From Candidatus Cloacimonadales bacterium (GTDB lineage Bacteria > Cloacimonadota > Cloacimonadia > Cloacimonadales > JAIOQZ01), in NCBI GenBank assembly GCA_963662655.2, contig CAXXTU010000002.1, positions 1,088,001-1,152,000 on the forward strand: a DNA stretch of 64,000 bases, written 5' to 3'. Positions 1 through 64,000 of this stretch are shown piece after piece. The translations under genes were made by a program, and so were the position numbers. The notes below the pieces were generated by a model. It made no database searches. It had not been told where the DNA came from and worked only from the letters and a program-made list of their open reading frames with translations. The first letter of the stretch is position 1. The number at the start of each line of letters is the position of its first letter.

Positions 1-1590
1 ACCGACGTACGCTTGATCGGGACGATTGATATAAAGATTGTCGATTACATGATCCTGCCCATTGTAGCAGCCTGAAAACGCGGTCGTGTTGCTGCCGATC
101 GGGCTCCATCCGGCGCCGTCGTTCAGGTCGGCGCTCTCGTCGGCGTCGATATCCTCGGTCTGGATGAACCAGGCGTCCCATGCCGTTGAATAGGAGCTCA
201 TCCACATCAGATCGTCGAAATCGGCGATTTGTAAAGGAGAAGCTTCCGTTCCGAGTCCGAGAATCCCTGTATCGCCCACGTTGTAACGGGTGATTGCCGA
301 CACTGGGATTTCGAGTGTAGGATTGTCGATCGCGTTGGAGGAGATCACGAGGGTGTCGTTGAAATCGCCGATCGTGTTCTTTGCGAAGCTGACTGTTATC
401 GCAACCGATCCGCCGGGGGTAACCGTACAGGGGAGCGCAACGCCTGAGCGGGAGAATCCCTGTCCGCCCACGGCGAAGCTTATGCTTTTGATCAGCAGAA
501 AATCCACGCCGGTGTTGGAGATCGTCAGGCTGCCCGAGATCGATGTCTCGTTGTAGTGATAGGTACCCAGATCGAGCGAGGCGGGGTTTGCGGAAATAAA
601 TACCGAGTAGGTTTGCCAGCTCAGGTAAGGGTAGCCGCTATTGTTTCCGCCATCGATGCTCCAGTAGTCGTTGGAGCCATTGGCGGTTTCTCCAGTGAAA
701 TCCCAGCCTGCTTCCGTGTAGGTGGATTTCGTTTTCATCAGGGTCGTGATCTTCCCGGTTCCTCCGGCGCTGGCGCTCTGGCCGCTGGTCTGCGTGTCCC
801 AGAAACTGGTTGCGACGCTGGCATTGTTGTAACCGACGAGGCCGCCCGTGTTCGTGCTGCCGCCGACAGAACCCACGGAATAGCTATCCTGGATGTCTCC
901 GCCGGGTAAATTTCCGCCCACCAGTCCACCAACATAAGAAGTGCCCGATACGATGCCGGTGGCGTAGCAATTGTACAGCGTGCTGGAGTTATTTCCGGCG
1001 AATCCGCCGATATAGCTTGAACCATCAGCCGCACAGGCGCTGTAGCAGCAGGACGCTTCGCCTCGTTTATCGCCGATCAGGCCGCCGACAACGTTATTGC
1101 CTGCGACGCTTCCCGTAGCGCAGCAATTTGTAACGGTTCCGCCGAGGAAATTGCCGATCAGTGCACCTACGGAGTTGTAAGCTTGAATATTCACATCGAG
1201 GAGAATGAGGTTCGAAATCGTCGCACCGGAGATATAACCGAAGAATCCCTGGCTGTTCCCAGCGGGACGGTTGATGGTGAGGCCGCTGATCGAATGTCCC
1301 TGCCCGTCGTAGGAGCCCTCGAAATACTCGTGATCGCTGGAAGAATTGCGATACCCCAGCGGCATCCAGCCTGTACCGCTGTTCCAGGCGCTCGTCGCAC
1401 CCGCATCGATGTCGGCGATTTGAACGAACCATTTATTCCAGACGCTTTCGTTCTCGTCTACCCACTGGAGGTTATCGAGCGAAGCTATTTGATATGGTGC
1501 GGTTTCTGTACCGCTGCCTGTTGGCTGAACTGCCGTCGCGGACAGCATCGCGCAGCCGATAAGCATAACGAAAAGCAGGATTTTTTTCAT
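1..1590 (-). CDS. Secreted GLUG-motif protein with an Ig-like (choice-of-anchor D/ASH-type) domain; 3' end lies outside the window
   Basis: Not in the ORF track because its stop is off-window. Manual translation from ATG 1590 gives MKKILLFVMLIGCAMLSATAVQPTGSGTETAPYQIASLDNL..., with repeated VGGLVG/GGLIG motifs and a second 'GLGTEASPLQIADFDDL' unit. The frame stays open to base 1. Confidence 0.8.
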   Translation of the reverse strand, partial: MKKILLFVMLIGCAMLSATAVQPTGSGTETAPYQIASLDNLQWVDENESVWNKWFVQIADIDAGATSAWNSGTGWMPLGYRNSSSDHEYFEGSYDGQGHSISGLTINRPAGNSQGFFGYISGATISNLILLDVNIQAYNSVGALIGNFLGGTVTNCCATGSVAGNNVVGGLIGDKRGEASCCYSACAADGSSYIGGFAGNNSSTLYNCYATGIVSGTSYVGGLVGGNLPGGDIQDSYSVGSVGGSTNTGGLVGYNNASVATSFWDTQTSGQSASAGGTGKITTLMKTKSTYTEAGWDFTGETANGSNDYWSIDGGNNSGYPYLSWQTYSVFISANPASLDLGTYHYNETSISGSLTISNTGVDFLLIKSISFAVGGQGFSRSGVALPCTVTPGGSVAITVSFAKNTIGDFNDTLVISSNAIDNPTLEIPVSAITRYNVGDTGILGLGTEASPLQIADFDDLMWMSSYSTAWDAWFIQTEDIDADESADLNDGAGWSPIGSNTTAFSGCYNGQDHVIDNLYINRPDQAYVG

Positions 1591-1828
1591 TACTTGTCTC
1601 CACGGAAAAAAATATTGGTATTTGTAAAGTCGCAGACGCATTTTATGTCAACACTTTTATATACAGTATAACAGCCCTTCGATATTCAACATGAAGCTCC
1701 CTTCTCTCAGTTTTATCAATCACATCGCGCTGCCGCTTTCCATGAAGCCGCAGCAACGATTTATCAATCGGACTATCACGCTGACATATAACATGATAAA
1801 TGCAATTGCACCGATATTTTCGAGAACA

Positions 1829-1850
1829 GCCCCGCTTGGGGAAACGGGGC
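1829..1850 (-). terminator. Probable terminator hairpin after the 3240-aa gene
   Basis: GCCCCG...CGGGGC stem about 30 bp past the stop codon; weak U-tract. Confidence 0.45.
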
Positions 1851-1880
1851 CATTCTCTGGCAAATGAACGAGGAATCGTG

Positions 1881-4800
1881 TTATTCTTTTCTTGCACCGT
1901 CCTTGCTGTCAGAAAACTTGATCGATCTCGCCCTAACGCTTCCTTCTGTATCCGATGTGACACGAAAGAATCTCATACCATCTTCAGGCAGCGCAATTGT
2001 CCAGCGCACACCTCCGCTTCGCTCCTGCGTGAAGACGCCATCGCCACTCACATCGTTCCACGATCCATCGGGGAAAACGGATTGATATACATGATAGGTT
2101 TCGGCTCCTTCGACGGCATCCCAGGAAATCATTACATTATCTGAAACCACCTGAATCCGTACATTTTGAGGAGGCCGCAAGCTGGCTGATTCCGCATGGA
2201 ACACATAGGGGGCCAGCGGATTACCGAGCGCCTGATTGCTGATGAAAACGATGGATTCTTCTGCTGTATAGACCTCTTCCAGATCTGGATCGTAGATTCG
2301 ATAGCGGATGGTTTCTCCGATCGCGTTCGAATACTGGGTCAGGAAGAAGGTCCACTGGCCCATGACCTCCACGAGCGAAGCAACGCCGCGGCATTCGTCA
2401 CCGCAGAAGGCTCCGAGAACGAGATTCTGGCTGTTCTGAACCTCATCGTCGATCGCGACGACTGCGGTGATATTGGATGAGTATTCGTAATCGAGCGGAT
2501 CAACCTCCCATCCGGCGATTTCCCGCGGCGAATGAACATGATTCTGCACCGATTGTTCCAGTGCATCCTGGCCGCGCGTGATCGAATAGTCCGGGTAGTA
2601 GAATGAGCCGCTTCCTACAGTCTTCAACATGTAACCTTCGCCCGGATTCATGAACAGCAGCGATCCGTACCAGCCGTACCCTTCGATGTACTGCGAATAC
2701 CCAGTCTGATTCTTGATCAGGTCACCCGATACGGGATTTGGCAAGCCTGCCAGCGCCTCATTCACGCTTATGCTCAGATGCGGCAGATAGCCGATCCAGT
2801 TCCAGCCACTACAGTAAGCGATCGCGGTGGCCTGCGGATCATCGAGTAGCCCGTCGATTTGCAGGTCACTTTGTTGCGCCAGCTTGATCTTGAACATCTG
2901 CGTCGTCTCGATGCTCGACAATGAACCGACCCAGCCGGTTCCTTCTACGTATTGAGCATACTCGGTCTGGCTCTTGATCAGGTCGTTTTGAGCGGGGCTA
3001 AGCGATGAGAGGATGTCGTTCAGTTGCATCGACGTCTCGTTATCGAGGTTTATCGAGAACCAGGTCCACCCGCGGTGGCAGTCTATTGATTTGTAAAGCT
3101 CCGGGCAGACATCGAGCACGACCGGCGTCAGTGATGTCCCGTACACTGCGCCTGAGAGAAACAGGTACTGCTGCTCGATGCCGAAGTGCTCTTTGTTCTC
3201 GGAGGAATCCCAAGTGCGGAAGTAGATCGTATCGCCATACTCTTCGTCGCTGTGCACGGTCAGGAAGAACTGGTACGCGTCATCGACGAACGGCACGTGA
3301 TGAATACTCGCGAATCCGCGGCATTGATACGCGCCGCCCTGATCGAGTACGAACACCCCGATAATATCGTTCGTGTCGGTGGAAATCTCTTCATCGATGT
3401 TCAATTGTCCGGTGATGGTCATCGAGTATTCAAAATTGCTCAAAGGCGTCGAGGCCCATGCCGGTGGATTGGCGAGCACGCCGATCTCGAATACGAGCGG
3501 TTCCCTGCCCAGTCCTGGAATATCGGCATAAATCGTGTCCCGGAAGGTTCCGTAACCGAGCTGTTCATTGACGGTAAATGTCAGGCTCTGGCTGTCCAGC
3601 GGATATAGCTGGCCGCTTTCGACATCCACTGTCAGCCACTCTGGCAAGTCTTCGATGGTAAAGGAGGATGTTTGCCCGCCGCTATTGATCAATTGCATAT
3701 CGATTTCCATCTCGTCGCCCAGAGGCTTGATCGCCTCGATTTTGCTCTGCGACCACCCAACCGGATTCGCGTTAACGAAGAACTCCCACGTAATTGCTTC
3801 TTCCAGTGGATTGCCATAGAGGTCCGTGATGCCTTCCACGCTGGCTTGCACGAGATGATTCTCCATCCACCAGAGCATGTCTGACGCTGGCGTGAGCACG
3901 ATCTCGTTATTGAACACACTGAAATCGCAAGCAAGCGGCATGAAGTTGTCGAGGATCGTCAGGCGGATATCGTCCGGATCGATACCAACCGGATCGATCG
4001 CTTCCGTGAGAGATAGCAGAATTTGATCGCCCTGCGACAGGATGCCGTCCTGTGGCTGCGGCGAGGTGAACAAAGCCGGTGAGATGCGGTCGATGTAACC
4101 TGATACCGGCGTGCAGTAGTAGTTCTCGGTCTGCACGGCATCTGTGGCTCCGGCACGGATTTCATACGCGCCGTCCGAAAGCTCGCTTGCATCCCACGGA
4201 ACCTGGATGTAGTATGGATAATCAGCCAGGACGGAATCGGGAATGACGGCAGCGGTTATCCAGTCCCGGTTACTGGTCTTTTTGTATTGCAGAAGAAGCG
4301 ATTCGAGATATGGTTTCTCGATATCGTAGCCGGCCAGAATCACATTCAGCGTATCGTTGTTGGACTGGTTAATGATCCAGTCGTCGTTCGGGAACTGGAT
4401 ATCAACCCGGCTGTAGGGTGGTTCCCAGTGCACATCGAAGTATTTGTACACGTAGAAGTAATGACCATCCGGGCCATCGTTTCCGCGATCGCCGGGCGCG
4501 TAGAATTCCAACGCCAGGTCTTCGTAGTCGTATTCGTATGGGCCCCGATCAACCGTCATCACCGCCTGCACGGCACTACTTGGCGGGATATCGAACGCCA
4601 TCTGCTCTTCAAGCGGGACACCGTTGATCTTCACCGTCGCACCGCCGGGATTACTGTCGTGGTGCATGGTCAGGTAGTATCGGCGGTATTCTTCGCTCTG
4701 GCTTGTGTTTTGCAGGCTGAGCAGGAATACCGCTTGATCGCCATCCTCCAGACCCGATTGGGCATACGTATTCGCGGTGAGGTTCACACCATCGCGCGGT

Positions 4801-7800
4801 AGTGTGTTCGGTTCCCAGCGGTTGGAAGACGCGCCGGCGATTGTCTCGAACACCGGCGTTCCGTACACCGGGTCCATCTTGATATCGACGGTGAAGTAGT
4901 CGGAGAGGTAGTTCAGGGAGCTTGTCTCGTCGTCATCGGCGAGGACGAAGGTGGTTGTGGTACTCATCTCGTTTTCGGTAGCGATCGATTGCCCGATCGT
5001 CACGCCGGTCTCGAACGAGAATCCGCCCGTGTCTCCCATACCGTTCACCGTGAAGCCGAATTCCATACCGAATTCTTCCGATACAGTGGTCGTGAAAAAG
5101 AACGTCTGGGCTTCGGTCGAGGCACAGGTTTCCTCGTAGGTGTATCCAGCGCCGGCATTGAACGATACGTTGGCAGGATGGTTGGGATTCGCCACTGCGT
5201 TTTCGATGTTGTCCTCGTTCATATCGAGATACGATTGCCAAAGCGCGGCAGATGTGGTGTCGCCGATCGCGATGAGGTTGGGGATCACGCTGAGCCGTAT
5301 CTGACTCTCGGTGTACATGTAGATAGTGTCGAAGCCATTGGGGGAAACCATCACGCCCTGTGTGAGATCCACGGAACTGGACGAATCGTTCCATGCGACT
5401 TCCTTGGTGATGCCCCATACAAGGTTTACTGCTCCGCCGACGAAGAGGTCCGATTCCAGCCCGATGAGCTGGTTGTCCGGTGAAGTGTTGTATTCTTCGG
5501 TGGTAGAGAAGGTGTATTGGGTTTCCGTATCGCATCCCATACCCAGCTCGACGGTAACCGACTGTCCGATATCAAACGTCGCGTCTATCTCGGTTTCGAT
5601 GCTGTAGAACAATCCTGTGTCGAAGGAGAAGTCCGGGCCCATGTGCATGGTCTGATGCTGGTTATTGGCCATGGTCATTTCGGCTGAGACGGACATCGAC
5701 ACGCTGGCGCTGCTGGTCTGACTGAAGGAACTGTAGCTGCAATCTCCGGGAGGATCGTGCAGCACGAGGAACGGCAGTTCTGGCGAAGTCGTCGCGAAGG
5801 TGCTTTCCATTGGGCGAGTCCCCTCCGTCAGCACCCAGTCGGTCTGCGTCGCATAGCGATCCAGTTCGGTGTCGTGCACGGTAAATTCGAGCATGTTCTG
5901 ATGCCTGCGATTGCCATCGACAATGATATTGGGTAGATAAGGTGCAAAGGTGTAAGCGTAGTAGTTTTCGCCGTCGAAGTTGTCATCCGTTTCGCCCTGC
6001 GTTCCCACCTCGTCGGTTATCTGGATGTCGCAGTCAGTAATATACGTTACGAAAGCGGGACTTCCGGCTGCACGGTAGTCTTCGAATGCACGGACCCTCA
6101 CGCTGCACCACTCGTTCTGCGGCAATACGTAGAAACCGTAATCCTCTTCCACATCATCGTCCATGTACTTGATGTCGAGCGATGTAGGCCAGATCACCTC
6201 GATGGAGAGGTCGTTGTGCCACACGATACTGACGGTGTCCGGCGCGGTCTCGGTGTATCGCAGATCGACATTGACCGTGCCGATATCCTCGAAGCTCGGC
6301 AGCACGCCAAGCCCGAAAGGATCATCCGTGGGATCGGCGGTCGCGGTGAGGCTATAGTTCAGCGGCGGGACATTGGTGATGGCGACGATTCCGCCACCCC
6401 AAGGAAGGTTGGTCTCTTCCTGCGTGTAACGATCGCCCATTTCCCGAAGCAGGACATCGAACGATCCGATCGGATAACCTTCGTCGCCGCCCACGATGCG
6501 CAAAGCGAAGCTGACCTTCTCGATGTCCCAGAAGTTGATGCCGGTACGCGGATAGGTCACCGTGCCCAGTTCCCAGACGCGGTCGAATTCATGCTCCTCG
6601 AACGATACGCTGAGCGTTGCTTCGGTTCCATGCTCCAGATCCATGGTAAATTCACCATCTTCATCGACCAGCGTCGGCGGAACGGTCGGCGAACCGTTCA
6701 ACAGTACCGAAGCGCCCTCCACCGGCACTTGCGTATCGATATACCGTACGATCCCCGAAACGCTGATCATGGAGTTGTCGGTAAAATCGACGTCGTTCTG
6801 GCTGATGTTGCTATTACTGAGGGTGACCAACCTTTGCTCGGGCTGGAAGTTGTGACCCGCCTTGGTCGGCGTGACCGTGAAGGTTGTCGCGGAGCCGTAG
6901 CTCAACTGCGAGATTGCATAATCGCCCCACACGTCCGTAATGGCTCCGGGCACGATGCCCGGTTCGTCGTCCGACCATGTTCCGCTGGAAAAAGTTCCGA
7001 CATGGCTGTAGTTGGTGCCGTCGAACACATGATCTCCGGCGCCTTCGTTCATCGGCCAGTAACCGATCAGACCCGGCTCGGTCCAGGGCAGGATCAGGTT
7101 GCGCTGTAAATCGATAATAGACTGCGTTCTGGCGACATCGAAGAAACGCAGTTCATCGATCGAGCCATCCACACCGACGTACAGATCGTTCTCGAAAAAA
7201 GATGTGATACCCACAGCCTCATCAATGACTTCCTCTGCGTCGATATAGAGCGTTAGAAGGGGCTGGGAGGCGTCGTAAACGACCGCGAGATGATGCCACT
7301 GACCATCGACGATGGACGCCGTTGTGTCGGGCTGCTCCAGCAACGCCGTGATATTCATGGTCGTCGTATCGACCTGGACAAACCGGAGATAATCATCCCA
7401 CATTTCAGCGTTGACGGCGAGCCCGATGTCCTGATACAGGATGGAGAAATTTGCTGTGGATAGTTTCACCCAGATTTCCCATGTGAAATCCTGGCTGGTA
7501 TCCAACCCGGGATCGTCGATTACAAGCTCGCTACCCAGATCGAGGCATTTTCCCTGTGCCGGCGACGCGGAAACGATCACCTCACTGACGGGGTTGTCAT
7601 TCGGCGTGCAGATATTGCCGGTGATGATGCCGTTGGGCTTCATATAGCCGTAGTCGCTGTCGGACGATGAGGATTCGGCTCCTGCATACGCGACTACGGT
7701 GTATTCGTAAAACTCACCTGGATTTGCGGTGTAGTCGGCATAAGAACGGGCGTCAGATGTGATCGATTGGAGCTGTACGTTGTTGCGGTAAACGCGGAAG

Positions 7801-10800
7801 CCGGTCAGCGGCTGGTAGTCGGAATCGAATTCCCATTCCAGATATACATAACCATTGTAGTTGTTGTTACCGTCGGACGCGGTCATATTCCACGGCGTCA
7901 TCATACCCTGGAATTCGTATGCACCCATATCAACGCGATTCGATACGCTCTGAGCGTGTTCGTAGATGCGCGGATTGCCGATGTAGTCGATATCGGGAAG
8001 ATCGAGAAATCCGCCGTCGATGAATCCGGCATTGAGGCAAGGCGATGTGCCGGTAAGCTGGTATGGATTGACGCCACTACCCAAGAATTGCGGATCGTCG
8101 CTGATGTTGCCCGATCCTTCCGCGCCGCCTTCCACACAGCAATAGCGAATATCCATGTTTCCGGAGACTGGAGATTCACCGTTGTCCCAGATGATGCAGC
8201 TCCCGATGTCCGGCTCGGCGGTTCCCGATGTGCGGATTGCGCTTCCCAGCGGTGCCTCGCTGAAGAGAATATCGAGGTTATAAAGCCCCGGATCGCCGTC
8301 GACGATATAGAACGCACCGCCGGAAACGGTTGCTTCGCTGTACAGAACAAGCCCGCCCAGGATGTTGGCATAGCTTTCGTGGATATACGCAGTGCCGCCA
8401 TTTTCCGCGTTGCCGTTAAGCAGCATGCAGTTCTTGATCGTAAGATTGTCGTAACCGTCAATGCAGAGGTTACCGCCATGAGGCTTGAATGGGTTATCGT
8501 CGTTACCGTTCCAGATGTTGATGAATTCGGCGTAGCTGCTGTCTGCCGAATTTCCGAAGTAGATACCGCCCCATCCGGCATCTTCCGATGATTCATTGAA
8601 GGTGATCTTCTGATAAAGCGTTCCGTTCGCCTGGAGCGATCCGTAAATCCCTAGGAGCGCATCGGAAGTGAACCGCAGCGTTGTGGAGGGATTGACCGTC
8701 AGCGTGTATCCCTGCGCGATCGCGATGGGGACGTTGATGGTCACCTGACCGCTGAGTGTGATATCCTGCGGGATGAGGCCGCGTCCGGTCTGCTCTTCGT
8801 AAGCGCCGATATCGGCGGCGTTCAGGATGGTATCGATGGTTGAATTGATATTCGATTGGCTCGCAAGCGAACGCGGATTGCCGAGGAAATCGGTATCCAG
8901 AAGGCCGTCATACACCTCGCCGCGATTGATACAGGGCGAGGTATCGGAGATTTGATAGGGCTTGCTTCCTGAGGTGAAGTCGGGGTCGAGATCGAAGCAG
9001 TCAGTGTAAGATCCATTGAAATCAGCAATCCCGTCACCCCCGAAGCCTTCGAATCCACCCTCGATATCGCAATGCCGGAAATCGGGATGCCAGGCGGATG
9101 CATCGAGATAGACCTGCTCGCCGCTGGGAGCTTCGTTGCCACGGATGATCGTGTTGACGATACTGCAATCGCAGACAATGTTGACATGAAGTCCTCCCCC
9201 ACTGATGGTCGCTTCGTTATCGACGATGGTATTGTTCCAGAGGTTCTCCGATCGCTGGTAACACATGTAGATTCCACCACCGTATTCCGCTTCGTTCTCG
9301 TAGATTACATTATCCTGCACAATCGGATAGAACCATGTATCGCTCATGTTCTGGAAGCCTATACCTCCGCCATATTGCGCCTCATTGTGGCAAATTTCGT
9401 TTCTGTGGATAACGATATCCTGATAATCGACGCCATGCAGACCGATTCCGCCGCCGCTCTCTGTCGCGTAGTTGAACCCGATGTAGTTGTTTCGAATTAC
9501 GGGAGAGTATTGAATATCCGGTTGTTCGCTATTGTAGGTGAAACTGGCGATACCTCCGCCGAGACCGTTCGAGAAGTTGTTCACGATGCGGCAGTTTTCG
9601 ACATGACAGTGCGATTCGCCGAAGCAGATCGCGCCGCCCTGGGTGATGACTTGATTGAAGCCCTGGTCATGAAGCACTTTGTTGTAACTAAAGACGCTGC
9701 CGGTGACCATGCATTCCGAAAGATCGTTGATCCACAGAGCGCCGCCTCTGTAGTAGGCATAGTTATAGCTGAATCGAGAGTTGGAAATCCGCCAGCCGCC
9801 GCTGCTGTTGATGAACATCGCGCCACCGCAGAATCGTTCGTTGTCGTCGTCGCCGAGTTGTGCGACTGCCTTGCCGTGATCCAGGATACAGTGATCGAAG
9901 ATTGTAGAATCCTGACCCGTGGCGATATTGAGGGTAATACCCGCCCAGCTCCCGTCCGGCGCAATCGGGTAGGAACCGGATATATTGTGAAATCCTGTCG
10001 TGTCCGCGATGGTGAAGCGTATGGAGTCGGCTTCGGTTCCGAGCGCCTGCAACGCGCCTTGAACCAGAATTCCGTAGTGATCGTGGAAGGTCACCGTGGT
10101 TCCCGGTAGCAGGTTCATCGTCTCGCCGGCGGGAATGGTGAGGTCGTCCCAAACGGTTATATTTGTCGAGGTTATCTCCTGATCTTCATCGTATGTTCCA
10201 CCGAGATAGAATCCTCCGATCGGGCAGGTCGATTCCAGATCGGGCGTTTCACTGGAAACCTGTACGCAGACGGCGTTGAAGGGTCCCGCCAGATTGTAAA
10301 CAGGTCGATGGATCACCTCATCGAAGGTGTAATTTGCCAGCAGGTTTGATTCCGGGGCTGTCAGCGAGACATGTCGGTTGTCCCAAATTTCGGATGCTGT
10401 CCGGGCGGTCTCCCAAATCCTCACCTCGTCGATATAGCCCTCGAAAATCCGTGAGGATCCGGCTTTGGAACCAATTGAGCCGAGGGGACTGCCATCGGAA
10501 TCTTTGATCGAAGCGCCCTGAGCCTGCGTGCTGCTGTTCATGATGACGCCATTGATATAAAGGGAGCTGGTTCCGCCAGTATCGACGACCAGCGCTACGT
10601 GATACCACCGCTCGGGATTCAGCCCATCCCAGGAAAGTGTCATCGTCTCGGTCGATCCGCTGCGATCCAGCGTCGCCTGCCCATACACTGTCGTATTGTT
10701 GGTATAAATCTCGAATTCTCCGTGGTCGCCGTGATAGAGGATCGTGCGGTTGGATGATTCCATATCCTCGGGATAAAACCACGCCTCCGCGGTGATTGCA

Positions 10801-11603
10801 GACGGCGCTGACTCCCACAACGGATTGAAGATCACACGCTGTTTGTCGTCTCCGTATTGCAACATCCGGTCACTTATCGTCCACACATAAGAGATATTGG
10901 AATCTGCCCACCAACCGCCTTCGTGGAGCGTTCCGTTGTTGTTGCCGGTCTCGTCGTGAATTGTCGTGGATTCGTCGTCCAATTTGTAGTAGGCGACAAG
11001 CCCGGATTCGTTTCCGGAAAGGTGGTTATATTTATTGGCGGTGATCTGCTCCGGGGTTCGGGCTGTATTCCAGATACGGATTTCATCCATCCAGCCATTG
11101 AAATACCTTCCGGGCATCTGGGCGTTATCGCCGATACGAACGGAGTAGTTGTTTGTTGCTGTTCCGGAAACAATGGTAGCGTCATGCAAGACGCCATCGA
11201 CGTACATGCTCAATACCGCTCCGCTCTTGATGATCTCGATGTGATGGAAGAAGCCGCTGAAGAGACCGCCGTTGGTGAAATCGCATTTTGAGGGATCGGA
11301 TGTTACGCTGGCGCTTCCGTATGTAAAGCGTATCTGATTCGTCTCGTCATAGCGATGGAGACGCCAACTACTGTCGCCCTTGGCAATTAGAGTTTGCCAC
11401 GGCATATCGAATCCGCCGATTACAACCCAAAGCTCCAGCGTCATATTGGTAGTAAAATCGAAATTCGATTCGTTGGGAAGCTCGATGTATCCACCTGAAT
11501 TATTGAATCGATAGCATTTTTCAAAGTAGGACTCCATCTGTGCGTTCAGCGAAAATGACAGACTCACGGCAATCAAAATGAAAAGGAATGTAGTTTTGCG
11601 CAT
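1881..11603 (-). CDS. Giant secreted multidomain protein, 3240 aa (LamG jelly-rolls, beta-helix/polymorphic-membrane-type repeats, Fn3 and Ig-like domains)
   Basis: Signal peptide; LamG motifs (FNGWMDEIRIWN, FEGYIDEVRIW, GSIDELRFF); GGAI/GGGI repeats; choice-of-anchor-Q-like SPCINxG...DIGAYE; RBS GGAGAGGA. Confidence 0.85.
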   Translation of the reverse strand: MRKTTFLFILIAVSLSFSLNAQMESYFEKCYRFNNSGGYIELPNESNFDFTTNMTLELWVVIGGFDMPWQTLIAKGDSSWRLHRYDETNQIRFTYGSASVTSDPSKCDFTNGGLFSGFFHHIEIIKSGAVLSMYVDGVLHDATIVSGTATNNYSVRIGDNAQMPGRYFNGWMDEIRIWNTARTPEQITANKYNHLSGNESGLVAYYKLDDESTTIHDETGNNNGTLHEGGWWADSNISYVWTISDRMLQYGDDKQRVIFNPLWESAPSAITAEAWFYPEDMESSNRTILYHGDHGEFEIYTNNTTVYGQATLDRSGSTETMTLSWDGLNPERWYHVALVVDTGGTSSLYINGVIMNSSTQAQGASIKDSDGSPLGSIGSKAGSSRIFEGYIDEVRIWETARTASEIWDNRHVSLTAPESNLLANYTFDEVIHRPVYNLAGPFNAVCVQVSSETPDLESTCPIGGFYLGGTYDEDQEITSTNITVWDDLTIPAGETMNLLPGTTVTFHDHYGILVQGALQALGTEADSIRFTIADTTGFHNISGSYPIAPDGSWAGITLNIATGQDSTIFDHCILDHGKAVAQLGDDDNERFCGGAMFINSSGGWRISNSRFSYNYAYYRGGALWINDLSECMVTGSVFSYNKVLHDQGFNQVITQGGAICFGESHCHVENCRIVNNFSNGLGGGIASFTYNSEQPDIQYSPVIRNNYIGFNYATESGGGIGLHGVDYQDIVIHRNEICHNEAQYGGGIGFQNMSDTWFYPIVQDNVIYENEAEYGGGIYMCYQRSENLWNNTIVDNEATISGGGLHVNIVCDCSIVNTIIRGNEAPSGEQVYLDASAWHPDFRHCDIEGGFEGFGGDGIADFNGSYTDCFDLDPDFTSGSKPYQISDTSPCINRGEVYDGLLDTDFLGNPRSLASQSNINSTIDTILNAADIGAYEEQTGRGLIPQDITLSGQVTINVPIAIAQGYTLTVNPSTTLRFTSDALLGIYGSLQANGTLYQKITFNESSEDAGWGGIYFGNSADSSYAEFINIWNGNDDNPFKPHGGNLCIDGYDNLTIKNCMLLNGNAENGGTAYIHESYANILGGLVLYSEATVSGGAFYIVDGDPGLYNLDILFSEAPLGSAIRTSGTAEPDIGSCIIWDNGESPVSGNMDIRYCCVEGGAEGSGNISDDPQFLGSGVNPYQLTGTSPCLNAGFIDGGFLDLPDIDYIGNPRIYEHAQSVSNRVDMGAYEFQGMMTPWNMTASDGNNNYNGYVYLEWEFDSDYQPLTGFRVYRNNVQLQSITSDARSYADYTANPGEFYEYTVVAYAGAESSSSDSDYGYMKPNGIITGNICTPNDNPVSEVIVSASPAQGKCLDLGSELVIDDPGLDTSQDFTWEIWVKLSTANFSILYQDIGLAVNAEMWDDYLRFVQVDTTTMNITALLEQPDTTASIVDGQWHHLAVVYDASQPLLTLYIDAEEVIDEAVGITSFFENDLYVGVDGSIDELRFFDVARTQSIIDLQRNLILPWTEPGLIGYWPMNEGAGDHVFDGTNYSHVGTFSSGTWSDDEPGIVPGAITDVWGDYAISQLSYGSATTFTVTPTKAGHNFQPEQRLVTLSNSNISQNDVDFTDNSMISVSGIVRYIDTQVPVEGASVLLNGSPTVPPTLVDEDGEFTMDLEHGTEATLSVSFEEHEFDRVWELGTVTYPRTGINFWDIEKVSFALRIVGGDEGYPIGSFDVLLREMGDRYTQEETNLPWGGGIVAITNVPPLNYSLTATADPTDDPFGLGVLPSFEDIGTVNVDLRYTETAPDTVSIVWHNDLSIEVIWPTSLDIKYMDDDVEEDYGFYVLPQNEWCSVRVRAFEDYRAAGSPAFVTYITDCDIQITDEVGTQGETDDNFDGENYYAYTFAPYLPNIIVDGNRRHQNMLEFTVHDTELDRYATQTDWVLTEGTRPMESTFATTSPELPFLVLHDPPGDCSYSSFSQTSSASVSMSVSAEMTMANNQHQTMHMGPDFSFDTGLFYSIETEIDATFDIGQSVTVELGMGCDTETQYTFSTTEEYNTSPDNQLIGLESDLFVGGAVNLVWGITKEVAWNDSSSSVDLTQGVMVSPNGFDTIYMYTESQIRLSVIPNLIAIGDTTSAALWQSYLDMNEDNIENAVANPNHPANVSFNAGAGYTYEETCASTEAQTFFFTTTVSEEFGMEFGFTVNGMGDTGGFSFETGVTIGQSIATENEMSTTTTFVLADDDETSSLNYLSDYFTVDIKMDPVYGTPVFETIAGASSNRWEPNTLPRDGVNLTANTYAQSGLEDGDQAVFLLSLQNTSQSEEYRRYYLTMHHDSNPGGATVKINGVPLEEQMAFDIPPSSAVQAVMTVDRGPYEYDYEDLALEFYAPGDRGNDGPDGHYFYVYKYFDVHWEPPYSRVDIQFPNDDWIINQSNNDTLNVILAGYDIEKPYLESLLLQYKKTSNRDWITAAVIPDSVLADYPYYIQVPWDASELSDGAYEIRAGATDAVQTENYYCTPVSGYIDRISPALFTSPQPQDGILSQGDQILLSLTEAIDPVGIDPDDIRLTILDNFMPLACDFSVFNNEIVLTPASDMLWWMENHLVQASVEGITDLYGNPLEEAITWEFFVNANPVGWSQSKIEAIKPLGDEMEIDMQLINSGGQTSSFTIEDLPEWLTVDVESGQLYPLDSQSLTFTVNEQLGYGTFRDTIYADIPGLGREPLVFEIGVLANPPAWASTPLSNFEYSMTITGQLNIDEEISTDTNDIIGVFVLDQGGAYQCRGFASIHHVPFVDDAYQFFLTVHSDEEYGDTIYFRTWDSSENKEHFGIEQQYLFLSGAVYGTSLTPVVLDVCPELYKSIDCHRGWTWFSINLDNETSMQLNDILSSLSPAQNDLIKSQTEYAQYVEGTGWVGSLSSIETTQMFKIKLAQQSDLQIDGLLDDPQATAIAYCSGWNWIGYLPHLSISVNEALAGLPNPVSGDLIKNQTGYSQYIEGYGWYGSLLFMNPGEGYMLKTVGSGSFYYPDYSITRGQDALEQSVQNHVHSPREIAGWEVDPLDYEYSSNITAVVAIDDEVQNSQNLVLGAFCGDECRGVASLVEVMGQWTFFLTQYSNAIGETIRYRIYDPDLEEVYTAEESIVFISNQALGNPLAPYVFHAESASLRPPQNVRIQVVSDNVMISWDAVEGAETYHVYQSVFPDGSWNDVSGDGVFTQERSGGVRWTIALPEDGMRFFRVTSDTEGSVRARSIKFSDSKDGARKE

Positions 11604-11641
11604 AATCCTCTCCTTACGCGGTGTTTTTCCTTTTCATAATA

Positions 11642-11657
11642 TGCAGAGGTTGTGCCA
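11642..11657 (-). promoter_or_regulatory. Sigma-54 (-24/-12) promoter of the 3240-aa gene
   Basis: Minus strand TGGCACAACCTCTGCA has GG and GC at canonical spacing, 39 bp before the ATG. Confidence 0.75.
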
Positions 11658-11720
11658 TAAGCGGATATGCCTGTAATGCAGCTATAACAAGACTTTGTGC
11701 GAGATGCAGCGCATCTGGGC

Positions 11721-11755
11721 CGAACGTTATCGTTCGCTCTGGGCGATTTCGTTCA
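11721..11755. promoter_or_regulatory. Putative enhancer (UAS) for the sigma-54 activator
   Basis: Perfect palindrome CGAACG-TTAT-CGTTCG (11721-11736) plus a weaker TGGGCG-ATTT-CGTTCA (11740-11755). Confidence 0.6.
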
Positions 11756-11809
11756 CCTCGCGATTGAAATAAATTGACGCATATCGAATCGATTCATTTC
11801 CATGGTGAT

Positions 11810-13657
11810 ATGGATTCAACACAAAATCATACTCAGATTCGCGTGCGAGATTTGATCGCGCAGGCATTCACGCTGATGAACAGCGATCCGCAGCAATGCA
11901 TCCGCCTTTCGGAAGAAGCGCTGGAGATATCCCGTGAAATCGGTTTCGGCGTCGGCGAAGGCATGGCGCTGATGCACATTGGGCTGGGGCATTTCCATCA
12001 GAGTAATTTTCGGGAAGCGCAGGGGTATTATCTCGAGGCGGAGCCTGTCTTGCAACGGGAGGAATACTGGTATGGTCTGCGGTGTCTCTACAATAATCTG
12101 GGTGTTACATATCGTCAATGGGGAGATCATCAGAGAGCGCTCGAGTATTATAAACAAAATCTCGATCTCGAGGATCGTTTCCCGATTCCCAAACTGCAAT
12201 GCACAATCCTGTACAACCTCAGTACCATTCATCTCGATCTTGGAGATGAGGAAATCGCCAGAGAATACCTGCTGGAAGTGCTGAAACTGGCCGAAGAACA
12301 CGGGATTGTATCATCTCTGGCGCTGGGCAATACAAGTTTGGGACAATACTACCGTCGAAATGGCGACTTTGAGGGAGCTCATGAGTGTTTCGAGAGGTCC
12401 AGAGCGGCTTACGAACAGACCGATGACAAGGCCGGACTGTCTCATCTCTGTCAGGCGATCGCCTATCTCTACTATGATGAGGATCGCCTGGATAAATCAC
12501 TCGAAACCCTGGAGGAGGGCATGCGCCTGTCGCTTGAAATAGGCGAGAAACAGCAACAGGCTTCACATCATTTCTCATTTGCTCGTACCTATTACGTAAC
12601 CGGAGATCGAAAAAAGCTGTTGGAGCATCTCGATGAATGTATTCGAATCTCGGAGGAAGGTACATACCGGTCATACCTTATCAGTGCGCTGGAACTGAAA
12701 ATCAAGGTTTGCGAAGACGATAACGATTTCAAGATGGCTCTCGAATTGACCCGTAAGCGTCAGGCGCACCTGGATTTCCTGAATGAAGAGAAACGAAACC
12801 GTGCGATCGAGGAAATCAAGACCCGGCTGCAAGTCCAGAGACGGGAGCACGAAGCAGAAGTTCTTCGATTGCAAACGATTGATCTGGCCCAGCGCGTGGA
12901 AGAAGAGGTGAAGAAGCGTGAAGCCCAGCAGCAGTTGCTGATTCAGAAATCGAAGATGGAATCGCTGGGACGCCTGGCCGCCGGTATCGCACACGAGATC
13001 AACCAACCGCTTGGAATGCTGAATATCGGACTCCAGAACCTGTACAACAAACTGAATAACGAAAAGATCACACCCGCCTATCTGGAGAAAAAACAGAACC
13101 TGATGAACGAACACATCGAGCGGATCAAGAAGATCATCGAGCATATCAGACTATTCTCGCGCGAGCAGCAATCCAGCGCGATTCGCCTTATGGATGTGCG
13201 GGATGTGGTCGCAAGCACCCTTTCGATGATGCAGGCTCAGTGCAGCGAACACAACATTCGGCTGAGTGTCGAGACTGGTGACGAGCCGGCATTGGTTCTG
13301 GGCAACCCTTACAGACTGGAACAGGCGCTGCTTAATCTGATCGCCAATGCAAAGGATGCCCTGGAAGAGAAATACGACCGGTTCGACGACTCGAAGTCCA
13401 TCGCGATACGATGCCGGAAAGCCAATGATCGGATACTGCTGCAAGTGATCGATAACGGACCCGGCATTGCGGAAGATCGCCTGCATGCCGTTTTTGAGCC
13501 GTTCTATACCACAAAGGATGAAGCGAAGGGCACCGGACTGGGGCTGTCTATCTGCTACGGTATTATTCAGGAGATGGGCGGGAAAATAGCATGCAGCAGC
13601 ACGCCCGGAGAATCTTCGACCTTCGAGATTGAACTTCCTGCTCTGGAGAAATCATGA
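11810..13657 (+). CDS. TPR-repeat sensor histidine kinase (NtrB-like, cytoplasmic)
   Basis: N-terminal TPRs (YNNLGVTY...); H-box AGIAHEINQPL; N box LNLIANAKDA; DNGPGI, FEPFYTTK and GTGLGL boxes; no TM segment seen. Start is ATG 11810 or TTG 11774. Confidence 0.9.
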   Translation: MDSTQNHTQIRVRDLIAQAFTLMNSDPQQCIRLSEEALEISREIGFGVGEGMALMHIGLGHFHQSNFREAQGYYLEAEPVLQREEYWYGLRCLYNNLGVTYRQWGDHQRALEYYKQNLDLEDRFPIPKLQCTILYNLSTIHLDLGDEEIAREYLLEVLKLAEEHGIVSSLALGNTSLGQYYRRNGDFEGAHECFERSRAAYEQTDDKAGLSHLCQAIAYLYYDEDRLDKSLETLEEGMRLSLEIGEKQQQASHHFSFARTYYVTGDRKKLLEHLDECIRISEEGTYRSYLISALELKIKVCEDDNDFKMALELTRKRQAHLDFLNEEKRNRAIEEIKTRLQVQRREHEAEVLRLQTIDLAQRVEEEVKKREAQQQLLIQKSKMESLGRLAAGIAHEINQPLGMLNIGLQNLYNKLNNEKITPAYLEKKQNLMNEHIERIKKIIEHIRLFSREQQSSAIRLMDVRDVVASTLSMMQAQCSEHNIRLSVETGDEPALVLGNPYRLEQALLNLIANAKDALEEKYDRFDDSKSIAIRCRKANDRILLQVIDNGPGIAEDRLHAVFEPFYTTKDEAKGTGLGLSICYGIIQEMGGKIACSSTPGESSTFEIELPALEKS

Positions 13658-15033
13658 AGCAACTCAATATTCTCATTGTCGATGACGAACAGGGATATCT
13701 CGATGAGATCGGCGAGTTCCTCAACGATTGCGGCTTCACCGCACTGACGGCGGATACGCCCGTAAAAGCGCTTGCTGTCGTCAATCAGCGTCCGGTCGAT
13801 ATCGCAATTGTGGACTTGAAACTCCCGCAAATGAGTGGGATCGAATTGATGCGAAGAATGAAAGAACTCGATAGCTCGATCGCGATCATCATGATAAGCG
13901 GACACGGCGATATCGACAGTGTCGTCGAAGCGATGCGCGCTGGCGCAAACGATTACTTTGCCAAGCCGTTCAATCTGGCGGACATCAGGATTTCCATCGA
14001 GCGAACCAGGAAATTCCTAGACCTCTCGCGGAAACTCGATTCGACCCAGAACGTGGTGGAGGTTCTACGCTGTACGTTGAAAAGGGATGGCAAGCACCCC
14101 CTTGTGGCGGAGAGCGAAGCAATGAAGACCATCGTGCAACAGATGCGGCAGGTGGCGAGTCAACCTTGCTTCGACGTCCTCATCACCGGCGAGAGCGGGA
14201 CGGGGAAAGAGCTCGTGGCTAGAGGAATCCACCATCTGGACGAGACGACGAACGGCGTGTTTTACGATATCAATTGCACCGCAATTCCTGACACACTGTT
14301 CGAAAGCGAGTTCTTCGGTCATGAAAAACACGCGTTCACCGGGGCCCAGGCATCGAGGAAGGGATGTTTCGAGCTCGCCAACGGCGGCACGCTTTTTCTG
14401 GATGAAATCGGAGACATGCCGCTATCCATGCAGGCGAAATTGCTTCGAGCGCTGGAAGAAAGGCACATCCGCAGAATCGGCGCTCAACGGAACATTCCAT
14501 TGTCACTGCGCGTAATCGCCTCAACCAATCGTGATCTCCGGGAGCTTATCCAGAATGGGCAGTTCCGTCAGGACCTCTATTTCCGACTGAATCGCTTTGG
14601 ACTGCATATTTCACCTCTTCGTAAACGAACCGAAGACATACCTTTACTGGTTGATTTTCACCTCAGGCACGCGGCAGAAGAAATGAAGCGTAGTCCCTTG
14701 CAGGTCACGCAGAATGTTTACAATCGGCTAGTAAAATACGCCTTCCCCGGCAATGTTCGGGAGCTGAGGAACATGGTCGAAAAAGCATACATACTCGCCG
14801 GAGCAAGCGACACGGCGCTGGATGACCGCTGCTTCCCAGATATCTTCCATTGCGATCCGGAAGAAATTCATATCTCGGATGGACTGAACCTCCAGCGACT
14901 CGAGAATATCGAACAGAAGATGATCAAGACAGCGCTCGATCAAGCCTCCGGCAATAAAACCCGAGCCGCTCAATTGCTTGGCATTACACGAACCAGCCTC
15001 AATCGCAGGATCGCCAAATACTTCATGGAATAG
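13654..15033 (+). CDS. Sigma-54-dependent response regulator (NtrC family: REC-AAA+-HTH)
   Basis: ILIVDDE receiver; Walker A GESGTGKE; HAFTGA loop; LFLDEIG; FRQDLYFRL; FPGNVREL; Fis-type HTH. ATGA overlap with the kinase. Confidence 0.95.
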   Translation: MKQLNILIVDDEQGYLDEIGEFLNDCGFTALTADTPVKALAVVNQRPVDIAIVDLKLPQMSGIELMRRMKELDSSIAIIMISGHGDIDSVVEAMRAGANDYFAKPFNLADIRISIERTRKFLDLSRKLDSTQNVVEVLRCTLKRDGKHPLVAESEAMKTIVQQMRQVASQPCFDVLITGESGTGKELVARGIHHLDETTNGVFYDINCTAIPDTLFESEFFGHEKHAFTGAQASRKGCFELANGGTLFLDEIGDMPLSMQAKLLRALEERHIRRIGAQRNIPLSLRVIASTNRDLRELIQNGQFRQDLYFRLNRFGLHISPLRKRTEDIPLLVDFHLRHAAEEMKRSPLQVTQNVYNRLVKYAFPGNVRELRNMVEKAYILAGASDTALDDRCFPDIFHCDPEEIHISDGLNLQRLENIEQKMIKTALDQASGNKTRAAQLLGITRTSLNRRIAKYFME

Positions 15034-15034
15034 C

Positions 15035-15050
15035 CGAACGATATCGTTCA
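15035..15050. promoter_or_regulatory. Second copy of the putative UAS palindrome
   Basis: CGAACG-ATAT-CGTTCA directly after the regulator stop codon. Confidence 0.6.
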
Positions 15051-15114
15051 ACCCCTTCGCCGATCTAGACCCGCGAAAGCTTCTCCAGCCGGCGTTCTTC
15101 AATCATCGGACCAC

Positions 15115-15130
15115 TGGAATCCGGTTTGCA
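15115..15130 (+). promoter_or_regulatory. Sigma-54 (-24/-12) promoter of small ORF 15152
   Basis: TGGAATCCGGTTTGCA with canonical GG-N10-GC spacing. Confidence 0.7.
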
Positions 15131-15151
15131 TATACAAGCCCTGAGGTAACC

Positions 15152-15457
15152 ATGGTTCTGATTTATCATACTCAAAAAGTCAAAGCGCGAGAGATCGCTG
15201 AAATGATCCCGGAACGAGACCAGGAAATCCAGATTGTGGATGACATTCATACCTTAATCTCAAAGCTGAAATCGTACCCGGTTGGTAAGCTGTATTTTCA
15301 GGTCAGGGGTCTTTCCGATTTCCATAAAATTGACACAGTACGATCCATTTCTCCCGATCTCGAAATTTCATTACTGGTTAACTCCGACATGGAGAAGCTC
15401 TTGATCCTCATGAAGACGACAGCATTCGATATTCTGCCCACCGACGTTGTACGCTGA
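15152..15457 (+). CDS. Small hypothetical protein (101 aa), possibly a degenerate receiver-like domain
   Basis: RBS GAGG before ATG 15152 (MVLIYHTQK...); alternating beta/alpha pattern ending in a REC-like 'AFDILP'. Confidence 0.6.
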   Translation: MVLIYHTQKVKAREIAEMIPERDQEIQIVDDIHTLISKLKSYPVGKLYFQVRGLSDFHKIDTVRSISPDLEISLLVNSDMEKLLILMKTTAFDILPTDVVR

Positions 15458-15803
15458 GGATCTGGCAGCGTTGATCATGGCCGTGCGACGGATCCGTCGG
15501 CTGCAATTTGCTCTATTTCAACATTATTGCAAACAAGGCCGATAGCTTCGACCACCTGCTGGCCATCATCCCCGAGTCGACCTCCGCATCTTCCAGAACC
15601 CCTCCGGCTGGGACTGGCGTGCGGGGAGGTGAGGGGGGGATTTCCCGTTACTCACTTGATATGAAATTTCTTGATTTTTAACACAGCTATTAATATAAAA
15701 GCATTGACAAATTATAAACATCAAAGAAGTATATTATAAATTGAAGAGTTTGCCAACATTGAGTTCTTCAAGCTATAATTTTTCTATATGCTTTCTATAG
15801 CCT

Positions 15804-16796
15804 ATGGAGTTTCCAATGAGAAGGAAAAAAATCGACAAGCTTTTTCAAGATAAATCACGAAAACAAGCTCAGTTTGAGAATTTGAGAATTATTGCAGATA
15901 ACCATAACAAAAATCATCTTAATGAGTTGGTATGTCTAATAAATAGCATACTTAAAAAGCATAATATAAATACGCCCATTAACAACAAGCAAGTTAAATT
16001 TTTTCCTACTTTTATAGGAAACATCTTCATTGATGATCCCACACTTTCTAGTATCATTTTTGACTCAATTTATCCGAGACCTTCTGAAACTCTCTTTTCA
16101 CACTATACTAATTGTGATGCAGGGATCAACATCATTGGGACCAAGAAAATCTGGTTGTTCAGTTTAGAAAAGAATTTTGACTCAAACGAGTTTAAACAAT
16201 TCTATGAAGATCATGGTCTTGTCGGCTATGGCAATACTCGATCTATTTTGGGTTGTAAATCTGATAATAAGGCCATAATGTCGGAGATTTTTTCATTTAG
16301 CATGACATCAGAACAAGAATCTAATGACTTCCTATGGAATAAATTTGCTGAAACAAGTAGAGGATTAAAACTAACTTTCCGAGTTTGCGATAAAGCGGAC
16401 ATTTTCCGAAAAATATATTATTCAGACAATTTTAATGACAGCAAAATTCCACTCATTAAGGACTTAGTGAGCGAGATTCAAAGGAAATACAAACTCCCCT
16501 TTGCCTTCAAATATATATCAAGTTTTGGCGCATTCTACATTAAAGGTTGCTACTCATACGAGGATGAGTATAGAGTAGTCATTAAAGGGACATCAGATCG
16601 ATATAATGCCACCATGTTCAAGGCTAAACTTAACAATCTTAGGAAGAAGTATATTGAAGTAGACTTTAATAATGACCTGATTTCTTTCAAACTCACCAAA
16701 ATAACCAAAGGGAGAAATATCACAAAAGAAGACTCATACAAGATTGATAAAATCGTCAAAGAGAAATACCCCGATATCATCATTGATACACAATAG
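15804..16796 (+). CDS. AT-rich hypothetical protein, DUF2971-like
   Basis: FSHYT...IWLF, FSFS, LWNKFA...GLKLTF and YSYEDEYRVV resemble the DUF2971 pattern; much lower GC than the flanks. Confidence 0.6.
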   Translation: MEFPMRRKKIDKLFQDKSRKQAQFENLRIIADNHNKNHLNELVCLINSILKKHNINTPINNKQVKFFPTFIGNIFIDDPTLSSIIFDSIYPRPSETLFSHYTNCDAGINIIGTKKIWLFSLEKNFDSNEFKQFYEDHGLVGYGNTRSILGCKSDNKAIMSEIFSFSMTSEQESNDFLWNKFAETSRGLKLTFRVCDKADIFRKIYYSDNFNDSKIPLIKDLVSEIQRKYKLPFAFKYISSFGAFYIKGCYSYEDEYRVVIKGTSDRYNATMFKAKLNNLRKKYIEVDFNNDLISFKLTKITKGRNITKEDSYKIDKIVKEKYPDIIIDTQ

Positions 16797-16923
16797 AAAT
16801 CAAAGGGAAACTAATTCATGAGATAATTAATCTACCACACAGTTGATTTCGGGTAAAGCCCAAGTAACAAGCTTCGTCAGCAACATTAAAATTGTATTAT
16901 TTCTGGCGTTCGGGCAAAAAAAA

Positions 16924-17000
16924 TGGCGGGAGCGACGGGACTCGAACTCGCGACCTCCTGCGTGACAGGCAGGCGTTCTAACCAACTGAACTACGCCCCC
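16924..17000 (-). tRNA. tRNA-Asp(GTC)
   Basis: GGGGGCGTAGTTCAGTTGGTTAGAACGCCTGCCTGTCACGCAGG...GTTCGAGTCCCGTCGCTCCCGCCA. Confidence 0.97.
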
Positions 17001-17019
17001 GCGTAGACATTGAATTAAA

Positions 17020-17096
17020 TGGCGGGAGCGACGGGACTCGAACTCGCGACCTCCTGCGTGACAGGCAGGCGTTCTAACCAACTGAACTACGCCCCC
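17020..17096 (-). tRNA. tRNA-Asp(GTC), identical tandem copy
   Basis: Identical 77-nt cloverleaf ending in CCA, separated by a 19-bp spacer. Confidence 0.97.
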
Positions 17097-17243
17097 GCGC
17101 CTCATTCAATGTGGAAACATTTCTATTGGGGCGTGTTTTTCTGTCAATAGTTTTTCTTGCTTTTTTCACGCGTTTTTCTCATTCTTATTTCTTTACAGAA
17201 TTCTCCAAAATCCTTTCCATGACGGCGAGGAGCTTAGATAATT

Positions 17244-18116
17244 ATGGATAAAGCAGTTCGCGGTACCGATGTAAGCAAGCAAATACGATTCTTCGCGGTG
17301 GACGCCACGCAGACCGTCCGCGAAGCGACAGATATACACAACCTCTCCATCACGGCACGCACCCTCTTCGGACGCGTGATCGCCGCAGCCATCATGCTGG
17401 GCATCGACCTCAAAGGCGAGACGGACTCGGTGACGCTCCGGGTCATGGGCGACGGTCCCATCGGCGGCGCAATGGCAATCGCGCACAGAGACGGCAGGGT
17501 CAAAGGCTACGTGGATAGCCCCGAGATGGAAGTCTCCCCCACAACGCGCGGCGTGAACGTCCCGGGAGCCCTTGGCAGCGGCGTTCTGCGAGTCATCAAA
17601 GACCTCGGCATGGAGCGCTCTTACAGCGGGGAGGTCGAACTGATCAGCGGAGAAATCGGCGACGACCTGGCGTATTTCTTCCTCCAGAGCGAGCAGATCC
17701 ACACCGCCGTCGGCGTGGGTGTGCTTCTCGGAGCCAACGGAGAGATACGCAGAGCCGGCGGATTCATCGTGCAGCTTCTCCCCGGCGCGGAAGAAGAGAT
17801 CGTAGCCCGGCTCGAGCAGAACCTCGCCGAGTTCCCCAACTTCACGGACGTTCTCGATATGGGCGTGCTGCTGGAAGACATCGTCGGTGATTTCATTCTC
17901 AAGGATCTGGGCGCGAACATTCTCGATACCATCGACGTACACTATCAATGCGATTGCAGCCGGTCCAGGTATCAGCACTCGCTGAAGCTGCTCGGTAAGG
18001 ATGAATTGAGCGAGATGATCGCGAACAACGAGCCCATTATCGCGCAGTGCCATTTCTGCAACAAGAAATACGAGTACTCGCCGGCGGAAATCCAGGAATT
18101 GCTCGCCACGATGTAA
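17244..18116 (+). CDS. hslO: Hsp33 redox-regulated chaperone
   Basis: GDGPIGG, YFFLQSEQ and AGGFIVQLLPG motifs; Zn ligands CDCS...CHFC. Confidence 0.95.
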   Translation: MDKAVRGTDVSKQIRFFAVDATQTVREATDIHNLSITARTLFGRVIAAAIMLGIDLKGETDSVTLRVMGDGPIGGAMAIAHRDGRVKGYVDSPEMEVSPTTRGVNVPGALGSGVLRVIKDLGMERSYSGEVELISGEIGDDLAYFFLQSEQIHTAVGVGVLLGANGEIRRAGGFIVQLLPGAEEEIVARLEQNLAEFPNFTDVLDMGVLLEDIVGDFILKDLGANILDTIDVHYQCDCSRSRYQHSLKLLGKDELSEMIANNEPIIAQCHFCNKKYEYSPAEIQELLATM

Positions 18117-18151
18117 TGGAGTGGTTTTAAGATTCGCTGAGATAGTTGTCG

Positions 18152-18766
18152 CTAGGAAGGCTTGTCCACTTTTCTCACCCGTTCGATCAGAGCGCGCGAT
18201 CCGGCTCCGCAGCCGAGAATCGTGCGTAACGCTTCCTCCGGCTTCACATCAACCGCGTGGACATATTTCTTCTCAACATGGTAGATCATGCCGCTTGTCG
18301 GGTTGGGGCCAGTGGGAACAAACACCGTCACAAGTCCGCCCGGATGCTCGTCCGTCACGAAGCCCGTCACGTGAACCCCGTTCTCGAAGAGCTGGACAAG
18401 CACTACGCGCGAGAAGAGGAATTTGCTCTCGCCGAACAGTACCTTGATCGTTTCCGTGATCAGCTTGTAGCCGGGGAACCGGTTGAACACATGCTTCTCG
18501 ATGAACTGATGCAGCCGCGTTCCAACACGCGTCCGCACCATCGCCCCGATCATGAAGCACACAAAGAGGAATCCCGCCACGACGATAACATAAGCCAGCG
18601 CGATCTCGAGCCGTGAATCCGTTGCCAGAAGCCCAACGATAGGCCGGATGATGTGTACCAGCTTCGTGATGAGCCACACGACAAGGAAGATCGTAACGAT
18701 GAGAGGCAGGATAACCAGAATCCCACCGATGAATGAATTGATAACGAAATTACGAAGACGGCTCAA
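18152..18766 (-). CDS. DUF502 family membrane protein
   Basis: Two TM helices; VFVPTGPNPTSG motif. Confidence 0.85.
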   Translation of the reverse strand: MSRLRNFVINSFIGGILVILPLIVTIFLVVWLITKLVHIIRPIVGLLATDSRLEIALAYVIVVAGFLFVCFMIGAMVRTRVGTRLHQFIEKHVFNRFPGYKLITETIKVLFGESKFLFSRVVLVQLFENGVHVTGFVTDEHPGGLVTVFVPTGPNPTSGMIYHVEKKYVHAVDVKPEEALRTILGCGAGSRALIERVRKVDKPS

Positions 18767-19070
18767 TGCTTTGTAGTCCTTTCTCAGCTTGTTCCTTGCG
18801 GATTTGCTGCTGCTTTTTATTGGTATATCTGATGCCTAAAGGGAACAGGATCGAGTAGGGCGCCCAGAGGATGAAGCGATAGGGAGATTGGATCAGGAAC
18901 AAAGCGGCAACGAATCCGATCGCGAATATCCAGAAACAGAGCGACATGCGGATCATAAAGCTGCGCTCTTTCCTGCTCTTCGTGTTGCGAATGCTAGCCC
19001 AGGTTCCGATGATTCCACCGATTGAACCGATTGCGACGCCTGCAATGCCGCCAATCAATCCTGGATGCAT
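18750..19070 (-). CDS. Small membrane protein
   Basis: Three hydrophobic segments; co-oriented with neighbours; RBS AGGA. Confidence 0.7.
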   Translation of the reverse strand: MHPGLIGGIAGVAIGSIGGIIGTWASIRNTKSRKERSFMIRMSLCFWIFAIGFVAALFLIQSPYRFILWAPYSILFPLGIRYTNKKQQQIRKEQAEKGLQSIEPSS

Positions 19071-19080
19071 GATCGCGTCC

Positions 19081-19383
19081 TTATTGAGAGTCCAGCCCGG
19101 CTTTCATCAGAACCGAAGTCATGAATTGGATTTCCTGTATCCTCCTTCTCAGAGCCCAGAAAACCAGAATCATGAAGATACCGTACGCCAGCCCGGGCAT
19201 GCCCAAAGTATACGTCTGTAGAAAATCCAGCTCGATGAAGAAATCGATTGCCGTCATGGCAACAACTGCAATCCCTACGATCAGAAGCAGCCATGCCACA
19301 ACCGTCATCGGTTTGAGCTGATTCTGCGCGCGGAGAATCGATTGAGCCATTCTGGATTCTTCCGGTGTCAATTCAAGCTTCAT
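19081..19383 (-). CDS. Small two-TM membrane protein
   Basis: RBS GGAGGTG before ATG 19383 (MKLELTPEE...). Confidence 0.65.
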   Translation of the reverse strand: MKLELTPEESRMAQSILRAQNQLKPMTVVAWLLLIVGIAVVAMTAIDFFIELDFLQTYTLGMPGLAYGIFMILVFWALRRRIQEIQFMTSVLMKAGLDSQ

Positions 19384-19410
19384 ATACACCTCCGGGATAT
19401 CTTGTATCGC

Positions 19411-19920
19411 CTAAAAAAATTCCTTCGAACAAATTTCCTTGAAGGTCAGGTCGTAAACCGTGTAACGATCGCCAGTCTTCATGACGATCCGGTTTGGAAA
19501 CATCCAGAATTCGTCGGCGAAGAAAGAGCTGCGCGACCCGAGTCGACTGAAATTCAGGTCGTATGTTGTAAGTGTGTCGCCTTTTCTGGTGACGATGTAC
19601 TGATCACGAAACCAGTATTCGTCCACGTTGAACACATCCAGCGTCCCAAGCTGCTGAAACTGAGTATTGTAAAACGTAAGTTCATGATCCTTCAGCGCTA
19701 CAATGTAATACTTCTCATACCAGAACTGCTCCACCAGGAAGAAATCGTGCGAACCCAGAAGCTGGCAGTTCATGCTGTAAGCGGAGACAATATCGTCCTC
19801 CTGAACAGCGAAGTAATTCTCGGTGACAGTTACCTTTTCAATCTTGTTTATCGCCGAAAGCGTCGCGGAAAACACCATAAAAAGCGCGACAAGGAAAATG
19901 GCGGCTTTTTGCCCGTTCAT
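19411..19920 (-). CDS. Secreted protein of four 36-aa repeats
   Basis: RBS GGAGGAAGGA; signal peptide MNGQKAAIFLVALF...SA; internal repeats. Confidence 0.75.
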   Translation of the reverse strand: MNGQKAAIFLVALFMVFSATLSAINKIEKVTVTENYFAVQEDDIVSAYSMNCQLLGSHDFFLVEQFWYEKYYIVALKDHELTFYNTQFQQLGTLDVFNVDEYWFRDQYIVTRKGDTLTTYDLNFSRLGSRSSFFADEFWMFPNRIVMKTGDRYTVYDLTFKEICSKEFF

Positions 19921-20109
19921 TCCTTCCTCCATAATTTTAGGTACATTCGGAAAATGGAAGATCAAAGCAGAGCTGTCAATGAAAAGATCGTTATCATGAA
20001 CATTTTCTGGCAACTATCTCCATTTTTTCCTAAAATTTTACACGCATGTCGCAACAAAAAAGCCGCCCCGTTATCACCGAAGCGGCCCAAAATATGTCAA
20101 AGCGATTAA

Positions 20110-21408
20110 CTATTCGGAGATATTGACTTCATACAACTGCCCTGCTGAATCGTACGGAGCAAGCGTCGAGAAAAACTCTGCTTCCACGGTGATCTGCTCG
20201 AGCGTGTAGCCGCCGGCAGGCGCGGTAACTGTAAGGGTCTTGTTGCCGTTCGACCAGCTCATGATCGGCGTGAGATAGTTGGTGATCTCGAGAACATTGC
20301 CATTGTATCCGATCAGGACGGGCTCGGTGAAGTTGATGACGATGCTCTGATACGGCGTGATCTCGTAGTGACCATCGTAAAGTTCCATGTTCGTGTTCTC
20401 GATCATGATCCCGGGCTGCGTCTCAAACTCTTCCTCCAGAATGAAGGGATTCCCGTTGATTGTCTCGCCCATCAGTCGAAGAGTATACTCGCTATCGAGA
20501 ACGAGCGCTTCGTCCGGATCGATGGTTACGTGTGTGGAAGAATCCCAGGTAATCGTGCTGATATCCACCCATGCGTTGAACTGGTTGAGCAGCTCGATTT
20601 CGAACTCGTCCGCATCGATGGACTGATTGAACGTCACTTCTATCGTTCCGTTGATGGGGAAGTCCTCGAGATTGTGAGCGATCACCAGAATGTCCTCGCC
20701 GATGGGATTCAACACGATCGGTTCAAGGTTCAGAACACCCTGTATCGCAGCGTGAACATCCATATCGACTGCCTCGAACGTATGGACTCCGTCCGTCCAG
20801 GAATCCACAAGCAGCGTGAACGTTGCGACCGATGGAAGATTCTCCAGAATGAAAGCGCCTTCGCTGTCCGTGTAAGCGATATACTGGTCCGGCGTTAGCT
20901 GCCATGCTCCATAGTTTGCCGTTACGCGGATTCCTGAGAGGTCTTCGATTTCTTCGTTATCCACAACCGCGTGAATCGTGCCAGTCACTGTAGAATCCAG
21001 CGAATATAGTACTTTGTCCTGCGACACGGAGTAGTAGAAATCGTCGGTGGTTGGGATATCGGAGATTCCGATGTCTTCGAGATCTGGGATCACGACATTC
21101 ACACGGGCGATTGCGTACGCACCGTCGCCGGAAAATGTCAGTTCATACACCCCCGAGGGTAGATCGCCGATGGCGTAGTAGCCGAGATTGTTTGTCTTGG
21201 TGGTTCTCACGCTCCCCTTTACTGCGTATGTGATCTCGATGTTTCCCAATCTGATATTGTTGTTGGCATCCGATACGATACCGTGCACGCTACCGATCAC
21301 ACGACCGTTGTTGTCGTTGTCCTCGTTGAAATTCGTCGTTGTTTCCGTGCATGCAAAAAGCAGGCTCAGAGCCGCTATTAGTATCGCCAAACGAAAAATA
21401 CTCTTCAT
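20110..21408 (-). CDS. Lipoprotein with carboxypeptidase-regulatory-like and Ig-like (Big_5) domains
   Basis: Lipobox LLFAC; TNNLGYYAIGDLPSGVYELT; IEVTFNQSID. Confidence 0.8.
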   Translation of the reverse strand: MKSIFRLAILIAALSLLFACTETTTNFNEDNDNNGRVIGSVHGIVSDANNNIRLGNIEITYAVKGSVRTTKTNNLGYYAIGDLPSGVYELTFSGDGAYAIARVNVVIPDLEDIGISDIPTTDDFYYSVSQDKVLYSLDSTVTGTIHAVVDNEEIEDLSGIRVTANYGAWQLTPDQYIAYTDSEGAFILENLPSVATFTLLVDSWTDGVHTFEAVDMDVHAAIQGVLNLEPIVLNPIGEDILVIAHNLEDFPINGTIEVTFNQSIDADEFEIELLNQFNAWVDISTITWDSSTHVTIDPDEALVLDSEYTLRLMGETINGNPFILEEEFETQPGIMIENTNMELYDGHYEITPYQSIVINFTEPVLIGYNGNVLEITNYLTPIMSWSNGNKTLTVTAPAGGYTLEQITVEAEFFSTLAPYDSAGQLYEVNISE

Positions 21409-21500
21409 GATTCCTCCAGGATATGTTTTGCGAATACTTCAATAAATATTTTAAAATCTGTCAAGGGCAATTCACCCGTCCTGCCGGAAGACACTGTAGA

Positions 21501-21626
21501 GGCAAGAGCAGATTCGTTCGATCTCCCCCCTCAACGTGGTGTTCCACATCATTTCTTTACGCTCGATAGTCCAGATGATGTGGTATATCCACGTTGAGAG
21601 GGGAGATCGGGCGAAGATGCCGCGCC
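21501..21626 (+). repeat. Structured palindromic element, copy 1
   Basis: TTCGTTCGATC...CGTGGTGTTCCAC...GTGGTATATCCACG...GATCGGGCGAAG; also present at 27411 and 45134. Confidence 0.85.
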
Positions 21627-21714
21627 GGTCGCGATTCTTTGCTTGACACCCGGATGAAGGATGAAAACAGTATCCATTCACAGAGCATTCTCTCGTAACA
21701 AAAGGAGTTAGATC

Positions 21715-22707
21715 ATGTTGAAAGTGGGAGTCATAGGCGTTGGACACCTCGGAAGGCACCACGCCAGAGTATTGAATCAGATCGAAGGTTGCCAAATGAT
21801 GGGCATCTACGACCAGAATCTTGAACGCGCGCATGAGATCGGGGCACAGCACAATATCCCTGTCTTCGATACACTGGAAGCGCTTCTGGATGCGGTGGAC
21901 GCTGTAGACATCGCGGTAACCACGACATATCATTACGACATTGCCAAAGCGGCACTGGATGCAGGCAAGCATATATTTGTGGAAAAACCGATTACATCGG
22001 AACTCGTACAGGCGGAGGAATTGGTAGCGCTCGCGGAGAAGAGAAAGCTAAAACTTCAAGTGGGCCATATCGAACGCTTCAATCCGGTTGTTCTGGATGC
22101 CTTTGATCAAATCAAGGATCCGATGTTCATCGAATCACATCGCCTGGCTCCTTTCAATCCGCGCGGAAGCGATGTTCCGGTCGTACTCGATCTGATGATC
22201 CACGATATTGATTTGATTCTTTCCTTTGTTAAGAGTAAAATCGTCGATATCAGAGCGAGCGGGGTTAGTATTCTCACCAAGTCGATCGACATTGCCAACG
22301 CCCGGCTGGAATTCGAGAATGGAGCGATCGCGAATGTGACTTCAAGCCGTGTTTCGCAGAAGCAGGAGCGCAAGATCAGGCTTTTCCAGAAGAATGCATA
22401 TATATCGATGGATTTCAAAGAGAAAAACGTGAAAATTCTCAAGAAATCCCCGAAACTGATCAAGGTTCTTCCCAAAATAATGGCGGGAAAAACAGATTTC
22501 AACCCTGAGGATCTAGTCAATATACAGGACATCGATTCCAATGATCATCCAAAAGATGCGCTGACATACGAGCTTGAATCGTTCGTGAACGCGGTCAACA
22601 AGAACAAAACGCCCATCGTGGACGGGAAAGCCGGCACAAGAGCGTTGCGGATCGCGTTCGAGATCATGAACCGCATCAAGGAGAATCCTCAGAATCTCAA
22701 GATTTAG
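21715..22707 (+). CDS. Gfo/Idh/MocA oxidoreductase (resembles GnnA UDP-GlcNAc 3-dehydrogenase)
   Basis: GVIGVGHLG, FVEKP, QVGHIERFNP and DVPVVLDLMIHDID motifs. Confidence 0.85.
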   Translation: MLKVGVIGVGHLGRHHARVLNQIEGCQMMGIYDQNLERAHEIGAQHNIPVFDTLEALLDAVDAVDIAVTTTYHYDIAKAALDAGKHIFVEKPITSELVQAEELVALAEKRKLKLQVGHIERFNPVVLDAFDQIKDPMFIESHRLAPFNPRGSDVPVVLDLMIHDIDLILSFVKSKIVDIRASGVSILTKSIDIANARLEFENGAIANVTSSRVSQKQERKIRLFQKNAYISMDFKEKNVKILKKSPKLIKVLPKIMAGKTDFNPEDLVNIQDIDSNDHPKDALTYELESFVNAVNKNKTPIVDGKAGTRALRIAFEIMNRIKENPQNLKI

Positions 22708-22716
22708 GAGAAAATA

Positions 22717-24012
22717 ATGAAAGACGTATTCATTAAATACATTGACCAGAACATCGGTGAGGAAGTGCGAATTCGTGGCTGGGTAAGAAACTACCGGTCC
22801 AGCGGAAAACTTATTTTCATCATCCTACGCGACGGAACCGGAGAAATCCAGGCTGTGGCCTTCAAGCCGTCACTGGGCGAAGAGGCGTTCGAACAGGCGA
22901 AGAAACTCACGATGGAATCTTCACTCATTGTTACCGGCGTGCCGAAAGAGCACCCCAAGCAAAAAGGCGTTTTCGAGCTGGACGTGACCGGCATCGAAAT
23001 CATCCAGATCGCGGACGAATACCCGATCGGTAAAAAGGAGCATGGCCCCGATTTTCTGCTTTCGAATCGTCACTTGTGGCTGAGAAGCAGCAAACAATGG
23101 GCGCTTCTCCGGCTTCGTCACGGCGTTTACCACGCCATCTGCGATTACCTGCATCAAAACGAGTTCATCCGTTTCGATTCACCCATTCTTACGCCAAATG
23201 CATGCGAAGGCACAACAACCTTGTTTGAGGTTCCTTACTTCGATCTTGGCAACGCCTACCTTTCTCAGTCCGGCCAGCTCTATCTTGAGCCGGCCATACT
23301 CAGCTTCGGTCGAGTATACGATTTCGGCCCGGTTTTCAGAGCGGAGAAATCGAAAACGCGCAAGCATCTTACCGAATTCTGGATGATGGACGCGGAAGCC
23401 GCTTTCGTGGAGCACAAGGAAAATATGGATATCCAGGAAGGCTTGATCCGTCACGTCGTTCGCACAATGATAGAAAACTACCGTAACGAGCTGGAAATTC
23501 TCGAGCGCGATATCGAGCAGCTTTCGAACGCAGATGCTCCTTTCAAACGCATAACACATCGCGAGGCCATCGACCTCCTGAAATTGAAAGGCGCGGATGT
23601 AGAATACAACAGCGATTTCGGAGCACAGGAAGAATCTATGATTACAGAAGAATCCGACGTGCCGGTCTTTATCGAGAAATGGCCGAAGGAAATCAAGGCA
23701 TTCTACATGAAGCGCGATCCCGAGAACGAAGACCTCGTTCTGGGTGCCGACCTCATCGCCCCACAAGGATTCGGTGAGATCATCGGCGGTTCTCAGCGCG
23801 AGGACGACTACGATGTTCTGCTTGGAAGAATTCGTCACGAGAAGCTCAACGAAGAAGATTTCCAGTGGTATCTCGATACACGCAAATACGGTTCGGTGCC
23901 ACACAGCGGTTTCGGGATTGGGCTCGAGCGCCTCACCGCCTGGGTCGGTGGCGTTCACCACATCCGAGAGGCGATACCATTTCCCAGAATGATCTACCGC
24001 ATCCAGCCGTAG
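22717..24012 (+). CDS. asnS: Asparagine--tRNA ligase
   Basis: OB-fold N-terminus; YLSQSGQLY; FRAEKSKTRKHLTEFWM; EIIGGSQRE; PHSGFGIGLER. Confidence 0.95.
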   Translation: MKDVFIKYIDQNIGEEVRIRGWVRNYRSSGKLIFIILRDGTGEIQAVAFKPSLGEEAFEQAKKLTMESSLIVTGVPKEHPKQKGVFELDVTGIEIIQIADEYPIGKKEHGPDFLLSNRHLWLRSSKQWALLRLRHGVYHAICDYLHQNEFIRFDSPILTPNACEGTTTLFEVPYFDLGNAYLSQSGQLYLEPAILSFGRVYDFGPVFRAEKSKTRKHLTEFWMMDAEAAFVEHKENMDIQEGLIRHVVRTMIENYRNELEILERDIEQLSNADAPFKRITHREAIDLLKLKGADVEYNSDFGAQEESMITEESDVPVFIEKWPKEIKAFYMKRDPENEDLVLGADLIAPQGFGEIIGGSQREDDYDVLLGRIRHEKLNEEDFQWYLDTRKYGSVPHSGFGIGLERLTAWVGGVHHIREAIPFPRMIYRIQP

Positions 24013-24029
24013 GGACCTTTGAAATTGCC

Positions 24030-24065
24030 GCCCCATCCATAGTGGGTGGGGCTTTCACTTTTTTT
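24030..24065 (+). terminator. Rho-independent terminator
   Basis: GCCCCATCCA/TGGGTGGGGC stem followed by a T-tract. Confidence 0.75.
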
Positions 24066-24246
24066 GCGAAACAGGCTCAGGGAGAATCAGCCATGGCCAA
24101 CCGTCGAGGCACTTTCGCCCAATCCCGCTTCCAGCGTGTAACGATACGTTTTCAACGTATAAGAACACGCTTCCAGCCAGGCGATTGAACGAAATTGTTC
24201 TCGACTCGCAGTAGCTCCCGTTTTAATAGACGGGCCAGGGAGAAAG

Positions 24247-25392
24247 ATGCATCATTATCAGCAGTTCGGTACATATTTCGGCCAGACAGCCGGCGGGATG
24301 GAGAATCTGGCAGCGCAGGAGCTGGAGCGTCTAGGCGCAACGCGCGTCACGCCGCAGCAACGCGGCGTCCTTTTCGAGGCGGACAAGCGTACCTTGTACC
24401 GCGTCGTGTACAACGCGCGACTGTTCAGCCGGGTGCTGGCGACGATCACCACATTCTCCTGCCACGATACCGACTACCTCTACAGCAAGGCCGGTCAAAT
24501 CGACTGGAGTGAATTCATAGCTCGCGATCAGACCTTCGCGATTTTGCACCACGCCGCCAACAGCAAAATTCAGCACTCGCAGTTTGCAGCGCTTCGTCTC
24601 AAAGACGCGATCTTCGATCAACTGCGCGAGACCTACGGGCAGCGTCCGGCCATCGACCGCAAGCAGCCGGACATCTGGCTCAATCTGGTGATACACAACA
24701 ACCGCGCGAGCATCAATTTCGACTGCGCAGGCCACGCCTTGAACAAGCGCAGCTACCGCAAGCAAGGCGTGGAAGCCCCCATGCAGGAAACGCTGGCCGC
24801 CGCGATCGTTATGCACAGCAAGTGGGACGGTGAAACGCCCCTGCTCGATCCCTTCTGTGGAAGCGGAACCATCCTCGCCGAGGCGTTGATGAGCTACTGC
24901 CGTATCCCAGCGTCGTACCTGCACGATTCCTTCGGCTTCATGAACCTGCCCGACTTCGATCCCACCGTTTGGAAGGAGGTTCTGGAAGAGGTCGACATAC
25001 GTCCGTTACCGGAAGAACTGATCCGAGGCAGCGACGTCGATCCCCGCTCCATCGAGGCGTCCCGACTCAACCTCTCGCAGCTGCCGCATGGTGATAAAAT
25101 CGCGCTCAAGCAAATCGATTTCCACGACCTCCCCGAGCAGCCCGGCATCACCGTAATCACGAATCCGCCCTACGGCGTCCGACTCAAGAAAAACAACATC
25201 GAGCAGCTCTACAAGGATTTCGGAGCATTCCTGCGCAACAACTGCCCGGGAAGCGACAACTACGTATATAGCACGGAATTGGAATTACTGAAATGTATGA
25301 ATCTGCGTCCACGCTGGAAGAAATCGCTCAACAACGGCGGACTGGACGGAACGCTCTACAAGATGCTAGTGTTTGGAAAGCGCAGTATATAA
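24247..25392 (+). CDS. THUMP-domain class I SAM-dependent RNA methyltransferase (RlmL/YpsC-like)
   Basis: APMQETLAAA, LLDPFCGSGT and ITNPPYG motifs. Confidence 0.9.
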   Translation: MHHYQQFGTYFGQTAGGMENLAAQELERLGATRVTPQQRGVLFEADKRTLYRVVYNARLFSRVLATITTFSCHDTDYLYSKAGQIDWSEFIARDQTFAILHHAANSKIQHSQFAALRLKDAIFDQLRETYGQRPAIDRKQPDIWLNLVIHNNRASINFDCAGHALNKRSYRKQGVEAPMQETLAAAIVMHSKWDGETPLLDPFCGSGTILAEALMSYCRIPASYLHDSFGFMNLPDFDPTVWKEVLEEVDIRPLPEELIRGSDVDPRSIEASRLNLSQLPHGDKIALKQIDFHDLPEQPGITVITNPPYGVRLKKNNIEQLYKDFGAFLRNNCPGSDNYVYSTELELLKCMNLRPRWKKSLNNGGLDGTLYKMLVFGKRSI

Positions 25393-25418
25393 AGGCTTTC
25401 TTTAGGCATTTACCATAT

Positions 25419-26192
25419 TCATTTCATTTTGTAAGCTAATCCCTCAGGAGATATTATAGAAAAACCATATTTGTTCCGAAGCCATCGAAGATTTCGGGGG
25501 CTCAGCACGGAATTGGGACCTGCAGATTTTGCTTGGTCCCTTGTGCAAAAATAGTCACACCCTAAAGCAATACTTATTGCTACTGAATCTCCATCTGCTC
25601 ATTCAGCGGCTGCTTTAGCAATTTCTTTTGAAAATTCTGCTGGGGCATCCTGTATACCTTTAATCCAATGTTTATTATATCTATATCCAATTTCTTTGAT
25701 ATGAGCAACGCCTGCATTGTTACTTTCGATTTCCCTAGCAATTTCAAATACTCTCTTATGGTACTCATCCAATTTTCTTCCAGTGAATTTCATTCTATAT
25801 GGTTCAATACTATCATTAATCAGACCTCCAATTCGAGGTAACCGCACAATTCGAAAACCAAGCTGAATTGCATCGTTGAGATGATTCTTCAATATTGGGT
25901 TACTATCCAAATTTAAAGGCTCACCCGGCCCAATTGAAAACCTCACTCCTAAATATCCATTTATTTTTCTTTCTTCTGCTTTTATATTTTGTTTTGTTCC
26001 TCCTATGATCGATTTTCTTTGCTTTTTATTTATAGCCTCTATTGTAAAAACAGTCTCAGAAATGTATGCAACAAGCGACTCCATTCGCACAGCATCATTA
26101 ATTAACAGAAAATCATCTATAGCAGGTTCATTCGTAAAAACTGATGGTGTAGCAACTATTCTCCACACGTTGGAATCAAACATGATATCCAT
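25419..26192 (-). pseudogene. AT-rich PIN-like gene interrupted by an in-frame TGA (25599-25601)
   Basis: RBS GGAGG then MDIMFDSNVW...AAAE*ADGDSVAISIALGCDYFCTRD...MK*; the frame continues 59 codons past the TGA. Confidence 0.65.
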
Positions 26193-26325
26193 AACGCCTC
26201 CATTAAATAACAATTGCAATATCTTTTAAATAATAGTCAAGTTTTATCACGCACAAAACAATAGCGGCAACCCATCTACACTCATGTTGCTAATAAAATA
26301 CATATCGATATGCTTGGAACGTTTA

Positions 26326-27298
26326 TCAATAAATCCCGCGCACCAGAATAAACGTCGATACCGCAATCACCAGAAAAAGCACGCTACCCATGATCAGCGA
26401 GCGAACACCACTCTGGCGAATCGCCTTGAATTTCACGGACAATCCCATTGCAGTCATCGCGAAAAGGATCAGCCAACCGCTTGCCTTCGCGAAAACCTTC
26501 GTCACACCCACAGGGACAATACCCAGACTATTGACGACCCCGCAAAGCACAAAGAACAGCACGTAGTACGGGAATTTTACCCTAGCTTTCCTGTCACCCG
26601 CGTCTCTGCCTCTCAGACTGAAGAAGAGCGCGACCGGCACCAGCATCAGCACCCGTCCCATCTTCACGATCGTACCGAGCTCACCCGCCTTGTCTCCGCC
26701 GGCAAACGCCGCCGCCAGCGCGTGCGCAACGCCCTGGAGGGATATGCCCGACCACACTCCGAACTGCTGAACATCGAGTACGTGGTGCGTCGCGATGAAC
26801 GAGTATACCACGCACGCCGATCGCTCCGAGGAAATTCACGATGGACACCGCCACCACAGACTCCTCCCGCTTTGCCTTAACGATTGGCGACATCGCGACA
26901 ATCGCCGACGCGCCGCAGATCCCGGAGCCTATTCCAACAAGCACCGGAACCTTGTCGCGAATGCGGAAGACCCGTCCCAAAATGTAGGCGATATAGATCA
27001 CGACGGGAGTGAAAACTACGATCAGCGCCAGCGTCCGGAAGCCCAGATGAAGAACCGCGGAGAAGTCGAGCTTGAATCCAAGCAAAATGATCCCGTATTG
27101 CAGCAGGTGCTTCGTGCTGAATTTTATACCCGGCTCCACCGAGTCGGGTAGCGTAATTGCATTCGAAAGCGCCATCCCGATGATGATCGCCAGCGTCACC
27201 GCCTCGAGCGGAACGAAAGCCTTCAGCCATTCGTTTAAAAAATACGCCGCAATCGATATCGCGACGACCAGTACCAGTCCATGTATCGTTTTCTTCAA
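26326..27298 (-). pseudogene. YeiH/UPF0324 (putative sulfate exporter) membrane protein with a +1 frameshift
   Basis: N-half (LLQYGIILLG, GSGICGASAIVA) and C-half (WSGISLQGVAHA, VKMGRV, AMTAMGL) are in different frames; they join near 26811. Confidence 0.8.
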
Positions 27299-27410
27299 AA
27301 TACACCCCGTCAATTCTTGAGGCAAAGAATTTCGGGGTACGGTAAATGTCAATCGCGCAGTTGTTAATTATGCGTTATAAATGGTGACTGGCCGATGTCA
27401 GCCCATCTGA

Positions 27411-27592
27411 GGCGAGAGCAGATTCGTTCGATCTGCCGCGACGACGTGGTGTTGCACATTTAATTTTCGGCTTCGACATTGTCGAAACGAAACCATGAAC
27501 GTTGTGATTTCGTTCCTCGAAATCATGTTAGTGGATAGTCAGATGTGCTATATCCACGTTGGAGCGGCACGATCGGGCGAAGATGCCACGCC
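27411..27592 (+). repeat. Structured palindromic element, copy 2
   Basis: Same conserved blocks as copy 1, with a longer branched apical region. Confidence 0.85.
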
Positions 27593-27598
27593 GGTCGT

Positions 27599-28060
27599 CT
27601 ACTTCCCGACCTGTCTCCGGTAAATCCTCGAGCGCTCTCCGCTGGGATCGAAGCCGTCCTCCATGCGGATCCACCCGAATTTCTCGTAGTAGCCGTCGTG
27701 ATCCGTCGTGAGGTACATCTCGCCAAAGCCTATCCGAGCCGCGTCCTTCTCCGCGCGATCCATCATCAGGCTCGCAAGTCGCTTCCCGCGATACTTCTCC
27801 TCCACGAACAGGCACGCAAACCACGGCTGTAAGTCGTGCCGGCTGATGAAATCGTTCGCGATGAGCGCGCTACACCCCGCAATCTCGTCGCCATCCAGCA
27901 GGAGATAGAACACCGGAAGACTCGTAGCGTCAGCCGAACTGTGGACGACGGCATCCAGGTAGAAGGGGAAATTGCTCTCCCGCCCCCACTTGCCGTGAAT
28001 ATACCGCGCCGCCGCTTCAATCCCTTTTGAAAATTCGTGGGCATTTATGATTTGGTACAT
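27599..28060 (-). CDS. GNAT family N-acetyltransferase
   Basis: PWFACLFVEEKYRGKRLA and YYEKFGW motifs. Confidence 0.9.
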   Translation of the reverse strand: MYQIINAHEFSKGIEAAARYIHGKWGRESNFPFYLDAVVHSSADATSLPVFYLLLDGDEIAGCSALIANDFISRHDLQPWFACLFVEEKYRGKRLASLMMDRAEKDAARIGFGEMYLTTDHDGYYEKFGWIRMEDGFDPSGERSRIYRRQVGK

Positions 28061-28286
28061 ATATCCTCCAACTGAGTGTAAGACGTCAATTTACTTTCAT
28101 ATCCTGTCAAGTCATTCACGCATTATTTCCTTATGTAAAGATTCACCTTTTTTCCCTTGACGAAAAGACGCGAAGATGAAATAGATTTATATTGAATGAA
28201 TGTGAGCATCAGGATGCACGTATTCTCATCATTCCATTGGAGATACGCACACGTAACGCATCCGCTGAAAAGGAGATGTAACTCGT

Positions 28287-29192
28287 ATGAAGCAACTGAA
28301 ACGACTCAGCGATATCGCTCAAGTCATCCGCGAACAAGGCAAAAAGAAGCTCGCGGTCGCCTACGCTCAGGATCCCAACACCATCGAATCCATCGATATG
28401 GCCGTCAAGGAAGGCATCGTGGATGCGTACATGATCGGGGACAAGGAGCGCATTATCGCCACAGCGAAAGAGAAGAGTATCGATCCCGAATCTTTCAACA
28501 TCGTTCATGTCCCGGACGAGCTGGAATCCGCCAGAGAAGCCGTGCGCATGGTTCGCAGCGGCGAAGCGGACGTCCTCATGAAAGGGCTTGTATCAACCGA
28601 TAAATATCTCAAATCGATCCTGGACAAGGAAAAGGGGCTCCTGCCTCCGGGCAACGTCCTCAGCCACGTATGCGTCGTGGACATTCCCAAGTATCACAAG
28701 CTGATCTTCCTCGCGGATACGGCTGTTATCCCCTTCCCGGACCTGAGCCAGAAAATTGCCATGCTGAACTACACCATCGCTACCGCGCACAAGTTCGGCG
28801 TGGAGATGCCCAAAGCCGCGCTTCTCACTGCGACCGAGAAGGTCAACAGCAAGTTCCAGGCGACGATCGACGCCAGCATCATCTGCAAGATGGCGGACCG
28901 CGGCCAGATCAAAGGCGCGATTGTCGACGGCCCGATGGACTTGTTCCTCGCGTGCGACCCGGCAAGCGTGGAGATCAAGGGAATCGAGTCGCCTGTCGCG
29001 GGTGACGCGGACATCCTCATCTTCCCCACCATCGAAGCGTCGAATCTGTTCTACAAAGGCGTGATGCTTTTCGCAGGCGGCGAGCTGGCGGGTCTCCTTC
29101 AGGGAACCACCCACCCGGTCATCGTCACCTCGCGCAGCGAAAGCACCATGTCCAAGTACTATTCCATCGCAGCAGGATGTCTCACAACATAG
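28287..29192 (+). CDS. ptb: Phosphate butyryl/acyltransferase
   Basis: ADVLMKGLVST, VDGPMDL, GDADILIFPTIEASN and PVIVTSRS motifs. Confidence 0.85.
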   Translation: MKQLKRLSDIAQVIREQGKKKLAVAYAQDPNTIESIDMAVKEGIVDAYMIGDKERIIATAKEKSIDPESFNIVHVPDELESAREAVRMVRSGEADVLMKGLVSTDKYLKSILDKEKGLLPPGNVLSHVCVVDIPKYHKLIFLADTAVIPFPDLSQKIAMLNYTIATAHKFGVEMPKAALLTATEKVNSKFQATIDASIICKMADRGQIKGAIVDGPMDLFLACDPASVEIKGIESPVAGDADILIFPTIEASNLFYKGVMLFAGGELAGLLQGTTHPVIVTSRSESTMSKYYSIAAGCLTT

Positions 29193-29209
29193 ATTCACAG
29201 GAGGGTGTT

Positions 29210-29653
29210 ATGAAAATCGCATTGGGAGCGGATCACGCAGGATTCGCCATGAAAGAAGCCATCAAGCAGGCGCTTGTGGAAGATGGCCGGCACGAAGTCA
29301 TCGATTTCGGCACGAACAGCGAGAAGTCCATCGACTATCCCGATTACGGATTCCAGGCTGCGACAGCGGTCGCGACAGGCGAATGCGAGCGGGGAATTCT
29401 CGTGTGCGGCTCCGGTATCGGCATGAGCATCGTCGCGAATAAGGTCAAAGGCGTGCGCGCGGCGCTGTGCCACATGAAGGACTTCGCCATTCTGTCACGC
29501 ATGCACAACAACGCCAACGTGCTGGTTCTTCCCGGGAGATTCATCTCGCATCACTACGCCAATGAAATCGTCGATGTATGGCTCTCCACGGAGTTCGAGG
29601 GCAACCGTCACCAGAACCGGCTGAACAAGATCACGGACTACGAGAAGCAATAA
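29210..29653 (+). CDS. rpiB: Ribose-5-phosphate isomerase B
   Basis: [23 protein letters not shown] and FEGNRHQNR motifs. Confidence 0.95.
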
Positions 29654-29715
29654 AGAAGTTTATCGTTGATAAAGAGATCAATAGTCAAAATAATACAATG
29701 AAAGAGGTACCCATT

Positions 29716-31026
29716 ATGATGCACATCAAAAAACAGGATCCCGAAGTATTCGAAGCCATGTTCGCCGAACTGAAACGTCAGTCGGAAAACCTGGAACTGA
29801 TCGCTTCCGAAAATTTCGTATCACCCGCGGTTCTCGAAGCTGCCGGCTCGGTTCTCACCAACAAATACGCCGAAGGCTATCCCTACCGCTGGAGCAAGAA
29901 GACCGACAAGATCAACTACAATCTCTACGGTCGCTACTACGGCGGCTGCGAGTACGTTGACGACGTCGAGGAACTCGCCATCGAACGCGCGAAAGAACTT
30001 TTCGGCGCGGAACACGCCAACGTTCAGCCACACTCCGGCTCACAAGCCAACATGGCTGCCTATTTCGCGCTGCTCAAACCGGGTGACACTATCCTCAGTC
30101 TCGAGCTCTCGCACGGCGGACACCTTACACACGGTCATCCACTCAGTTTCTCAGGCGCACTTTTCAATATCGTCCCCTACGGCGTGGACAAAGATACGGA
30201 GATGTTCGACTATGACGAAATCCGCCGCATCGCCCTCGAGGTGAAACCTCAGCTCATCCTCACCGGCGCGAGCGCATATCCCCGCACGATCGATTTCGAA
30301 GCCTTCCGCAAGATCGCGGACGAAGTCGGCGCTAAATTCATGGTCGATATGGCGCACATAGCGGGACTCGTTGCTGCGGGACTGCATCCGAATCCCGTTC
30401 CTTACGCAGATGTCGTTACGACCACCACCCACAAAACGCTGCGCGGACCACGCGCAGGCCTGATCCTCTGCAAGGACGAGTACGCCAAAGCGATTGACCA
30501 GTGGGTATTCCCGGGATGCCAGGGCGGACCGCTCATGCACATCATCGCAGCGAAAGCCGTCGCATTCAAGGAAGCGCTTCAGGACGATTTCAAGGACTAC
30601 CAGAAGCAGATCGTGGAAAACGCTCGCGCGCTGATGGTTGGGCTCCTTAAACGCGGCTTCCGCCTCGTCTCCGGCGGAACCGACAACCACCTCATGCTCA
30701 TCGACCTCGGCACGGAAGAGTCGGGCGGACCTTCGGGAAAGAAGATGGAAGGTGCGCTAGACAAAGCCGGTATCACCGCGAACAAGAACACCGTTCCATT
30801 CGATACCCGCACCCCGTTTGTCGCTTCGGGTATCCGCCTGGGAACCCCGGCAGTTACCACGAAGGGACTCAAGGAAGCCGATATGGATCAGGTGGCCGAA
30901 TATATCAAGATGGTTTACGATAACTACGATAATGACGAAAAACTTGAAGAAATTAAAACACAGGTTCGTGCATTCAGCGCTAAATTCCCTCTGTATGCTG
31001 ACCTTATTGCTGAATATCGGAAATAG
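29716..31026 (+). CDS. glyA: Serine hydroxymethyltransferase
   Basis: [30 protein letters not shown] and SGIRLGTPA motifs. Confidence 0.97.
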
Positions 31027-31113
31027 TTGACCTCCGTCTGTTTACTCCGGGCTTATACGCGGTTAACAGGCAAAAGGTAAATCAGTTGTAAACAAAGCAG
31101 AAAAGGAGCTTTT

Positions 31114-34100
31114 ATGGAAAAGAGATTACTGCTGCTCTTTGCAGCCATTATGATTACATTGAGCTTGAGCGCTGATATAATGATCAACGAGATCATGTAC
31201 AACTCCACCAGCTACGATAATGAATGGATCGAGCTTTACAACAGTTCGAATTCCGCTGTCGACCTCGAAGGCTACACCCTTCTGGACGATGACGCAGAGC
31301 ATATTCCGCTGGAGATTCCAAGCGGATACTCGATCGCGGCGAACGGATACTTCACGATCGCCGTGAACCACGACGTTCAGGCAGACCCATTCCCCTTCAC
31401 GCCAGATTTCGACGCAACCGAAATCAACGAGTGGAACCTGGGAAATGGAACGGATACGATCAACCTGTTCGATCCGAGCGCGAACCTCATCGATACCGTT
31501 ACCTACGACGACGGCGATCCATGGCCAACTGCACCGGATGGCGATGGTCCGTCCCTTGAACTGATCAACCCCTCCATGGACAATTCCGTTGCATCGAGCT
31601 GGCAGGCCAGCTACGTTGACGGCGGCACTCCAGGAGCGCAGAACTCCCAGGCTGAAATGCCGATTCTCTCGCTGAATCCCACTTCGATCGATTTCGGTAT
31701 TGTTGTTTACGAAACCGAATATACCGAAGGCCTGACATTAACCAACGCCGGAACGCAAGACCTGATCCTTCAGACTGTCGAGTATCCTTCCGACGACTTC
31801 GACATGTTTGAACTCGATCGCGATCTCGAGCTTCCTCAGACGATCACTCCAGGCTCTCAGATCACTGTCGACGTATTCCTGAACGTTGCCGAAGCTACGC
31901 TGAGAGACATCATTTTCGAAGGTAACATCGTCTTCAGCGGAAACTTTGAAACGGTCAACCTTCCTGTTTCGTACACCATTGAAACGCCTTCGGTCGGTGT
32001 CGTCATCAACGAGATCATGTACAACTCCCTCAGCTACGACAACGAGTGGATTGAGCTGTACAACGACAACGATTCCGCCGTGGATATCTCCGGCTGGTAC
32101 ATGCTGGACGACAGCGACGAACATACGCCGCTTACCTTCCCGGCAAACACCACAATCGAAGCAAACGGATACTTCACCATCGCGATCTATCACGATCCTG
32201 AAGCCTCCGAATTCCCGTTCACTCCGGACTACGATGCAACCGAAACCAACGACTGGAACCTCAACAATGGAGCGGACAACGTCAGGCTCTTCAATCCCGA
32301 TGGAAACCTGGAAGATTACGTTCCTTACGAAGATACGAACGGCTGGCCTACATTGCCGGACGGTCAGGGACCTTCTCTTGAATTGATTTCACCCGACATG
32401 GACAATACCCTTGCCGAAAGCTGGCAGGCAAGCGCCGTCGAAGGCGGATCTCCCGGTGAACAAAACAGCGGCGGCGGCCAATTCATCGATGTTGCAACAA
32501 TCGCTGAACTCCGTGCGCAGGAAACTGGTTCCAATATCTACCGTCTTACCGGTGAAGCGATCATCACGTTCCAGCAGGACTGGCGTGGACAGAAATGGGT
32601 GCAGGATGAAACCGGCGGCGTTCTCATCGACGACGACCCGGGTAACATCACGACAGAATACAACGTTTACGACGGTATCACCAATATTACCGGGACCATC
32701 ACCGAATACGGCGGCCTGATCGAGTTCCAGCCAACGGAAGATCCGGGCGCTGCAACCTCGACGAACAACGTCATTACACCGGAAGTGGTAACACTTGCCC
32801 AACTCACCAGCAACTTCGACGATTACGAATCGGAACTGGTGCAGGTTATCGATATGCAGTTCGAGGATGAAGGCAACTTCGAGAACGGTGCAGTCTATGC
32901 CGTTACCGATGGAAGTGGAACCTACAATTTCCGTTCAACATTCTACGATGCCGATTACATCGGTTCGGCAATCCCGACCTCTGCCCTCAACGTGACGGGT
33001 ATCCCGAATTCACGTACCGACGGTGACTACTTCACCGCGCGTTACCTGAGCGACTTCGGTGCAACCGGACCGTCCCTCAACGTATCGCCGTCGTCGATCG
33101 ATTTCGGTGCCGTGATGCTCAACGAAACCGAGATGGATTCGTTCAACATGACCAACAACGGTACCGAGGATGTCTCCATCACTTCGATGACGACGCTGAG
33201 CGCAAACTTTGTGTTGTCAATCGACGAAGAGGGAAATCCTCCAAGCTTCCCGATCACCGTTCAGGTTGGAAGCACGCAGACGATGTATGTCTGGTTCACC
33301 CCTGAAGAGGTTACGGCCTACAACGACCAGATCACGATCGTCAGCAACGTTGATGACATCGTAGTGACGCTTACCGGGACCGGAAGCGCCGGCCTTGCGG
33401 ATATCGTGATCAACGAAATCATGTACAATCCGTCCGGCGAGCAGGGCGACGACGACTTCTACGAATTCCTCGAGCTCTACAACAACGAAGACTACGCGGT
33501 TGACCTATCCGGCTGGAATTTCCCGGCAGGAATCGAGTATACCTTTGAAAACGGCGTCACGCTCGAAGCTGGCGCCTACCTCGTACTTGCAAAGGATCCA
33601 ACCTCTATCGAGACATACTACAGCATTACCGGAGTCTTCGGACCATTTAGCGGTAATCTTGGTAACAGCGGTGAATTGGTTCAGCTTGCCGACGCCGATG
33701 GAACCGTTGCCGATTTCGTCGAGTATCTGGACGTAGCGCCTTGGCCTACCAGTCCTGACGGATACGGCCCATCCCTCGAGCTGAGCGAACCATCCGCGGA
33801 CAACAGCGTTGCCGAGAACTGGCACGGAAGCTCCGAGCTCGGTGGAACCCCGGGAGCAGAAAACAGCGACGGCGGGCAGATTATTCAGGTTGCGACGCTC
33901 GCAGAACTCCGTGAGCAGCCTACCGGCTCGAACATCTACACCATTACTGGTGAAGTATATTTCACCTTCATCCAGACCTACCGTAACCAGAAATACATCC
34001 AGGACGAAACCGCCGCGGTCATGATCGACGACGATCCTGGCATCATCACCACCGAATACGCGCTGTATGACGGTATCACAGGTCTTACCGGCACCATCAC

Positions 34101-34773
34101 CGAGTACGGCGGAATGCTCGAATTCCAGCCAATCGCCGACCCCGGCGCTGCGACTTCCTCAGGTAACGAGATTGAACCCGAAGTCGTTACGCTTGCTCAA
34201 TATAATGCCGATGTCGACGCGTACGAATGCGAATTGATTACCATCATGGACGTTTCCTTCGCAAATTCAGGCACGTTCGAGAACGGAACGGTGTATGAGA
34301 TTTCCGATCCGAGTCGCGCAACGGCAAACTTCCGCACCACATTCTATGATGTGGACTACATCGGATCCGAGATTCCACTTGAGACAAGAAACATATACGT
34401 TATCGCCAACGAGCGCTCCGAAGGAGCTTTCCTCACCTCTCGCTTGCTTGACGATCTCGATGTCCTTGGAAACAATGAAACCACGGTTCCCGCGAACCAG
34501 ACCATTCTGGTTGGCAACTACCCCAACCCGTTCAACCCGACAACCACCGTTCGTTTTGCCCTCAAGGAAAAAGCGAACGTGACCCTGAAGGTTTACAACA
34601 TCAAGGGACAGCTGGTGAAAACACTTACGAACGGCAAAATGGAAGCAGGCGTTCATGAAATCGTGTGGGATGGAAAAGACGACAACAACCACAGCGTTGG
34701 TTCAGGCGTCTACATGTTCCGCATGGTTACCCCGGACTACGAAAAAACCAACAAAGCTCTACTTCTGAAGTAA
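31114..34773 (+). CDS. Secreted protein with three lamin-tail domains, two OB-fold-like repeats, Ig-like domains and a FlgD-Ig C-terminal tail
   Basis: INEIMYN...EWIELYN...GPSLEL...GTPG occurs three times; IQDETAAV/VQDETGGV twice; NYPNPFNP tail. Confidence 0.85.
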   Translation: MEKRLLLLFAAIMITLSLSADIMINEIMYNSTSYDNEWIELYNSSNSAVDLEGYTLLDDDAEHIPLEIPSGYSIAANGYFTIAVNHDVQADPFPFTPDFDATEINEWNLGNGTDTINLFDPSANLIDTVTYDDGDPWPTAPDGDGPSLELINPSMDNSVASSWQASYVDGGTPGAQNSQAEMPILSLNPTSIDFGIVVYETEYTEGLTLTNAGTQDLILQTVEYPSDDFDMFELDRDLELPQTITPGSQITVDVFLNVAEATLRDIIFEGNIVFSGNFETVNLPVSYTIETPSVGVVINEIMYNSLSYDNEWIELYNDNDSAVDISGWYMLDDSDEHTPLTFPANTTIEANGYFTIAIYHDPEASEFPFTPDYDATETNDWNLNNGADNVRLFNPDGNLEDYVPYEDTNGWPTLPDGQGPSLELISPDMDNTLAESWQASAVEGGSPGEQNSGGGQFIDVATIAELRAQETGSNIYRLTGEAIITFQQDWRGQKWVQDETGGVLIDDDPGNITTEYNVYDGITNITGTITEYGGLIEFQPTEDPGAATSTNNVITPEVVTLAQLTSNFDDYESELVQVIDMQFEDEGNFENGAVYAVTDGSGTYNFRSTFYDADYIGSAIPTSALNVTGIPNSRTDGDYFTARYLSDFGATGPSLNVSPSSIDFGAVMLNETEMDSFNMTNNGTEDVSITSMTTLSANFVLSIDEEGNPPSFPITVQVGSTQTMYVWFTPEEVTAYNDQITIVSNVDDIVVTLTGTGSAGLADIVINEIMYNPSGEQGDDDFYEFLELYNNEDYAVDLSGWNFPAGIEYTFENGVTLEAGAYLVLAKDPTSIETYYSITGVFGPFSGNLGNSGELVQLADADGTVADFVEYLDVAPWPTSPDGYGPSLELSEPSADNSVAENWHGSSELGGTPGAENSDGGQIIQVATLAELREQPTGSNIYTITGEVYFTFIQTYRNQKYIQDETAAVMIDDDPGIITTEYALYDGITGLTGTITEYGGMLEFQPIADPGAATSSGNEIEPEVVTLAQYNADVDAYECELITIMDVSFANSGTFENGTVYEISDPSRATANFRTTFYDVDYIGSEIPLETRNIYVIANERSEGAFLTSRLLDDLDVLGNNETTVPANQTILVGNYPNPFNPTTTVRFALKEKANVTLKVYNIKGQLVKTLTNGKMEAGVHEIVWDGKDDNNHSVGSGVYMFRMVTPDYEKTNKALLLK

Positions 34774-34790
34774 GCTTGTAAACGATACTG

Positions 34791-34822
34791 AAACGCCCGT
34801 TGTAATGACGGGCGTTTTTTTT
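34791..34822 (+). terminator. Rho-independent terminator
   Basis: AAACGCCCGT/ACGGGCGTTT stem plus a T-tract. Confidence 0.85.
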
Positions 34823-34903
34823 ACTCGCTTTCCGGCAGCGCCATGCCTACCTGGTAACCACCGGCTGAACGAATCACCTAACTCGAGGCTGCCGGCAATC
34901 CAA

Positions 34904-35067
34904 CGCGGCGGGGCGGCGTTGTGCGCTCCGCGCACTAACAGGGCCTTCGGCTCTGTGGAATCACACAGAAAAGCCCGATACGTATTTACGCACATTCAAA
35001 GGTAGTTCCTTCGATTCTTTGTAGATATGTATCGGGCAGATGTGTGATTCAACGCCGCCCCGCCGCG
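34904..35067 (+). repeat. Multi-branched inverted-repeat structure (candidate ncRNA or miniature element)
   Basis: Perfect 18-bp terminal IR CGCGGCGGGGCGGCGTTG enclosing three further stems. Confidence 0.7.
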
Positions 35068-35092
35068 CGGTCAGCAACAACTCGCCGATTGC

Positions 35093-35518
35093 TCAGCGCA
35101 ACAGGTATCCGGCCACTTTCCATACGCCGCCGGAAAGCTGCATGGTAATCGTCTCCACGACCTCTTCGTTTCCCGATTCGCCTCTGAATTCGATAATACG
35201 ATAATCTCCTTCTGGAGCGGCCTCCAGAAACGACGTTAGTGTGACTTCCTTGAGCGTGCGATTCTCGATAGCCGGATTCGACTTTCTCAGGCTCTCCATG
35301 ATCATGATCCACTCGGTGCACGTAACCGCATTCTGAAGTAATTCAGACGCCTGTTCCCAACTCTCGGCAAAATCCGCGTTGTCTATTCGTAGAAGCCACT
35401 CTTGCGCGGCCATCACTTCCGGCAAATCGGACAGCGATTCCGAGCTTTCAGGATATTTTTCCTTGCAGCCGGATAGAAGGATTGTTGTCAGCAGCAGAAT
35501 AATCAAGAACCGTCTCAT
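35093..35518 (-). CDS. DUF4019-like lipoprotein
   Basis: Lipobox LSGC; AAQEWLLRID, APEGDY and VETIT...WKVAGY motifs. Confidence 0.8.
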   Translation of the reverse strand: MRRFLIILLLTTILLSGCKEKYPESSESLSDLPEVMAAQEWLLRIDNADFAESWEQASELLQNAVTCTEWIMIMESLRKSNPAIENRTLKEVTLTSFLEAAPEGDYRIIEFRGESGNEEVVETITMQLSGGVWKVAGYLLR

Positions 35519-36192
35519 ATCTTACCCAGCGCCTTTTCGAGCACCAACCTCTTCCGTTGGTTATGGCAGGTATCATTCCGGCTTCTTGCATACGCTCGTT
35601 CTATTGAACTTCCTGCGTAACGCAGCTCATCGATCGCCTGAGGAATTTCCATCTCGATCAGGCTCAGAATTGTATAGTAAAACGGGTAGCGTTTCCAGCG
35701 ACCTTTACCGTCACGTACCGCGGTGAGTTTCGACAAGCCATTGGCCAACCGCCTCTCCTGCTGATCGCCTCCCCCGGAAGCCAGATGTCGCCATAGCGAA
35801 ACCGAACAGATTCCACAGCACCAGCTTCCCCAGGGAGCTCCCGGCTTGTCATGCCCACTCAACATCCCGAGGAGGGTCTCTCGAACCGCCTTATGTATGC
35901 CGAGCCGCTTCCCGGGATCAAGAAGCAGTAAAGCCCGACCGGCCTCTTCGCTCAAGATGTGCGCTGTTCCAGCACCAGAAGTAATCTTTTCGCCCGTAAA
36001 GACCATGAATCCCTGCTCAAAATCCCTTTGGGTTGGAGCGAACAATCCCCTATACGCTCGGGGCTTGTTAAAACGACTGCTAATCCATGTTATAGCCTCT
36101 TCTACATCTCCATCAGGTATCCTCTCGCCACTGAAGAATACCTCATTAACACGGTCGATCGTCACTCCAAGGCTATCTCGATCTACTAACAT
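35515..36192 (-). CDS. Hypothetical protein with a CCxxC motif
   Basis: RBS GGAGGTG; ATGA overlap with the next gene; WCCGICS. Confidence 0.75.
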   Translation of the reverse strand: MLVDRDSLGVTIDRVNEVFFSGERIPDGDVEEAITWISSRFNKPRAYRGLFAPTQRDFEQGFMVFTGEKITSGAGTAHILSEEAGRALLLLDPGKRLGIHKAVRETLLGMLSGHDKPGAPWGSWCCGICSVSLWRHLASGGGDQQERRLANGLSKLTAVRDGKGRWKRYPFYYTILSLIEMEIPQAIDELRYAGSSIERAYARSRNDTCHNQRKRLVLEKALGKI

Positions 36193-36311
36193 AACACCTC
36201 CGATATGATGTAAATGATGCAGTTAGATTTTTCAGTCAAGCGTTTCGTACGGATTCATCCATATTTTTTATTGACACAGTAAACGCGCTTGAGAATGCTG
36301 TCATTCGTCGT

Positions 36312-36390
<79 letters not shown>

Positions 36391-36454
36391 TTTCAAGATG
36401 CCTCTGGATTTCCTTGACAGGAAATCTTCCATAAGGAATATGGAAAAACCTTGT

Positions 36455-36530
36455 GGGTGCTTAGCTCAGTTGGGAGAGCGCCTGCCTTACAAGCAGGTGG
36501 TCAGCGGTTCAAGTCCGTTAGCACCCACCA
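36455..36530 (+). tRNA. tRNA-Val(TAC)
   Basis: GGGTGCTTAGCTCAG...CCTGC-CTTACAA-GCAGG...GCACCCACCA. Confidence 0.96.
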
Positions 36531-36683
36531 TTTTTTTACCCAAACCCACAATATTATCCAATCTTAATATATTTGAGCAAACAAATGACATCCCCTGCTA
36601 CATCAATGGACTTGTTTACTAAATAGCCAAAATTGACCTGCACTGCACGCTGCAGCGGTTCATCGCTGGCGCTTCGTAATCTT

Positions 36684-37847
36684 CTATCTCACCGTTTTCC
36701 ACATGGGATTGGCTTTGCCTCGCAGATAGGAGACAAAAGCCATCAGGGAGGCGTAGAACATCGTAAAGAAGTACGCGGCAGGCTTGAAGATTTTCACGCC
36801 GTTTCCGCGATTCTCCAGATGGAACTCGAAACTGCCCGTGAGAAGAATGATGTCCAGCCCAACCGCAAACAACGAGTAGAACCACTGCCACAAGCTGGAG
36901 AATCCATTCATGAGCGAGGACACGAAGACAACGTTAAGGGAAATCGTCATGCCGATGACGTATAAGAAAAAGAGCCAGCGAATAACCTTGTGCGAGATCA
37001 GAATCCAGGATACCGCCGGAAACTTGAAGGGGTTGAGCAAGGATGGATGGCGGAAGAGCGATTTCCACTCTCTGGAGATGATACGGACTTTCCGGCTGAA
37101 CTCTTCCCGTGGCTTGGTAGTGGTTTTCTCCGTAACCCGGGCGCGATCGTTGAACTTACCGATATACCCGGCTTTAAGCGCCATCAGCGTTCGCTCGAAA
37201 TCGTCTATGGCGCTCACGGGCAACTGCTTGAAGAGGTTGCGGCGGATCATGAAGATCGAGCCATTGGCGCAGTTGATCGTGTACACTTTGCTGCTTATCT
37301 TCTTGAGGAACGATTCGTACTCCCAGTAAACGCCCTCGCCGGAATCGGCCTGGTTGTTCTTCTCGAGCGTGAGCTTACCGCCCACGACGCCGATGCGGTC
37401 GGAGGCAAGCATGGAAGAAAGGAGCTCTTTCATTGCCTGGGGATGGAAGATGGAATTGGCATCGGTGGAAACCACAAAATCGCATTTCAGCGTCGGTTCC
37501 ACGAGATTGTGCCCTGCAACCTTTCCCTGCCGGGGTTTCTGCACAACCAGACTCACATTGGTTCCCGTGTATCTCTCGACGATCTCGTTCGTCCCGTCGG
37601 TGGAGTCGTCGGAAATGACGATCATATCGATACGATCCTTCGGATAATCGAGTTCATGGAAGGACTTAATCTTGCGCTCGATAACGTCCGCTTCGTTGTA
37701 AGCGGGGCACAGCACCGTAATACGTGGATATTGAGTCACTTCCACCCGTTTCTCGCGTTTGCCTATCGAGAGGAGCGCAAGAATCATCGGGTAGCCGATC
37801 AAGTGATATACAAGGATCCCAAAGCTAATCCAGAAAAGCCAAATCAT
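36684..37847 (-). CDS. GT2 family glycosyltransferase (membrane-bound)
   Basis: PAYNEA, SDDSTDGT, STDAN and IDDF motifs; start ATG 37847 abuts the upstream stop. Confidence 0.9.
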   Translation of the reverse strand: MIWLFWISFGILVYHLIGYPMILALLSIGKREKRVEVTQYPRITVLCPAYNEADVIERKIKSFHELDYPKDRIDMIVISDDSTDGTNEIVERYTGTNVSLVVQKPRQGKVAGHNLVEPTLKCDFVVSTDANSIFHPQAMKELLSSMLASDRIGVVGGKLTLEKNNQADSGEGVYWEYESFLKKISSKVYTINCANGSIFMIRRNLFKQLPVSAIDDFERTLMALKAGYIGKFNDRARVTEKTTTKPREEFSRKVRIISREWKSLFRHPSLLNPFKFPAVSWILISHKVIRWLFFLYVIGMTISLNVVFVSSLMNGFSSLWQWFYSLFAVGLDIILLTGSFEFHLENRGNGVKIFKPAAYFFTMFYASLMAFVSYLRGKANPMWKTVR

Positions 37848-38863
37848 CAATTCAATTCCTTTATCTTTATATCTTCCAGCACAGCGTCCAGCACCATCTG
37901 AGGCTTCAGATGCAGCAAACACTCGCGATTGCACGTTCGTTCTTTCAGGCTCAAGCAAGGCTTGCAAGCCGGAGCAGGTTCAAGCTCAATAATTAATTTA
38001 TTCCCGGTGAAGGGACCGGTTACCCTCGCATTCGCAGGACCGAAGATCGTGTAGATTCTCGTTCCGAAGCAGCTCGCGATATGCCCCATGCCCGAGTCGG
38101 AATTCAGCAAGTACTGAGTCCGGGACAGAAGCGCTGCGACCTGGCTGAGCTTGATCCCGGATACGAGCGGGATGTCTGTCTCGCGGCAAATCCGCTTGCT
38201 GACGTCCATCTCATCCGGTCCGCTAATGACATAAGGTACATGTTCAGGCAATCTTTTTTTCATGATTTTCACAAATTCAACGAAATACTCGGCATGCCAT
38301 CGACGGAAATCGTTCTCCTTGTTGCTTCCGGCATGGATCGCGAACAGCGTCTTTCCCGTCCACCCATTGTCCTGGATCATGCGATCGGCAAACCCGTAAT
38401 CGCTTGGCTCGACCATGAAGAACGGCTTCCCCAGTTCGAGCTTGCCCAGCACCGATTCTGCCAGCTTCTGATTCCCGATGGTCCGGTGCTGTGCAGGATC
38501 GTACTGCACCTGATCCGTATAATTCTTCATTCTGCACTTGCGATACTCGCCCACTCGGCGTTTTGCTCCGACTAACCGGGAAAACAACGATCCCTTTTCG
38601 GGCGTCACTCCGGATGTCACGATCGAGATATCGTATTTTACGCTTCTGAGCTGAAGTGCCTTGAGCAACAAGCTGAACTTGCGGTTGGGGGCAGTGTGGA
38701 TCGTTCCGCACTCCGGGGCATTCTCCAACGGCAACATGGCCGCTTTCTGCGTTATCAGAAAATCCACCCACGCATCGGGATGCTTTGTCTTGATCGCCTT
38801 CAGCACGGGAGTGAACATGATCATGTCCCCCATGCCCCATGTGTGAATGACAAGGATTTTCAC
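37847..38863 (-). CDS. GT9 family (heptosyltransferase-like) glycosyltransferase
   Basis: KILVIHTWGMGDMI, NSDSGMGHIA and IFGP motifs. Confidence 0.9.
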   Translation of the reverse strand: MKILVIHTWGMGDMIMFTPVLKAIKTKHPDAWVDFLITQKAAMLPLENAPECGTIHTAPNRKFSLLLKALQLRSVKYDISIVTSGVTPEKGSLFSRLVGAKRRVGEYRKCRMKNYTDQVQYDPAQHRTIGNQKLAESVLGKLELGKPFFMVEPSDYGFADRMIQDNGWTGKTLFAIHAGSNKENDFRRWHAEYFVEFVKIMKKRLPEHVPYVISGPDEMDVSKRICRETDIPLVSGIKLSQVAALLSRTQYLLNSDSGMGHIASCFGTRIYTIFGPANARVTGPFTGNKLIIELEPAPACKPCLSLKERTCNRECLLHLKPQMVLDAVLEDIKIKELN

Positions 38864-40143
38864 AGAACTTCCTTTATCAACGACGCCATTTGGCCGCTCA
38901 GATGGATCGCGTTGTATTGGTCGATACCATCCAACCGTATCCCCTTGCGGAACTCCTCACGATCCAGGCTTGCCGCCTTCGTCAGGAGGTTCACCATTTC
39001 CTGGACATCGTCGTTGTCGCAAACGAAGCCGATATTGAGTTGCCGGATGAGCTCCGCGGCCGCTCCGGTGTGCGAACTGAAGCTGACCATGGGAATCCCC
39101 ATGAAGGCGTATTCGTACATCTTGCTGCTTCGCGCCTGTTCGGCGGTCTGAGGATAATAGAAATGCAGCAGCACGTCGGCGCGTTGAAGCTTTCCGAGCA
39201 ATTGGTCGCGCGGCACGAAGCCGGGCGTCACGATATCGTCACGAGAATACTGGTCGATAAGCTTCTGCGTATCATCGTTGAGCCCCCAGTATATTTCCAG
39301 AACCGGTTTCTTTCCCTGCCACGTTGCCCGGAACCGTTCCCAGGCCTTCAGGAGCATGACCGGATTGTACTTGGTGTCGTGTACGTCCATCTTACCCGCG
39401 TAAGCAATCAGGAGACGCGAGTCGTCCTTATCGATTTCGTTCTGCTCCGTAAAATCAGCGGGGTCGAATCCGTTCGGGATCAATCTCACCGGGATATTCG
39501 TTCCTCTGACGTCATTCCGCAGCTCTTCCGCGTGGCTCTCCGTCAGACTGACCAGGGCGTCGCTGTGCTTGTAGCAATATTGGGAGATATGCTTGTTGAG
39601 GAACTTGCGAACAAACGAGAAGCTGCCTTCCAGGCTGTACGACCCCCAGGGATCGCGGAACTCTGATATAACCTTCACGCCGGTGAGGATTCTGATCAGC
39701 ACCGAAGCGACGATCAGCGAGAAGGGGCCGCCCGTCACGAGTATCGCCTTGATCTTGTGTTTTCTAATAATCTTGAGCATGGAGGGGACGCACCCGAGCG
39801 CCCAGAAAATATGGATGTCGGGCGAAGCGATCAAATCCTTGATAATGACCAGTAGTTTCAGAATAATCTTTTTGAGCGGAGACTTCTTGCCGGTGTAAAT
39901 GTTAACCGATTTCCGATACTGGTGATCGGGGAACCGGGTTGGGCTTCGATAGATCACCGCATTCTTCGGAACGCTCCCCATCAGCTTCTTGTTGATAGGA
40001 TATCCGGGATTGGATGCCGTGAGGATAACGGGCTTGATTCCGTACTGGCTGATGTATTTTACTGTGCGGATAATGCGAAAGGCGCCGGTTGTGTTGAGTG
40101 GCGCATAGCAAAAGGTGAAAACAAGAATAGGTATTTCGTTCAT
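38860..40143 (-). CDS. GT4 family glycosyltransferase
   Basis: TGGPFS, EFRDPW, IPNGFD and SKMYEY motifs. Confidence 0.85.
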   Translation of the reverse strand: MNEIPILVFTFCYAPLNTTGAFRIIRTVKYISQYGIKPVILTASNPGYPINKKLMGSVPKNAVIYRSPTRFPDHQYRKSVNIYTGKKSPLKKIILKLLVIIKDLIASPDIHIFWALGCVPSMLKIIRKHKIKAILVTGGPFSLIVASVLIRILTGVKVISEFRDPWGSYSLEGSFSFVRKFLNKHISQYCYKHSDALVSLTESHAEELRNDVRGTNIPVRLIPNGFDPADFTEQNEIDKDDSRLLIAYAGKMDVHDTKYNPVMLLKAWERFRATWQGKKPVLEIYWGLNDDTQKLIDQYSRDDIVTPGFVPRDQLLGKLQRADVLLHFYYPQTAEQARSSKMYEYAFMGIPMVSFSSHTGAAAELIRQLNIGFVCDNDDVQEMVNLLTKAASLDREEFRKGIRLDGIDQYNAIHLSGQMASLIKEVL

Positions 40144-40188
40144 ATCGTACTCAGTTGACGACGGGTTTATTACCTGGCACAATTCAGG

Positions 40189-40221
40189 AAAAAACCGCCC
40201 CCGTAGAGACGGGAGCGGTTT
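40189..40221 (-). terminator. Terminator after gdhA
   Basis: AAACCGCTCCCGT...ACGGGGGCGGTTTTTT on the minus strand. Confidence 0.8.
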
Positions 40222-40240
40222 AAAGAATGTATCATGTGTC

Positions 40241-41611
<1,371 letters not shown>

Positions 41612-42119
41612 TTAGTTTTTTTTGTCAATACAAAAAACAAATTTAGATTCCACGTTTTCTAATCTCCTTTATTTCCAGCATGTTAGCATATAGCGAGTCG
41701 TTGAATATTTGTTAAATCCATCTTTTACGAAGTTAGCCACCCAAATGAATCATCCTCATACACTTTTTACCATGGAGAGAATGCCCTAATCGATTCATTT
41801 GAAATTATTTCCTTAGTGATCCATTCACATCATTCTTGTGCCTGATTCCTTGACACTCGTGCTATTTTACGATAACGACAAACCGAACAACGTAACAAAA
41901 CAACAATCAGCAGCAATCCTATAACGTCAACCCCATAAAAATGCTGTTCGGCAACGTTTTCATGGAGTAATCATACTCAGTCTCTGAAAATGCAGCGTAT
42001 GAAACAGGTCGATAGAGCACGTCCCAATCTCTTGTAATCAGCTTCGACTCGCTTCCACCTTGACAGGAATCCTCTTTCCTCTATCTTATTGACAGCACAA
42101 TAATTGATGAGGATTTACC

Positions 42120-45119
42120 ATGAAAAAGCTCATTATCATGACTCTCCTGGCGCTGATCACTACCCTCAGCGCCACGCCGATATACATCGCGTTCCTCTGG
42201 CACATGCACCAGCCGATCTACTGGCCCTACGAGAACGTGAACGAGACACAAAACCACGGCTACTACAGCTATTCGCTGTACGATATCTTCAATCAACGTT
42301 ACGGCCCCTATACCACGTGGCCCAAAGACGCGGTGCAATCCGGAATGAACGCCGGATTCCAGCACTTCGGCGCGCAGGTGAGTTTCTCCGGTTCGCTCGT
42401 GGAGAACCTCAACAATCTCGAATCGAACGGGAACGGGAATTTCCAGAACTGGAAATCGAACTGGCAGTACATCGCGAACCAGCAAACCTCGCTGGGAAAT
42501 CCGCGCATGGACATGGTAGGATTCGGCTACCATCACCCGCTCATGGGGCTCATCGATTACGACGACATCCGCCGCCAGATTCAGGGGCACCGCGAGATGC
42601 TTTCCAGCAACGGCATGGGCGGAAACTCCAGCGGCATATTCCCTCCCGAGTGCGCATTCTCCCTCAAGATGATTCCAGCACTCACCGATGAAAATCTCGA
42701 TTGGGTGCTCATAGACAACATCCACCTGGAGCGCACCTGCGAGGGCTATCCGTTCAATACGGGAGGCAACATATACGAACCCAATCAGGCGGACATCCTC
42801 AACCCGAATCCAGGCGACTGGCTTCAGCTCAACGGGCTGTGGGCTCCGACGCAGGTTTCGCTGCAATGGGCGCATGTGCCGCACTATGTTCGGTACATCG
42901 ATCCCGTTACTGGTGACGAGAGCTCCATGATCGCGGTACCGGCGTCGCGATATTTGGGAACGGAGGACGCCCGTGGCGGGTTCGGAGCGCTCAACTACGA
43001 CGATGTCATGAGTCAATTCGAGGATGCCAACACCGATTCCGATCATCCCATCCTGATCGTCCTTCACCACGACGGCGACAACTACGGTGGCGGCACCGAT
43101 TCCTACTATCACAGCAATTTCTCGCAATTCGTGAGTTGGCTTCAAAGCAATCCGGATCGCTTCGTCTGCACGACAATCCAGGACTATCTGGAGATGTTCC
43201 CGCCCGAGACCGGCGACGTCGTCCACGTGGAATCGGGAAGCTGGAGCGGGGCAGACAACGGCGACCCTGAGTTCAAGAAGTGGAATGGCGATCCTTATAG
43301 CGGCTACAGTCCCGACCGCAACAGTTGGGGCGTTATCACCGCAGCGAAGAACATCGTTCAAACCGCTCAACATGTCAATCCCAGCCACAGCGGAACAATC
43401 GCCGGCTGGCGTTTTCTGCTCAACGCTGAAACAAGCTGCTACTGGTACTGGGACGGATCCCAGAACGGCATTTGGGATTCGCATCCCACGCGCGGATCGA
43501 ACCTGGCCGTAGCCTCCGCGCTTACGGTGGCGCAGTCTGGCGAGGACAACACACCGCCCACGATTTACCAGCCGCAGCGCGAGCCTTACAATCCCGGCGG
43601 AAACGAGTGGAATCAGCCGCAGCCGTCCGATTTCACCGTCTGGAGCTACGTCTTCGACATGAGCGGACTCTCGTCTGTCACCCTCAAGTACCGCACGGAC
43701 ATTGATGGGATCAATTCCACGTCCACCAACCACAACGAGACCTTCGCGGGAGGAGCGGACGTAAACGCATGGCAATCGATCGCCATGGACGAGTCATGGA
43801 TCGATTCGCAGACAAACCCCGCGCCAACGTACAAGGCACATGAATACTCAGCCCAAATCACGAGTCAGAATAATGTCCTGATCGACTACTATATAGAAGC
43901 GGTAGATGAGGAAGGAAATATCGCCCGTTCCACCATCGAGCACGTTTTCGTCGGCTCATCGTCAGGTGGCTCGAACCTGAGCTGGGAGCCTGTCAATCCT
44001 ACGGAGGACGACGCAGTAACCATCACCATCACCGGAGTGTCGCAAGGAGCGATGCTGCATTGGGGCGTCAATCCGCAGGGAAGCACATGGCAAACCCCAA
44101 ACGAAGTGTACTGGCCCGATAACTCCAGTCTGTTCAACGGAACGGGCCCGGCCGTGGAAACTCCGTTCAGCGGTCCCGACGAGAACAACGAACTCACGCT
44201 CACCATCGGCCCGTTCAACAACGACGCGCAATCGATTTCCTCCGTATCTTTTGTGCTGCACTATGACGACGACAGCTGGGACAACAACAGCGGTAACGAC
44301 TATAACATTACCATCTCCGGTGGTGGCGGAAGCGAAACATACGTGATGGACGGGCAACTCGATCCCGGTGCGCAAGTGCTGGCGCAAGACGGTTCATACA
44401 CGCTCTACTACGCCTTCAACGGCATCGAATTGTATCTGGCAACCTCCTCGGCCCAAACAACCGGCAACGATACGTTCATCTTTGTCAGCTCATCACCCGG
44501 CGCAATGGTCGACGCACCCTGGGCGAAGGCAGGGCAGGTCGCACAGTGGGACGCTTTCATCGCCAACGAAAGTGCCAATAACTACAGCACCTGGGCCGAT
44601 CAGGACGCGCTTACCTCAATCGCTTGCGGAAGCTACCTGGAAGGCGTCATCAACGTAGATGGAGAGTGGGGATCGTCGGTTACACAACTCTATGCTGCAC
44701 TTGGGCTGTACCACTCCAACGACGACGGCGAACTGGTTTATCAGGCGCCGGCTGGAGACGGAAACGGCGATCTCGAAGCAAACGAATATCAGATGTTCGA
44801 GCTCGACATCACATCCACGGATTCCCCGGATGTCACTCCCGCATCTCTCGTACTCGAGCAAAACGCACCCAATCCCTTCAATCCGGAAACGAGAATACGA
44901 TTCTCCCTGCCGGACGGAAACATGACTAGGCTGGAAATTTACAACATCCGAGGACAGAAGGTAAAAACTCTTGTTAGCCAGTTCATGAGTCAGGGGAATC
45001 ATTCAATTGTCTGGAATGGAAAAGATGATTCAGGGAAACCTGCCGCCAGCGGTATCTATTTGTACAAACTCACCAGCGGTCGCAGCGCTTTGGCAAGGAA
45101 GATGCTGCTGCTGAAATAA
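42120..45119 (+). CDS. Secreted GH57-family alpha-glucan hydrolase with accessory beta-domains and a FlgD-Ig tail
   Basis: LWHMHQP (CSR-1), FPPECAF (nucleophile Glu), HHDGDN (acid/base Asp) and AETSCYWYW; CBM-like WDNNSGNDY; NAPNPFNP tail. Confidence 0.85.
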   Translation: MKKLIIMTLLALITTLSATPIYIAFLWHMHQPIYWPYENVNETQNHGYYSYSLYDIFNQRYGPYTTWPKDAVQSGMNAGFQHFGAQVSFSGSLVENLNNLESNGNGNFQNWKSNWQYIANQQTSLGNPRMDMVGFGYHHPLMGLIDYDDIRRQIQGHREMLSSNGMGGNSSGIFPPECAFSLKMIPALTDENLDWVLIDNIHLERTCEGYPFNTGGNIYEPNQADILNPNPGDWLQLNGLWAPTQVSLQWAHVPHYVRYIDPVTGDESSMIAVPASRYLGTEDARGGFGALNYDDVMSQFEDANTDSDHPILIVLHHDGDNYGGGTDSYYHSNFSQFVSWLQSNPDRFVCTTIQDYLEMFPPETGDVVHVESGSWSGADNGDPEFKKWNGDPYSGYSPDRNSWGVITAAKNIVQTAQHVNPSHSGTIAGWRFLLNAETSCYWYWDGSQNGIWDSHPTRGSNLAVASALTVAQSGEDNTPPTIYQPQREPYNPGGNEWNQPQPSDFTVWSYVFDMSGLSSVTLKYRTDIDGINSTSTNHNETFAGGADVNAWQSIAMDESWIDSQTNPAPTYKAHEYSAQITSQNNVLIDYYIEAVDEEGNIARSTIEHVFVGSSSGGSNLSWEPVNPTEDDAVTITITGVSQGAMLHWGVNPQGSTWQTPNEVYWPDNSSLFNGTGPAVETPFSGPDENNELTLTIGPFNNDAQSISSVSFVLHYDDDSWDNNSGNDYNITISGGGGSETYVMDGQLDPGAQVLAQDGSYTLYYAFNGIELYLATSSAQTTGNDTFIFVSSSPGAMVDAPWAKAGQVAQWDAFIANESANNYSTWADQDALTSIACGSYLEGVINVDGEWGSSVTQLYAALGLYHSNDDGELVYQAPAGDGNGDLEANEYQMFELDITSTDSPDVTPASLVLEQNAPNPFNPETRIRFSLPDGNMTRLEIYNIRGQKVKTLVSQFMSQGNHSIVWNGKDDSGKPAASGIYLYKLTSGRSALARKMLLLK

Positions 45120-45133
45120 TACCAATAAGCCAA

Positions 45134-45288
45134 GGCGTGAGAGAATTCGTTCGATCAGACAGTGAAGACGTGGTGTTACACGATGCAATGCGTGCGGAAA
45201 GATTTGATTTTGCCGATTATCGCCATCCACGCATGGAATCGTGTTATATCCACGGCGGAACGGGCTGATCGGGCGAAGGCTCCACGCC
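45134..45288 (+). repeat. Structured palindromic element, copy 3
   Basis: Same conserved blocks, more diverged; lies between convergent genes. Confidence 0.8.
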
Positions 45289-45304
45289 GACACGAATAAA
45301 TAAA

Positions 45305-45325
45305 GGGCGCAAACTCGTTGCGCCC
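45305..45325. terminator. Hairpin between convergent genes
   Basis: GGGCGCAA/TTGCGCCC stem with an A-rich left flank. Confidence 0.6.
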
Positions 45326-45348
45326 CCTAACTATATTTTTCCGTTCCG

Positions 45349-48342
45349 CTATTTCAATAACAGCGCTTTGTGGATTTGCGTCGTGTTTCCGGCCTTGAAC
45401 TTGATAAGGTAAACGCCGGAAGCGACCTTCTTGTTCGTATTGTCAATTCCGTTCCAAACAACGTGGTGGGTACCTGCTGGCATCGTCTCATCGAGCACGG
45501 TACGAACCTTTTGCCCACGTACGTTGAAGACTTCAATGCTCGTTTTCTCAGGCTGCTTCAACGAGAAGCTGATGTTCGCCTCGGGATTGAACGGATTCGG
45601 GTAAATCGCGTTTACGCCCGTGTAGGCCGGAACCCCATCTCCGCCTGCTCCTTCCGACCAGATGTATTGGGCCGTAGCAGACGGATCCGATTCCAGCCCG
45701 GAGTTATCCACCGTCACCACGTAGAATTCGTAGGTTCCCGGATCGTCGAGCATATAGAAGAACTGGAGCCCATGCGAGGTTCCGATCAGTGCATCTTCTT
45801 CGCCATTGTTCATATAGACGTTCATGTATGCGAAGTCGTTGATATCCTCCATCTCCCACGAGAGGACAATATCGCCTTCGTTTCCGGTCACATTGAGGTT
45901 CACGGCAGCCGGCGGAATGGTATTTTCTGCGCCGAAATGGATTTCCCCGTAAAACTGTGGCTTGAAGATGTTCATCATCGTCGCTGGCCACCAGGCATTG
46001 AAGGTGGACGGATCGTCGAGTACGAACAGACCGATCCCGGAGACGTTTCCTTCGCCGGGCTGGATGTAATTGTACTGATTTCCGATCGGAATCGCGAATT
46101 CGTAGTCGATCATTGTTCCATTCTCCACGACCGCGACTTGCCAGTCGGTATATTCTTCGACGGTCCCCACACCGCTTGGATCAAAGCAGGGACGATACCG
46201 CATGACATCTCCCGAAGCATAATGCACGGCCCAGAAGTTTCCTTCCGAAAGATCCTCGGAGCCATTTGCCGGGAATACGCCATCGTTGTTGTCATCGATG
46301 TAAACACCAACCTCGTCATGATCTTCGAACACGCCATCCACGCCATTCGAGACGGCGATGTAGAGATTCTCCATTGTACTATCGACTTTGAATCTTGCGG
46401 TAACGCCCATGAGATTATATGGAAGATTATCGCTCTGGCCGAGAACATCGCCGCAGTAGAGCAGGAAAGCGTCCGCCCACTCGGCCTCGTCGATCGAACC
46501 GTCAATCGTGGGAACCGTTCCGACATAAGCGTCGATCCGGTTCGTGATGTGACTCGTCGAGCACCATCCGGTAGCGAGACTCGAGTACGGCGTTTCGACA
46601 CCGTCGATGATGGCCGTCACCACGTAATGATATTCCTCGAGAGGCGTAACATCATAGTCGTCAAAGGTCGGGCTTGTAGCTGAGCCGATTGGCTCTGCCG
46701 GGAATGGTTCGCTGAGGTAGTCCTTGCGATAGATGTTGTAAGAATCCACTTCCACATCTTCCGGTGGATCCCAGTCGAGACGAATCCACGGTGCGTACGA
46801 CTGGCTGGCGACCAGATCGGTCGGAGGCATGCCGTTCGGCGTGAGGGTGAAATCGGCGTTCGCAATCTCGCCTTCGTTGAACGAAACAGCCACCGTCACC
46901 GGCTGGAAACCGGTCTTGGAAGCTTTCACCATATAGGTTTGCGCCGGGACGTAGCGGATCAGGTAATCGCCGGTCTCATCCGTGTAGGCCATGTAGTCGT
47001 CAACATCCAGAACCTCGACCACGGCTTGGGAGTGATCTTCGAAACCATCGAGCGTGACATTCCCCATGAGGAAGCCGCCTTCCGGCGTGGCGTTGAGGCT
47101 GTAAAGCAAGCCACCGCTGCCCATTACGCGAGCGTGAACGGCCTTTCCTCCAACCATGCACATGCCTGCATCGTCGGAGAGCTCCACCGAGCTGATCGAG
47201 CCGGGCGTATTGAGTGTATAGATCGGTTCGCTGCTTCCGCGACGGAACAGATAGAAGTCCGGTCCCGAGTGATCCAGCGGACCGTATCCGCCGGCGGCGA
47301 TCACGGAACCGTCGTATGAGATATCTACATCAACTACATAGTCGCCGCAGTTCTGGTAAATCCACAATGGCTCAGGGATGTTCACATCGAAGACATAGAC
47401 TTCCCCGTCGTAACCCTCGCTGAGAAACATCAGCGTACCAACGGCAATCGTGGATCCGTCGCCGGAAACCGCCATGCCGCCAACCCACGCGCTGGAGCCG
47501 TTGACATGATAGTTCCAGAGCTCCTCGTACGTTGCGCCGGTTCTGCCGTACACATGAATGTAACCCGAATAGTCGCCGTTTACGATGATCGAGCCGTCAT
47601 ATGAGATCGCCGGAGGATTCTGGTTGTATTCCGTGTCGGTGAAGAGGACATTGCCGTCCTCGGCGTTGAGAACGATCATGTTGCTGTTATCGCCACCGTA
47701 CTGCGTGAAAACCAACGTCTGGTTGTCCCCGCTCAACGAAAGCGTTCCCGAGCTGCCTTCAACGGACATGCTCCAGATTTCCCCCTCGCTGATGGAAATC
47801 GCCTTGATTTCGGCATGATCGCCGACTGCGCCGGAGCAATAAACGATGGCCCCGTCGTTGGTGATAAAAACATTGTTGATCGACGCTCCCACGATCTGGT
47901 GTTCCCAGACCGGCGTTCCCATCGAGGCGTTGAAGCCCCAAATGTAGCTTCCCGCCCCGAGAACCGCGTAACCTTCAGGCGTCATGTCGAGCGGATAATC
48001 GAATCCCGGATCTTCAAAAGTATAATCCCAGAGCGCGGCATTGCTATCCTGATACATGCTCATCCGGACGTTGTTCAGATACCACCCGGCAGCCACGTAT
48101 CCCGTTTCTTCAGCCAGCGCCAGGTTGCCGCAGATTGCTGCTTCGTCCGTTGTATACCATAACTCCTGAATCCGGTTGTCGCGATCGTATATAATCGATT
48201 CCGCCACCGGTTGGGATACGGCGTCGCCATACTCGAACCTGGCTCCACTCTCAGGGTCCGTCACCACCTTAGTCCCGACAGCCGCATACGCTATCGAGAA
48301 CACCCACAGGAAAACCGCAACGCATACAATTGCTCTTTTCAT
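45349..48342 (-). CDS. Secreted beta-propeller protein with carboxypeptidase-regulatory-like, Fn3, CBM9-like domains and a FlgD-Ig tail
   Basis: Repeated 'ISxDGSxI' blades; PTIDGSIDEAEW; IYPNPFNP tail. Confidence 0.8.
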   Translation of the reverse strand: MKRAIVCVAVFLWVFSIAYAAVGTKVVTDPESGARFEYGDAVSQPVAESIIYDRDNRIQELWYTTDEAAICGNLALAEETGYVAAGWYLNNVRMSMYQDSNAALWDYTFEDPGFDYPLDMTPEGYAVLGAGSYIWGFNASMGTPVWEHQIVGASINNVFITNDGAIVYCSGAVGDHAEIKAISISEGEIWSMSVEGSSGTLSLSGDNQTLVFTQYGGDNSNMIVLNAEDGNVLFTDTEYNQNPPAISYDGSIIVNGDYSGYIHVYGRTGATYEELWNYHVNGSSAWVGGMAVSGDGSTIAVGTLMFLSEGYDGEVYVFDVNIPEPLWIYQNCGDYVVDVDISYDGSVIAAGGYGPLDHSGPDFYLFRRGSSEPIYTLNTPGSISSVELSDDAGMCMVGGKAVHARVMGSGGLLYSLNATPEGGFLMGNVTLDGFEDHSQAVVEVLDVDDYMAYTDETGDYLIRYVPAQTYMVKASKTGFQPVTVAVSFNEGEIANADFTLTPNGMPPTDLVASQSYAPWIRLDWDPPEDVEVDSYNIYRKDYLSEPFPAEPIGSATSPTFDDYDVTPLEEYHYVVTAIIDGVETPYSSLATGWCSTSHITNRIDAYVGTVPTIDGSIDEAEWADAFLLYCGDVLGQSDNLPYNLMGVTARFKVDSTMENLYIAVSNGVDGVFEDHDEVGVYIDDNNDGVFPANGSEDLSEGNFWAVHYASGDVMRYRPCFDPSGVGTVEEYTDWQVAVVENGTMIDYEFAIPIGNQYNYIQPGEGNVSGIGLFVLDDPSTFNAWWPATMMNIFKPQFYGEIHFGAENTIPPAAVNLNVTGNEGDIVLSWEMEDINDFAYMNVYMNNGEEDALIGTSHGLQFFYMLDDPGTYEFYVVTVDNSGLESDPSATAQYIWSEGAGGDGVPAYTGVNAIYPNPFNPEANISFSLKQPEKTSIEVFNVRGQKVRTVLDETMPAGTHHVVWNGIDNTNKKVASGVYLIKFKAGNTTQIHKALLLK

Positions 48343-48369
48343 TGTTCCTCCTCGAAGTGAAAGATTTTT

Positions 48370-48741
48370 TTATTTGCCACCTAATATCTCAATAATATTA
48401 CCCGAAGGATCGTAAAATTGAAACCAGTAATCGCCCTGCCCCATATCCATAGGTTCACTTTGTATTATTTTCGTGTGGTTCTGTCGTAAATGATCAAATG
48501 TCTTCCACGCGGATTTCACGGAAAGCGCAAACGTGGCTCGTGTTCTGTCCTGCTTGAGATTCTGCGCCTTATTGCCTCCTTGAAGGTAAAGTCCCGGATT
48601 CTCGCCGATCGCGAGAAACGCGGCATCATTTCCCATCTCGGTCAATTTCTCGAGGCCGAGGACATCTTTGTAGAACGAGAGAGATTTATCGAAATCATCA
48701 ACATAAACCGAAACAAATGCAATCCCTTTGACGTGAATCAT
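48370..48741 (-). CDS. VOC/glyoxalase family protein
   Basis: VYVDDFDKSLSFYKDVLGL and FYDPSGNIIEI motifs. Confidence 0.9.
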   Translation of the reverse strand: MIHVKGIAFVSVYVDDFDKSLSFYKDVLGLEKLTEMGNDAAFLAIGENPGLYLQGGNKAQNLKQDRTRATFALSVKSAWKTFDHLRQNHTKIIQSEPMDMGQGDYWFQFYDPSGNIIEILGGK

Positions 48742-48852
48742 GAAGCCTCCCTGTATGTTAAGCATTCGTGCATTGAATATTCCAATCTTAATAAAAAAGC
48801 GAACCGGTGTCAACCGATTCGCTTAAATATTTCAACGGGTCCCGAAAGAGGA

Positions 48853-49341
48853 TCAATATTCTTCTTTGTGATGGAACTCCGCATCCTCCACCCATTGATT
48901 GGGGCGGCTTACATGCTCGATGATGTTCTCCAGAATCCGGCGATGTTTTTCCTCTTCGGCGATAATCTTTCTTATAAGGGCTTTCTCGTCTTCGTTCTCC
49001 ATATCTGCCAGCGCTTTGACATAGAGATCGATCGAGTTCTCTTCCATTTCCAGCGCCTGGTTGTACAGATTGAGCTGATCCTGCCCACAATCGATCTCGA
49101 CATTCTCTTTCCGCATTTTCGCGAAGATATTATCCGCCTCCGTCAGCACGGTAGTCGAGGCCATCGTGCCCGGATTGGACTGCTGTATCGACATAAAAAC
49201 TCTGCGGTGCTTGCTCTCATCGTCGGCAAGCATGTTCAGGATATAGCTCATCCCGCTGCCTTGCTCACAGTTGTTCGAGAGCATACGATAGAAAATCTCA
49301 CCGTCTTTCTCCATCTGGATCGCAAAATCGAGACTTTGCAT
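48853..49341 (-). CDS. Rubrerythrin-like ferritin-fold protein
   Basis: Paired E...ExxH motifs (MEKDG...DESKH; MEENS...EEEKH). Confidence 0.85.
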   Translation of the reverse strand: MQSLDFAIQMEKDGEIFYRMLSNNCEQGSGMSYILNMLADDESKHRRVFMSIQQSNPGTMASTTVLTEADNIFAKMRKENVEIDCGQDQLNLYNQALEMEENSIDLYVKALADMENEDEKALIRKIIAEEEKHRRILENIIEHVSRPNQWVEDAEFHHKEEY

Positions 49342-49361
49342 GAAACCTCCCGCCTGGTTGG

Positions 49362-52300
49362 CTATTTTAGTATCGCTCCTGTCTGGCCTTCCAGTGAGAG
49401 CGTAACCTTGCCGCCGTCGACCTTGTATGTCTTACCGGTCATGAGGTCGGTTAGTTGAGCGCTTTTCACGGGGACATCCACGGTGATGTTACGAGGTGAG
49501 GTCTCGTTGTTGATTACTACGACGATTTCCTCGCCCTTGTACTCGCGCAGGAAGGAGTAGATTTTCTCCTTGGCTAGAAGCGTGTGGAAGTCACCCTTGG
49601 TGAGGGCCTTGTTTTCCTTACGAATCTTGATAAGCTTCTTGTAGTACTCGCGAAGCGCAACGCGATCTTGATTTTCCGTGTAGTTCCATTCGAACGGTCT
49701 GCGGCAATCCGGATCGTGCGCGCCCATCATTCCGATCTCGTCTCCGTACCATATATGCGGAGCGCCGACGTAGGTCATCTGGAAGAATGCGGCCATCTTG
49801 AGCTTGTTCACGTCGCCGCCGGCTGTCTCGAGATAGCGGTGCGTGTCGTGGCTGTCGATGAGATTCATCATCGCCTGGGTGGATTGGGTCGGATAGGTTA
49901 GCAATCCGGGCTTGAGATCGCGATCGAATGTCTTCGCGCTGCAGTTGCGCTGGTTGAAGAAGCGCTGCACCGGATCCTTGAAATAGGCATAGTTCATCAC
50001 GGCGTCGAAGTAGTCGTTGTTAACCCAGTCAACAGCGTTGCTCCAGATTTCACCAACGAGGTATGCGTCCGGTTTGACCTCTTTCACGCGTTCGCGGAAG
50101 AGTCTCCAGAACCAGAAAGGAACCTCGTTGGGGACATCAAGACGGAATCCGTCGAAACCGACATCGCCGATCCAGTAATCGACGAGGCCGAGAATGTAGT
50201 CCACCACCGGCTTGTTCGGCTGCGCCTGCGTGATATCCTTCACCGAATTCTCCGATGCGCTTGGGCGACTCTTGTCGTAATCGAGGTCGGGCATTTCGCC
50301 GAATCCCCACCAGCACTCGTAGTAATCGGCAGGCTTGTAGTTGCTTTCGGGAAGCGGCCATTTTTTCCACTCGTACCATTCGTAGTACTCGGAAGCGGGA
50401 CCATTCTTCTTACCGTCCTGGAATGCCCAGAACGTATCGCCCGTATGGTTGAACGCGACATCGAGGATCACGTGGATTCCCAGATCGTGCGCGTCTTTGA
50501 TGAAATCTTTGAGCTGCTGCTCGGTACCGAAGTGCGGGTCCATCTTCATGTAATCGGCTGCGTCGTACTTGTGATTTGAACGAGCCTGGAAGATCGGATT
50601 GAAGTAAATAATGGTGATGCCGAGATCGTGCAGGTAATCCAGCTTCTGGTGGATGCCGACGATATCTCCTCCGTAGAATGCCCACCAGTCCGGCTTTCCT
50701 TCCGGATGATACGGATTGCTGGTGAGCGGAGCGACGTCGTACCAGTCCTCGATCAAGCGATAATATACCTGATCCTTTTTCAGCTTCTTGCCTTTGGGCG
50801 GAGGGGTACGCATTCCGTCGTAATACCACTCGGAAAAGTCGGGATCGTTGTACTTGCTTCCATTGTAGAAACGTTCCGGGAATATCTGATAGATCACGCC
50901 CTCTTTAACCCAATTCGGGGTGATGAAGGGTTCCAAACCTGCTACCGGGTAGTGGAACAGCTTCGCATTGTTCAGGGTCTCGGCGATCTCGCCTTCGAGA
51001 AGGTAGAACTTCTTCGGACCATCGTGATAGACAAAGCAGTAATCGAAGGCTTCATCCGGATTCTTCAGTTCGACGAAAATCCGGTAGTATTCAAAGCTTC
51101 CATCTTCGGAAACGAGCTTCATCGGGAGTTCCTTACCGTCTTTCCAGAAGGTCACGTTCTCCACGTCGCCAAGGTGAGCCTTCGTCTTGAACTCAACGGT
51201 TTTTTCCGAGAGCGGATTCACCGTTTCGATCGACTGATCGGTCGAGATGCCGTAGGTGAGCATCTGGCCGTCGGCGACTTCCAGCGTGACCATCGGGAAG
51301 GTCTCGTCCACGAGCACCACAGAATTCTTTCCGCCGAAACCGTCATCGGCAAAGCGCTGCGCATTGGAATCGTGCAGCCATTCGATGCCGTCGACCACGA
51401 ACTTGTAATGGTATTCGTCCGGCTTGAGCAGCATGACGATCTCGAAGGTTCCGTCGCCGTTGTCGAGCATCCTGTCTTCTTTCTGGTTCCAGGCGTTGAA
51501 TGAGCCGGCGAGGTAGACTTCCTTGACCGGTTTGCCCGGAGTGTAGCGGAATTTCACCTTGCGAAGCGCATTCAGTTCCTTGGGATCGCCGGCGTAAACG
51601 ACAGAGTTCTGTCCGCCGTAACCGTCTCCGACGAACTCTTCCGCGCTCTCGTCCGCAAGCCAGTTGTCGTCCACAACAAACTTGTAGGCGTACTTGCCGG
51701 GCTGGAGATCGATGGTCGTGGAATACTCGCCACTCACTTCCTTCATTTTGTTCGCGGTTGGCGACCAGTTATTGAAATCGCCGGCCACATAGATATCATG
51801 CTTACCACCGATAAGAGGCTGGTAGGTGAATGTGACGGGTATAGCGCCCTGCGGAGATTTTTCCTGCGTCTTCGTTGCCACTTTCTTCACTCCTGTATCT
51901 TTACCCTCTCCGACAACCAGCACCGAATTCTGGCCGCCATAGCCATCGTCCATAACGTTGGAGTTGTTGGGATCGGGTTTCCAATCGGAACCGTTTACTA
52001 CGAATTTATACTGATATTCGCCCGGTGTCAAATCCAAAGTTACCGACCAGGTATCTCCGTCTTGCATCATCGGGGTTGCGGCCATGTCCCAGTTGTTGAA
52101 ATCGCCGGCAATGTTCACGGATGACGCGCCGGCGTCCGAATAAGTAACAACGGTTCCTTTACCTGAAACCGGTTTCTTTGCCGGGGCTTTTTTCTCAGCT
52201 TTCTTCGCTTCGCCTCCGACATTAACCACGGAATTCTTTCCGCCGTAGCCGTCGTCTGCCGTGTTGGGATTGTCGGGATCGGCAACCCAGTCAGAGCCGT

Positions 52301-53234
52301 TGACAACGAACTTGTACATGTATTCGCCCGGTGCCAAATCCAAAGTTACCGACCAGGTATCTCCGTCTTGCATCATCGGGGTTGCGGACATATCCCAGTT
52401 GTTGAAATCACCCGCGATATTCATGGATGACGCACCGGGATTATCATAGGTGAAGGTCACGTTTCCGGCTTGCGCGGTTTTCTTGGGGGCCTTCTTGGGA
52501 GCTGGTTTCTCCACTTTCTTCGCTTCACCACCGACGTTAACCACGGAATTCTGTCCGCCGTAGCCATCGTCTGCCGTGTTGGGATTGTCGGGATCGGCAA
52601 CCCAGTCGGAGCCGTTAACCACAAACTTGTACATGTATTCGCCCGGTGCGAGGTCCATGGAGATCGTCCAGGTGTTTCCGTCCTTCTCCATCGGTGTCGC
52701 GGCCATGTCCCAGTTATTGAAATCACCCGCGACATTCACAGATGACGCGCCTGGTTTATTGTATGTGAAGGTCACGTTTCCGGCTTGCGCGGCTTTCTTG
52801 GGGGCCTTCTTTGGGGCTTCCTTCACAACCTTGGACGCTTCGCCGCCGGTAACGGTCAGAACGGAGTTCGCTCCGCCGTAGCCGTCGTCTGCCGTGTTGG
52901 GATTGTCGGGATCGGCAACCCAGTCCGCGCCGTTGATAACGAACTTGTACATGTATTCGCCAGGTTTAAGATCCAGCGCGACCTGCCAGGTGTTCCCCAC
53001 CTTCTCCATAGGCGTCGCGGAGGAATTCCAGTCGTTGAAATCCCCTGCTACATGCACGCTGTTCGCGCTTGAATTCTTGTATGTTACAAGGACCCCAGAA
53101 GCCGGGATTTCCGGTCCGGAAGCCTTTTCCGCCTTCTGCTGTGTCTTTCCGTCAAAATCACCGAAGCCGAGTGTGGTACATCCGGCCAGAATGATCAGGA
53201 CCAAACAGCACAATGCTATGATTATACGTTTCAT
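49362..53234 (-). CDS. Lipoprotein GH13 neopullulanase/cyclomaltodextrinase-like enzyme with six tandem CBM48-type modules
   Basis: Lipobox LAGC; six VAGDFNxW...YKFVV...DDGYGGxNSV units; GH13 motifs IYQIFPERF, DVAFNH, GFRLDV, VGEIW, SHD. Confidence 0.92.
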   Translation of the reverse strand: MKRIIIALCCLVLIILAGCTTLGFGDFDGKTQQKAEKASGPEIPASGVLVTYKNSSANSVHVAGDFNDWNSSATPMEKVGNTWQVALDLKPGEYMYKFVINGADWVADPDNPNTADDGYGGANSVLTVTGGEASKVVKEAPKKAPKKAAQAGNVTFTYNKPGASSVNVAGDFNNWDMAATPMEKDGNTWTISMDLAPGEYMYKFVVNGSDWVADPDNPNTADDGYGGQNSVVNVGGEAKKVEKPAPKKAPKKTAQAGNVTFTYDNPGASSMNIAGDFNNWDMSATPMMQDGDTWSVTLDLAPGEYMYKFVVNGSDWVADPDNPNTADDGYGGKNSVVNVGGEAKKAEKKAPAKKPVSGKGTVVTYSDAGASSVNIAGDFNNWDMAATPMMQDGDTWSVTLDLTPGEYQYKFVVNGSDWKPDPNNSNVMDDGYGGQNSVLVVGEGKDTGVKKVATKTQEKSPQGAIPVTFTYQPLIGGKHDIYVAGDFNNWSPTANKMKEVSGEYSTTIDLQPGKYAYKFVVDDNWLADESAEEFVGDGYGGQNSVVYAGDPKELNALRKVKFRYTPGKPVKEVYLAGSFNAWNQKEDRMLDNGDGTFEIVMLLKPDEYHYKFVVDGIEWLHDSNAQRFADDGFGGKNSVVLVDETFPMVTLEVADGQMLTYGISTDQSIETVNPLSEKTVEFKTKAHLGDVENVTFWKDGKELPMKLVSEDGSFEYYRIFVELKNPDEAFDYCFVYHDGPKKFYLLEGEIAETLNNAKLFHYPVAGLEPFITPNWVKEGVIYQIFPERFYNGSKYNDPDFSEWYYDGMRTPPPKGKKLKKDQVYYRLIEDWYDVAPLTSNPYHPEGKPDWWAFYGGDIVGIHQKLDYLHDLGITIIYFNPIFQARSNHKYDAADYMKMDPHFGTEQQLKDFIKDAHDLGIHVILDVAFNHTGDTFWAFQDGKKNGPASEYYEWYEWKKWPLPESNYKPADYYECWWGFGEMPDLDYDKSRPSASENSVKDITQAQPNKPVVDYILGLVDYWIGDVGFDGFRLDVPNEVPFWFWRLFRERVKEVKPDAYLVGEIWSNAVDWVNNDYFDAVMNYAYFKDPVQRFFNQRNCSAKTFDRDLKPGLLTYPTQSTQAMMNLIDSHDTHRYLETAGGDVNKLKMAAFFQMTYVGAPHIWYGDEIGMMGAHDPDCRRPFEWNYTENQDRVALREYYKKLIKIRKENKALTKGDFHTLLAKEKIYSFLREYKGEEIVVVINNETSPRNITVDVPVKSAQLTDLMTGKTYKVDGGKVTLSLEGQTGAILK

Positions 53235-53259
53235 GCGTAACTCCTGTATTCTCGATTAT

Positions 53260-54219
53260 TTAATTTGCCAGCATCGCTTCGATGACTGTCGTGAAGCTTC
53301 CTGCCGAATCCCACTGCGGGATCGAATCGTTGGCGAAATACTGATCGCCGCCGCCGCCGATGAGGGCAACAAGGCCGATCGATTGGCCGGCCGGAGCGTT
53401 TTCAGCGCCGTAGATTTGCTCGAAAGGAATCGCGATCTCGATGCAGCTTGCGGTCATGGCGACCTCAATCTCGAGCGGATTTGTGTCGATCGCGGCAGGA
53501 TCGGAGAAGCTCGCGCAGAACGCGTCGGCTAGCGCCCAATTACAGATGCCGATATCAGCGCCGAAGAAATCAGGTGCCGTAACGGTTTTGCGCAGACGAT
53601 TACCCGGGTCTCCCCCACTGAGCGTAGAGAAGTCATTCACACCGGTCTCGTCACCGAAGTCGGTATCGATGTAGAAGTTCACAGTGTTGTCCGAGGACGA
53701 GAATTGTCCGGTCACGCAGATAAACAAATGCGTAGCGTTCTGTGCCATGTAGAAGCAGTTGAAATCGTTCGGACCCCAGTCGGAGGCGTTGTTGTTGATG
53801 TAGAACGGCTCTCCCCAATCGGTCGAATCCGCATCGACGGTGATTTCTCTGAATTCCATAGGCTCGGAATACTCGAAGACAACCGTGCTGGTTGTTTCAG
53901 TTTTATTAGGCTCCAGCGCTATCGTGAGGCTCTTGCTTCCATAGCTTTCGGAGAAGAAATAAATCGAATACTCTCCCGCCGAGAGACCGTCAAGATGCCA
54001 GTAACCATCTGAATCGGTCGTGGTTTGAGCAGCTTTGATCATCTCGCCGTCGGAATTGAGATAGAGCTCCACGGTCGCCGACAGCGTATCGGTTGAAGCC
54101 TCCTCGAACTCGACATAGCCTTCCACGGAGGCGTTGTGGTAGAAGGGGCTGTCGGTGGGTGAATCTTCACATGCGATAAAAATCAGCATGATGGCGATAA
54201 TGCTTGTTATCCATTTCAT
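53260..54219 (-). CDS. Lipoprotein with carboxypeptidase-regulatory-like and DOMON/CBM9-like domains
   Basis: Lipobox FIAC; TDSDGYWHLDGLSAGEY, NFYIDTD and IEIAIPF motifs. Confidence 0.7.
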   Translation of the reverse strand: MKWITSIIAIMLIFIACEDSPTDSPFYHNASVEGYVEFEEASTDTLSATVELYLNSDGEMIKAAQTTTDSDGYWHLDGLSAGEYSIYFFSESYGSKSLTIALEPNKTETTSTVVFEYSEPMEFREITVDADSTDWGEPFYINNNASDWGPNDFNCFYMAQNATHLFICVTGQFSSSDNTVNFYIDTDFGDETGVNDFSTLSGGDPGNRLRKTVTAPDFFGADIGICNWALADAFCASFSDPAAIDTNPLEIEVAMTASCIEIAIPFEQIYGAENAPAGQSIGLVALIGGGGDQYFANDSIPQWDSAGSFTTVIEAMLAN

Positions 54220-54236
54220 ATATCGTACCTCGTATT

Positions 54237-54653
54237 CTATTCGATCGTCAGCACGGAATTCTTTCCGCCGTAACCATCGTCCGTATAGTCGAGCGCGTTG
54301 GGGTCCGTGAACCAGGAGTTGCGATCGACAACATATTTGTAGGTGTATCGTCCGGGAGGCAGATCCTTGACCAGTGTCCAGATTCCGTCGTCCGCTTCCA
54401 GGTCGCCATGCGTACCGTCGTCATACATCTTATCGATATTGGGGTCGTACTGCGCGCTCGTCGACGCGGTTCCTCCCCAGAGGTTGTCCGGGAAGTCTCC
54501 TGCCAGCGTCACCAGCCGAGCAGATGGCGCTTCGTACTGGAACACCACCCCTTTTTTCGACTTGTACGGGGGCGGAAGTCTCTTCTTGATGAAGTTGAGC
54601 TCGCAACCCGCAAGTAGCATCAGAGCCACGGCAATCACAATATATCTCTTCAT
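54237..54653 (-). CDS. Small CBM48-type glycogen-binding lipoprotein
   Basis: Lipobox LAGC; LAGDF...YKYVVD...DDGYGGKNSV; inserted MYDDGTHGDLEADDGIWT loop. Confidence 0.85.
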   Translation of the reverse strand: MKRYIVIAVALMLLAGCELNFIKKRLPPPYKSKKGVVFQYEAPSARLVTLAGDFPDNLWGGTASTSAQYDPNIDKMYDDGTHGDLEADDGIWTLVKDLPPGRYTYKYVVDRNSWFTDPNALDYTDDGYGGKNSVLTIE

Positions 54654-54668
54654 GATTCGCGCTCCTTG

Positions 54669-56738
54669 TTAGAATTTCAGCGTCGCTTCGAGCATGAAGC
54701 GTTTCTCGTCTTTCAGCGCTTCTTCCGCAGTGCGGATTTTCTCGCCGGTTCCGAGATACGCGTTCTCGGTGTATTCTTCATAATCGGCGGCTTCGCTCAG
54801 GTACTCGTCACGTCCACCGTAGTAGAACTCGTCCGTCACGTTGTTGAGCGTTCTCGGATTAACACCCCAGCCGAAGGAGAGTCGCACGTCGTCGGAGAGC
54901 TGGTATGCCAGCTCGGAGTAGTTGCTGACGAACACATCCTCGTCGTTACCGAAATCGGTCTCGAGACCCTGATATGGATCGTTGTAATACGGAATACGCG
55001 TGCTCGACCAGATCATCCACTCTTTGTTCAGATGGATTCCCACCGCAATCACGTTCTCGATATATTTGGCTTCCTTCATGAATCCCTGGTGCGCAAAGGT
55101 AGCGTCCCAGTCGATATCGACCGGGAAGTATACCTTGAACTTGTATCCCACCGAGAGATTCCAGGTAAGGGCTTCCTCGTATCCGAGTATGGTATAACGA
55201 TCGAATGGAACGTCCGAGTAGCGCTGGAACCAGCGACCGTTGCCGTCCGTCTTTTCCATGTACTTGTAGTAGTTGTTCCAGTCGACCAGCGAATCCGGGA
55301 ACTCGTAGGTCCAGTACTTCATCCCGATGCTCGCGGTGAAATCTCCCGCCTCGAAGTCGGCGTTCAGGCCGATGCGGTTGCGGGTGATTTCCTCGGTTGT
55401 CGTCTCGGGATTCGGGGTCAGTCCGTTCGGGTTCGCACCCGTCTCAAGGATGTACTCGATCTTGTTGGTTTGCAGATTCGCGTTCAACTTCAGAGCCGCC
55501 GGGAAATTCACTCGGAGGCCCAACCACGCGGAGTTGCCTTCCATCCAGGTGAATTCCTCTTCCGTGATGTATTCGTAGCCTTCTTCGCCGTAACGCTTGT
55601 GGTTGTTGCGGTTCTCGAAGCTGTAGTATTCCGCGTCGAGCGCCAGAAGCATCGGATTTTGCCAGCCGATTCCCATCATGTTGTGCTCGTAGGTCATATC
55701 GAAGGCATAGCTGTCGTGCTTCTGGAGGAGCTCATCCGATGCCGAGACTCTCACGCCGTACAGGGTTCCACCCAGGCGAAGGGTTTTCTGATTGCCCTCG
55801 CGCTCGGAGAAAAGCCAGCTCGTGGTAAGCCTTCCGGCTCCGGTGTCGGTTTCGGAATCGGTCGCGTCGTCGGAGTACAAGCCTTCGAAAGCCACCCGTA
55901 TTGGGGTTCCTGCAAGCAGGTCATTGAAGAACTGATCCGCCGTGTCCAGGTATACACCGCGCTGGTCGTAACCGAACGCGTAGTTGTACCTTCCGATGTC
56001 GCCCACGATGTGCATGGGATCGTCGAAAGTGATAAAGCCGTATTTATCGAACGCGGTAAGCTTGAAGTACTCAGTTTTGAGCTTCAGGTACGTTCTTTTA
56101 TATACGAGATGCGTACGCCACATGTCGCTGCCTTCATCGGTGTTGTTGATGCTCATCATCGTGAAGCCTTCGAAGTACTGATTGAACCGGACTTTGATAC
56201 CGAGATTGATATTGTGTTCCGGTTTATCGAGCATGTAGCGCGATTCTTCTTCGTCTTTACTGAAGATGTATTTGGTATAATAACGGCCCGTAAAATAGAC
56301 CTTGGGATTAATCATGCTGGCGATGCCTTCGCGCTCGGTTTTCTCCTCGGCGACGAGCTTGCCTTTGCCGTCGATCTCCACCAGCGAATTGGATCCGCCG
56401 TAGCCGTCATCCATCAGGTTGCTGTGGTCGGGATCGAAGAACCAGTTGCCGTCCACCACAAACTTGTATTGGTGTTTCCCGGGCGGCAACAGCACGGTCG
56501 TTGTCCACATGCCGTCACTGTCTTTTTGCATCGGTGTCGCACTCGAGTTCCATTCGTTGAACGAACCCGCTACGGAAACCGACTGGGCGTCGGGGGCATC
56601 GTAGGTGAACGCAACGCCATCCGAGACCACTTTGACCGCTGCGCCGAGCCACACTATCGGCAGGCTCAGAAGCACAAGCAAGATCAGTTTGTACATTCGT
56701 GTTGTATTACAAAGCCGACGTATTAAAGGCGCTTTCAT
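54669..56738 (-). CDS. CBM48 fused to a predicted outer-membrane beta-barrel
   Basis: Signal peptide; CBM48 (VAGSFNEW...DDGYGGSNS); about 550 aa of aromatic-rich amphipathic strands; terminal LEATLKF. Start is 56738 (RBS AGGAGA) or 56696. Confidence 0.7.
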   Translation of the reverse strand: MKAPLIRRLCNTTRMYKLILLVLLSLPIVWLGAAVKVVSDGVAFTYDAPDAQSVSVAGSFNEWNSSATPMQKDSDGMWTTTVLLPPGKHQYKFVVDGNWFFDPDHSNLMDDGYGGSNSLVEIDGKGKLVAEEKTEREGIASMINPKVYFTGRYYTKYIFSKDEEESRYMLDKPEHNINLGIKVRFNQYFEGFTMMSINNTDEGSDMWRTHLVYKRTYLKLKTEYFKLTAFDKYGFITFDDPMHIVGDIGRYNYAFGYDQRGVYLDTADQFFNDLLAGTPIRVAFEGLYSDDATDSETDTGAGRLTTSWLFSEREGNQKTLRLGGTLYGVRVSASDELLQKHDSYAFDMTYEHNMMGIGWQNPMLLALDAEYYSFENRNNHKRYGEEGYEYITEEEFTWMEGNSAWLGLRVNFPAALKLNANLQTNKIEYILETGANPNGLTPNPETTTEEITRNRIGLNADFEAGDFTASIGMKYWTYEFPDSLVDWNNYYKYMEKTDGNGRWFQRYSDVPFDRYTILGYEEALTWNLSVGYKFKVYFPVDIDWDATFAHQGFMKEAKYIENVIAVGIHLNKEWMIWSSTRIPYYNDPYQGLETDFGNDEDVFVSNYSELAYQLSDDVRLSFGWGVNPRTLNNVTDEFYYGGRDEYLSEAADYEEYTENAYLGTGEKIRTAEEALKDEKRFMLEATLKF

Positions 56739-56821
56739 TCTATCTCCTGTTCCATCGATTTTCATGAACGATTGATTGCGTTGCAGGCGTGTACCCTGCG
56801 TCTTGTTATCTAACGTTTTCA

Positions 56822-58330
56822 TCAGAACCACCCCTTGAGGATCAGCTTAACTTCCTTCTCCATATCGCCACCGGAAGAAAATCCATCGTCGTTGACAAGC
56901 CCGTACTGTCCCCACCAACTCGGTCCGTATTGCAGGTAGAGCTCGGTGTTGCCGCTGAGCCTGTACTGGATCTCTCCAAAGATGCTGTGACGCGATCCTT
57001 CTTCATCGTTAGCGATCATACCGCGCATGAAGAATTTCCATTCGTCGGTAAGGTTGACGCTGACCTCTACGCCGGTAAGCTGTACCTCCGAGTCCTCGCC
57101 CATGTCCTTGATCTTGAACTGCGTAAGCAGCTTGGCCAGGCGATTCTCAACGGAAAGCTCCGCAAAGAAGTCGTAGTGTTTGTACTTCGTGTTGTTGTAG
57201 TCTTCGTCTTTTTTATTGTAGTATATCTTGCCCTTGAAGCCCTTCACGAATTCGATGTACATCTCCGTGTAGAGATTCGTGGTGGGGTTGTAGACTTCCT
57301 TCTTCTGGGTGTCGAACGTTCCGTCGGGAGCGATCCTGGTAACATAAACCGTATCGGGGACATGGTTCTGCCATGCCGAGTAGTTCACCGTAAGCGTTAT
57401 GGCGCGGTTGGGAACCAGGTATTTGGTGTCCAGCCAGTAGCCGTATTCGTTGTACTTGTTCTCTCCCATATAATTCCGGTAGGTGTCGCCGTACGACCAT
57501 CCACCGGGTTTCAACAAGATGTAGCCTAATTTTGCCGTTCCGACGCGGATACCCATGAATTCCCCTTTCAACGCGATGTTGGATTTCAGGATATCTTCGT
57601 CTTCGTATTCATCGTTACGTTGCTGGATGTCTTCTTCAGCGGGGACATCGCTCCAGGCGAATTCCGTGTTGAGGTAGTACCGTCCCATGCCGGCGTGGAA
57701 ATCCACTGCCGCCACTTCGTTGTACTCCTTCTCCTGTCCCGTGGAGTAATTCTTACGCTGATAGAACACGCCGAAACGGAGCCGTTCCGAGAGATTCTGG
57801 CGATACCGCATCAGGTGAACGTCGTCGCCCTCGCCGGACGAGAAATCGCTCACAACGTACGTAAAGCTTCCGCCGAACGGATACCAGAGATCCCAGCGAG
57901 CGCCCTGTCCGTTGCCGTCGTTGTTCACCGAGCCGGTATTCACGATTCCCAGCATGGAGCCGTCCGTCCAGTAGTGGCCGCTTTCACGGGTGAAAAGGAC
58001 GCCCTGTCCTCCCCATCCGCTTCTTTCGTAGCGATACTGAACATGGCCCTCGCCGAATATCGATTCCGTGTTACCGGTGTTCTTGTAAGAATCCTGTCCC
58101 TTGTCGTTATCCGCGTAAATTTTGAAGAATACTTCCGCGTTCTTCAGAGGGCTGGAGAAGAAGCGCGTCTCGATGTAGTAGTTCGGGTCCCACATGTTCC
58201 ACTTGTATTCCTCGGAATCGTAGGTTCTGCCGAACTGTCCTTCGAGGTAACCCTCCATCTTGATGGGGCCAGCCTTCAGAAGCGCAGCAAAAAGCAAAAT
58301 CAGGATCAATGCGATGGTATGTTTTTTCAT
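56822..58330 (-). CDS. Predicted outer-membrane beta-barrel protein
   Basis: Signal peptide; Tyr/Trp/Gly-rich alternating strands; C-terminal LILKGWF. Confidence 0.7.
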   Translation of the reverse strand: MKKHTIALILILLFAALLKAGPIKMEGYLEGQFGRTYDSEEYKWNMWDPNYYIETRFFSSPLKNAEVFFKIYADNDKGQDSYKNTGNTESIFGEGHVQYRYERSGWGGQGVLFTRESGHYWTDGSMLGIVNTGSVNNDGNGQGARWDLWYPFGGSFTYVVSDFSSGEGDDVHLMRYRQNLSERLRFGVFYQRKNYSTGQEKEYNEVAAVDFHAGMGRYYLNTEFAWSDVPAEEDIQQRNDEYEDEDILKSNIALKGEFMGIRVGTAKLGYILLKPGGWSYGDTYRNYMGENKYNEYGYWLDTKYLVPNRAITLTVNYSAWQNHVPDTVYVTRIAPDGTFDTQKKEVYNPTTNLYTEMYIEFVKGFKGKIYYNKKDEDYNNTKYKHYDFFAELSVENRLAKLLTQFKIKDMGEDSEVQLTGVEVSVNLTDEWKFFMRGMIANDEEGSRHSIFGEIQYRLSGNTELYLQYGPSWWGQYGLVNDDGFSSGGDMEKEVKLILKGWF

Positions 58331-58341
58331 CTACGTAATCC

Positions 58342-59241
58342 TTATATTTCAAAGTCGTCCATTGCGAACCGAACCCCGAAGGTCAAGCGGTATGTGCTAC
58401 CCAGTTCGTCGTGCTGAAAAACAGCAGCGTCAAGTGTCCACCAGCTCGATTTCAATCCGAAACCGGCGGTGAGGTTCTCTCCACTCAAACCGATGCGCGG
58501 CGCGAATACGTCGTAAAACCACATCTCGCAACCGAGGTTCAACTGGCTATCGCTGCCTTCCCATTTATAATCCGCCAGGAAGTTAACGATACCTCTCCAA
58601 CTGTAACACGCTCCCGCCACATATTGACGATCGAGCTTGTCGCCTTCCTCCACCAGCTTGAACTCGGGCTGGAAGATATTGCGCGTCACAAAACTGATCG
58701 TGAGCGGCTTCATCGGCTGAACCTGCATCCCGAGGTCCATGTCGAAATTACCGACTTCATCCGCGTCCGAGTAGCCCGGAACGCTTACGCGCATGTATTT
58801 CAGCGTCGCACCAAACCGTAGCGGCACATTCCTGAGCCACACGATCGATGCGCCACCCAGCGATAAGACATCCTCGTAGTACTCGCCTTCCAGGCCGACC
58901 TGCGTCCAGGCGAAACCGGTGCGGATGTACGGAAACGGCATCGAGAACGCGATCATTTCGCTGTTCAAGCCGGAGATTCCGTACAGATTCTGGTGCGACA
59001 TCGAGAAGGAGTATTTCTCCACACGAGTCAATCCGGCCGGATTCCAGAAGAGCGCGGTGGGATCGTCGCTGAGCGCGGTGTAGGCGTTTCCGAGAGCGTA
59101 CGCACGCGCACCGTGATTCATACCCTTGAAATCGGCGTGAGCCAATGCAGGTAGGAGAATCAGGATGGTCAGCGTAAGCAGTTGGATGGTAACGGTCACT
59201 TTTTTCCGGGATTTCCCGGAATCAATCAATGTTTCTTTCAT
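58342..59241 (-). CDS. PorV/PorQ-like (FadL-type) outer-membrane protein
   Basis: GARAYALGNAYTALSDDPTALFWNPAGL motif; HDELGSTYRLTFG end. Confidence 0.8.
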   Translation of the reverse strand: MKETLIDSGKSRKKVTVTIQLLTLTILILLPALAHADFKGMNHGARAYALGNAYTALSDDPTALFWNPAGLTRVEKYSFSMSHQNLYGISGLNSEMIAFSMPFPYIRTGFAWTQVGLEGEYYEDVLSLGGASIVWLRNVPLRFGATLKYMRVSVPGYSDADEVGNFDMDLGMQVQPMKPLTISFVTRNIFQPEFKLVEEGDKLDRQYVAGACYSWRGIVNFLADYKWEGSDSQLNLGCEMWFYDVFAPRIGLSGENLTAGFGLKSSWWTLDAAVFQHDELGSTYRLTFGVRFAMDDFEI

Positions 59242-59282
59242 AAAAAAAACAAACCTTATCTCTTTGTATTAACGGTCATTGG

Positions 59283-60392
59283 TCACTTGATCAATACGAC
59301 CGCCTCCTTGTGACTGACTTCTTTGGAATCGGCGATGAATCGTAGGATGTACACGCCGAAATTCACCAAATTCCCATCTTGATCCCGTCCGGTCCATTCC
59401 CACTCGAGATTGCCGGTCGATGCAGCCGTCCCGACCTTTTTGCCGTCGAGGTTGAATATCTCGACACTGAAGATCGAACCGCGATTGGTTTCGAGCGAGA
59501 AGGTCAGCTTTTCGCCACGCGTCGGCGCGAAAACCTTACCGTCGTCGAAGATAACGCGTTCCACCTTCAGGGATTGGGCTTCGAACGGCGGACGCTTGAA
59601 GAACGAAGTGTGGTAGTTGGGAAGAACGCCCATATCCGGTTCTCCGTCACCGTTCTGGTCAATCGGGACTTCCACATAGTTGTCCAGGACAACGGTTTCC
59701 GTCTGATCGGGCATTCCGCTGAGGTTGTCTGGCGCTGAGTCCGGCCCTGCGGTATGGTCGCCGCCGCCGGTGATCACAGCCAGAAACTTGATCGTAGGGT
59801 AGTTCAGCATCGAGCGTTCATCGCTGTAATAGATGCCGGCCCAGGGGATTTTCGCCTCCAGGGCGCGATCGCTCGAACCGGTGTTGAACGTGGCGAAGTC
59901 CTCGTATCCGAGGTATCCGTCGCCCCATTCGTCGGCGGTGTCCGAAAGACCTTCGCGTACTTCCCAGAACTGCGGATTGTTGTTGGTATCCCAGGTCGCC
60001 AGGAAGAAATCAGGATAGACGTTGTAAAAACGGAATTCGCGGTTCCAGGTGTTCAGCTCTTCCATGTCGTCGATGCCGTAGTCGTCGTACACATCGATGA
60101 ACAGGATCACATTGTTGTCCCAGCTCGTGGCGTCAACCGCAACGTAGAGGTAGGTTTGGTCCCAGGTCACGCGAATCTGACGGATATCGTTGTTCTCGCC
60201 CCAGCGGGAGTCGTTGGGATATTCCAGCGGAATGCCAGTGGAATCGCTGAGAACGTATTCGTCCGTCGTGAAATCGCTGCTGTAACCGTCGATGATGATT
60301 CGTCCGGAGAGATCAGCGGCGGTAACAGCGGATAGAGTAATTGCAATGACAAGAACTGTCAGGGTAATAAACCACTTCATAGATTTGTCCAT
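59283..60392 (-). CDS. Secreted CBM9/DOMON-like protein with a variant FlgD-Ig C-terminal domain
   Basis: IIIDG..SDF, YLYVAVD and LEAKIPW motifs; tail FAPTRGE...WTGRDQDGNLVNFGVYILRF. Confidence 0.7.
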   Translation of the reverse strand: MDKSMKWFITLTVLVIAITLSAVTAADLSGRIIIDGYSSDFTTDEYVLSDSTGIPLEYPNDSRWGENNDIRQIRVTWDQTYLYVAVDATSWDNNVILFIDVYDDYGIDDMEELNTWNREFRFYNVYPDFFLATWDTNNNPQFWEVREGLSDTADEWGDGYLGYEDFATFNTGSSDRALEAKIPWAGIYYSDERSMLNYPTIKFLAVITGGGDHTAGPDSAPDNLSGMPDQTETVVLDNYVEVPIDQNGDGEPDMGVLPNYHTSFFKRPPFEAQSLKVERVIFDDGKVFAPTRGEKLTFSLETNRGSIFSVEIFNLDGKKVGTAASTGNLEWEWTGRDQDGNLVNFGVYILRFIADSKEVSHKEAVVLIK

Positions 60393-60401
60393 TTTAAAGA
60401 G

Positions 60402-60430
60402 GAAAGGGGAACCGCAACCAGCGATTCCCC
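60402..60430 (-). terminator. Terminator-like hairpin inside the locus
   Basis: GGGGAATCGC-TGGTT-GCGGTTCCCC followed by TTTC on the minus strand. Confidence 0.6.
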
Positions 60431-60439
60431 AAACCGGAA

Positions 60440-61822
60440 TTATTTGATCAGTATTATTTTGCCTGAAGACGTGATGATACCGCGTTTCAATTTCATCAGA
60501 TAGACGCCGGAGGTAACGTTTCTGCCGTTATCGTCGGTTCCGTCCCACACGATCTTGTTCTCGCCGACAGGTTGAATGTCGTTGATCAGCGTACGGACTT
60601 TCTGGCCGCGCACGTTGTAGATTGCGAGCTCGACCTTTTGCTCTTTATCGAGCGTGAACGCGATGGTTGTTTCCGGATTGAACGGGTTCGGGTAGTTGTA
60701 AAGGTTCGCATCACTGTACTCGGGAACCGTTTCGTCCACGAAATCGTTGGTCATTTGGCCGTACTGGACGTCAACAGTCTGCGTAGCGCTTGCGTCGTCA
60801 ATGGTGATAACATGGTTGGTGAAAGCGGGTGCTTCCACGTCCATGCTGTTGCGAGCAAACTTGAACTCAATCGCTTTCCAGGAACCTGCCGGGAAGAGAA
60901 CGTCGATCGACCAGACGTTGTCGCCCTGATCGGTAAGAGGGTTGTTGTTCGCGGTGAATTCCCAATCGAGCGGTGAAACGCTGCCGCAGATTGCAAGCGT
61001 GGTGAAATCGACACCCGCATTAACCGAGTCCGCAACGTCGCAGTTGAAGGTAACGGTTACGTCCTGGGTGGTGTAGTTGGCCGGATCGTCGTCGTTGAAA
61101 TATACGACATCGAGAACCATGGTGGCGTTGGTGTCGTCGATTTCGAGCGTACGGTTGCCAATCGCGTCTTCCCAGTTGCCGCCGTTGACGAACTTGTACT
61201 CGATCATCGGGGTGGTGCCTGCTACGAAAAGAACGTCGCCGGCGTAGATGTCGTCGCCCTGGTCGGTAAGAAGGTTCGTTCCGGCAGACCAGTTATTGAA
61301 GGAGCCAGCGACGGAGACGTCACCCTGGACGCCGACAAGGCTCAGATCGACCCTAAAGGTTACCGTAACGTCCTGCTGAAGGGGTGAACCGAAGGTGTAT
61401 TCGCCCGGGACATTGAGGTTGAATGGTCCTTCACCTGCCTGGTCTGTACCGTAAGAATAGGTCTCATCCGTTGCGTCATAGCCTTCGCAGAAGAAGTTGA
61501 TAACATCCCCCGTAGAGAAAGTTCCAGCCGCGATGGTTACGCTGTATTCGTCGTTGTTTCCGACTTCACCGAGATACGCCATGTCCACGGCCGTGTACTC
61601 GGTTGCGCTGGTGAGTTTGTAGTAGAAAGTCGCGGAAAGATCTGCGCCCTGGCCTTCACCCGGGGTCACGCCGTCTTTCCAGATTTGATAGTAAACGGTC
61701 AAGTCTTCTGTCGGGACATGGAATGTACCCGAATTCGGCCAGATGTTTCCGCTCCAGCCAATCTCTGCATTCAATACGAGTGCGCACGAAACAAGTATCA
61801 TTAAGATAGCGATTCGTCTCAT
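60440..61822 (-). CDS. Secreted non-catalytic starch-binding protein (two CBM20-like modules plus a FlgD-Ig tail)
   Basis: RBS AGGAGG; VTVTFRVD...VAGSFNNW...EYKF and VTVTFNCD...IEFKF; NYPNPFNP tail. Confidence 0.7.
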   Translation of the reverse strand: MRRIAILMILVSCALVLNAEIGWSGNIWPNSGTFHVPTEDLTVYYQIWKDGVTPGEGQGADLSATFYYKLTSATEYTAVDMAYLGEVGNNDEYSVTIAAGTFSTGDVINFFCEGYDATDETYSYGTDQAGEGPFNLNVPGEYTFGSPLQQDVTVTFRVDLSLVGVQGDVSVAGSFNNWSAGTNLLTDQGDDIYAGDVLFVAGTTPMIEYKFVNGGNWEDAIGNRTLEIDDTNATMVLDVVYFNDDDPANYTTQDVTVTFNCDVADSVNAGVDFTTLAICGSVSPLDWEFTANNNPLTDQGDNVWSIDVLFPAGSWKAIEFKFARNSMDVEAPAFTNHVITIDDASATQTVDVQYGQMTNDFVDETVPEYSDANLYNYPNPFNPETTIAFTLDKEQKVELAIYNVRGQKVRTLINDIQPVGENKIVWDGTDDNGRNVTSGVYLMKLKRGIITSSGKIILIK

Positions 61823-61964
61823 GTTGAACCTCCTGTTTTTTATTTCTACTGTTTGTATCAATATTCATAGAAGAATGCATCAAGCCTTTCGATACGCTTT
61901 CAATGCCATCTTCTATAAAAAATACACGTTATAACTCTATCGTCAAGAATACTTTACTGGTTCT

Positions 61965-62801
61965 TCAACCTTTTACGCTTCCAAGCGTCAGGCCGGAAAC
62001 CAGCCACCGGCTCAGGAAGAGGAACAGCGCCACGACCGGAACGCTTATCAGCAGCGATCCCGCAGCGTACATGCCCCACTCTGTCGTCATGTTGCCTTGC
62101 AGACTCTTGAGCCCGAGCGGGATAGTGAACATCTCTTCGTACCAGAGCACCTGCGCGGCTACGATGTACTCATTCCAGGCAGCCATGAAGGAGAAGAGCG
62201 CGGTAATCACCAGCGCCGGAGCCGCCAGAGGTAGAATGATCTTCCAGAACGTGTAAAATCTCCCCGCGCCGTCAACCATCGCGGATTCCTCCAGGCTGAA
62301 CGGGATGGTATCGTAGTAACCCTTCATCAGCCAGATGCAGAACGGTAATGCAGTCGCGCTGTACATGATGATCAAGCCGAGGAAACTGTTGATCAATCCC
62401 AGCTTCGAAAGCATGATGAACAGCGGTAGAAGCAGCATCGTCGCCGGAAACATCTGCGTAATGAGCAGACTAAGGAGCCCCGCCTTACGACCGGGGAAGC
62501 GATATCGCGAAAAGGCGTATCCCGCAAGGGATGCGAAAGCGACGCCCACGATGGTAACCGTGATGGAGACCATCAGGCTGTTGCGAATCCACAGAAGGAA
62601 GGGCTTCTCCGTGAAGAGCCGCACGTAGTTGTCGAATGTCGCGTCTGCGGGAACGATCGCCAGCGAGCGATTGAGAAGGTTGTCGCCGGGACGAAGCGAG
62701 ATCGTGAAGATACGCAACACCGGATAGACCGATATGGCTACGAACAGCAGCACGATGGCGTAGATGATCGTTGTTGTCGTGATCTTTTTAAACTTGTTCA
62801 T
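61965..62801 (-). CDS. malG: Sugar ABC transporter permease, MalG-like
   Basis: AGYAFSRYRFPG, QMFP, EAA loop KGYYDTIPFSLEESAMVDGA and LVSGLTLGSVKG. Confidence 0.88.
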   Translation of the reverse strand: MNKFKKITTTTIIYAIVLLFVAISVYPVLRIFTISLRPGDNLLNRSLAIVPADATFDNYVRLFTEKPFLLWIRNSLMVSITVTIVGVAFASLAGYAFSRYRFPGRKAGLLSLLITQMFPATMLLLPLFIMLSKLGLINSFLGLIIMYSATALPFCIWLMKGYYDTIPFSLEESAMVDGAGRFYTFWKIILPLAAPALVITALFSFMAAWNEYIVAAQVLWYEEMFTIPLGLKSLQGNMTTEWGMYAAGSLLISVPVVALFLFLSRWLVSGLTLGSVKG

Positions 62802-62812
62802 GCGTCCCTCCC

Positions 62813-64000
62813 CTATGCCTTTTCCGCAACCTGGCTGCGGTTCATGAACGTCAATCCGAAGAACGCGAGGAACAGGAAGATCAGCACGGAGAATGCCGCC
62901 GCGTACCCGTAGCGGTAAAGGTTGAACGCGGCCCGATAGACGTATGTCACCAGGATATGCGAGTGGTCCGCAGGTTGTCCGCCGTTGGTTACCAGCCAGA
63001 GCACGTTCAGGTTGTTGAAGGTCCACACCGTTCCGAGCGTGATCGCGGGAACCATCACCGGTTTCAGGAGCGGAACGGTCACGTTCCAGAATTGCTTCCA
63101 CGATGACGCGCCGTCGATTTTCGCCGCCTCATACAGCTCTTTGGGTATCGATTGCAGACCGCCCAGCGCGATGACCATCATGAAAGAGAATCCCAACCAG
63201 ATGTTGGTGATGATCGCGGCGATGAACGCCATCGTCGGCTCGGAGAGCCAGTTCACTCCGGCAATACCCAGATGATTGAGCATCAGGTTGATCGCTCCGG
63301 TATCGGAGATGAACATCCCGCGCCAGGTAAGCGCGACAATGTACTGCGGAACCGCCCACGGCAGGATCAGCAGCACCCGGAAGATCGGTTTGCCGGGAAG
63401 CTTCCTGTTCATCAACAGCGCAAGCATCACGCCGAGCGTAACGTGGAAGAACACGTTGACGATCGTCCAGATGAGCGTTTTGATGAATACCGCAACAAAT
63501 TTATGATGCGTAATAAAGTACTTTAGGTAATCCCACGTGACGAATCCGCCTTCGCTACCGATCGAGTTGCGGTAGTCCGCGAAGCTCATATCGAAGTCCC
63601 ACAGCACCTTCCCGTATTGCTCCACGCCGATGACTTCCCACGAATTCACGTTGGTCATGTTCATATTGGAAAACGAAAGGACGATGTTGTAGAAGAAGGG
63701 ATAGATCACCACGCCGAACATCACGATGGCTGCCGGTATGGAGATCAGGATTGCGAACCGCGCGTTACGGGCTTCCATCGTATATGGATTGCGAAGCAGC
63801 GCCAGGACGAATTTGAAGATCAGCAAGTACGTGAGATAAAGACCCAGCGCGATGCCGATGATGTAAATAATGTATTTCGTGATATGCTGGCTGCTCCCAG
63901 CTCCGGCGACCTCGTACATGTCGTTGATCTTCTCGATACACAGCTTCTGCTGGTAGGTTGCCCCCTCTTCCGGGGTCATATTCCCGCCCACAACGCTTTG
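62813..64000 (-). CDS. malF: Sugar ABC transporter permease, MalF-like; 5' end lies outside the window
   Basis: ILPWAVP, LQSIPKELYEAAKIDGA and FNNLNV motifs; frame open to the window edge. Confidence 0.85.
   Translation of the reverse strand, partial: QSVVGGNMTPEEGATYQQKLCIEKINDMYEVAGAGSSQHITKYIIYIIGIALGLYLTYLLIFKFVLALLRNPYTMEARNARFAILISIPAAIVMFGVVIYPFFYNIVLSFSNMNMTNVNSWEVIGVEQYGKVLWDFDMSFADYRNSIGSEGGFVTWDYLKYFITHHKFVAVFIKTLIWTIVNVFFHVTLGVMLALLMNRKLPGKPIFRVLLILPWAVPQYIVALTWRGMFISDTGAINLMLNHLGIAGVNWLSEPTMAFIAAIITNIWLGFSFMMVIALGGLQSIPKELYEAAKIDGASSWKQFWNVTVPLLKPVMVPAITLGTVWTFNNLNVLWLVTNGGQPADHSHILVTYVYRAAFNLYRYGYAAAFSVLIFLFLAFFGLTFMNRSQVAEKA

Follow-up and report, generated by a model that had tools for sequence, protein, structure and literature searches.

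Among the closest described systems, bcr1 of the Bacillus cereus group is a lineage-restricted intergenic repeat of ~155 bp present in 11-130 copies (PMC3184786, PMC6542083, PMC6199540, PMC3446304), which is described as variable in position, flanked by 5-bp TTTAT direct repeats, folded as an RNA-level cruciform and without a known mobilising enzyme, and also as transcribed and carrying compensatory changes (PMC3184786). REPINs are portrayed as high-copy extragenic hairpins with conserved ends, compensatory changes, spacers of maintained length that still pair and, now and then, inverted doublets (PMC3116915, PMC6006769); Y1 enzymes reportedly act on the lagging-strand template (PMC6006769). 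[quoted passage not shown] DDE-type MITEs such as Correia, RUP and ERIC (names tabulated in part in PMC3184786) are similar in size, intergenic position and copy number to the element reported here.

The window, a stretch of 64,000 nucleotides from a Candidatus Cloacimonadales bacterium, contains four copies of a hairpin element (Table 1), which is best read as an element like bcr1 or REPINs, without assignment to a known family. In the following, G000 is the genome holding the window and G001, G002 and G003 are the other genomes of the same genus. With bcr1, compared by description only, the hairpin family shares lineage restriction, variable positions, compensatory changes and the lack of a known mobilising enzyme, but it has no 5-bp flanking direct repeat (135 copies) and forms a single rod with invariant mismatch loops, GNA-type loops and exchangeable layers. 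It resembles the described REPINs as an extragenic, high-copy hairpin with conserved ends, paired spacers of maintained length, compensatory changes and, here and there, inverted doublets; unlike them, it has no RAYT and no short tagged palindrome (GTAG or GTGG stands at the foot of 5 of 135 copies on the as-read strand and of 4 of 135 on the other), a far longer conserved structure and a strong replichore polarity. The earlier note had recognised the logic of attC or REPIN sites, and as far as the architecture goes the likeness stands, including, for attC, the leading-strand template as carrier of the folding strand. The attC cores RYYYAAC and GTTRRRY are, as that note had seen, absent (none of 115 copies in the terminal 30 nt of either strand), and in place of IntI and cassette arrays there are single copies among core genes, with a median spacing of 20 kb and mixed contexts and no tandem arrays of co-oriented single-gene cassettes. 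Unlike DDE-type MITEs, the family has asymmetric ends with conserved mismatches, no target duplication and no near-identical copies, and the terminal repeats of resident insertion sequences are unrelated in the three types whose ends were read. Traits of IS200/IS605 elements are missing as well, with no Y1 enzyme in G000, no PF07282 match in eight family genomes and the folding strand on the leading-strand template.

Table 1. Hairpin copies in the window, with the parts of copy 1
Feature	Position	Strand	Description	Score (bits)
Copy 1, whole	21501-21626	+	Type A, short apex; flanked by divergent genes	118.9
Copy 1, outer box, 5' arm	21508-21523	+	Opposed to 21605-21620, yielding two T.G wobbles plus the tandem GA/GA loop	
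Copy 1, variable spacer, 5' arm	21524-21534	+	Partner is 21594-21604	
Copy 1, inner box, 5' arm	21535-21547	+	GTG-N6-CAC frame; TGTT side of invariant internal loop	
Copy 1, apical stem and apex	21548-21579	+	Commonest apex class	
Copy 1, inner box, 3' arm	21580-21593	+	TATAT side of invariant loop	
Copy 1, outer box, 3' arm	21605-21620	+		
Copy 2	27411-27592	+	Type A, branched apex (~183-nt class); amid tandem minus-strand genes	88.3
Copy 3	45134-45288	+	Type A, extended apex; amid convergent genes with FlgD-like C-termini	81.1
Copy 4	24103-24206	-	Diverged type B, inner-loop sides swapped, GAA/GAA 3x3 loops, short apex	49.7

Copies 1 to 3 had been listed in the earlier note, the coordinates, boxes, gene contexts and branched apex of copy 2 of which are all as it gave them, as are the covarying pair N/N' (C/G, G/C and A/T) and the pairing spacers of 11-12 nt (11/11, 11/12 and 12/12 nt as measured). 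Their common orientation holds for these three and not for copy 4, which comes after the terminator-like hairpin of asnS, and the count of three gives way to four in the window and ~135 in the genome. An element similar to copy 3, with a similar upstream flank, is located at G000:C2:597080. RNA folding z-scores of the three listed copies are -9.1, -7.0 and -5.8, with none of 200 shuffles equally stable. Short-read contigs covering 20000-21586 and 21753-25480, which appear to derive from the same organism as the window assembly and among which no second strain was found in comparison with the window, show zero differences from it; as they agree throughout the covered parts, the locus is no assembly artefact.

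The outer-box model retrieves 135 copies in G000 (120 by paired halves) and none in a shuffled 2-Mb control, and at least 32 copies were found in G001, a lower bound about fourfold below G000. Each of the four genomes of the genus contains the family, and none of the 148 other genomes of the phylum that were searched does; one distribution search gave 17 matches, the single non-Cloacimonadales one of which lacks the left half. Exact-pattern searches gave no match in viral or metagenome contigs and blastn none in plasmids or phages. No Rfam covariance model matched along the element, whether at the gathering threshold or with E allowed up to 0.5-1. With this result and the many further copies, the refutations proposed in the earlier note fail; no account of the family was found in the literature covered, which comprised few subscription papers and no supplements. 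The copies, with a modal length of 125-130 nt, are intergenic (2 of 117 overlap an open reading frame), irregularly spaced (mean 31 kb, sd 32 kb) and placed between tandem (57 of 117), convergent (47) and divergent (13) genes; most of these, in every orientation, have ordinary housekeeping roles or encode secreted proteins.

The predicted fold is a rod of ~50 bp whose layers are nested. After the terminal stem comes an outer box with tandem G.A pairs and two T.G wobbles; the spacer that follows spans roughly one helical turn and often includes a GNA/GNA loop. In the inner box a GTG-N6/7-CAC frame surrounds a loop of the form TGTT x TATAT or TGTT x TCAT, beyond which lies the variable apex. The non-canonical internal loops are nearly invariant while the stems covary. 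Among the 115 type A copies, the inner loop keeps T.T in 115, G.A in 113, the other T.T in 114 and the extra T in 115, the tandem G.A/A.G is kept in 96-97 and the T.G wobbles in 100 and 102, and the left spacers comprise 105 distinct sequences. Paired cells amount to 91.6% versus 74.5% in shuffles, and both sides change in 30 of 40 stem pairs, a strong covariation. Selection on the structure is thus supported; template switching is described as able to yield covariation without selection (PMC8794818). The copies are related to one another and do not represent independent counts. No two copies are identical, unlike the expectation for a recent burst, and nearest-neighbour identity among short copies does not exceed 94%. 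The inner box showed only partial matches, by eye, to a dif-like site or a DnaA box, and neither assignment was retained.

With respect to the molecule that folds, the variable stems contain 1482 Watson-Crick, 116 G.T and 21 A.C cells, and because G.T lies far above A.C the as-read strand is taken as the folding strand. The preference for one strand that had been claimed for the window copies does not extend to copy 1 with DNA parameters, where the two strands are equally stable (-37 versus -38 kcal/mol); family-wide it holds, with the as-read strand stabler in 160 of 169 copies with DNA and 165 of 169 with RNA parameters. The 3x3 loops are GNA/GNA in 66 of 87 cases, triloops are GNA in 14 of 40 and branch-arm triloops in 17 of 27 versus a genome background of 8%, and 12 of 20 short copies are capped by C-GAA-G or C-GCA-G, whereas tetraloops are GNRA in 2 and UNCG in none of 47. 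Loops of the d(GNA) type closed by C:G are reported as very stable in DNA (PMC3201870), the RNA counterpart of a tested d(GNA) loop as much less stable (PMC13037366) and GGA/GGA zippers as DNA motifs (PMC11014236). The abundance of GNA-type loops and near absence of GNRA and UNCG favour a folded single DNA strand over RNA.

The orientation of the copies points in the same direction. With dnaA and the skew minimum marking the origin, and a dif-like site together with the skew maximum marking the terminus, 96 of 135 copies in G000 are oriented one way (p=1e-6) and 39 the opposite way, and the polarity extends to 31 of 32 copies in G001 (p=1.5e-8) and 13 of 16 in 0.4 Mb of G003, the better-folding strand being carried by the leading-strand template. 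The ratio is 30:8 beside leading-strand genes, 13:0 at divergent gene pairs and, not significantly, 13:6 beside lagging-strand genes; the exceptions in G000 cluster at weak skew (5:17 below 0.02, 87:21 above). The orientation of bcr1 is likewise fixed relative to replication. As the polarity follows the replichore regardless of gene direction, a single-stranded DNA substrate is favoured over an ncRNA, such that of the two options left by the earlier note, a structure-selected RNA or a DNA hairpin substrate, the latter is probably the folded form.

No mobiliser candidate common to all four genomes of the genus emerged from named-family profiles and neighbouring genes. Y1 transposases (PF01797) are absent from G000, where a custom profile from 11 Y1 proteins of the genus found nothing in six-frame peptides (best E=0.42); several Y1/RAYT-like genes are present in G001-G003, and the seven inspected loci, with four further genus matches left out, are flanked by other repeats and no copy of the hairpin. 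Y2 (PF04986) gave no match in five genomes, with the control silent as well, IS110 (PF02371) occurs in G002 only and resolvases (PF00239) in G001 only, and TnpB (PF07282), large serine recombinases (PF07508), Rep_trans and Prim-Pol each gave no match in eight genomes. Reverse transcriptases are found in three of five genomes, with none in G001 and a stop in the G000 match, and DDE_Tnp_1 is absent from G001. The four full-length tyrosine recombinases scanned in G000 reach 61-128 bits on the integron integrase model TIGR02249 (cut-off 265), their fit being to XerC, XerD or island integrases; a family-wide search for the integrase was blank, its control being silent too. The broken reverse transcriptase is the one mobility enzyme among the 51 of 86 listed genes inspected beside clustered, doubled or shared copies, and a search of G000 and 2 Mb of congeners for orphan ends bracketing an autonomous version gave none. 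A genus-wide HNH protein was rejected as mobiliser, being by eye a DEAD/DEAH-type helicase with a similar-sized match in a sister genus.

Occupancy differs between congeners at orthologous gaps: of 18 inspected gaps in conserved gene order, 13 are filled in G000 only, 2 in the relative only and 3 in both. On the other hand, of 78 gene ends that adjoin a copy in a relative, 22 also have one in G000. This exceeds the background of 12-17% (p=0.012); hence part of the copies are old, or sites have been used more than once. Insertion points are blurred because the congeners are only ~75% identical in protein, and the longest flanking direct repeat gives no signal of target duplication (mean 3.31 nt versus 3.36 nt for shuffled partners, 135 copies). 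The layers are mosaic (Mantel rho 0.07-0.09), with different apex classes in 16 of 35 pairs that have near-identical spacers, and in one copy an outer arm has turned into a near-perfect complement, as template switching predicts. Gene order between congeners is heavily shuffled, and breaks are enriched where tandem gaps leave 60 nt or more outside the element (22.5:5 versus 110.5:133, p=0.0004) and not at convergent pairs (22:4 versus 82:11); a role in genome shuffling was discarded as unsupported once stratified by gap type, the tandem signal being confounded by operon boundaries.

The explanation that we favour, and hold to be somewhat probable, is a genus-specific, non-autonomous mobile element that acts as a folded single DNA strand, the differences in occupancy then probably reflecting active mobility rather than mere loss. 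The as-read strand, single-stranded at the replication fork, would fold into the rod, and a putative trans-acting protein would read the two non-canonical boxes and copy or insert the element into intergenic DNA without target duplication. The polarity may result from insertion on the leading-strand template or from faster loss when the folding strand lies on the lagging-strand template; template switching would maintain pairing in the variable stems, and inner layers would be swapped through exchanges at the boxes that the copies have in common.

Several other readings account for part of these observations. A domesticated chromosomal signal, with the hairpin bound on the leading-strand template by a host protein of replication or repair that serves repriming, restart or pausing of the fork, and with the copies kept by host-level selection, would agree with the near-perfect polarity in G001, with copies that are mostly intact, yet never identical, with some sites being common to species, with the lack of a dedicated mobiliser and with mini-hairpins described at phage and plasmid priming sites (PMC13037366). 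Its restriction to one genus, the roughly fourfold difference in copy number, the irregular spacing, the differing occupancy of most orthologous gaps and the lack of a Prim-Pol match in eight family genomes make it unlikely. A multicopy structured RNA, or spread via an RNA intermediate inserting at the fork, with the conserved loops as RNA motifs, is quite unlikely, as orientation follows the replichore, GNA triloops prevail over GNRA and UNCG tetraloops, copies beside tandem genes show no sense preference (21 sense, 36 antisense), the ends of copies 1 and 2 carry no sigma-70-like promoter or terminator (one weak terminator-like match lies inside copy 2), no Rfam model matches and the reverse transcriptase is missing from G001 and interrupted in G000. 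The excess of G.T over A.C and the better RNA fold of the as-read strand speak for it nevertheless. Tandem G.A and tandem G.U are common in RNA, which is also stabilised by G.A-closed 3x3 loops and G.U pairs. The transcription described for bcr1 (PMC3184786) would fit as well.

Dispersed attC-like single-strand recombination sites shuffling gene blocks genome-wide would explain the boxes, the unpaired central loop and the variable apex, the leading-strand bias described for sedentary integrons (PMC5371416), the rearranged gene order and the breaks at tandem gaps; this is very unlikely given the missing cores, the presence of only XerC/XerD and island integrases, the mostly ordinary flanking genes in all orientations, the confounded tandem result without enrichment at convergent pairs, and terminal stems that pair within each copy, the pairing of which internal crossovers would spoil. 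Least probable is a REPIN-type element whose RAYT transposase has been lost from G000 or resides in unsampled DNA: the compensatory changes described for extragenic REPIN hairpins (PMC3116915) and the Y1/RAYT-like genes of G001-G003 suit it, but the inspected Y1 loci are accompanied by other repeats, the custom profile is blank in G000, the foot tag is absent and Y1 enzymes are described as using the opposite template (PMC6006769).

A rather doubtful proposal is that the element serves as the substrate of an undescribed single-strand DNA system. Its protein, belonging to none of the Y1, Y2, IS110, serine, integron-integrase and reverse-transcriptase families, would read the DNA-specific non-canonical motifs, sheared G.A zippers and the TGTT x TATAT loop, where they lie on the leading-strand template; it would insert the hairpin at that place, or employ the polarised copies, 30-140 in number, as signals connected with the fork and for the exchange of layers.

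Covarying genomic hairpins are usually filed as RNAs. The ~185 sequences of this family provide a natural alignment, the conserved features of which resemble folded-DNA motifs and the orientation of which tracks replication. If confirmed, this would be a rare large-scale case of selection on single-stranded DNA structure outside integrons and REPs, and it points to a protein recognising such structures on the leading-strand template, opposite to the described IS200/IS605 enzymes. The sharp invariant loops make the spread of enzyme-less repeats such as bcr1 testable by bait pull-down.

The three long imperfect intergenic hairpins of the earlier note were borne out in their coordinates, boxes, covarying N/N' pair, spacers and gene contexts and are far more stable than shuffled sequences (z of -9.1, -7.0 and -5.8), but a fourth, diverged copy has to be added on the minus strand, recovered by the covariance model (49.7 bits). 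The covariance-model search of the genome and its relatives proposed there found further copies; in the Rfam check on novelty, the gathering threshold yielded just four tRNAs from the window, and the element remained unmatched even at relaxed E-values. The hairpins form a real, genus-specific and structure-conserved family, apparently new to the literature.

In the source genome (G000), two-box matrices recovered left and right halves that pair up into 120 elements, in 115 of which both halves exceed 30 bits, and an outer-box model, which had no match on a 2-Mb shuffle, gave 138 matches, or 135 after dropping two evident false ones and one duplicate; with degenerate remnants added by score and by hand the count is 146. 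The element was found by blastn in all three congeners (G001-G003) and in none of 37 genomes from elsewhere in the order; the covariance model, scoring 23 candidates per genome, found it in G000, G001 and G003 and in none of 148 genomes from the rest of the phylum. An exact pattern had 17 matches in the species collection, 16 from records titled Cloacimonadales and one without the left half; viral, metagenome, plasmid and phage collections yielded none. A copy shared by two species (L046 of G002; G003:C4 1,074,110) is 98% identical with identical flanks, which suggests recent horizontal transfer of the region.

Features of the window and related loci (no prefix, window coordinates; window, G000:C2:1088001-1152000; C, contig; L, locus)
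Feature	Location	Strand	Remark
Hairpin copy 1	21501-21626
Hairpin copy 2	27411-27592
Hairpin copy 3	45134-45288
Hairpin copy 4	24103-24206	minus	diverged
Further copy; xerD-like gene	L019:3445-3571; 3581-4486 (G000:C2 1,153.4-1,154.5 kb)		1.5 kb past window right end
Internally deleted copies	G000:C2 203,865; 1,733,421; 3,426,297
TPP riboswitch	L047:391-482 (G001)		about 50 nt downstream of a copy
411-aa transposase-like ORF	G000:C2 365,641 and 12 places		13 near-identical copies; short inverted ends, A/T-rich flanks
IS3-type element (Pfam rve, HTH_21)	L021:3650-4897 and 7 places		8 copies
Multi-gene blocks	G000:C2 about 477-510, 2,730-2,757, 3,290-3,318 kb; C1 12-21 kb; C2 0-9 kb		3-4 copies, 85-100% protein identity
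Reverse transcriptase match	L241:2550-4109 (G000:C2 about 981 kb)		one stop codon
dif-like site	G000:C2 about 796,600	minus	near GC-skew maximum
Type I-E CRISPR-cas-like gene set	G000:C2 about 2,318-2,323 kb		recognised by eye
3240-aa ORF	1881-11603		choice-of-anchor Q match
Two neighbouring tRNA genes	16927-17096		equal scores

The element begins at its base with a 6-bp variable terminal stem and a bulged A; above these come the outer box, the 9-12-nt spacer and the inner box, and the structure ends in an apical stem topped by a variable apex. Among the 115 aligned copies of the main subtype, type A, the outer box carries a tandem G.A/A.G loop (96-97/115) and two T.G wobbles (100/115 and 102/115), and conservation peaks in the TGTT x TATAT inner loop (T.T in 115, G.A in 113, T.T in 114, the extra T in 115); minor types have a TGTT x TCAT inner loop, with the arms in either order. 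Type A copies are mostly 120-139 nt long (80/115), with a second class of 180-189 nt (19 copies), and the apex comes in several classes, among them a branched module that one 395-nt copy carries as a tandem repeat. Across the 115 copies the left spacer exists in 105 sequence versions, yet it pairs with its own partner at -21.3 kcal/mol versus -10.6 when swapped, and pairwise identity of short copies never exceeds 94%. Mosaicism of the layers shows in a Mantel rho of 0.07-0.09 and in the different apex classes found with 16 of 35 spacer pairs that are nearly identical. Two internally deleted copies retain only the right inner box as apex, as slippage between two GTG frames would give; one retains only the outer box.

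Selection on structure, also proposed in the earlier note, is supported by an alignment of 47 sequences from the four genomes, with both-sided changes at 30 of 40 pairs and 91.6% of cells paired, against 74.5% in shuffles and 32-44% in slid controls, the latter contrast being inflated as the consensus structure was derived from the same sequences. Template switching without selection can, as described in PMC8794818, also yield compensatory changes, but it would erase mismatches, an erasure recognised in one copy, and the persistent near-invariant loops are therefore the better evidence of selection.

The variable stems hold 116 G.T against 21 A.C, and the as-read strand is more stable in 160/169 copies with DNA and 165/169 with RNA parameters, which identifies it as the folding strand. 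Between the ncRNA and the ssDNA substrate initially proposed, the loops favour, but do not prove, folded DNA. With RNA parameters, and in copies related to one another, GNA/GNA makes up 66 of 87 3x3 internal loops and GNA 14 of 40 triloops; an energy-free count gives 29 GNA among 128 possible triloops (genome 8%), branch-arm triloops are GNA in 17/27, and 12 of 20 short copies are capped by C-GAA-G or C-GCA-G. Folding as RNA is less favoured: RNA is likewise stabilised by G.A-closed loops and tandem G.U, but next to the common GNA type, tetraloops are GNRA in 2/47 cases and never UNCG (RNA parameters). Functional RNAs are described as preferring GNRA and UNCG, and the RNA counterpart of a related mini-hairpin, as tested, as much weaker (PMC13037366); d(GNA) triloops with C:G closure are reported as very stable in DNA (PMC3201870), and GGA/GGA zippers of sheared G.A pairs as DNA motifs (PMC11014236).

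The folding strand is polarised with respect to replication. With the origin of G000 placed by dnaA (C2 2,766.5 kb) together with the skew minimum, and the terminus by the skew maximum (809 kb) and the dif-like site (796.6 kb), the as-read strand lies in 96/135 copies (p=1e-6) on the C-rich strand, taken as leading-strand template by the standard skew rule. The same holds for 31/32 copies at pooled positions in G001, where dnaA and local skews defined the replichores, and for 13/16 in 0.4 Mb of G003. Gene direction does not account for this polarity, which persists in tandem contexts beside leading-strand (30:8) and lagging-strand genes (13:6, not significant) and at divergent (13:0) and convergent pairs (33:14); sense versus antisense to tandem genes is 21:36. 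Exceptions in G000 gather in weak-skew segments, as expected if some had later been inverted. The polarity, which would arise by biased insertion or biased loss, is that of the folding attC strand in sedentary integrons (PMC5371416), whereas IS608-type enzymes are reported to use the lagging-strand template (PMC6006769).

Copies turn over between congeners (protein identity about 75%; gene order at 17,000-31,000 is shared in blocks of one to four genes). Comparison with 2.0 Mb of congener DNA yielded 18 gaps of conserved gene order in which one or both genomes have a copy: 13 comparisons (12 loci) are filled in G000 only, two in G003 only and three in both; of these last, two carry co-oriented copies of unlike subtype and one is reversed. 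In G001 the genes of two convergent pairs overlap, where the G000 gap is nearly all element. Pairing ends at the terminal stem, and a target duplication was not detectable (longest flanking direct repeat 3.31 nt on average vs 3.36 nt with shuffled partners). Gene ends beside a copy in a relative have one in G000 too in 22/78 cases (background 12-17%). Convergent gaps are preferred (47/117 copies vs 202/1020), seven tail-to-tail doublets occur, two with degenerate partners, and the flanking genes are ordinary; genome-wide in G000, copies are enriched at 3' ends of genes with FlgD/T9SS-type C-terminal motifs (33/169 vs 78/777, p=0.001). A raw link to synteny breaks (odds ratios 6-9 or more) disappeared for convergent pairs and held up in tandem gaps only, where operon boundaries confound it.

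No partner enzyme was found among the families searched. G000 encodes XerC, XerD and island integrases but lacks IntI, and a profile from 11 relatives' proteins likewise revealed no Y1 in it; IS110, TnpB, serine recombinases, reverse transcriptase, Rep_trans, Prim-Pol and DDE_Tnp_1 are either missing or confined to some of the four genomes, and in the Y2 and TIGR02249 searches the controls were silent too. Y1/RAYT-like genes of the congeners (L008, L009, L011, L013, L014, L015, L018) are each flanked by their own distinct repeat family. The xerD-like gene of G000 has a further copy at its 3' end; at the xer loci seen in G001 and G003 an IS200-like gene and other repeats take its place. Three copies of the 411-aa ORF, presumably ISL3-like, lie within about 200 nt of a hairpin. 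The multi-gene blocks, possibly a transposable prophage, contain none.

The attC/REPIN likeness initially drawn held for architecture only: the element failed the tests that define REPINs, attC sites, DDE MITEs and IS200/IS605 ends, and the nearest known kind is the bcr1/REPIN ssDNA element, in whose non-autonomous manner it probably, if by no means certainly, works. The SbcD C-terminal domain (PF12320) had no match in the eight genomes of family f1, an absence that is not genus-specific and may ease tolerance of long hairpins. The family is set apart by its combination of DNA-type near-invariant non-canonical loops, stems compensated copy by copy, exchangeable nested layers, strong leading-template polarity and a missing enzyme.

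Follow-up and report, generated by a model that had tools for sequence, protein, structure and literature searches.

Excerpts of a 2026 review (PMC13543919) describe two outer-membrane routes for maltodextrins, the TonB-driven SusC/SusD pair and a maltoporin working with MalEFGK. The locus described here, which lies in a 64,000-nt stretch of DNA (hereafter the window) from a Candidatus Cloacimonadales bacterium, raises the question of what could serve in their place. Genomes with neither route carry a conserved pair of unclassified barrels, whose occurrence almost exactly matches that of the maltose importer. The original prediction read the locus as a third architecture, in which surface-displayed binders and non-TonB barrels feed an ABC importer. 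The non-TonB barrels, the conservation and the lack of SusCD have held up and uptake is what we infer, but surface display of the CBM48 binders is not supported in the form proposed. No described system was thought to have this make-up and, in agreement, a literature search covering main texts and few subscription papers found no description of the locus.

Gene content of the locus

All ten predicted co-oriented genes were found in the expected place and order as minus-strand open reading frames (ORFs), separated by gaps of 11-142 bp. The first gene had been read as MalF. This is correct for its permease part, but the gene encodes a 785-aa MalE-MalF fusion (SBP_bac_1 + BPD_transp_1), of which the 3' part is in the window (62813..64000) and which starts 1,170 bp past the window end. 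MalE and MalF are its best-scoring models, both below cut-offs, and the fusion is conserved in relatives. Next comes a 278-aa MalG-like permease (61965..62801, with the start corrected to 62801; NF008231, E 4e-49, below cut-off). MalK is an orphan encoded elsewhere in the genome, whose single OB_MalK protein is 60% identical to the MalK that, in 5 of 20 loci from relatives, comes directly after the amylase. The maltose-type (CUT1) ABC set is complete, with a solute-binding protein, two permeases and a MalK-type ATPase; because the MalE/F/G equivalog cut-offs are not reached, its substrate is deduced from context.

The 473-aa accessory secreted protein (60440..61822), previously labelled CBM20-like, scores instead as X25, with starch-binding-type domains (PF22058, over cut-off) and a typical C-terminal sorting domain (CTD; TIGR04183, over cut-off). 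Its gene is missing between malG and the 369-aa gene in relatives' loci L028, L031 and L033. On its 3' side, between this accessory gene and the core, a consensus scan alone places a terminator-like hairpin (60406..60430, minus strand) of 10 pairs, 7 of them G-C, so the ten genes may form more than one transcript. Promoter-like sites are not enriched (10 observed vs 11.7 in shuffles).

The 369-aa protein (59283..60392), a predicted surface glucan binder, combines a Trp/Asp-rich domain without known family with a divergent CTD. Profile and solved-structure searches (Pfam, PDB) lent no support to its CBM9-like label, nor to the DOMON-like label of the 319-aa lipoprotein (53260..54219), which is variable among relatives and consists of a transthyretin-like domain and a homologue of the 369-aa protein's domain. 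In the 369-aa protein, W64, W116, W134, R118 and D135 of this domain are invariant in 20 rows, and comparison with glucodextranase-C proteins gave no match. The CTD of the 369-aa protein is weak by public models, but a CTD profile built from the genome detects it (E 4e-11); 7 of 20 homologues have weak CHU_C scores. Both the 473-aa and the 369-aa proteins have a signal peptide and a CTD, as is characteristic of T9SS cargo. The adjacent 299-aa PorV/PorQ-like barrel (58342..59241), predicted to be the dedicated anchor of the 369-aa protein, scores below the NF033709 cut-off of 90 (62.6 bits, E 4.5e-17), which four other paralogues in the genome pass. Five of the eight PorV-family genes of the genome have a same-strand CTD neighbour, and cognate pairs of CTD cargo and anchor barrel have precedent in excerpts of two papers (PMC9143113, PMC12618676). 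The genome encodes a separate SprA (515 bits, cut-off 200), and SprA-like frames were found in 10/10 other carriers checked, 4 of them over cut-off. The two larger barrels are therefore not needed as a CTD translocon, and this candidate role was dropped (SprA-like genes in 11/11 carriers checked). For the PorKLMN motor/ring of the T9SS, GldN was unmatched, but so was its control.

Three genes contain CBM48 modules, namely those for barrel B, for a 138-aa lipoprotein (54237..54653) in which a basic segment (IKKRLPPP-type) is conserved after the lipid Cys, and for a 1290-aa lipoprotein (49362..53234) with six CBM48 and a neopullulanase-type GH13. The eight predicted copies of the DG[YF]GGxNS motif were confirmed (6 + 1 + 1), and none of the other ORFs among the 3,102 called in the genome contains it (0.007 expected by chance). 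As a system-specific signature this motif was rejected, since it is also present in the CBM48 of the solved pullulanase 5OT1; it is an ordinary CBM48 hairpin. The closest solved structures to the GH13 are alpha-amylase II/neopullulanase (E 2e-114), and its catalytic Asp-Glu-Asp motifs are present. It is here that surface display is not supported. Barrel B carries its CBM48 at the N terminus, an end of barrels that normally faces the periplasm. Of the 11 amylase homologues outside Cloacimonadota that could be read, 10 show, by eye, a plain signal peptide and neither a lipobox nor a CTD. As judged from these signal peptides, most CBM48s are probably periplasmic rather than on the surface.

No family match to SusD or LamB was found in the window, as originally noted, or in the whole 98.95%-complete genome, and there is no SusCD pair immediately upstream of the locus or elsewhere in the genome. 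The only PF00593 match is a 724-aa TonB-dependent receptor encoded 3 kb upstream of the fusion gene. It was rejected as a member of the system, considering its best score (B12-type), the FecE-like ATPase next to it and the lack of a SusD; in 20 relatives' loci, only some of which extend that far, it had no match. TonB proteins (TonB_C domains) are present elsewhere in the genome.

Two predicted barrels without a known family

The 502-aa barrel A (56822..58330) and the 675-aa barrel B (54669..56696) lie between the PorV-like gene and the 138-aa lipoprotein gene. The start of barrel B, originally placed at 56831, was corrected to 56696 (675 aa) or 56738 (689 aa). Structure models (pLDDT 89.6 and 89.1, respectively) confidently predict that both are plug-less outer-membrane barrels, with ∼24 strands in barrel A and ∼22 in barrel B by our own count from DSSP lists. 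In these models, barrel A begins with strand 1 and barrel B with its CBM48, and both proteins end in a C-terminal Phe. Neither has a Pfam match to Plug (PF07715) or PF00593, and no barrel family in Pfam, NCBIfam or the PDB was matched by either; a PDB sequence search with the barrel-A profile returned chance ribosomal matches only. Fold searches gave generic barrel matches only (such as the maltoporin 1mpr vs barrel B, Z 12.9, rmsd 7.0), with an unlisted family still possible. Neither profiles nor folds thus assign the barrels to a characterised porin or TonB-dependent transporter family, an assignment that would have been at odds with the original prediction.

By profile comparison, barrels A and B are distant paralogues. 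With broad alignments, hhalign aligns them over 201 columns (97.7%, E 2e-12), and with narrow alignments the values are 10% and E 0.003; pairwise BLAST detects no similarity. Most rows of the alignments are from Cloacimonadota. The lumen of barrel A has a conserved charged and aromatic face, formed by strands 16-24 and 1-6 according to an alternation heuristic. W130, R126, D128, Y339, E341 and R417 (mature numbering) are among the residues assigned to the lumen. Prediction of an A-B complex, for which a shorter natural pair from a relative was used, reached a median of 0.22 vs a mark of 0.32, with controls not folded, and does not enter the arguments below.

Conservation of the barrel module

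Within the phylum Cloacimonadota, barrel A and barrel B are found in the same 25 of 201 genomes. A MalE orthologue is also found in 25, of which 24 are barrel carriers, these counts being from one phylum whose genomes are not independent. SusD (PF07980) is encoded in 6 of the 201 genomes, one of them shared with the 25 carriers, and in none of 5 barrel carriers outside the phylum. LamB (PF02264) has no match in the 201 genomes, whereas the E. coli positive control was matched. The gene set is conserved together in relatives and in other phyla. At least four further phyla share the order CTD protein, PorV-like protein, barrel A, CBM48-barrel B and CBM48 lipoprotein, which usually adjoins GH13 or MalEFG there.

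Gene order was determined in 52 barrel-A loci with flanks, taken from a scan of 33 of the 64 parts of a genome collection with a pattern that matches 29 of 83 barrel-A homologues. A tree of these 83 homologues (FastTree, many open forks) served query choice only. Barrel B directly follows barrel A in 46 of 48 loci, the PorV-like gene precedes barrel A in 46 of 47 and the CTD gene precedes the PorV-like gene in 46 of 47. A stricter script places the PorV-like gene upstream in 40 of 47 loci; of the seven others, six have a PorV match in the first count and were missed because ORFs had been called too long in GC-rich DNA. In three sets of eligible loci, the small lipoprotein comes after the barrels in 17/17, 31/35 and 17/19. 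Of the 19 loci whose flanks measure 8 kb or more at each end, 17 have GH13 or Mal ABC genes in these flanks, and some loci are also near GH77, phosphorylase, GH57 or glucodextranase-type modules. A trehalose-phosphate synthase gene lies near one locus.

There are exceptions to this pattern. Barrel B is not adjacent in L068 and L086, and in the genome of L086 both barrel B and the lipoprotein are encoded at another site, close to a MalG-like gene. The fetched flanks of L086, L120, L199, L200, L203, L209, L210 and L212-L216 contain no alpha-glucan enzyme or ABC gene, and three spirochaete-group loci have two downstream barrel-sized genes, neither with a CBM48. Several WOR-3-group loci lack the PorV/CTD pair and have a lipoprotein version of the 369-aa-type domain instead. 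The pair, although common, therefore lies outside the minimal core, which consists, on gene order, of the two barrels and the 138-aa lipoprotein.

Candidate uptake route and alternatives

On balance, we consider it probable that the two paralogous barrels and the small CBM48 lipoprotein make up a channel that admits maltodextrins derived from starch and glycogen without TonB, and so a third route beside the two of the review. In brief, (i) SprA-type secretion would export the 369-aa binder, which its own PorV-like barrel would hold at the surface, with the X25 protein and the 319-aa lipoprotein as optional extra binders, while separately encoded secreted amylases would cut the polymer, (ii) chains would go through barrel A, of predicted fold, along the charged/aromatic face of its lumen, with barrel B as a putative partner subunit and the 138-aa lipoprotein docking on the barrels, where it may narrow or gate the wide pore, (iii) the periplasmic CBM48 of barrel B, together with the CBM48s arrayed on the neopullulanase-type enzyme, would catch and trim the chains, leading to inward flow, and (iv) MalE-MalF/MalG and the MalK encoded elsewhere, recognisable members of their families with a presumed substrate, would import the products. 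Inner-membrane ATP hydrolysis, not TonB, would then drive net uptake. If the barrels transport, they would be a new channel family with a defined substrate, testable by heterologous expression. This would explain starch and glycogen uptake in uncultured diderm groups, make T9SS cargo/anchor pairs a nutrient-uptake module and provide a marker for glycan loci that are invisible to SusCD-based predictors.

A bolder version is conceivable, though less likely than not. It proposes that outer-membrane glycan importers include a third class, in which two plug-less paralogous barrels (three in some spirochaete-group genomes) form a heteromeric channel, with a CBM48-lipoprotein gate, a T9SS-delivered binder cap replacing SusD and a periplasmic CBM48 ratchet, which moves long or branched alpha-glucans inward without TonB. 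If so, bacteria of the Krumholzibacteriota and Eisenbacteria groups, as well as some members of Cloacimonadota, WOR-3 and Spirochaetota, would have in it a main starch/glycogen route.

The folds also bring outward functions to mind. The closest fold to barrel A is the PapC/FimD usher, a barrel of 24 strands (Z 16.9, rmsd 6.5 Å, 367 aligned, 10% identity), although usher matches as a whole are generic (Z 15.7-16.9, rmsd 4.2-6.5 Å, 10-11% identity, TMq ≤0.53). Given this usher-like fold, and since usher plugs and pilins are similar in size to a CBM48, the conserved lumen of barrel A could, by analogy, bind protein instead of sugar. The barrels might then be export or display pores that thread CBM48 and Ig-repeat lipoproteins outward, with sugars entering via general porins. 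This is consistent with the high conservation of that lumen, with the lipoprotein that so regularly follows the barrels and with neighbouring lipoproteins whose Ig-like repeats form long and variable arrays across loci (up to 1,483 aa). We nevertheless regard such an export or display pore as unlikely, since the model has no usher plug and no N- or C-terminal periplasmic usher domains, there is no usher Pfam match in the query or its homologues, the amylase has a plain signal peptide in 10/11 readable outside homologues and so is no displayed lipoprotein in them, the MalE orthologue tracks the barrels in 24/25 genomes and barrel B has a CBM48 of its own. No chaperone or pilin genes were recognised. 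Export of an alpha-glucan, such as a capsule or glycogen-like polymer guided outward by the CBM48s, would fit the presence of AlgE, PelB and Wzi among the generic fold matches, but is far-fetched next to hydrolases and an importer with a solute-binding protein. Moreover, no synthase or flippase was recognised in the annotated loci, the trehalose-phosphate synthase near one locus aside.

Wzi (Z 11.6) also inspires a reading without transport, in which closed scaffolds or lectin barrels hold binders and enzymes to starch granules as Wzi does for capsule. Conserved-motif loops could fold into both lumens, and among the language-model neighbours are DUF6029 barrels, a family tied to plug-less Wzi-like barrels in excerpts of PMC9603273. 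This likeness is in language-model features only, as DUF6029 (PF19494) matches neither the query nor 71 homologues. In addition, no other maltodextrin route over the outer membrane was found in the genome (LamB 0, SusD 0, one B12-like TonB receptor), and a lumen of 24 strands seems too wide for the loops to fill, which makes scaffolds quite improbable. It is very unlikely that barrel B is an atypical TonB-energised transporter, with the CBM48 or small lipoprotein as plug and the CTD protein as SusD. Although its ∼22 strands and N-terminal globular domain recall TonB receptors, which are also its top Foldseek rows, and TonB_C domains exist in the genome, the Plug and TonB-barrel Pfam models are unmatched. 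Furthermore, TM-scores are mostly 0.25-0.33 (best 0.41) at 7-11% identity, the structural alignments span the barrel only and no tonB/exbBD gene was recognised on reading the loci.

The reading that we favor, uptake through a TonB-independent barrel channel, shares elements with several known systems. Enterobacterial LamB is an energy-free outer-membrane barrel feeding a MalE/MalFG/MalK importer (excerpts of PMC13543919). MalE-, MalF-, MalG- and MalK-like proteins are also found here, but there is no LamB match and instead two larger paralogous barrels (∼24 and ∼22 strands), and the locus adds a tethered CBM48, lipoprotein partners, T9SS-type cargo and the MalE-MalF fusion. LamB has 18 strands. 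In Bacteroides, a single locus (Sus; SusCDEFG, SusA) encodes surface binders, a barrel of the outer membrane and a neopullulanase of the periplasm (excerpts of PMC13543919). The present locus likewise has predicted surface binders, barrels and a neopullulanase-type enzyme, but no SusD, plug or TonB receptor, its importer at the inner membrane is of the ABC type and the binder predicted to act like a lid carries a CTD and is paired with an anchor barrel of its own. The X25 protein presumably resembles SusE/F in role. With type B CTD cargo and PorP/SprF shuttles, as described in excerpts of PMC9143113 and PMC12618676, it shares the placement of a gene with a divergent CTD immediately before that of a dedicated small barrel, the presence of SprA and weak CHU_C scores. 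The anchor here, however, is PorV/PorQ-like (below cut-off) rather than PorP, and the pair is embedded in a sugar-uptake locus. The logic of the system (binder, pore, periplasmic hydrolase, ABC) recombines known ideas; the barrel module itself is without known family. For the layout only, there is a precedent in the Bacteroidota BamG-BamH canopy, where, according to excerpts of PMC12611786, a FadL-type barrel beside a larger barrel supports an extracellular canopy, although there BamH is a lipoprotein and the complex serves to insert proteins.

Gene content of the locus and of its genome

ORF calling recovered ten minus-strand ORFs between position 49362 and the end of the window, in the order originally predicted and with gaps of 11-142 bp. 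They include a 369-aa protein with a divergent C-terminal sorting domain (CTD), a 473-aa X25 CTD protein, a 299-aa PorV-like barrel, barrel A (502 aa), barrel B (675 aa, CBM48 plus barrel), lipoproteins of 138 aa (small CBM48) and 319 aa, and a 1290-aa 6xCBM48-GH13 lipoprotein (the amylase). The first gene, predicted as a plain MalF, proved on extension beyond the window to encode a 785-aa MalE-MalF fusion (locus L001, 813-3170). Open frames of 705-799 aa correspond to this fusion in 24 of 25 matches among the phylum's carriers, and malE and malF are separate genes in loci outside the phylum. The two genes upstream are, by visual inspection, presumably xerD and guaB. Farther on, 3 kb beyond the fusion gene (L001, 6196-9143), lies a gene for a 724-aa TonB receptor, accompanied by one for a FecE-like ATPase; the receptor is the only PF00593 match of the genome, with a best score of B12 type. 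Neither SusD nor LamB has a match across the 98.95%-complete genome, in which there is one OB_MalK protein. The DG[YF]GGxNS motif is indeed present in eight copies (0.007 expected), genome-wide in three genes only, but it is not specific to this system, as the CBM48 of the solved pullulanase 5OT1 has the same hairpin.

Within 48370-49341 (minus strand), a rubrerythrin gene starts 20 bp after the amylase gene, and past it come a terminator-like hairpin (48797-48824) and a glyoxalase-family gene. The gene 4 kb past that of the amylase on the opposite strand (42120-45119, plus) encodes a 999-aa GH57 protein, which also has a CTD and an Ig_N_CWD1 domain and could serve the system as a secreted amylase. 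It has no match in the 20 relatives' loci, and GH57 genes lie within some loci outside the phylum (e.g. L044). The window also encodes a 997-aa CTD-type β-propeller/fn3 protein (45349-48342, minus), of which the same genus keeps a copy downstream of the locus, a 1219-aa CTD-type lamin-tail-domain protein (31114-34773, plus), and a 3240-aa protein with repeated Laminin-G/ConA-like domains (1881-11603, minus), likely a large surface adhesin.

The genome has an SprA (T9SS translocon) scoring over the cut-off. A genome-derived profile recognizes a C-terminal sorting-type domain in 197 ORFs, and the PorV family has ten matches, spread over nine places. Five of the eight PorV-family genes examined have a same-strand CTD neighbor. 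The 369-aa/PorV-like pair has the same layout as the type B CTD/PorP logic of PMC9143113 and PMC12618676, in which a divergent CTD gene stands beside its own small barrel. Other divergent-CTD genes, each with its own PorV-family paralogue (contig C2 of the same genome, 2855966-2858785, 2871090-2879406, 3508862-3514881, and 1852541-1858860), suggest that such a cargo/anchor code is general in Cloacimonadota.

Distribution within and beyond Cloacimonadota

Barrels A and B were found in an identical set of 25 out of 201 Cloacimonadota genomes. A MalE orthologue also occurs in 25, 24 of which are common with the barrels (G078 has MalE only, G093 barrels only). SusD was detected in six of the 201 genomes, G123 alone also having the barrels, LamB in none of the 201, and the barrels in none of the 88 genomes of the largest family sampled. 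Of the 24 other carriers, we inspected the loci of 20, in all of which barrel A is followed by barrel B; where there was enough flank, the small CBM48 lipoprotein comes after the barrels (17/17) and a PorV-like gene precedes them (17/17). Because these genomes are kin, the counts show linkage and are not a statistical test. The 473-aa and 319-aa genes are variable, the amylase carries two to six CBM48 modules, and one locus additionally contains GH77 and phosphorylase genes. MalK follows the amylase gene in 5/20 loci, and the orphan MalK of the present genome is 60% identical to it. Small two-gene insertions, resembling by eye toxin-antitoxin or nucleotidyltransferase pairs, occur among the core genes with order intact (L032, 4786-5311 and 7609-8152; L041, 11392-12090).

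Barrel A and B homologues bearing names are from Cloacimonadota. When 1.84 billion representatives were searched with a profile, 160 proteins were returned, and a degenerate pattern (matching 29 of 83 homologues) scanned over 33 of the 64 parts of the species-genome collection returned 120 loci, 83 of which contain barrel A by HMM, 52 of these with flanks. Among these 52, seven bear a Cloacimonadota title and are probably from genomes already in the 201-genome sample. Titles include Eisenbacteria, Krumholzibacteriota, Latescibacterota, Gemmatimonadota, WOR-3, Spirochaetes, and Fibrobacteraceae, which are depositors' labels and partly unreliable (L117, titled Fibrobacteraceae, belongs to the phylum sample of G205). 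In the flanked loci, a PorV-like gene lies upstream of barrel A (46/47), a CTD protein upstream of that (46/47), and barrel B downstream (46/48); of the 19 loci flanked in full, 17 have GH13 or Mal ABC genes nearby. The CTD protein is often 1,500-2,100 aa, with Ig and glucodextranase-C domains. In phylum samples around four outside genomes, barrel A was present in 9/10 (8 full-length), 58/101, 20/121, and 9/151 genomes, and 20 loci were hand-picked from three of these samples. Among these 20, none of the eight WOR-3-group loci has a PorV match beside barrel A; in four of the eight the 369/319-type domain occurs as a lipoprotein, and six contain the small CBM48 lipoprotein. All seven spirochaete-group loci retain CTD-PorV-barrel A, three with a third, barrel-B-like gene and three with two barrel-sized downstream genes lacking a recognized CBM48. 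One genome has a second PorV-barrel A-barrel B-lipoproteins copy without a CTD gene. Among further exceptions, L068 has a GH31 neighbor and no barrel B, and in L086 barrel A stands alone, barrel B and the lipoprotein being encoded at another place, close to a MalG-like gene. In view of the WOR-3-group loci and these exceptions, the smallest unit that recurs consists of the two barrels and the small CBM48 lipoprotein, which keeps a conserved basic segment behind its lipid Cys. The system is real and conserved across at least five phyla.

Krumholzibacteriota-group genomes also have a second, divergent barrel-pair locus (L172, 7266-13061; L214-L216), which may have a different role or regulation. 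In L172, a small gene whose product has an MshE-type c-di-GMP-binding motif lies upstream of the pair, as does a CDP-alcohol phosphatidyltransferase gene.

SprA-like frames were found in 10/10 other carriers checked, four over cut-off. In five genomes of a phylum sample centered on a Spirochaetes-titled record (G204, G438, G440, G536, and G544; L207-L213), SprA-like frames are ∼1,900-2,000 aa, all below cut-off and split in G204; PorV-like and CTD genes are also present, and L211 has genes resembling spirochaete flagellins by eye. According to PMC11285876, Cloacimonadota may have a T9SS, whereas its genes are absent from groups outside FCB.

Protein placement and a proposed uptake route

The nearest solved relatives of the amylase are neopullulanases, and its catalytic motifs are present. 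It is a lipoprotein in all 15 Cloacimonadota loci listed (by eye). Outside the phylum, 10 of 11 readable homologues begin with a plain signal peptide and lack a CTD (by eye; four further starts were unreadable), which points to a periplasmic, SusA-like amylase. In even-stranded barrels, the side before strand 1 is periplasmic, and the CBM48 of barrel B stands ahead of strand 1. The original view of surface-displayed CBM48 binders therefore needs changing: judging from the amylase signal peptides and the N-terminal CBM48 of barrel B, most CBM48s of the system are probably periplasmic. The candidates for the surface are the CTD proteins. The 369-aa and 319-aa proteins have homologous domains (96.6%, E 6e-10); these contain invariant Trp and Asp residues and may bind sugar.

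Gene content, order, co-occurrence, family assignments, and the absence of SusD and LamB matches are direct observations, and the barrel folds are predictions. We consider the following route moderately probable. α-Glucan would be captured at the surface by CTD binders, and chains would pass through barrel A, whose putative partners are barrel B and the small lipoprotein. CBM48s and GH13 would catch and trim them in the periplasm, and import by MalE-MalF/MalG/MalK would be the sink driving uptake. In its working, this would resemble LamB plus MalEFGK, here with Sus-like accessories added.

The third architecture originally proposed was to be given up if the barrels matched a characterized porin or TonB-dependent family, if the genes did not stay together in relatives, or if a SusCD pair lay immediately upstream; none of this was found. 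The idea survives, with its core redrawn as the barrel pair plus lipoprotein. The outer-membrane machine may represent a new class, which we hold to be possible but rather doubtful. In the literature searched, which leaves mentions in supplementary tables or subscription papers possible, we found no published description of the barrel pair or locus. The consulted sections of PMC12590816 report CBM48, GH13, and GH57 in Cloacimonadota without a transport locus, and PMC8542988 treats starch-degrading secreted enzymes and shows a Mal transporter in a figure legend, with no outer-membrane route in its section 7.

Predicted barrel folds, alternative readings, and probable kinship

Barrel A matches neither a Pfam barrel family nor any NCBIfam model, and 69 of 71 homologues scanned have no Pfam match; the other two have an N-terminal CsgG-like domain and a chance match. 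Its AlphaFold2 model (pLDDT 89.6, pTM 0.82) has 24 membrane strands and no plug (counted from the DSSP list, one hairpin excluded). By an alternation heuristic, it keeps a lumen face with many Glu, Lys, Arg, and aromatic residues (e.g. W130, R126, D128, Y339, E341, Q385, R417, and F432). Barrel B (pLDDT 89.1, pTM 0.78) is modeled as a CBM48, a linker of lower confidence, and about 22 strands, and is less conserved than barrel A. In fold searches, barrel A matched the PapC usher (Z 16.9, rmsd 6.5 Å, 10% identity; Foldseek TMq ≤0.53), and barrel B matched trimeric porins (Z 13-14) and maltoporin (Z 12.9, rmsd 7.0). All these matches are to generic barrels only.

Alongside the PapC match, we weighed an usher-like export pore for the lipoproteins and regard it as unlikely; tests of membership did not place the system among the ushers, nor with LamB or SusC/SusD. 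A closed scaffold appears quite improbable. An atypical TonB transporter is given still less credence, Foldseek TMq of barrel B against TonB receptors being mostly ∼0.3, and we think it most improbable that the barrels export glucan. Language-model neighbors of the barrels are unnamed Cloacimonadota/Eiseniibacteriota clusters first and then DUF6029, a family to which they do not belong by membership tests and for which they have no HMM support.

Narrow comparisons of barrels A and B were not significant. Broad profiles align over 201 columns in register from strand 1 (97.7%, E 2e-12), including the loop after strand 5, which makes it likely that the two are paralogues, although a match between barrel profiles can also have generic causes. 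Two barrel-A homologues, P0201 and P0213, have an additional N-terminal domain, which is CsgG-like in P0213, a protein named as from Elusimicrobiota.
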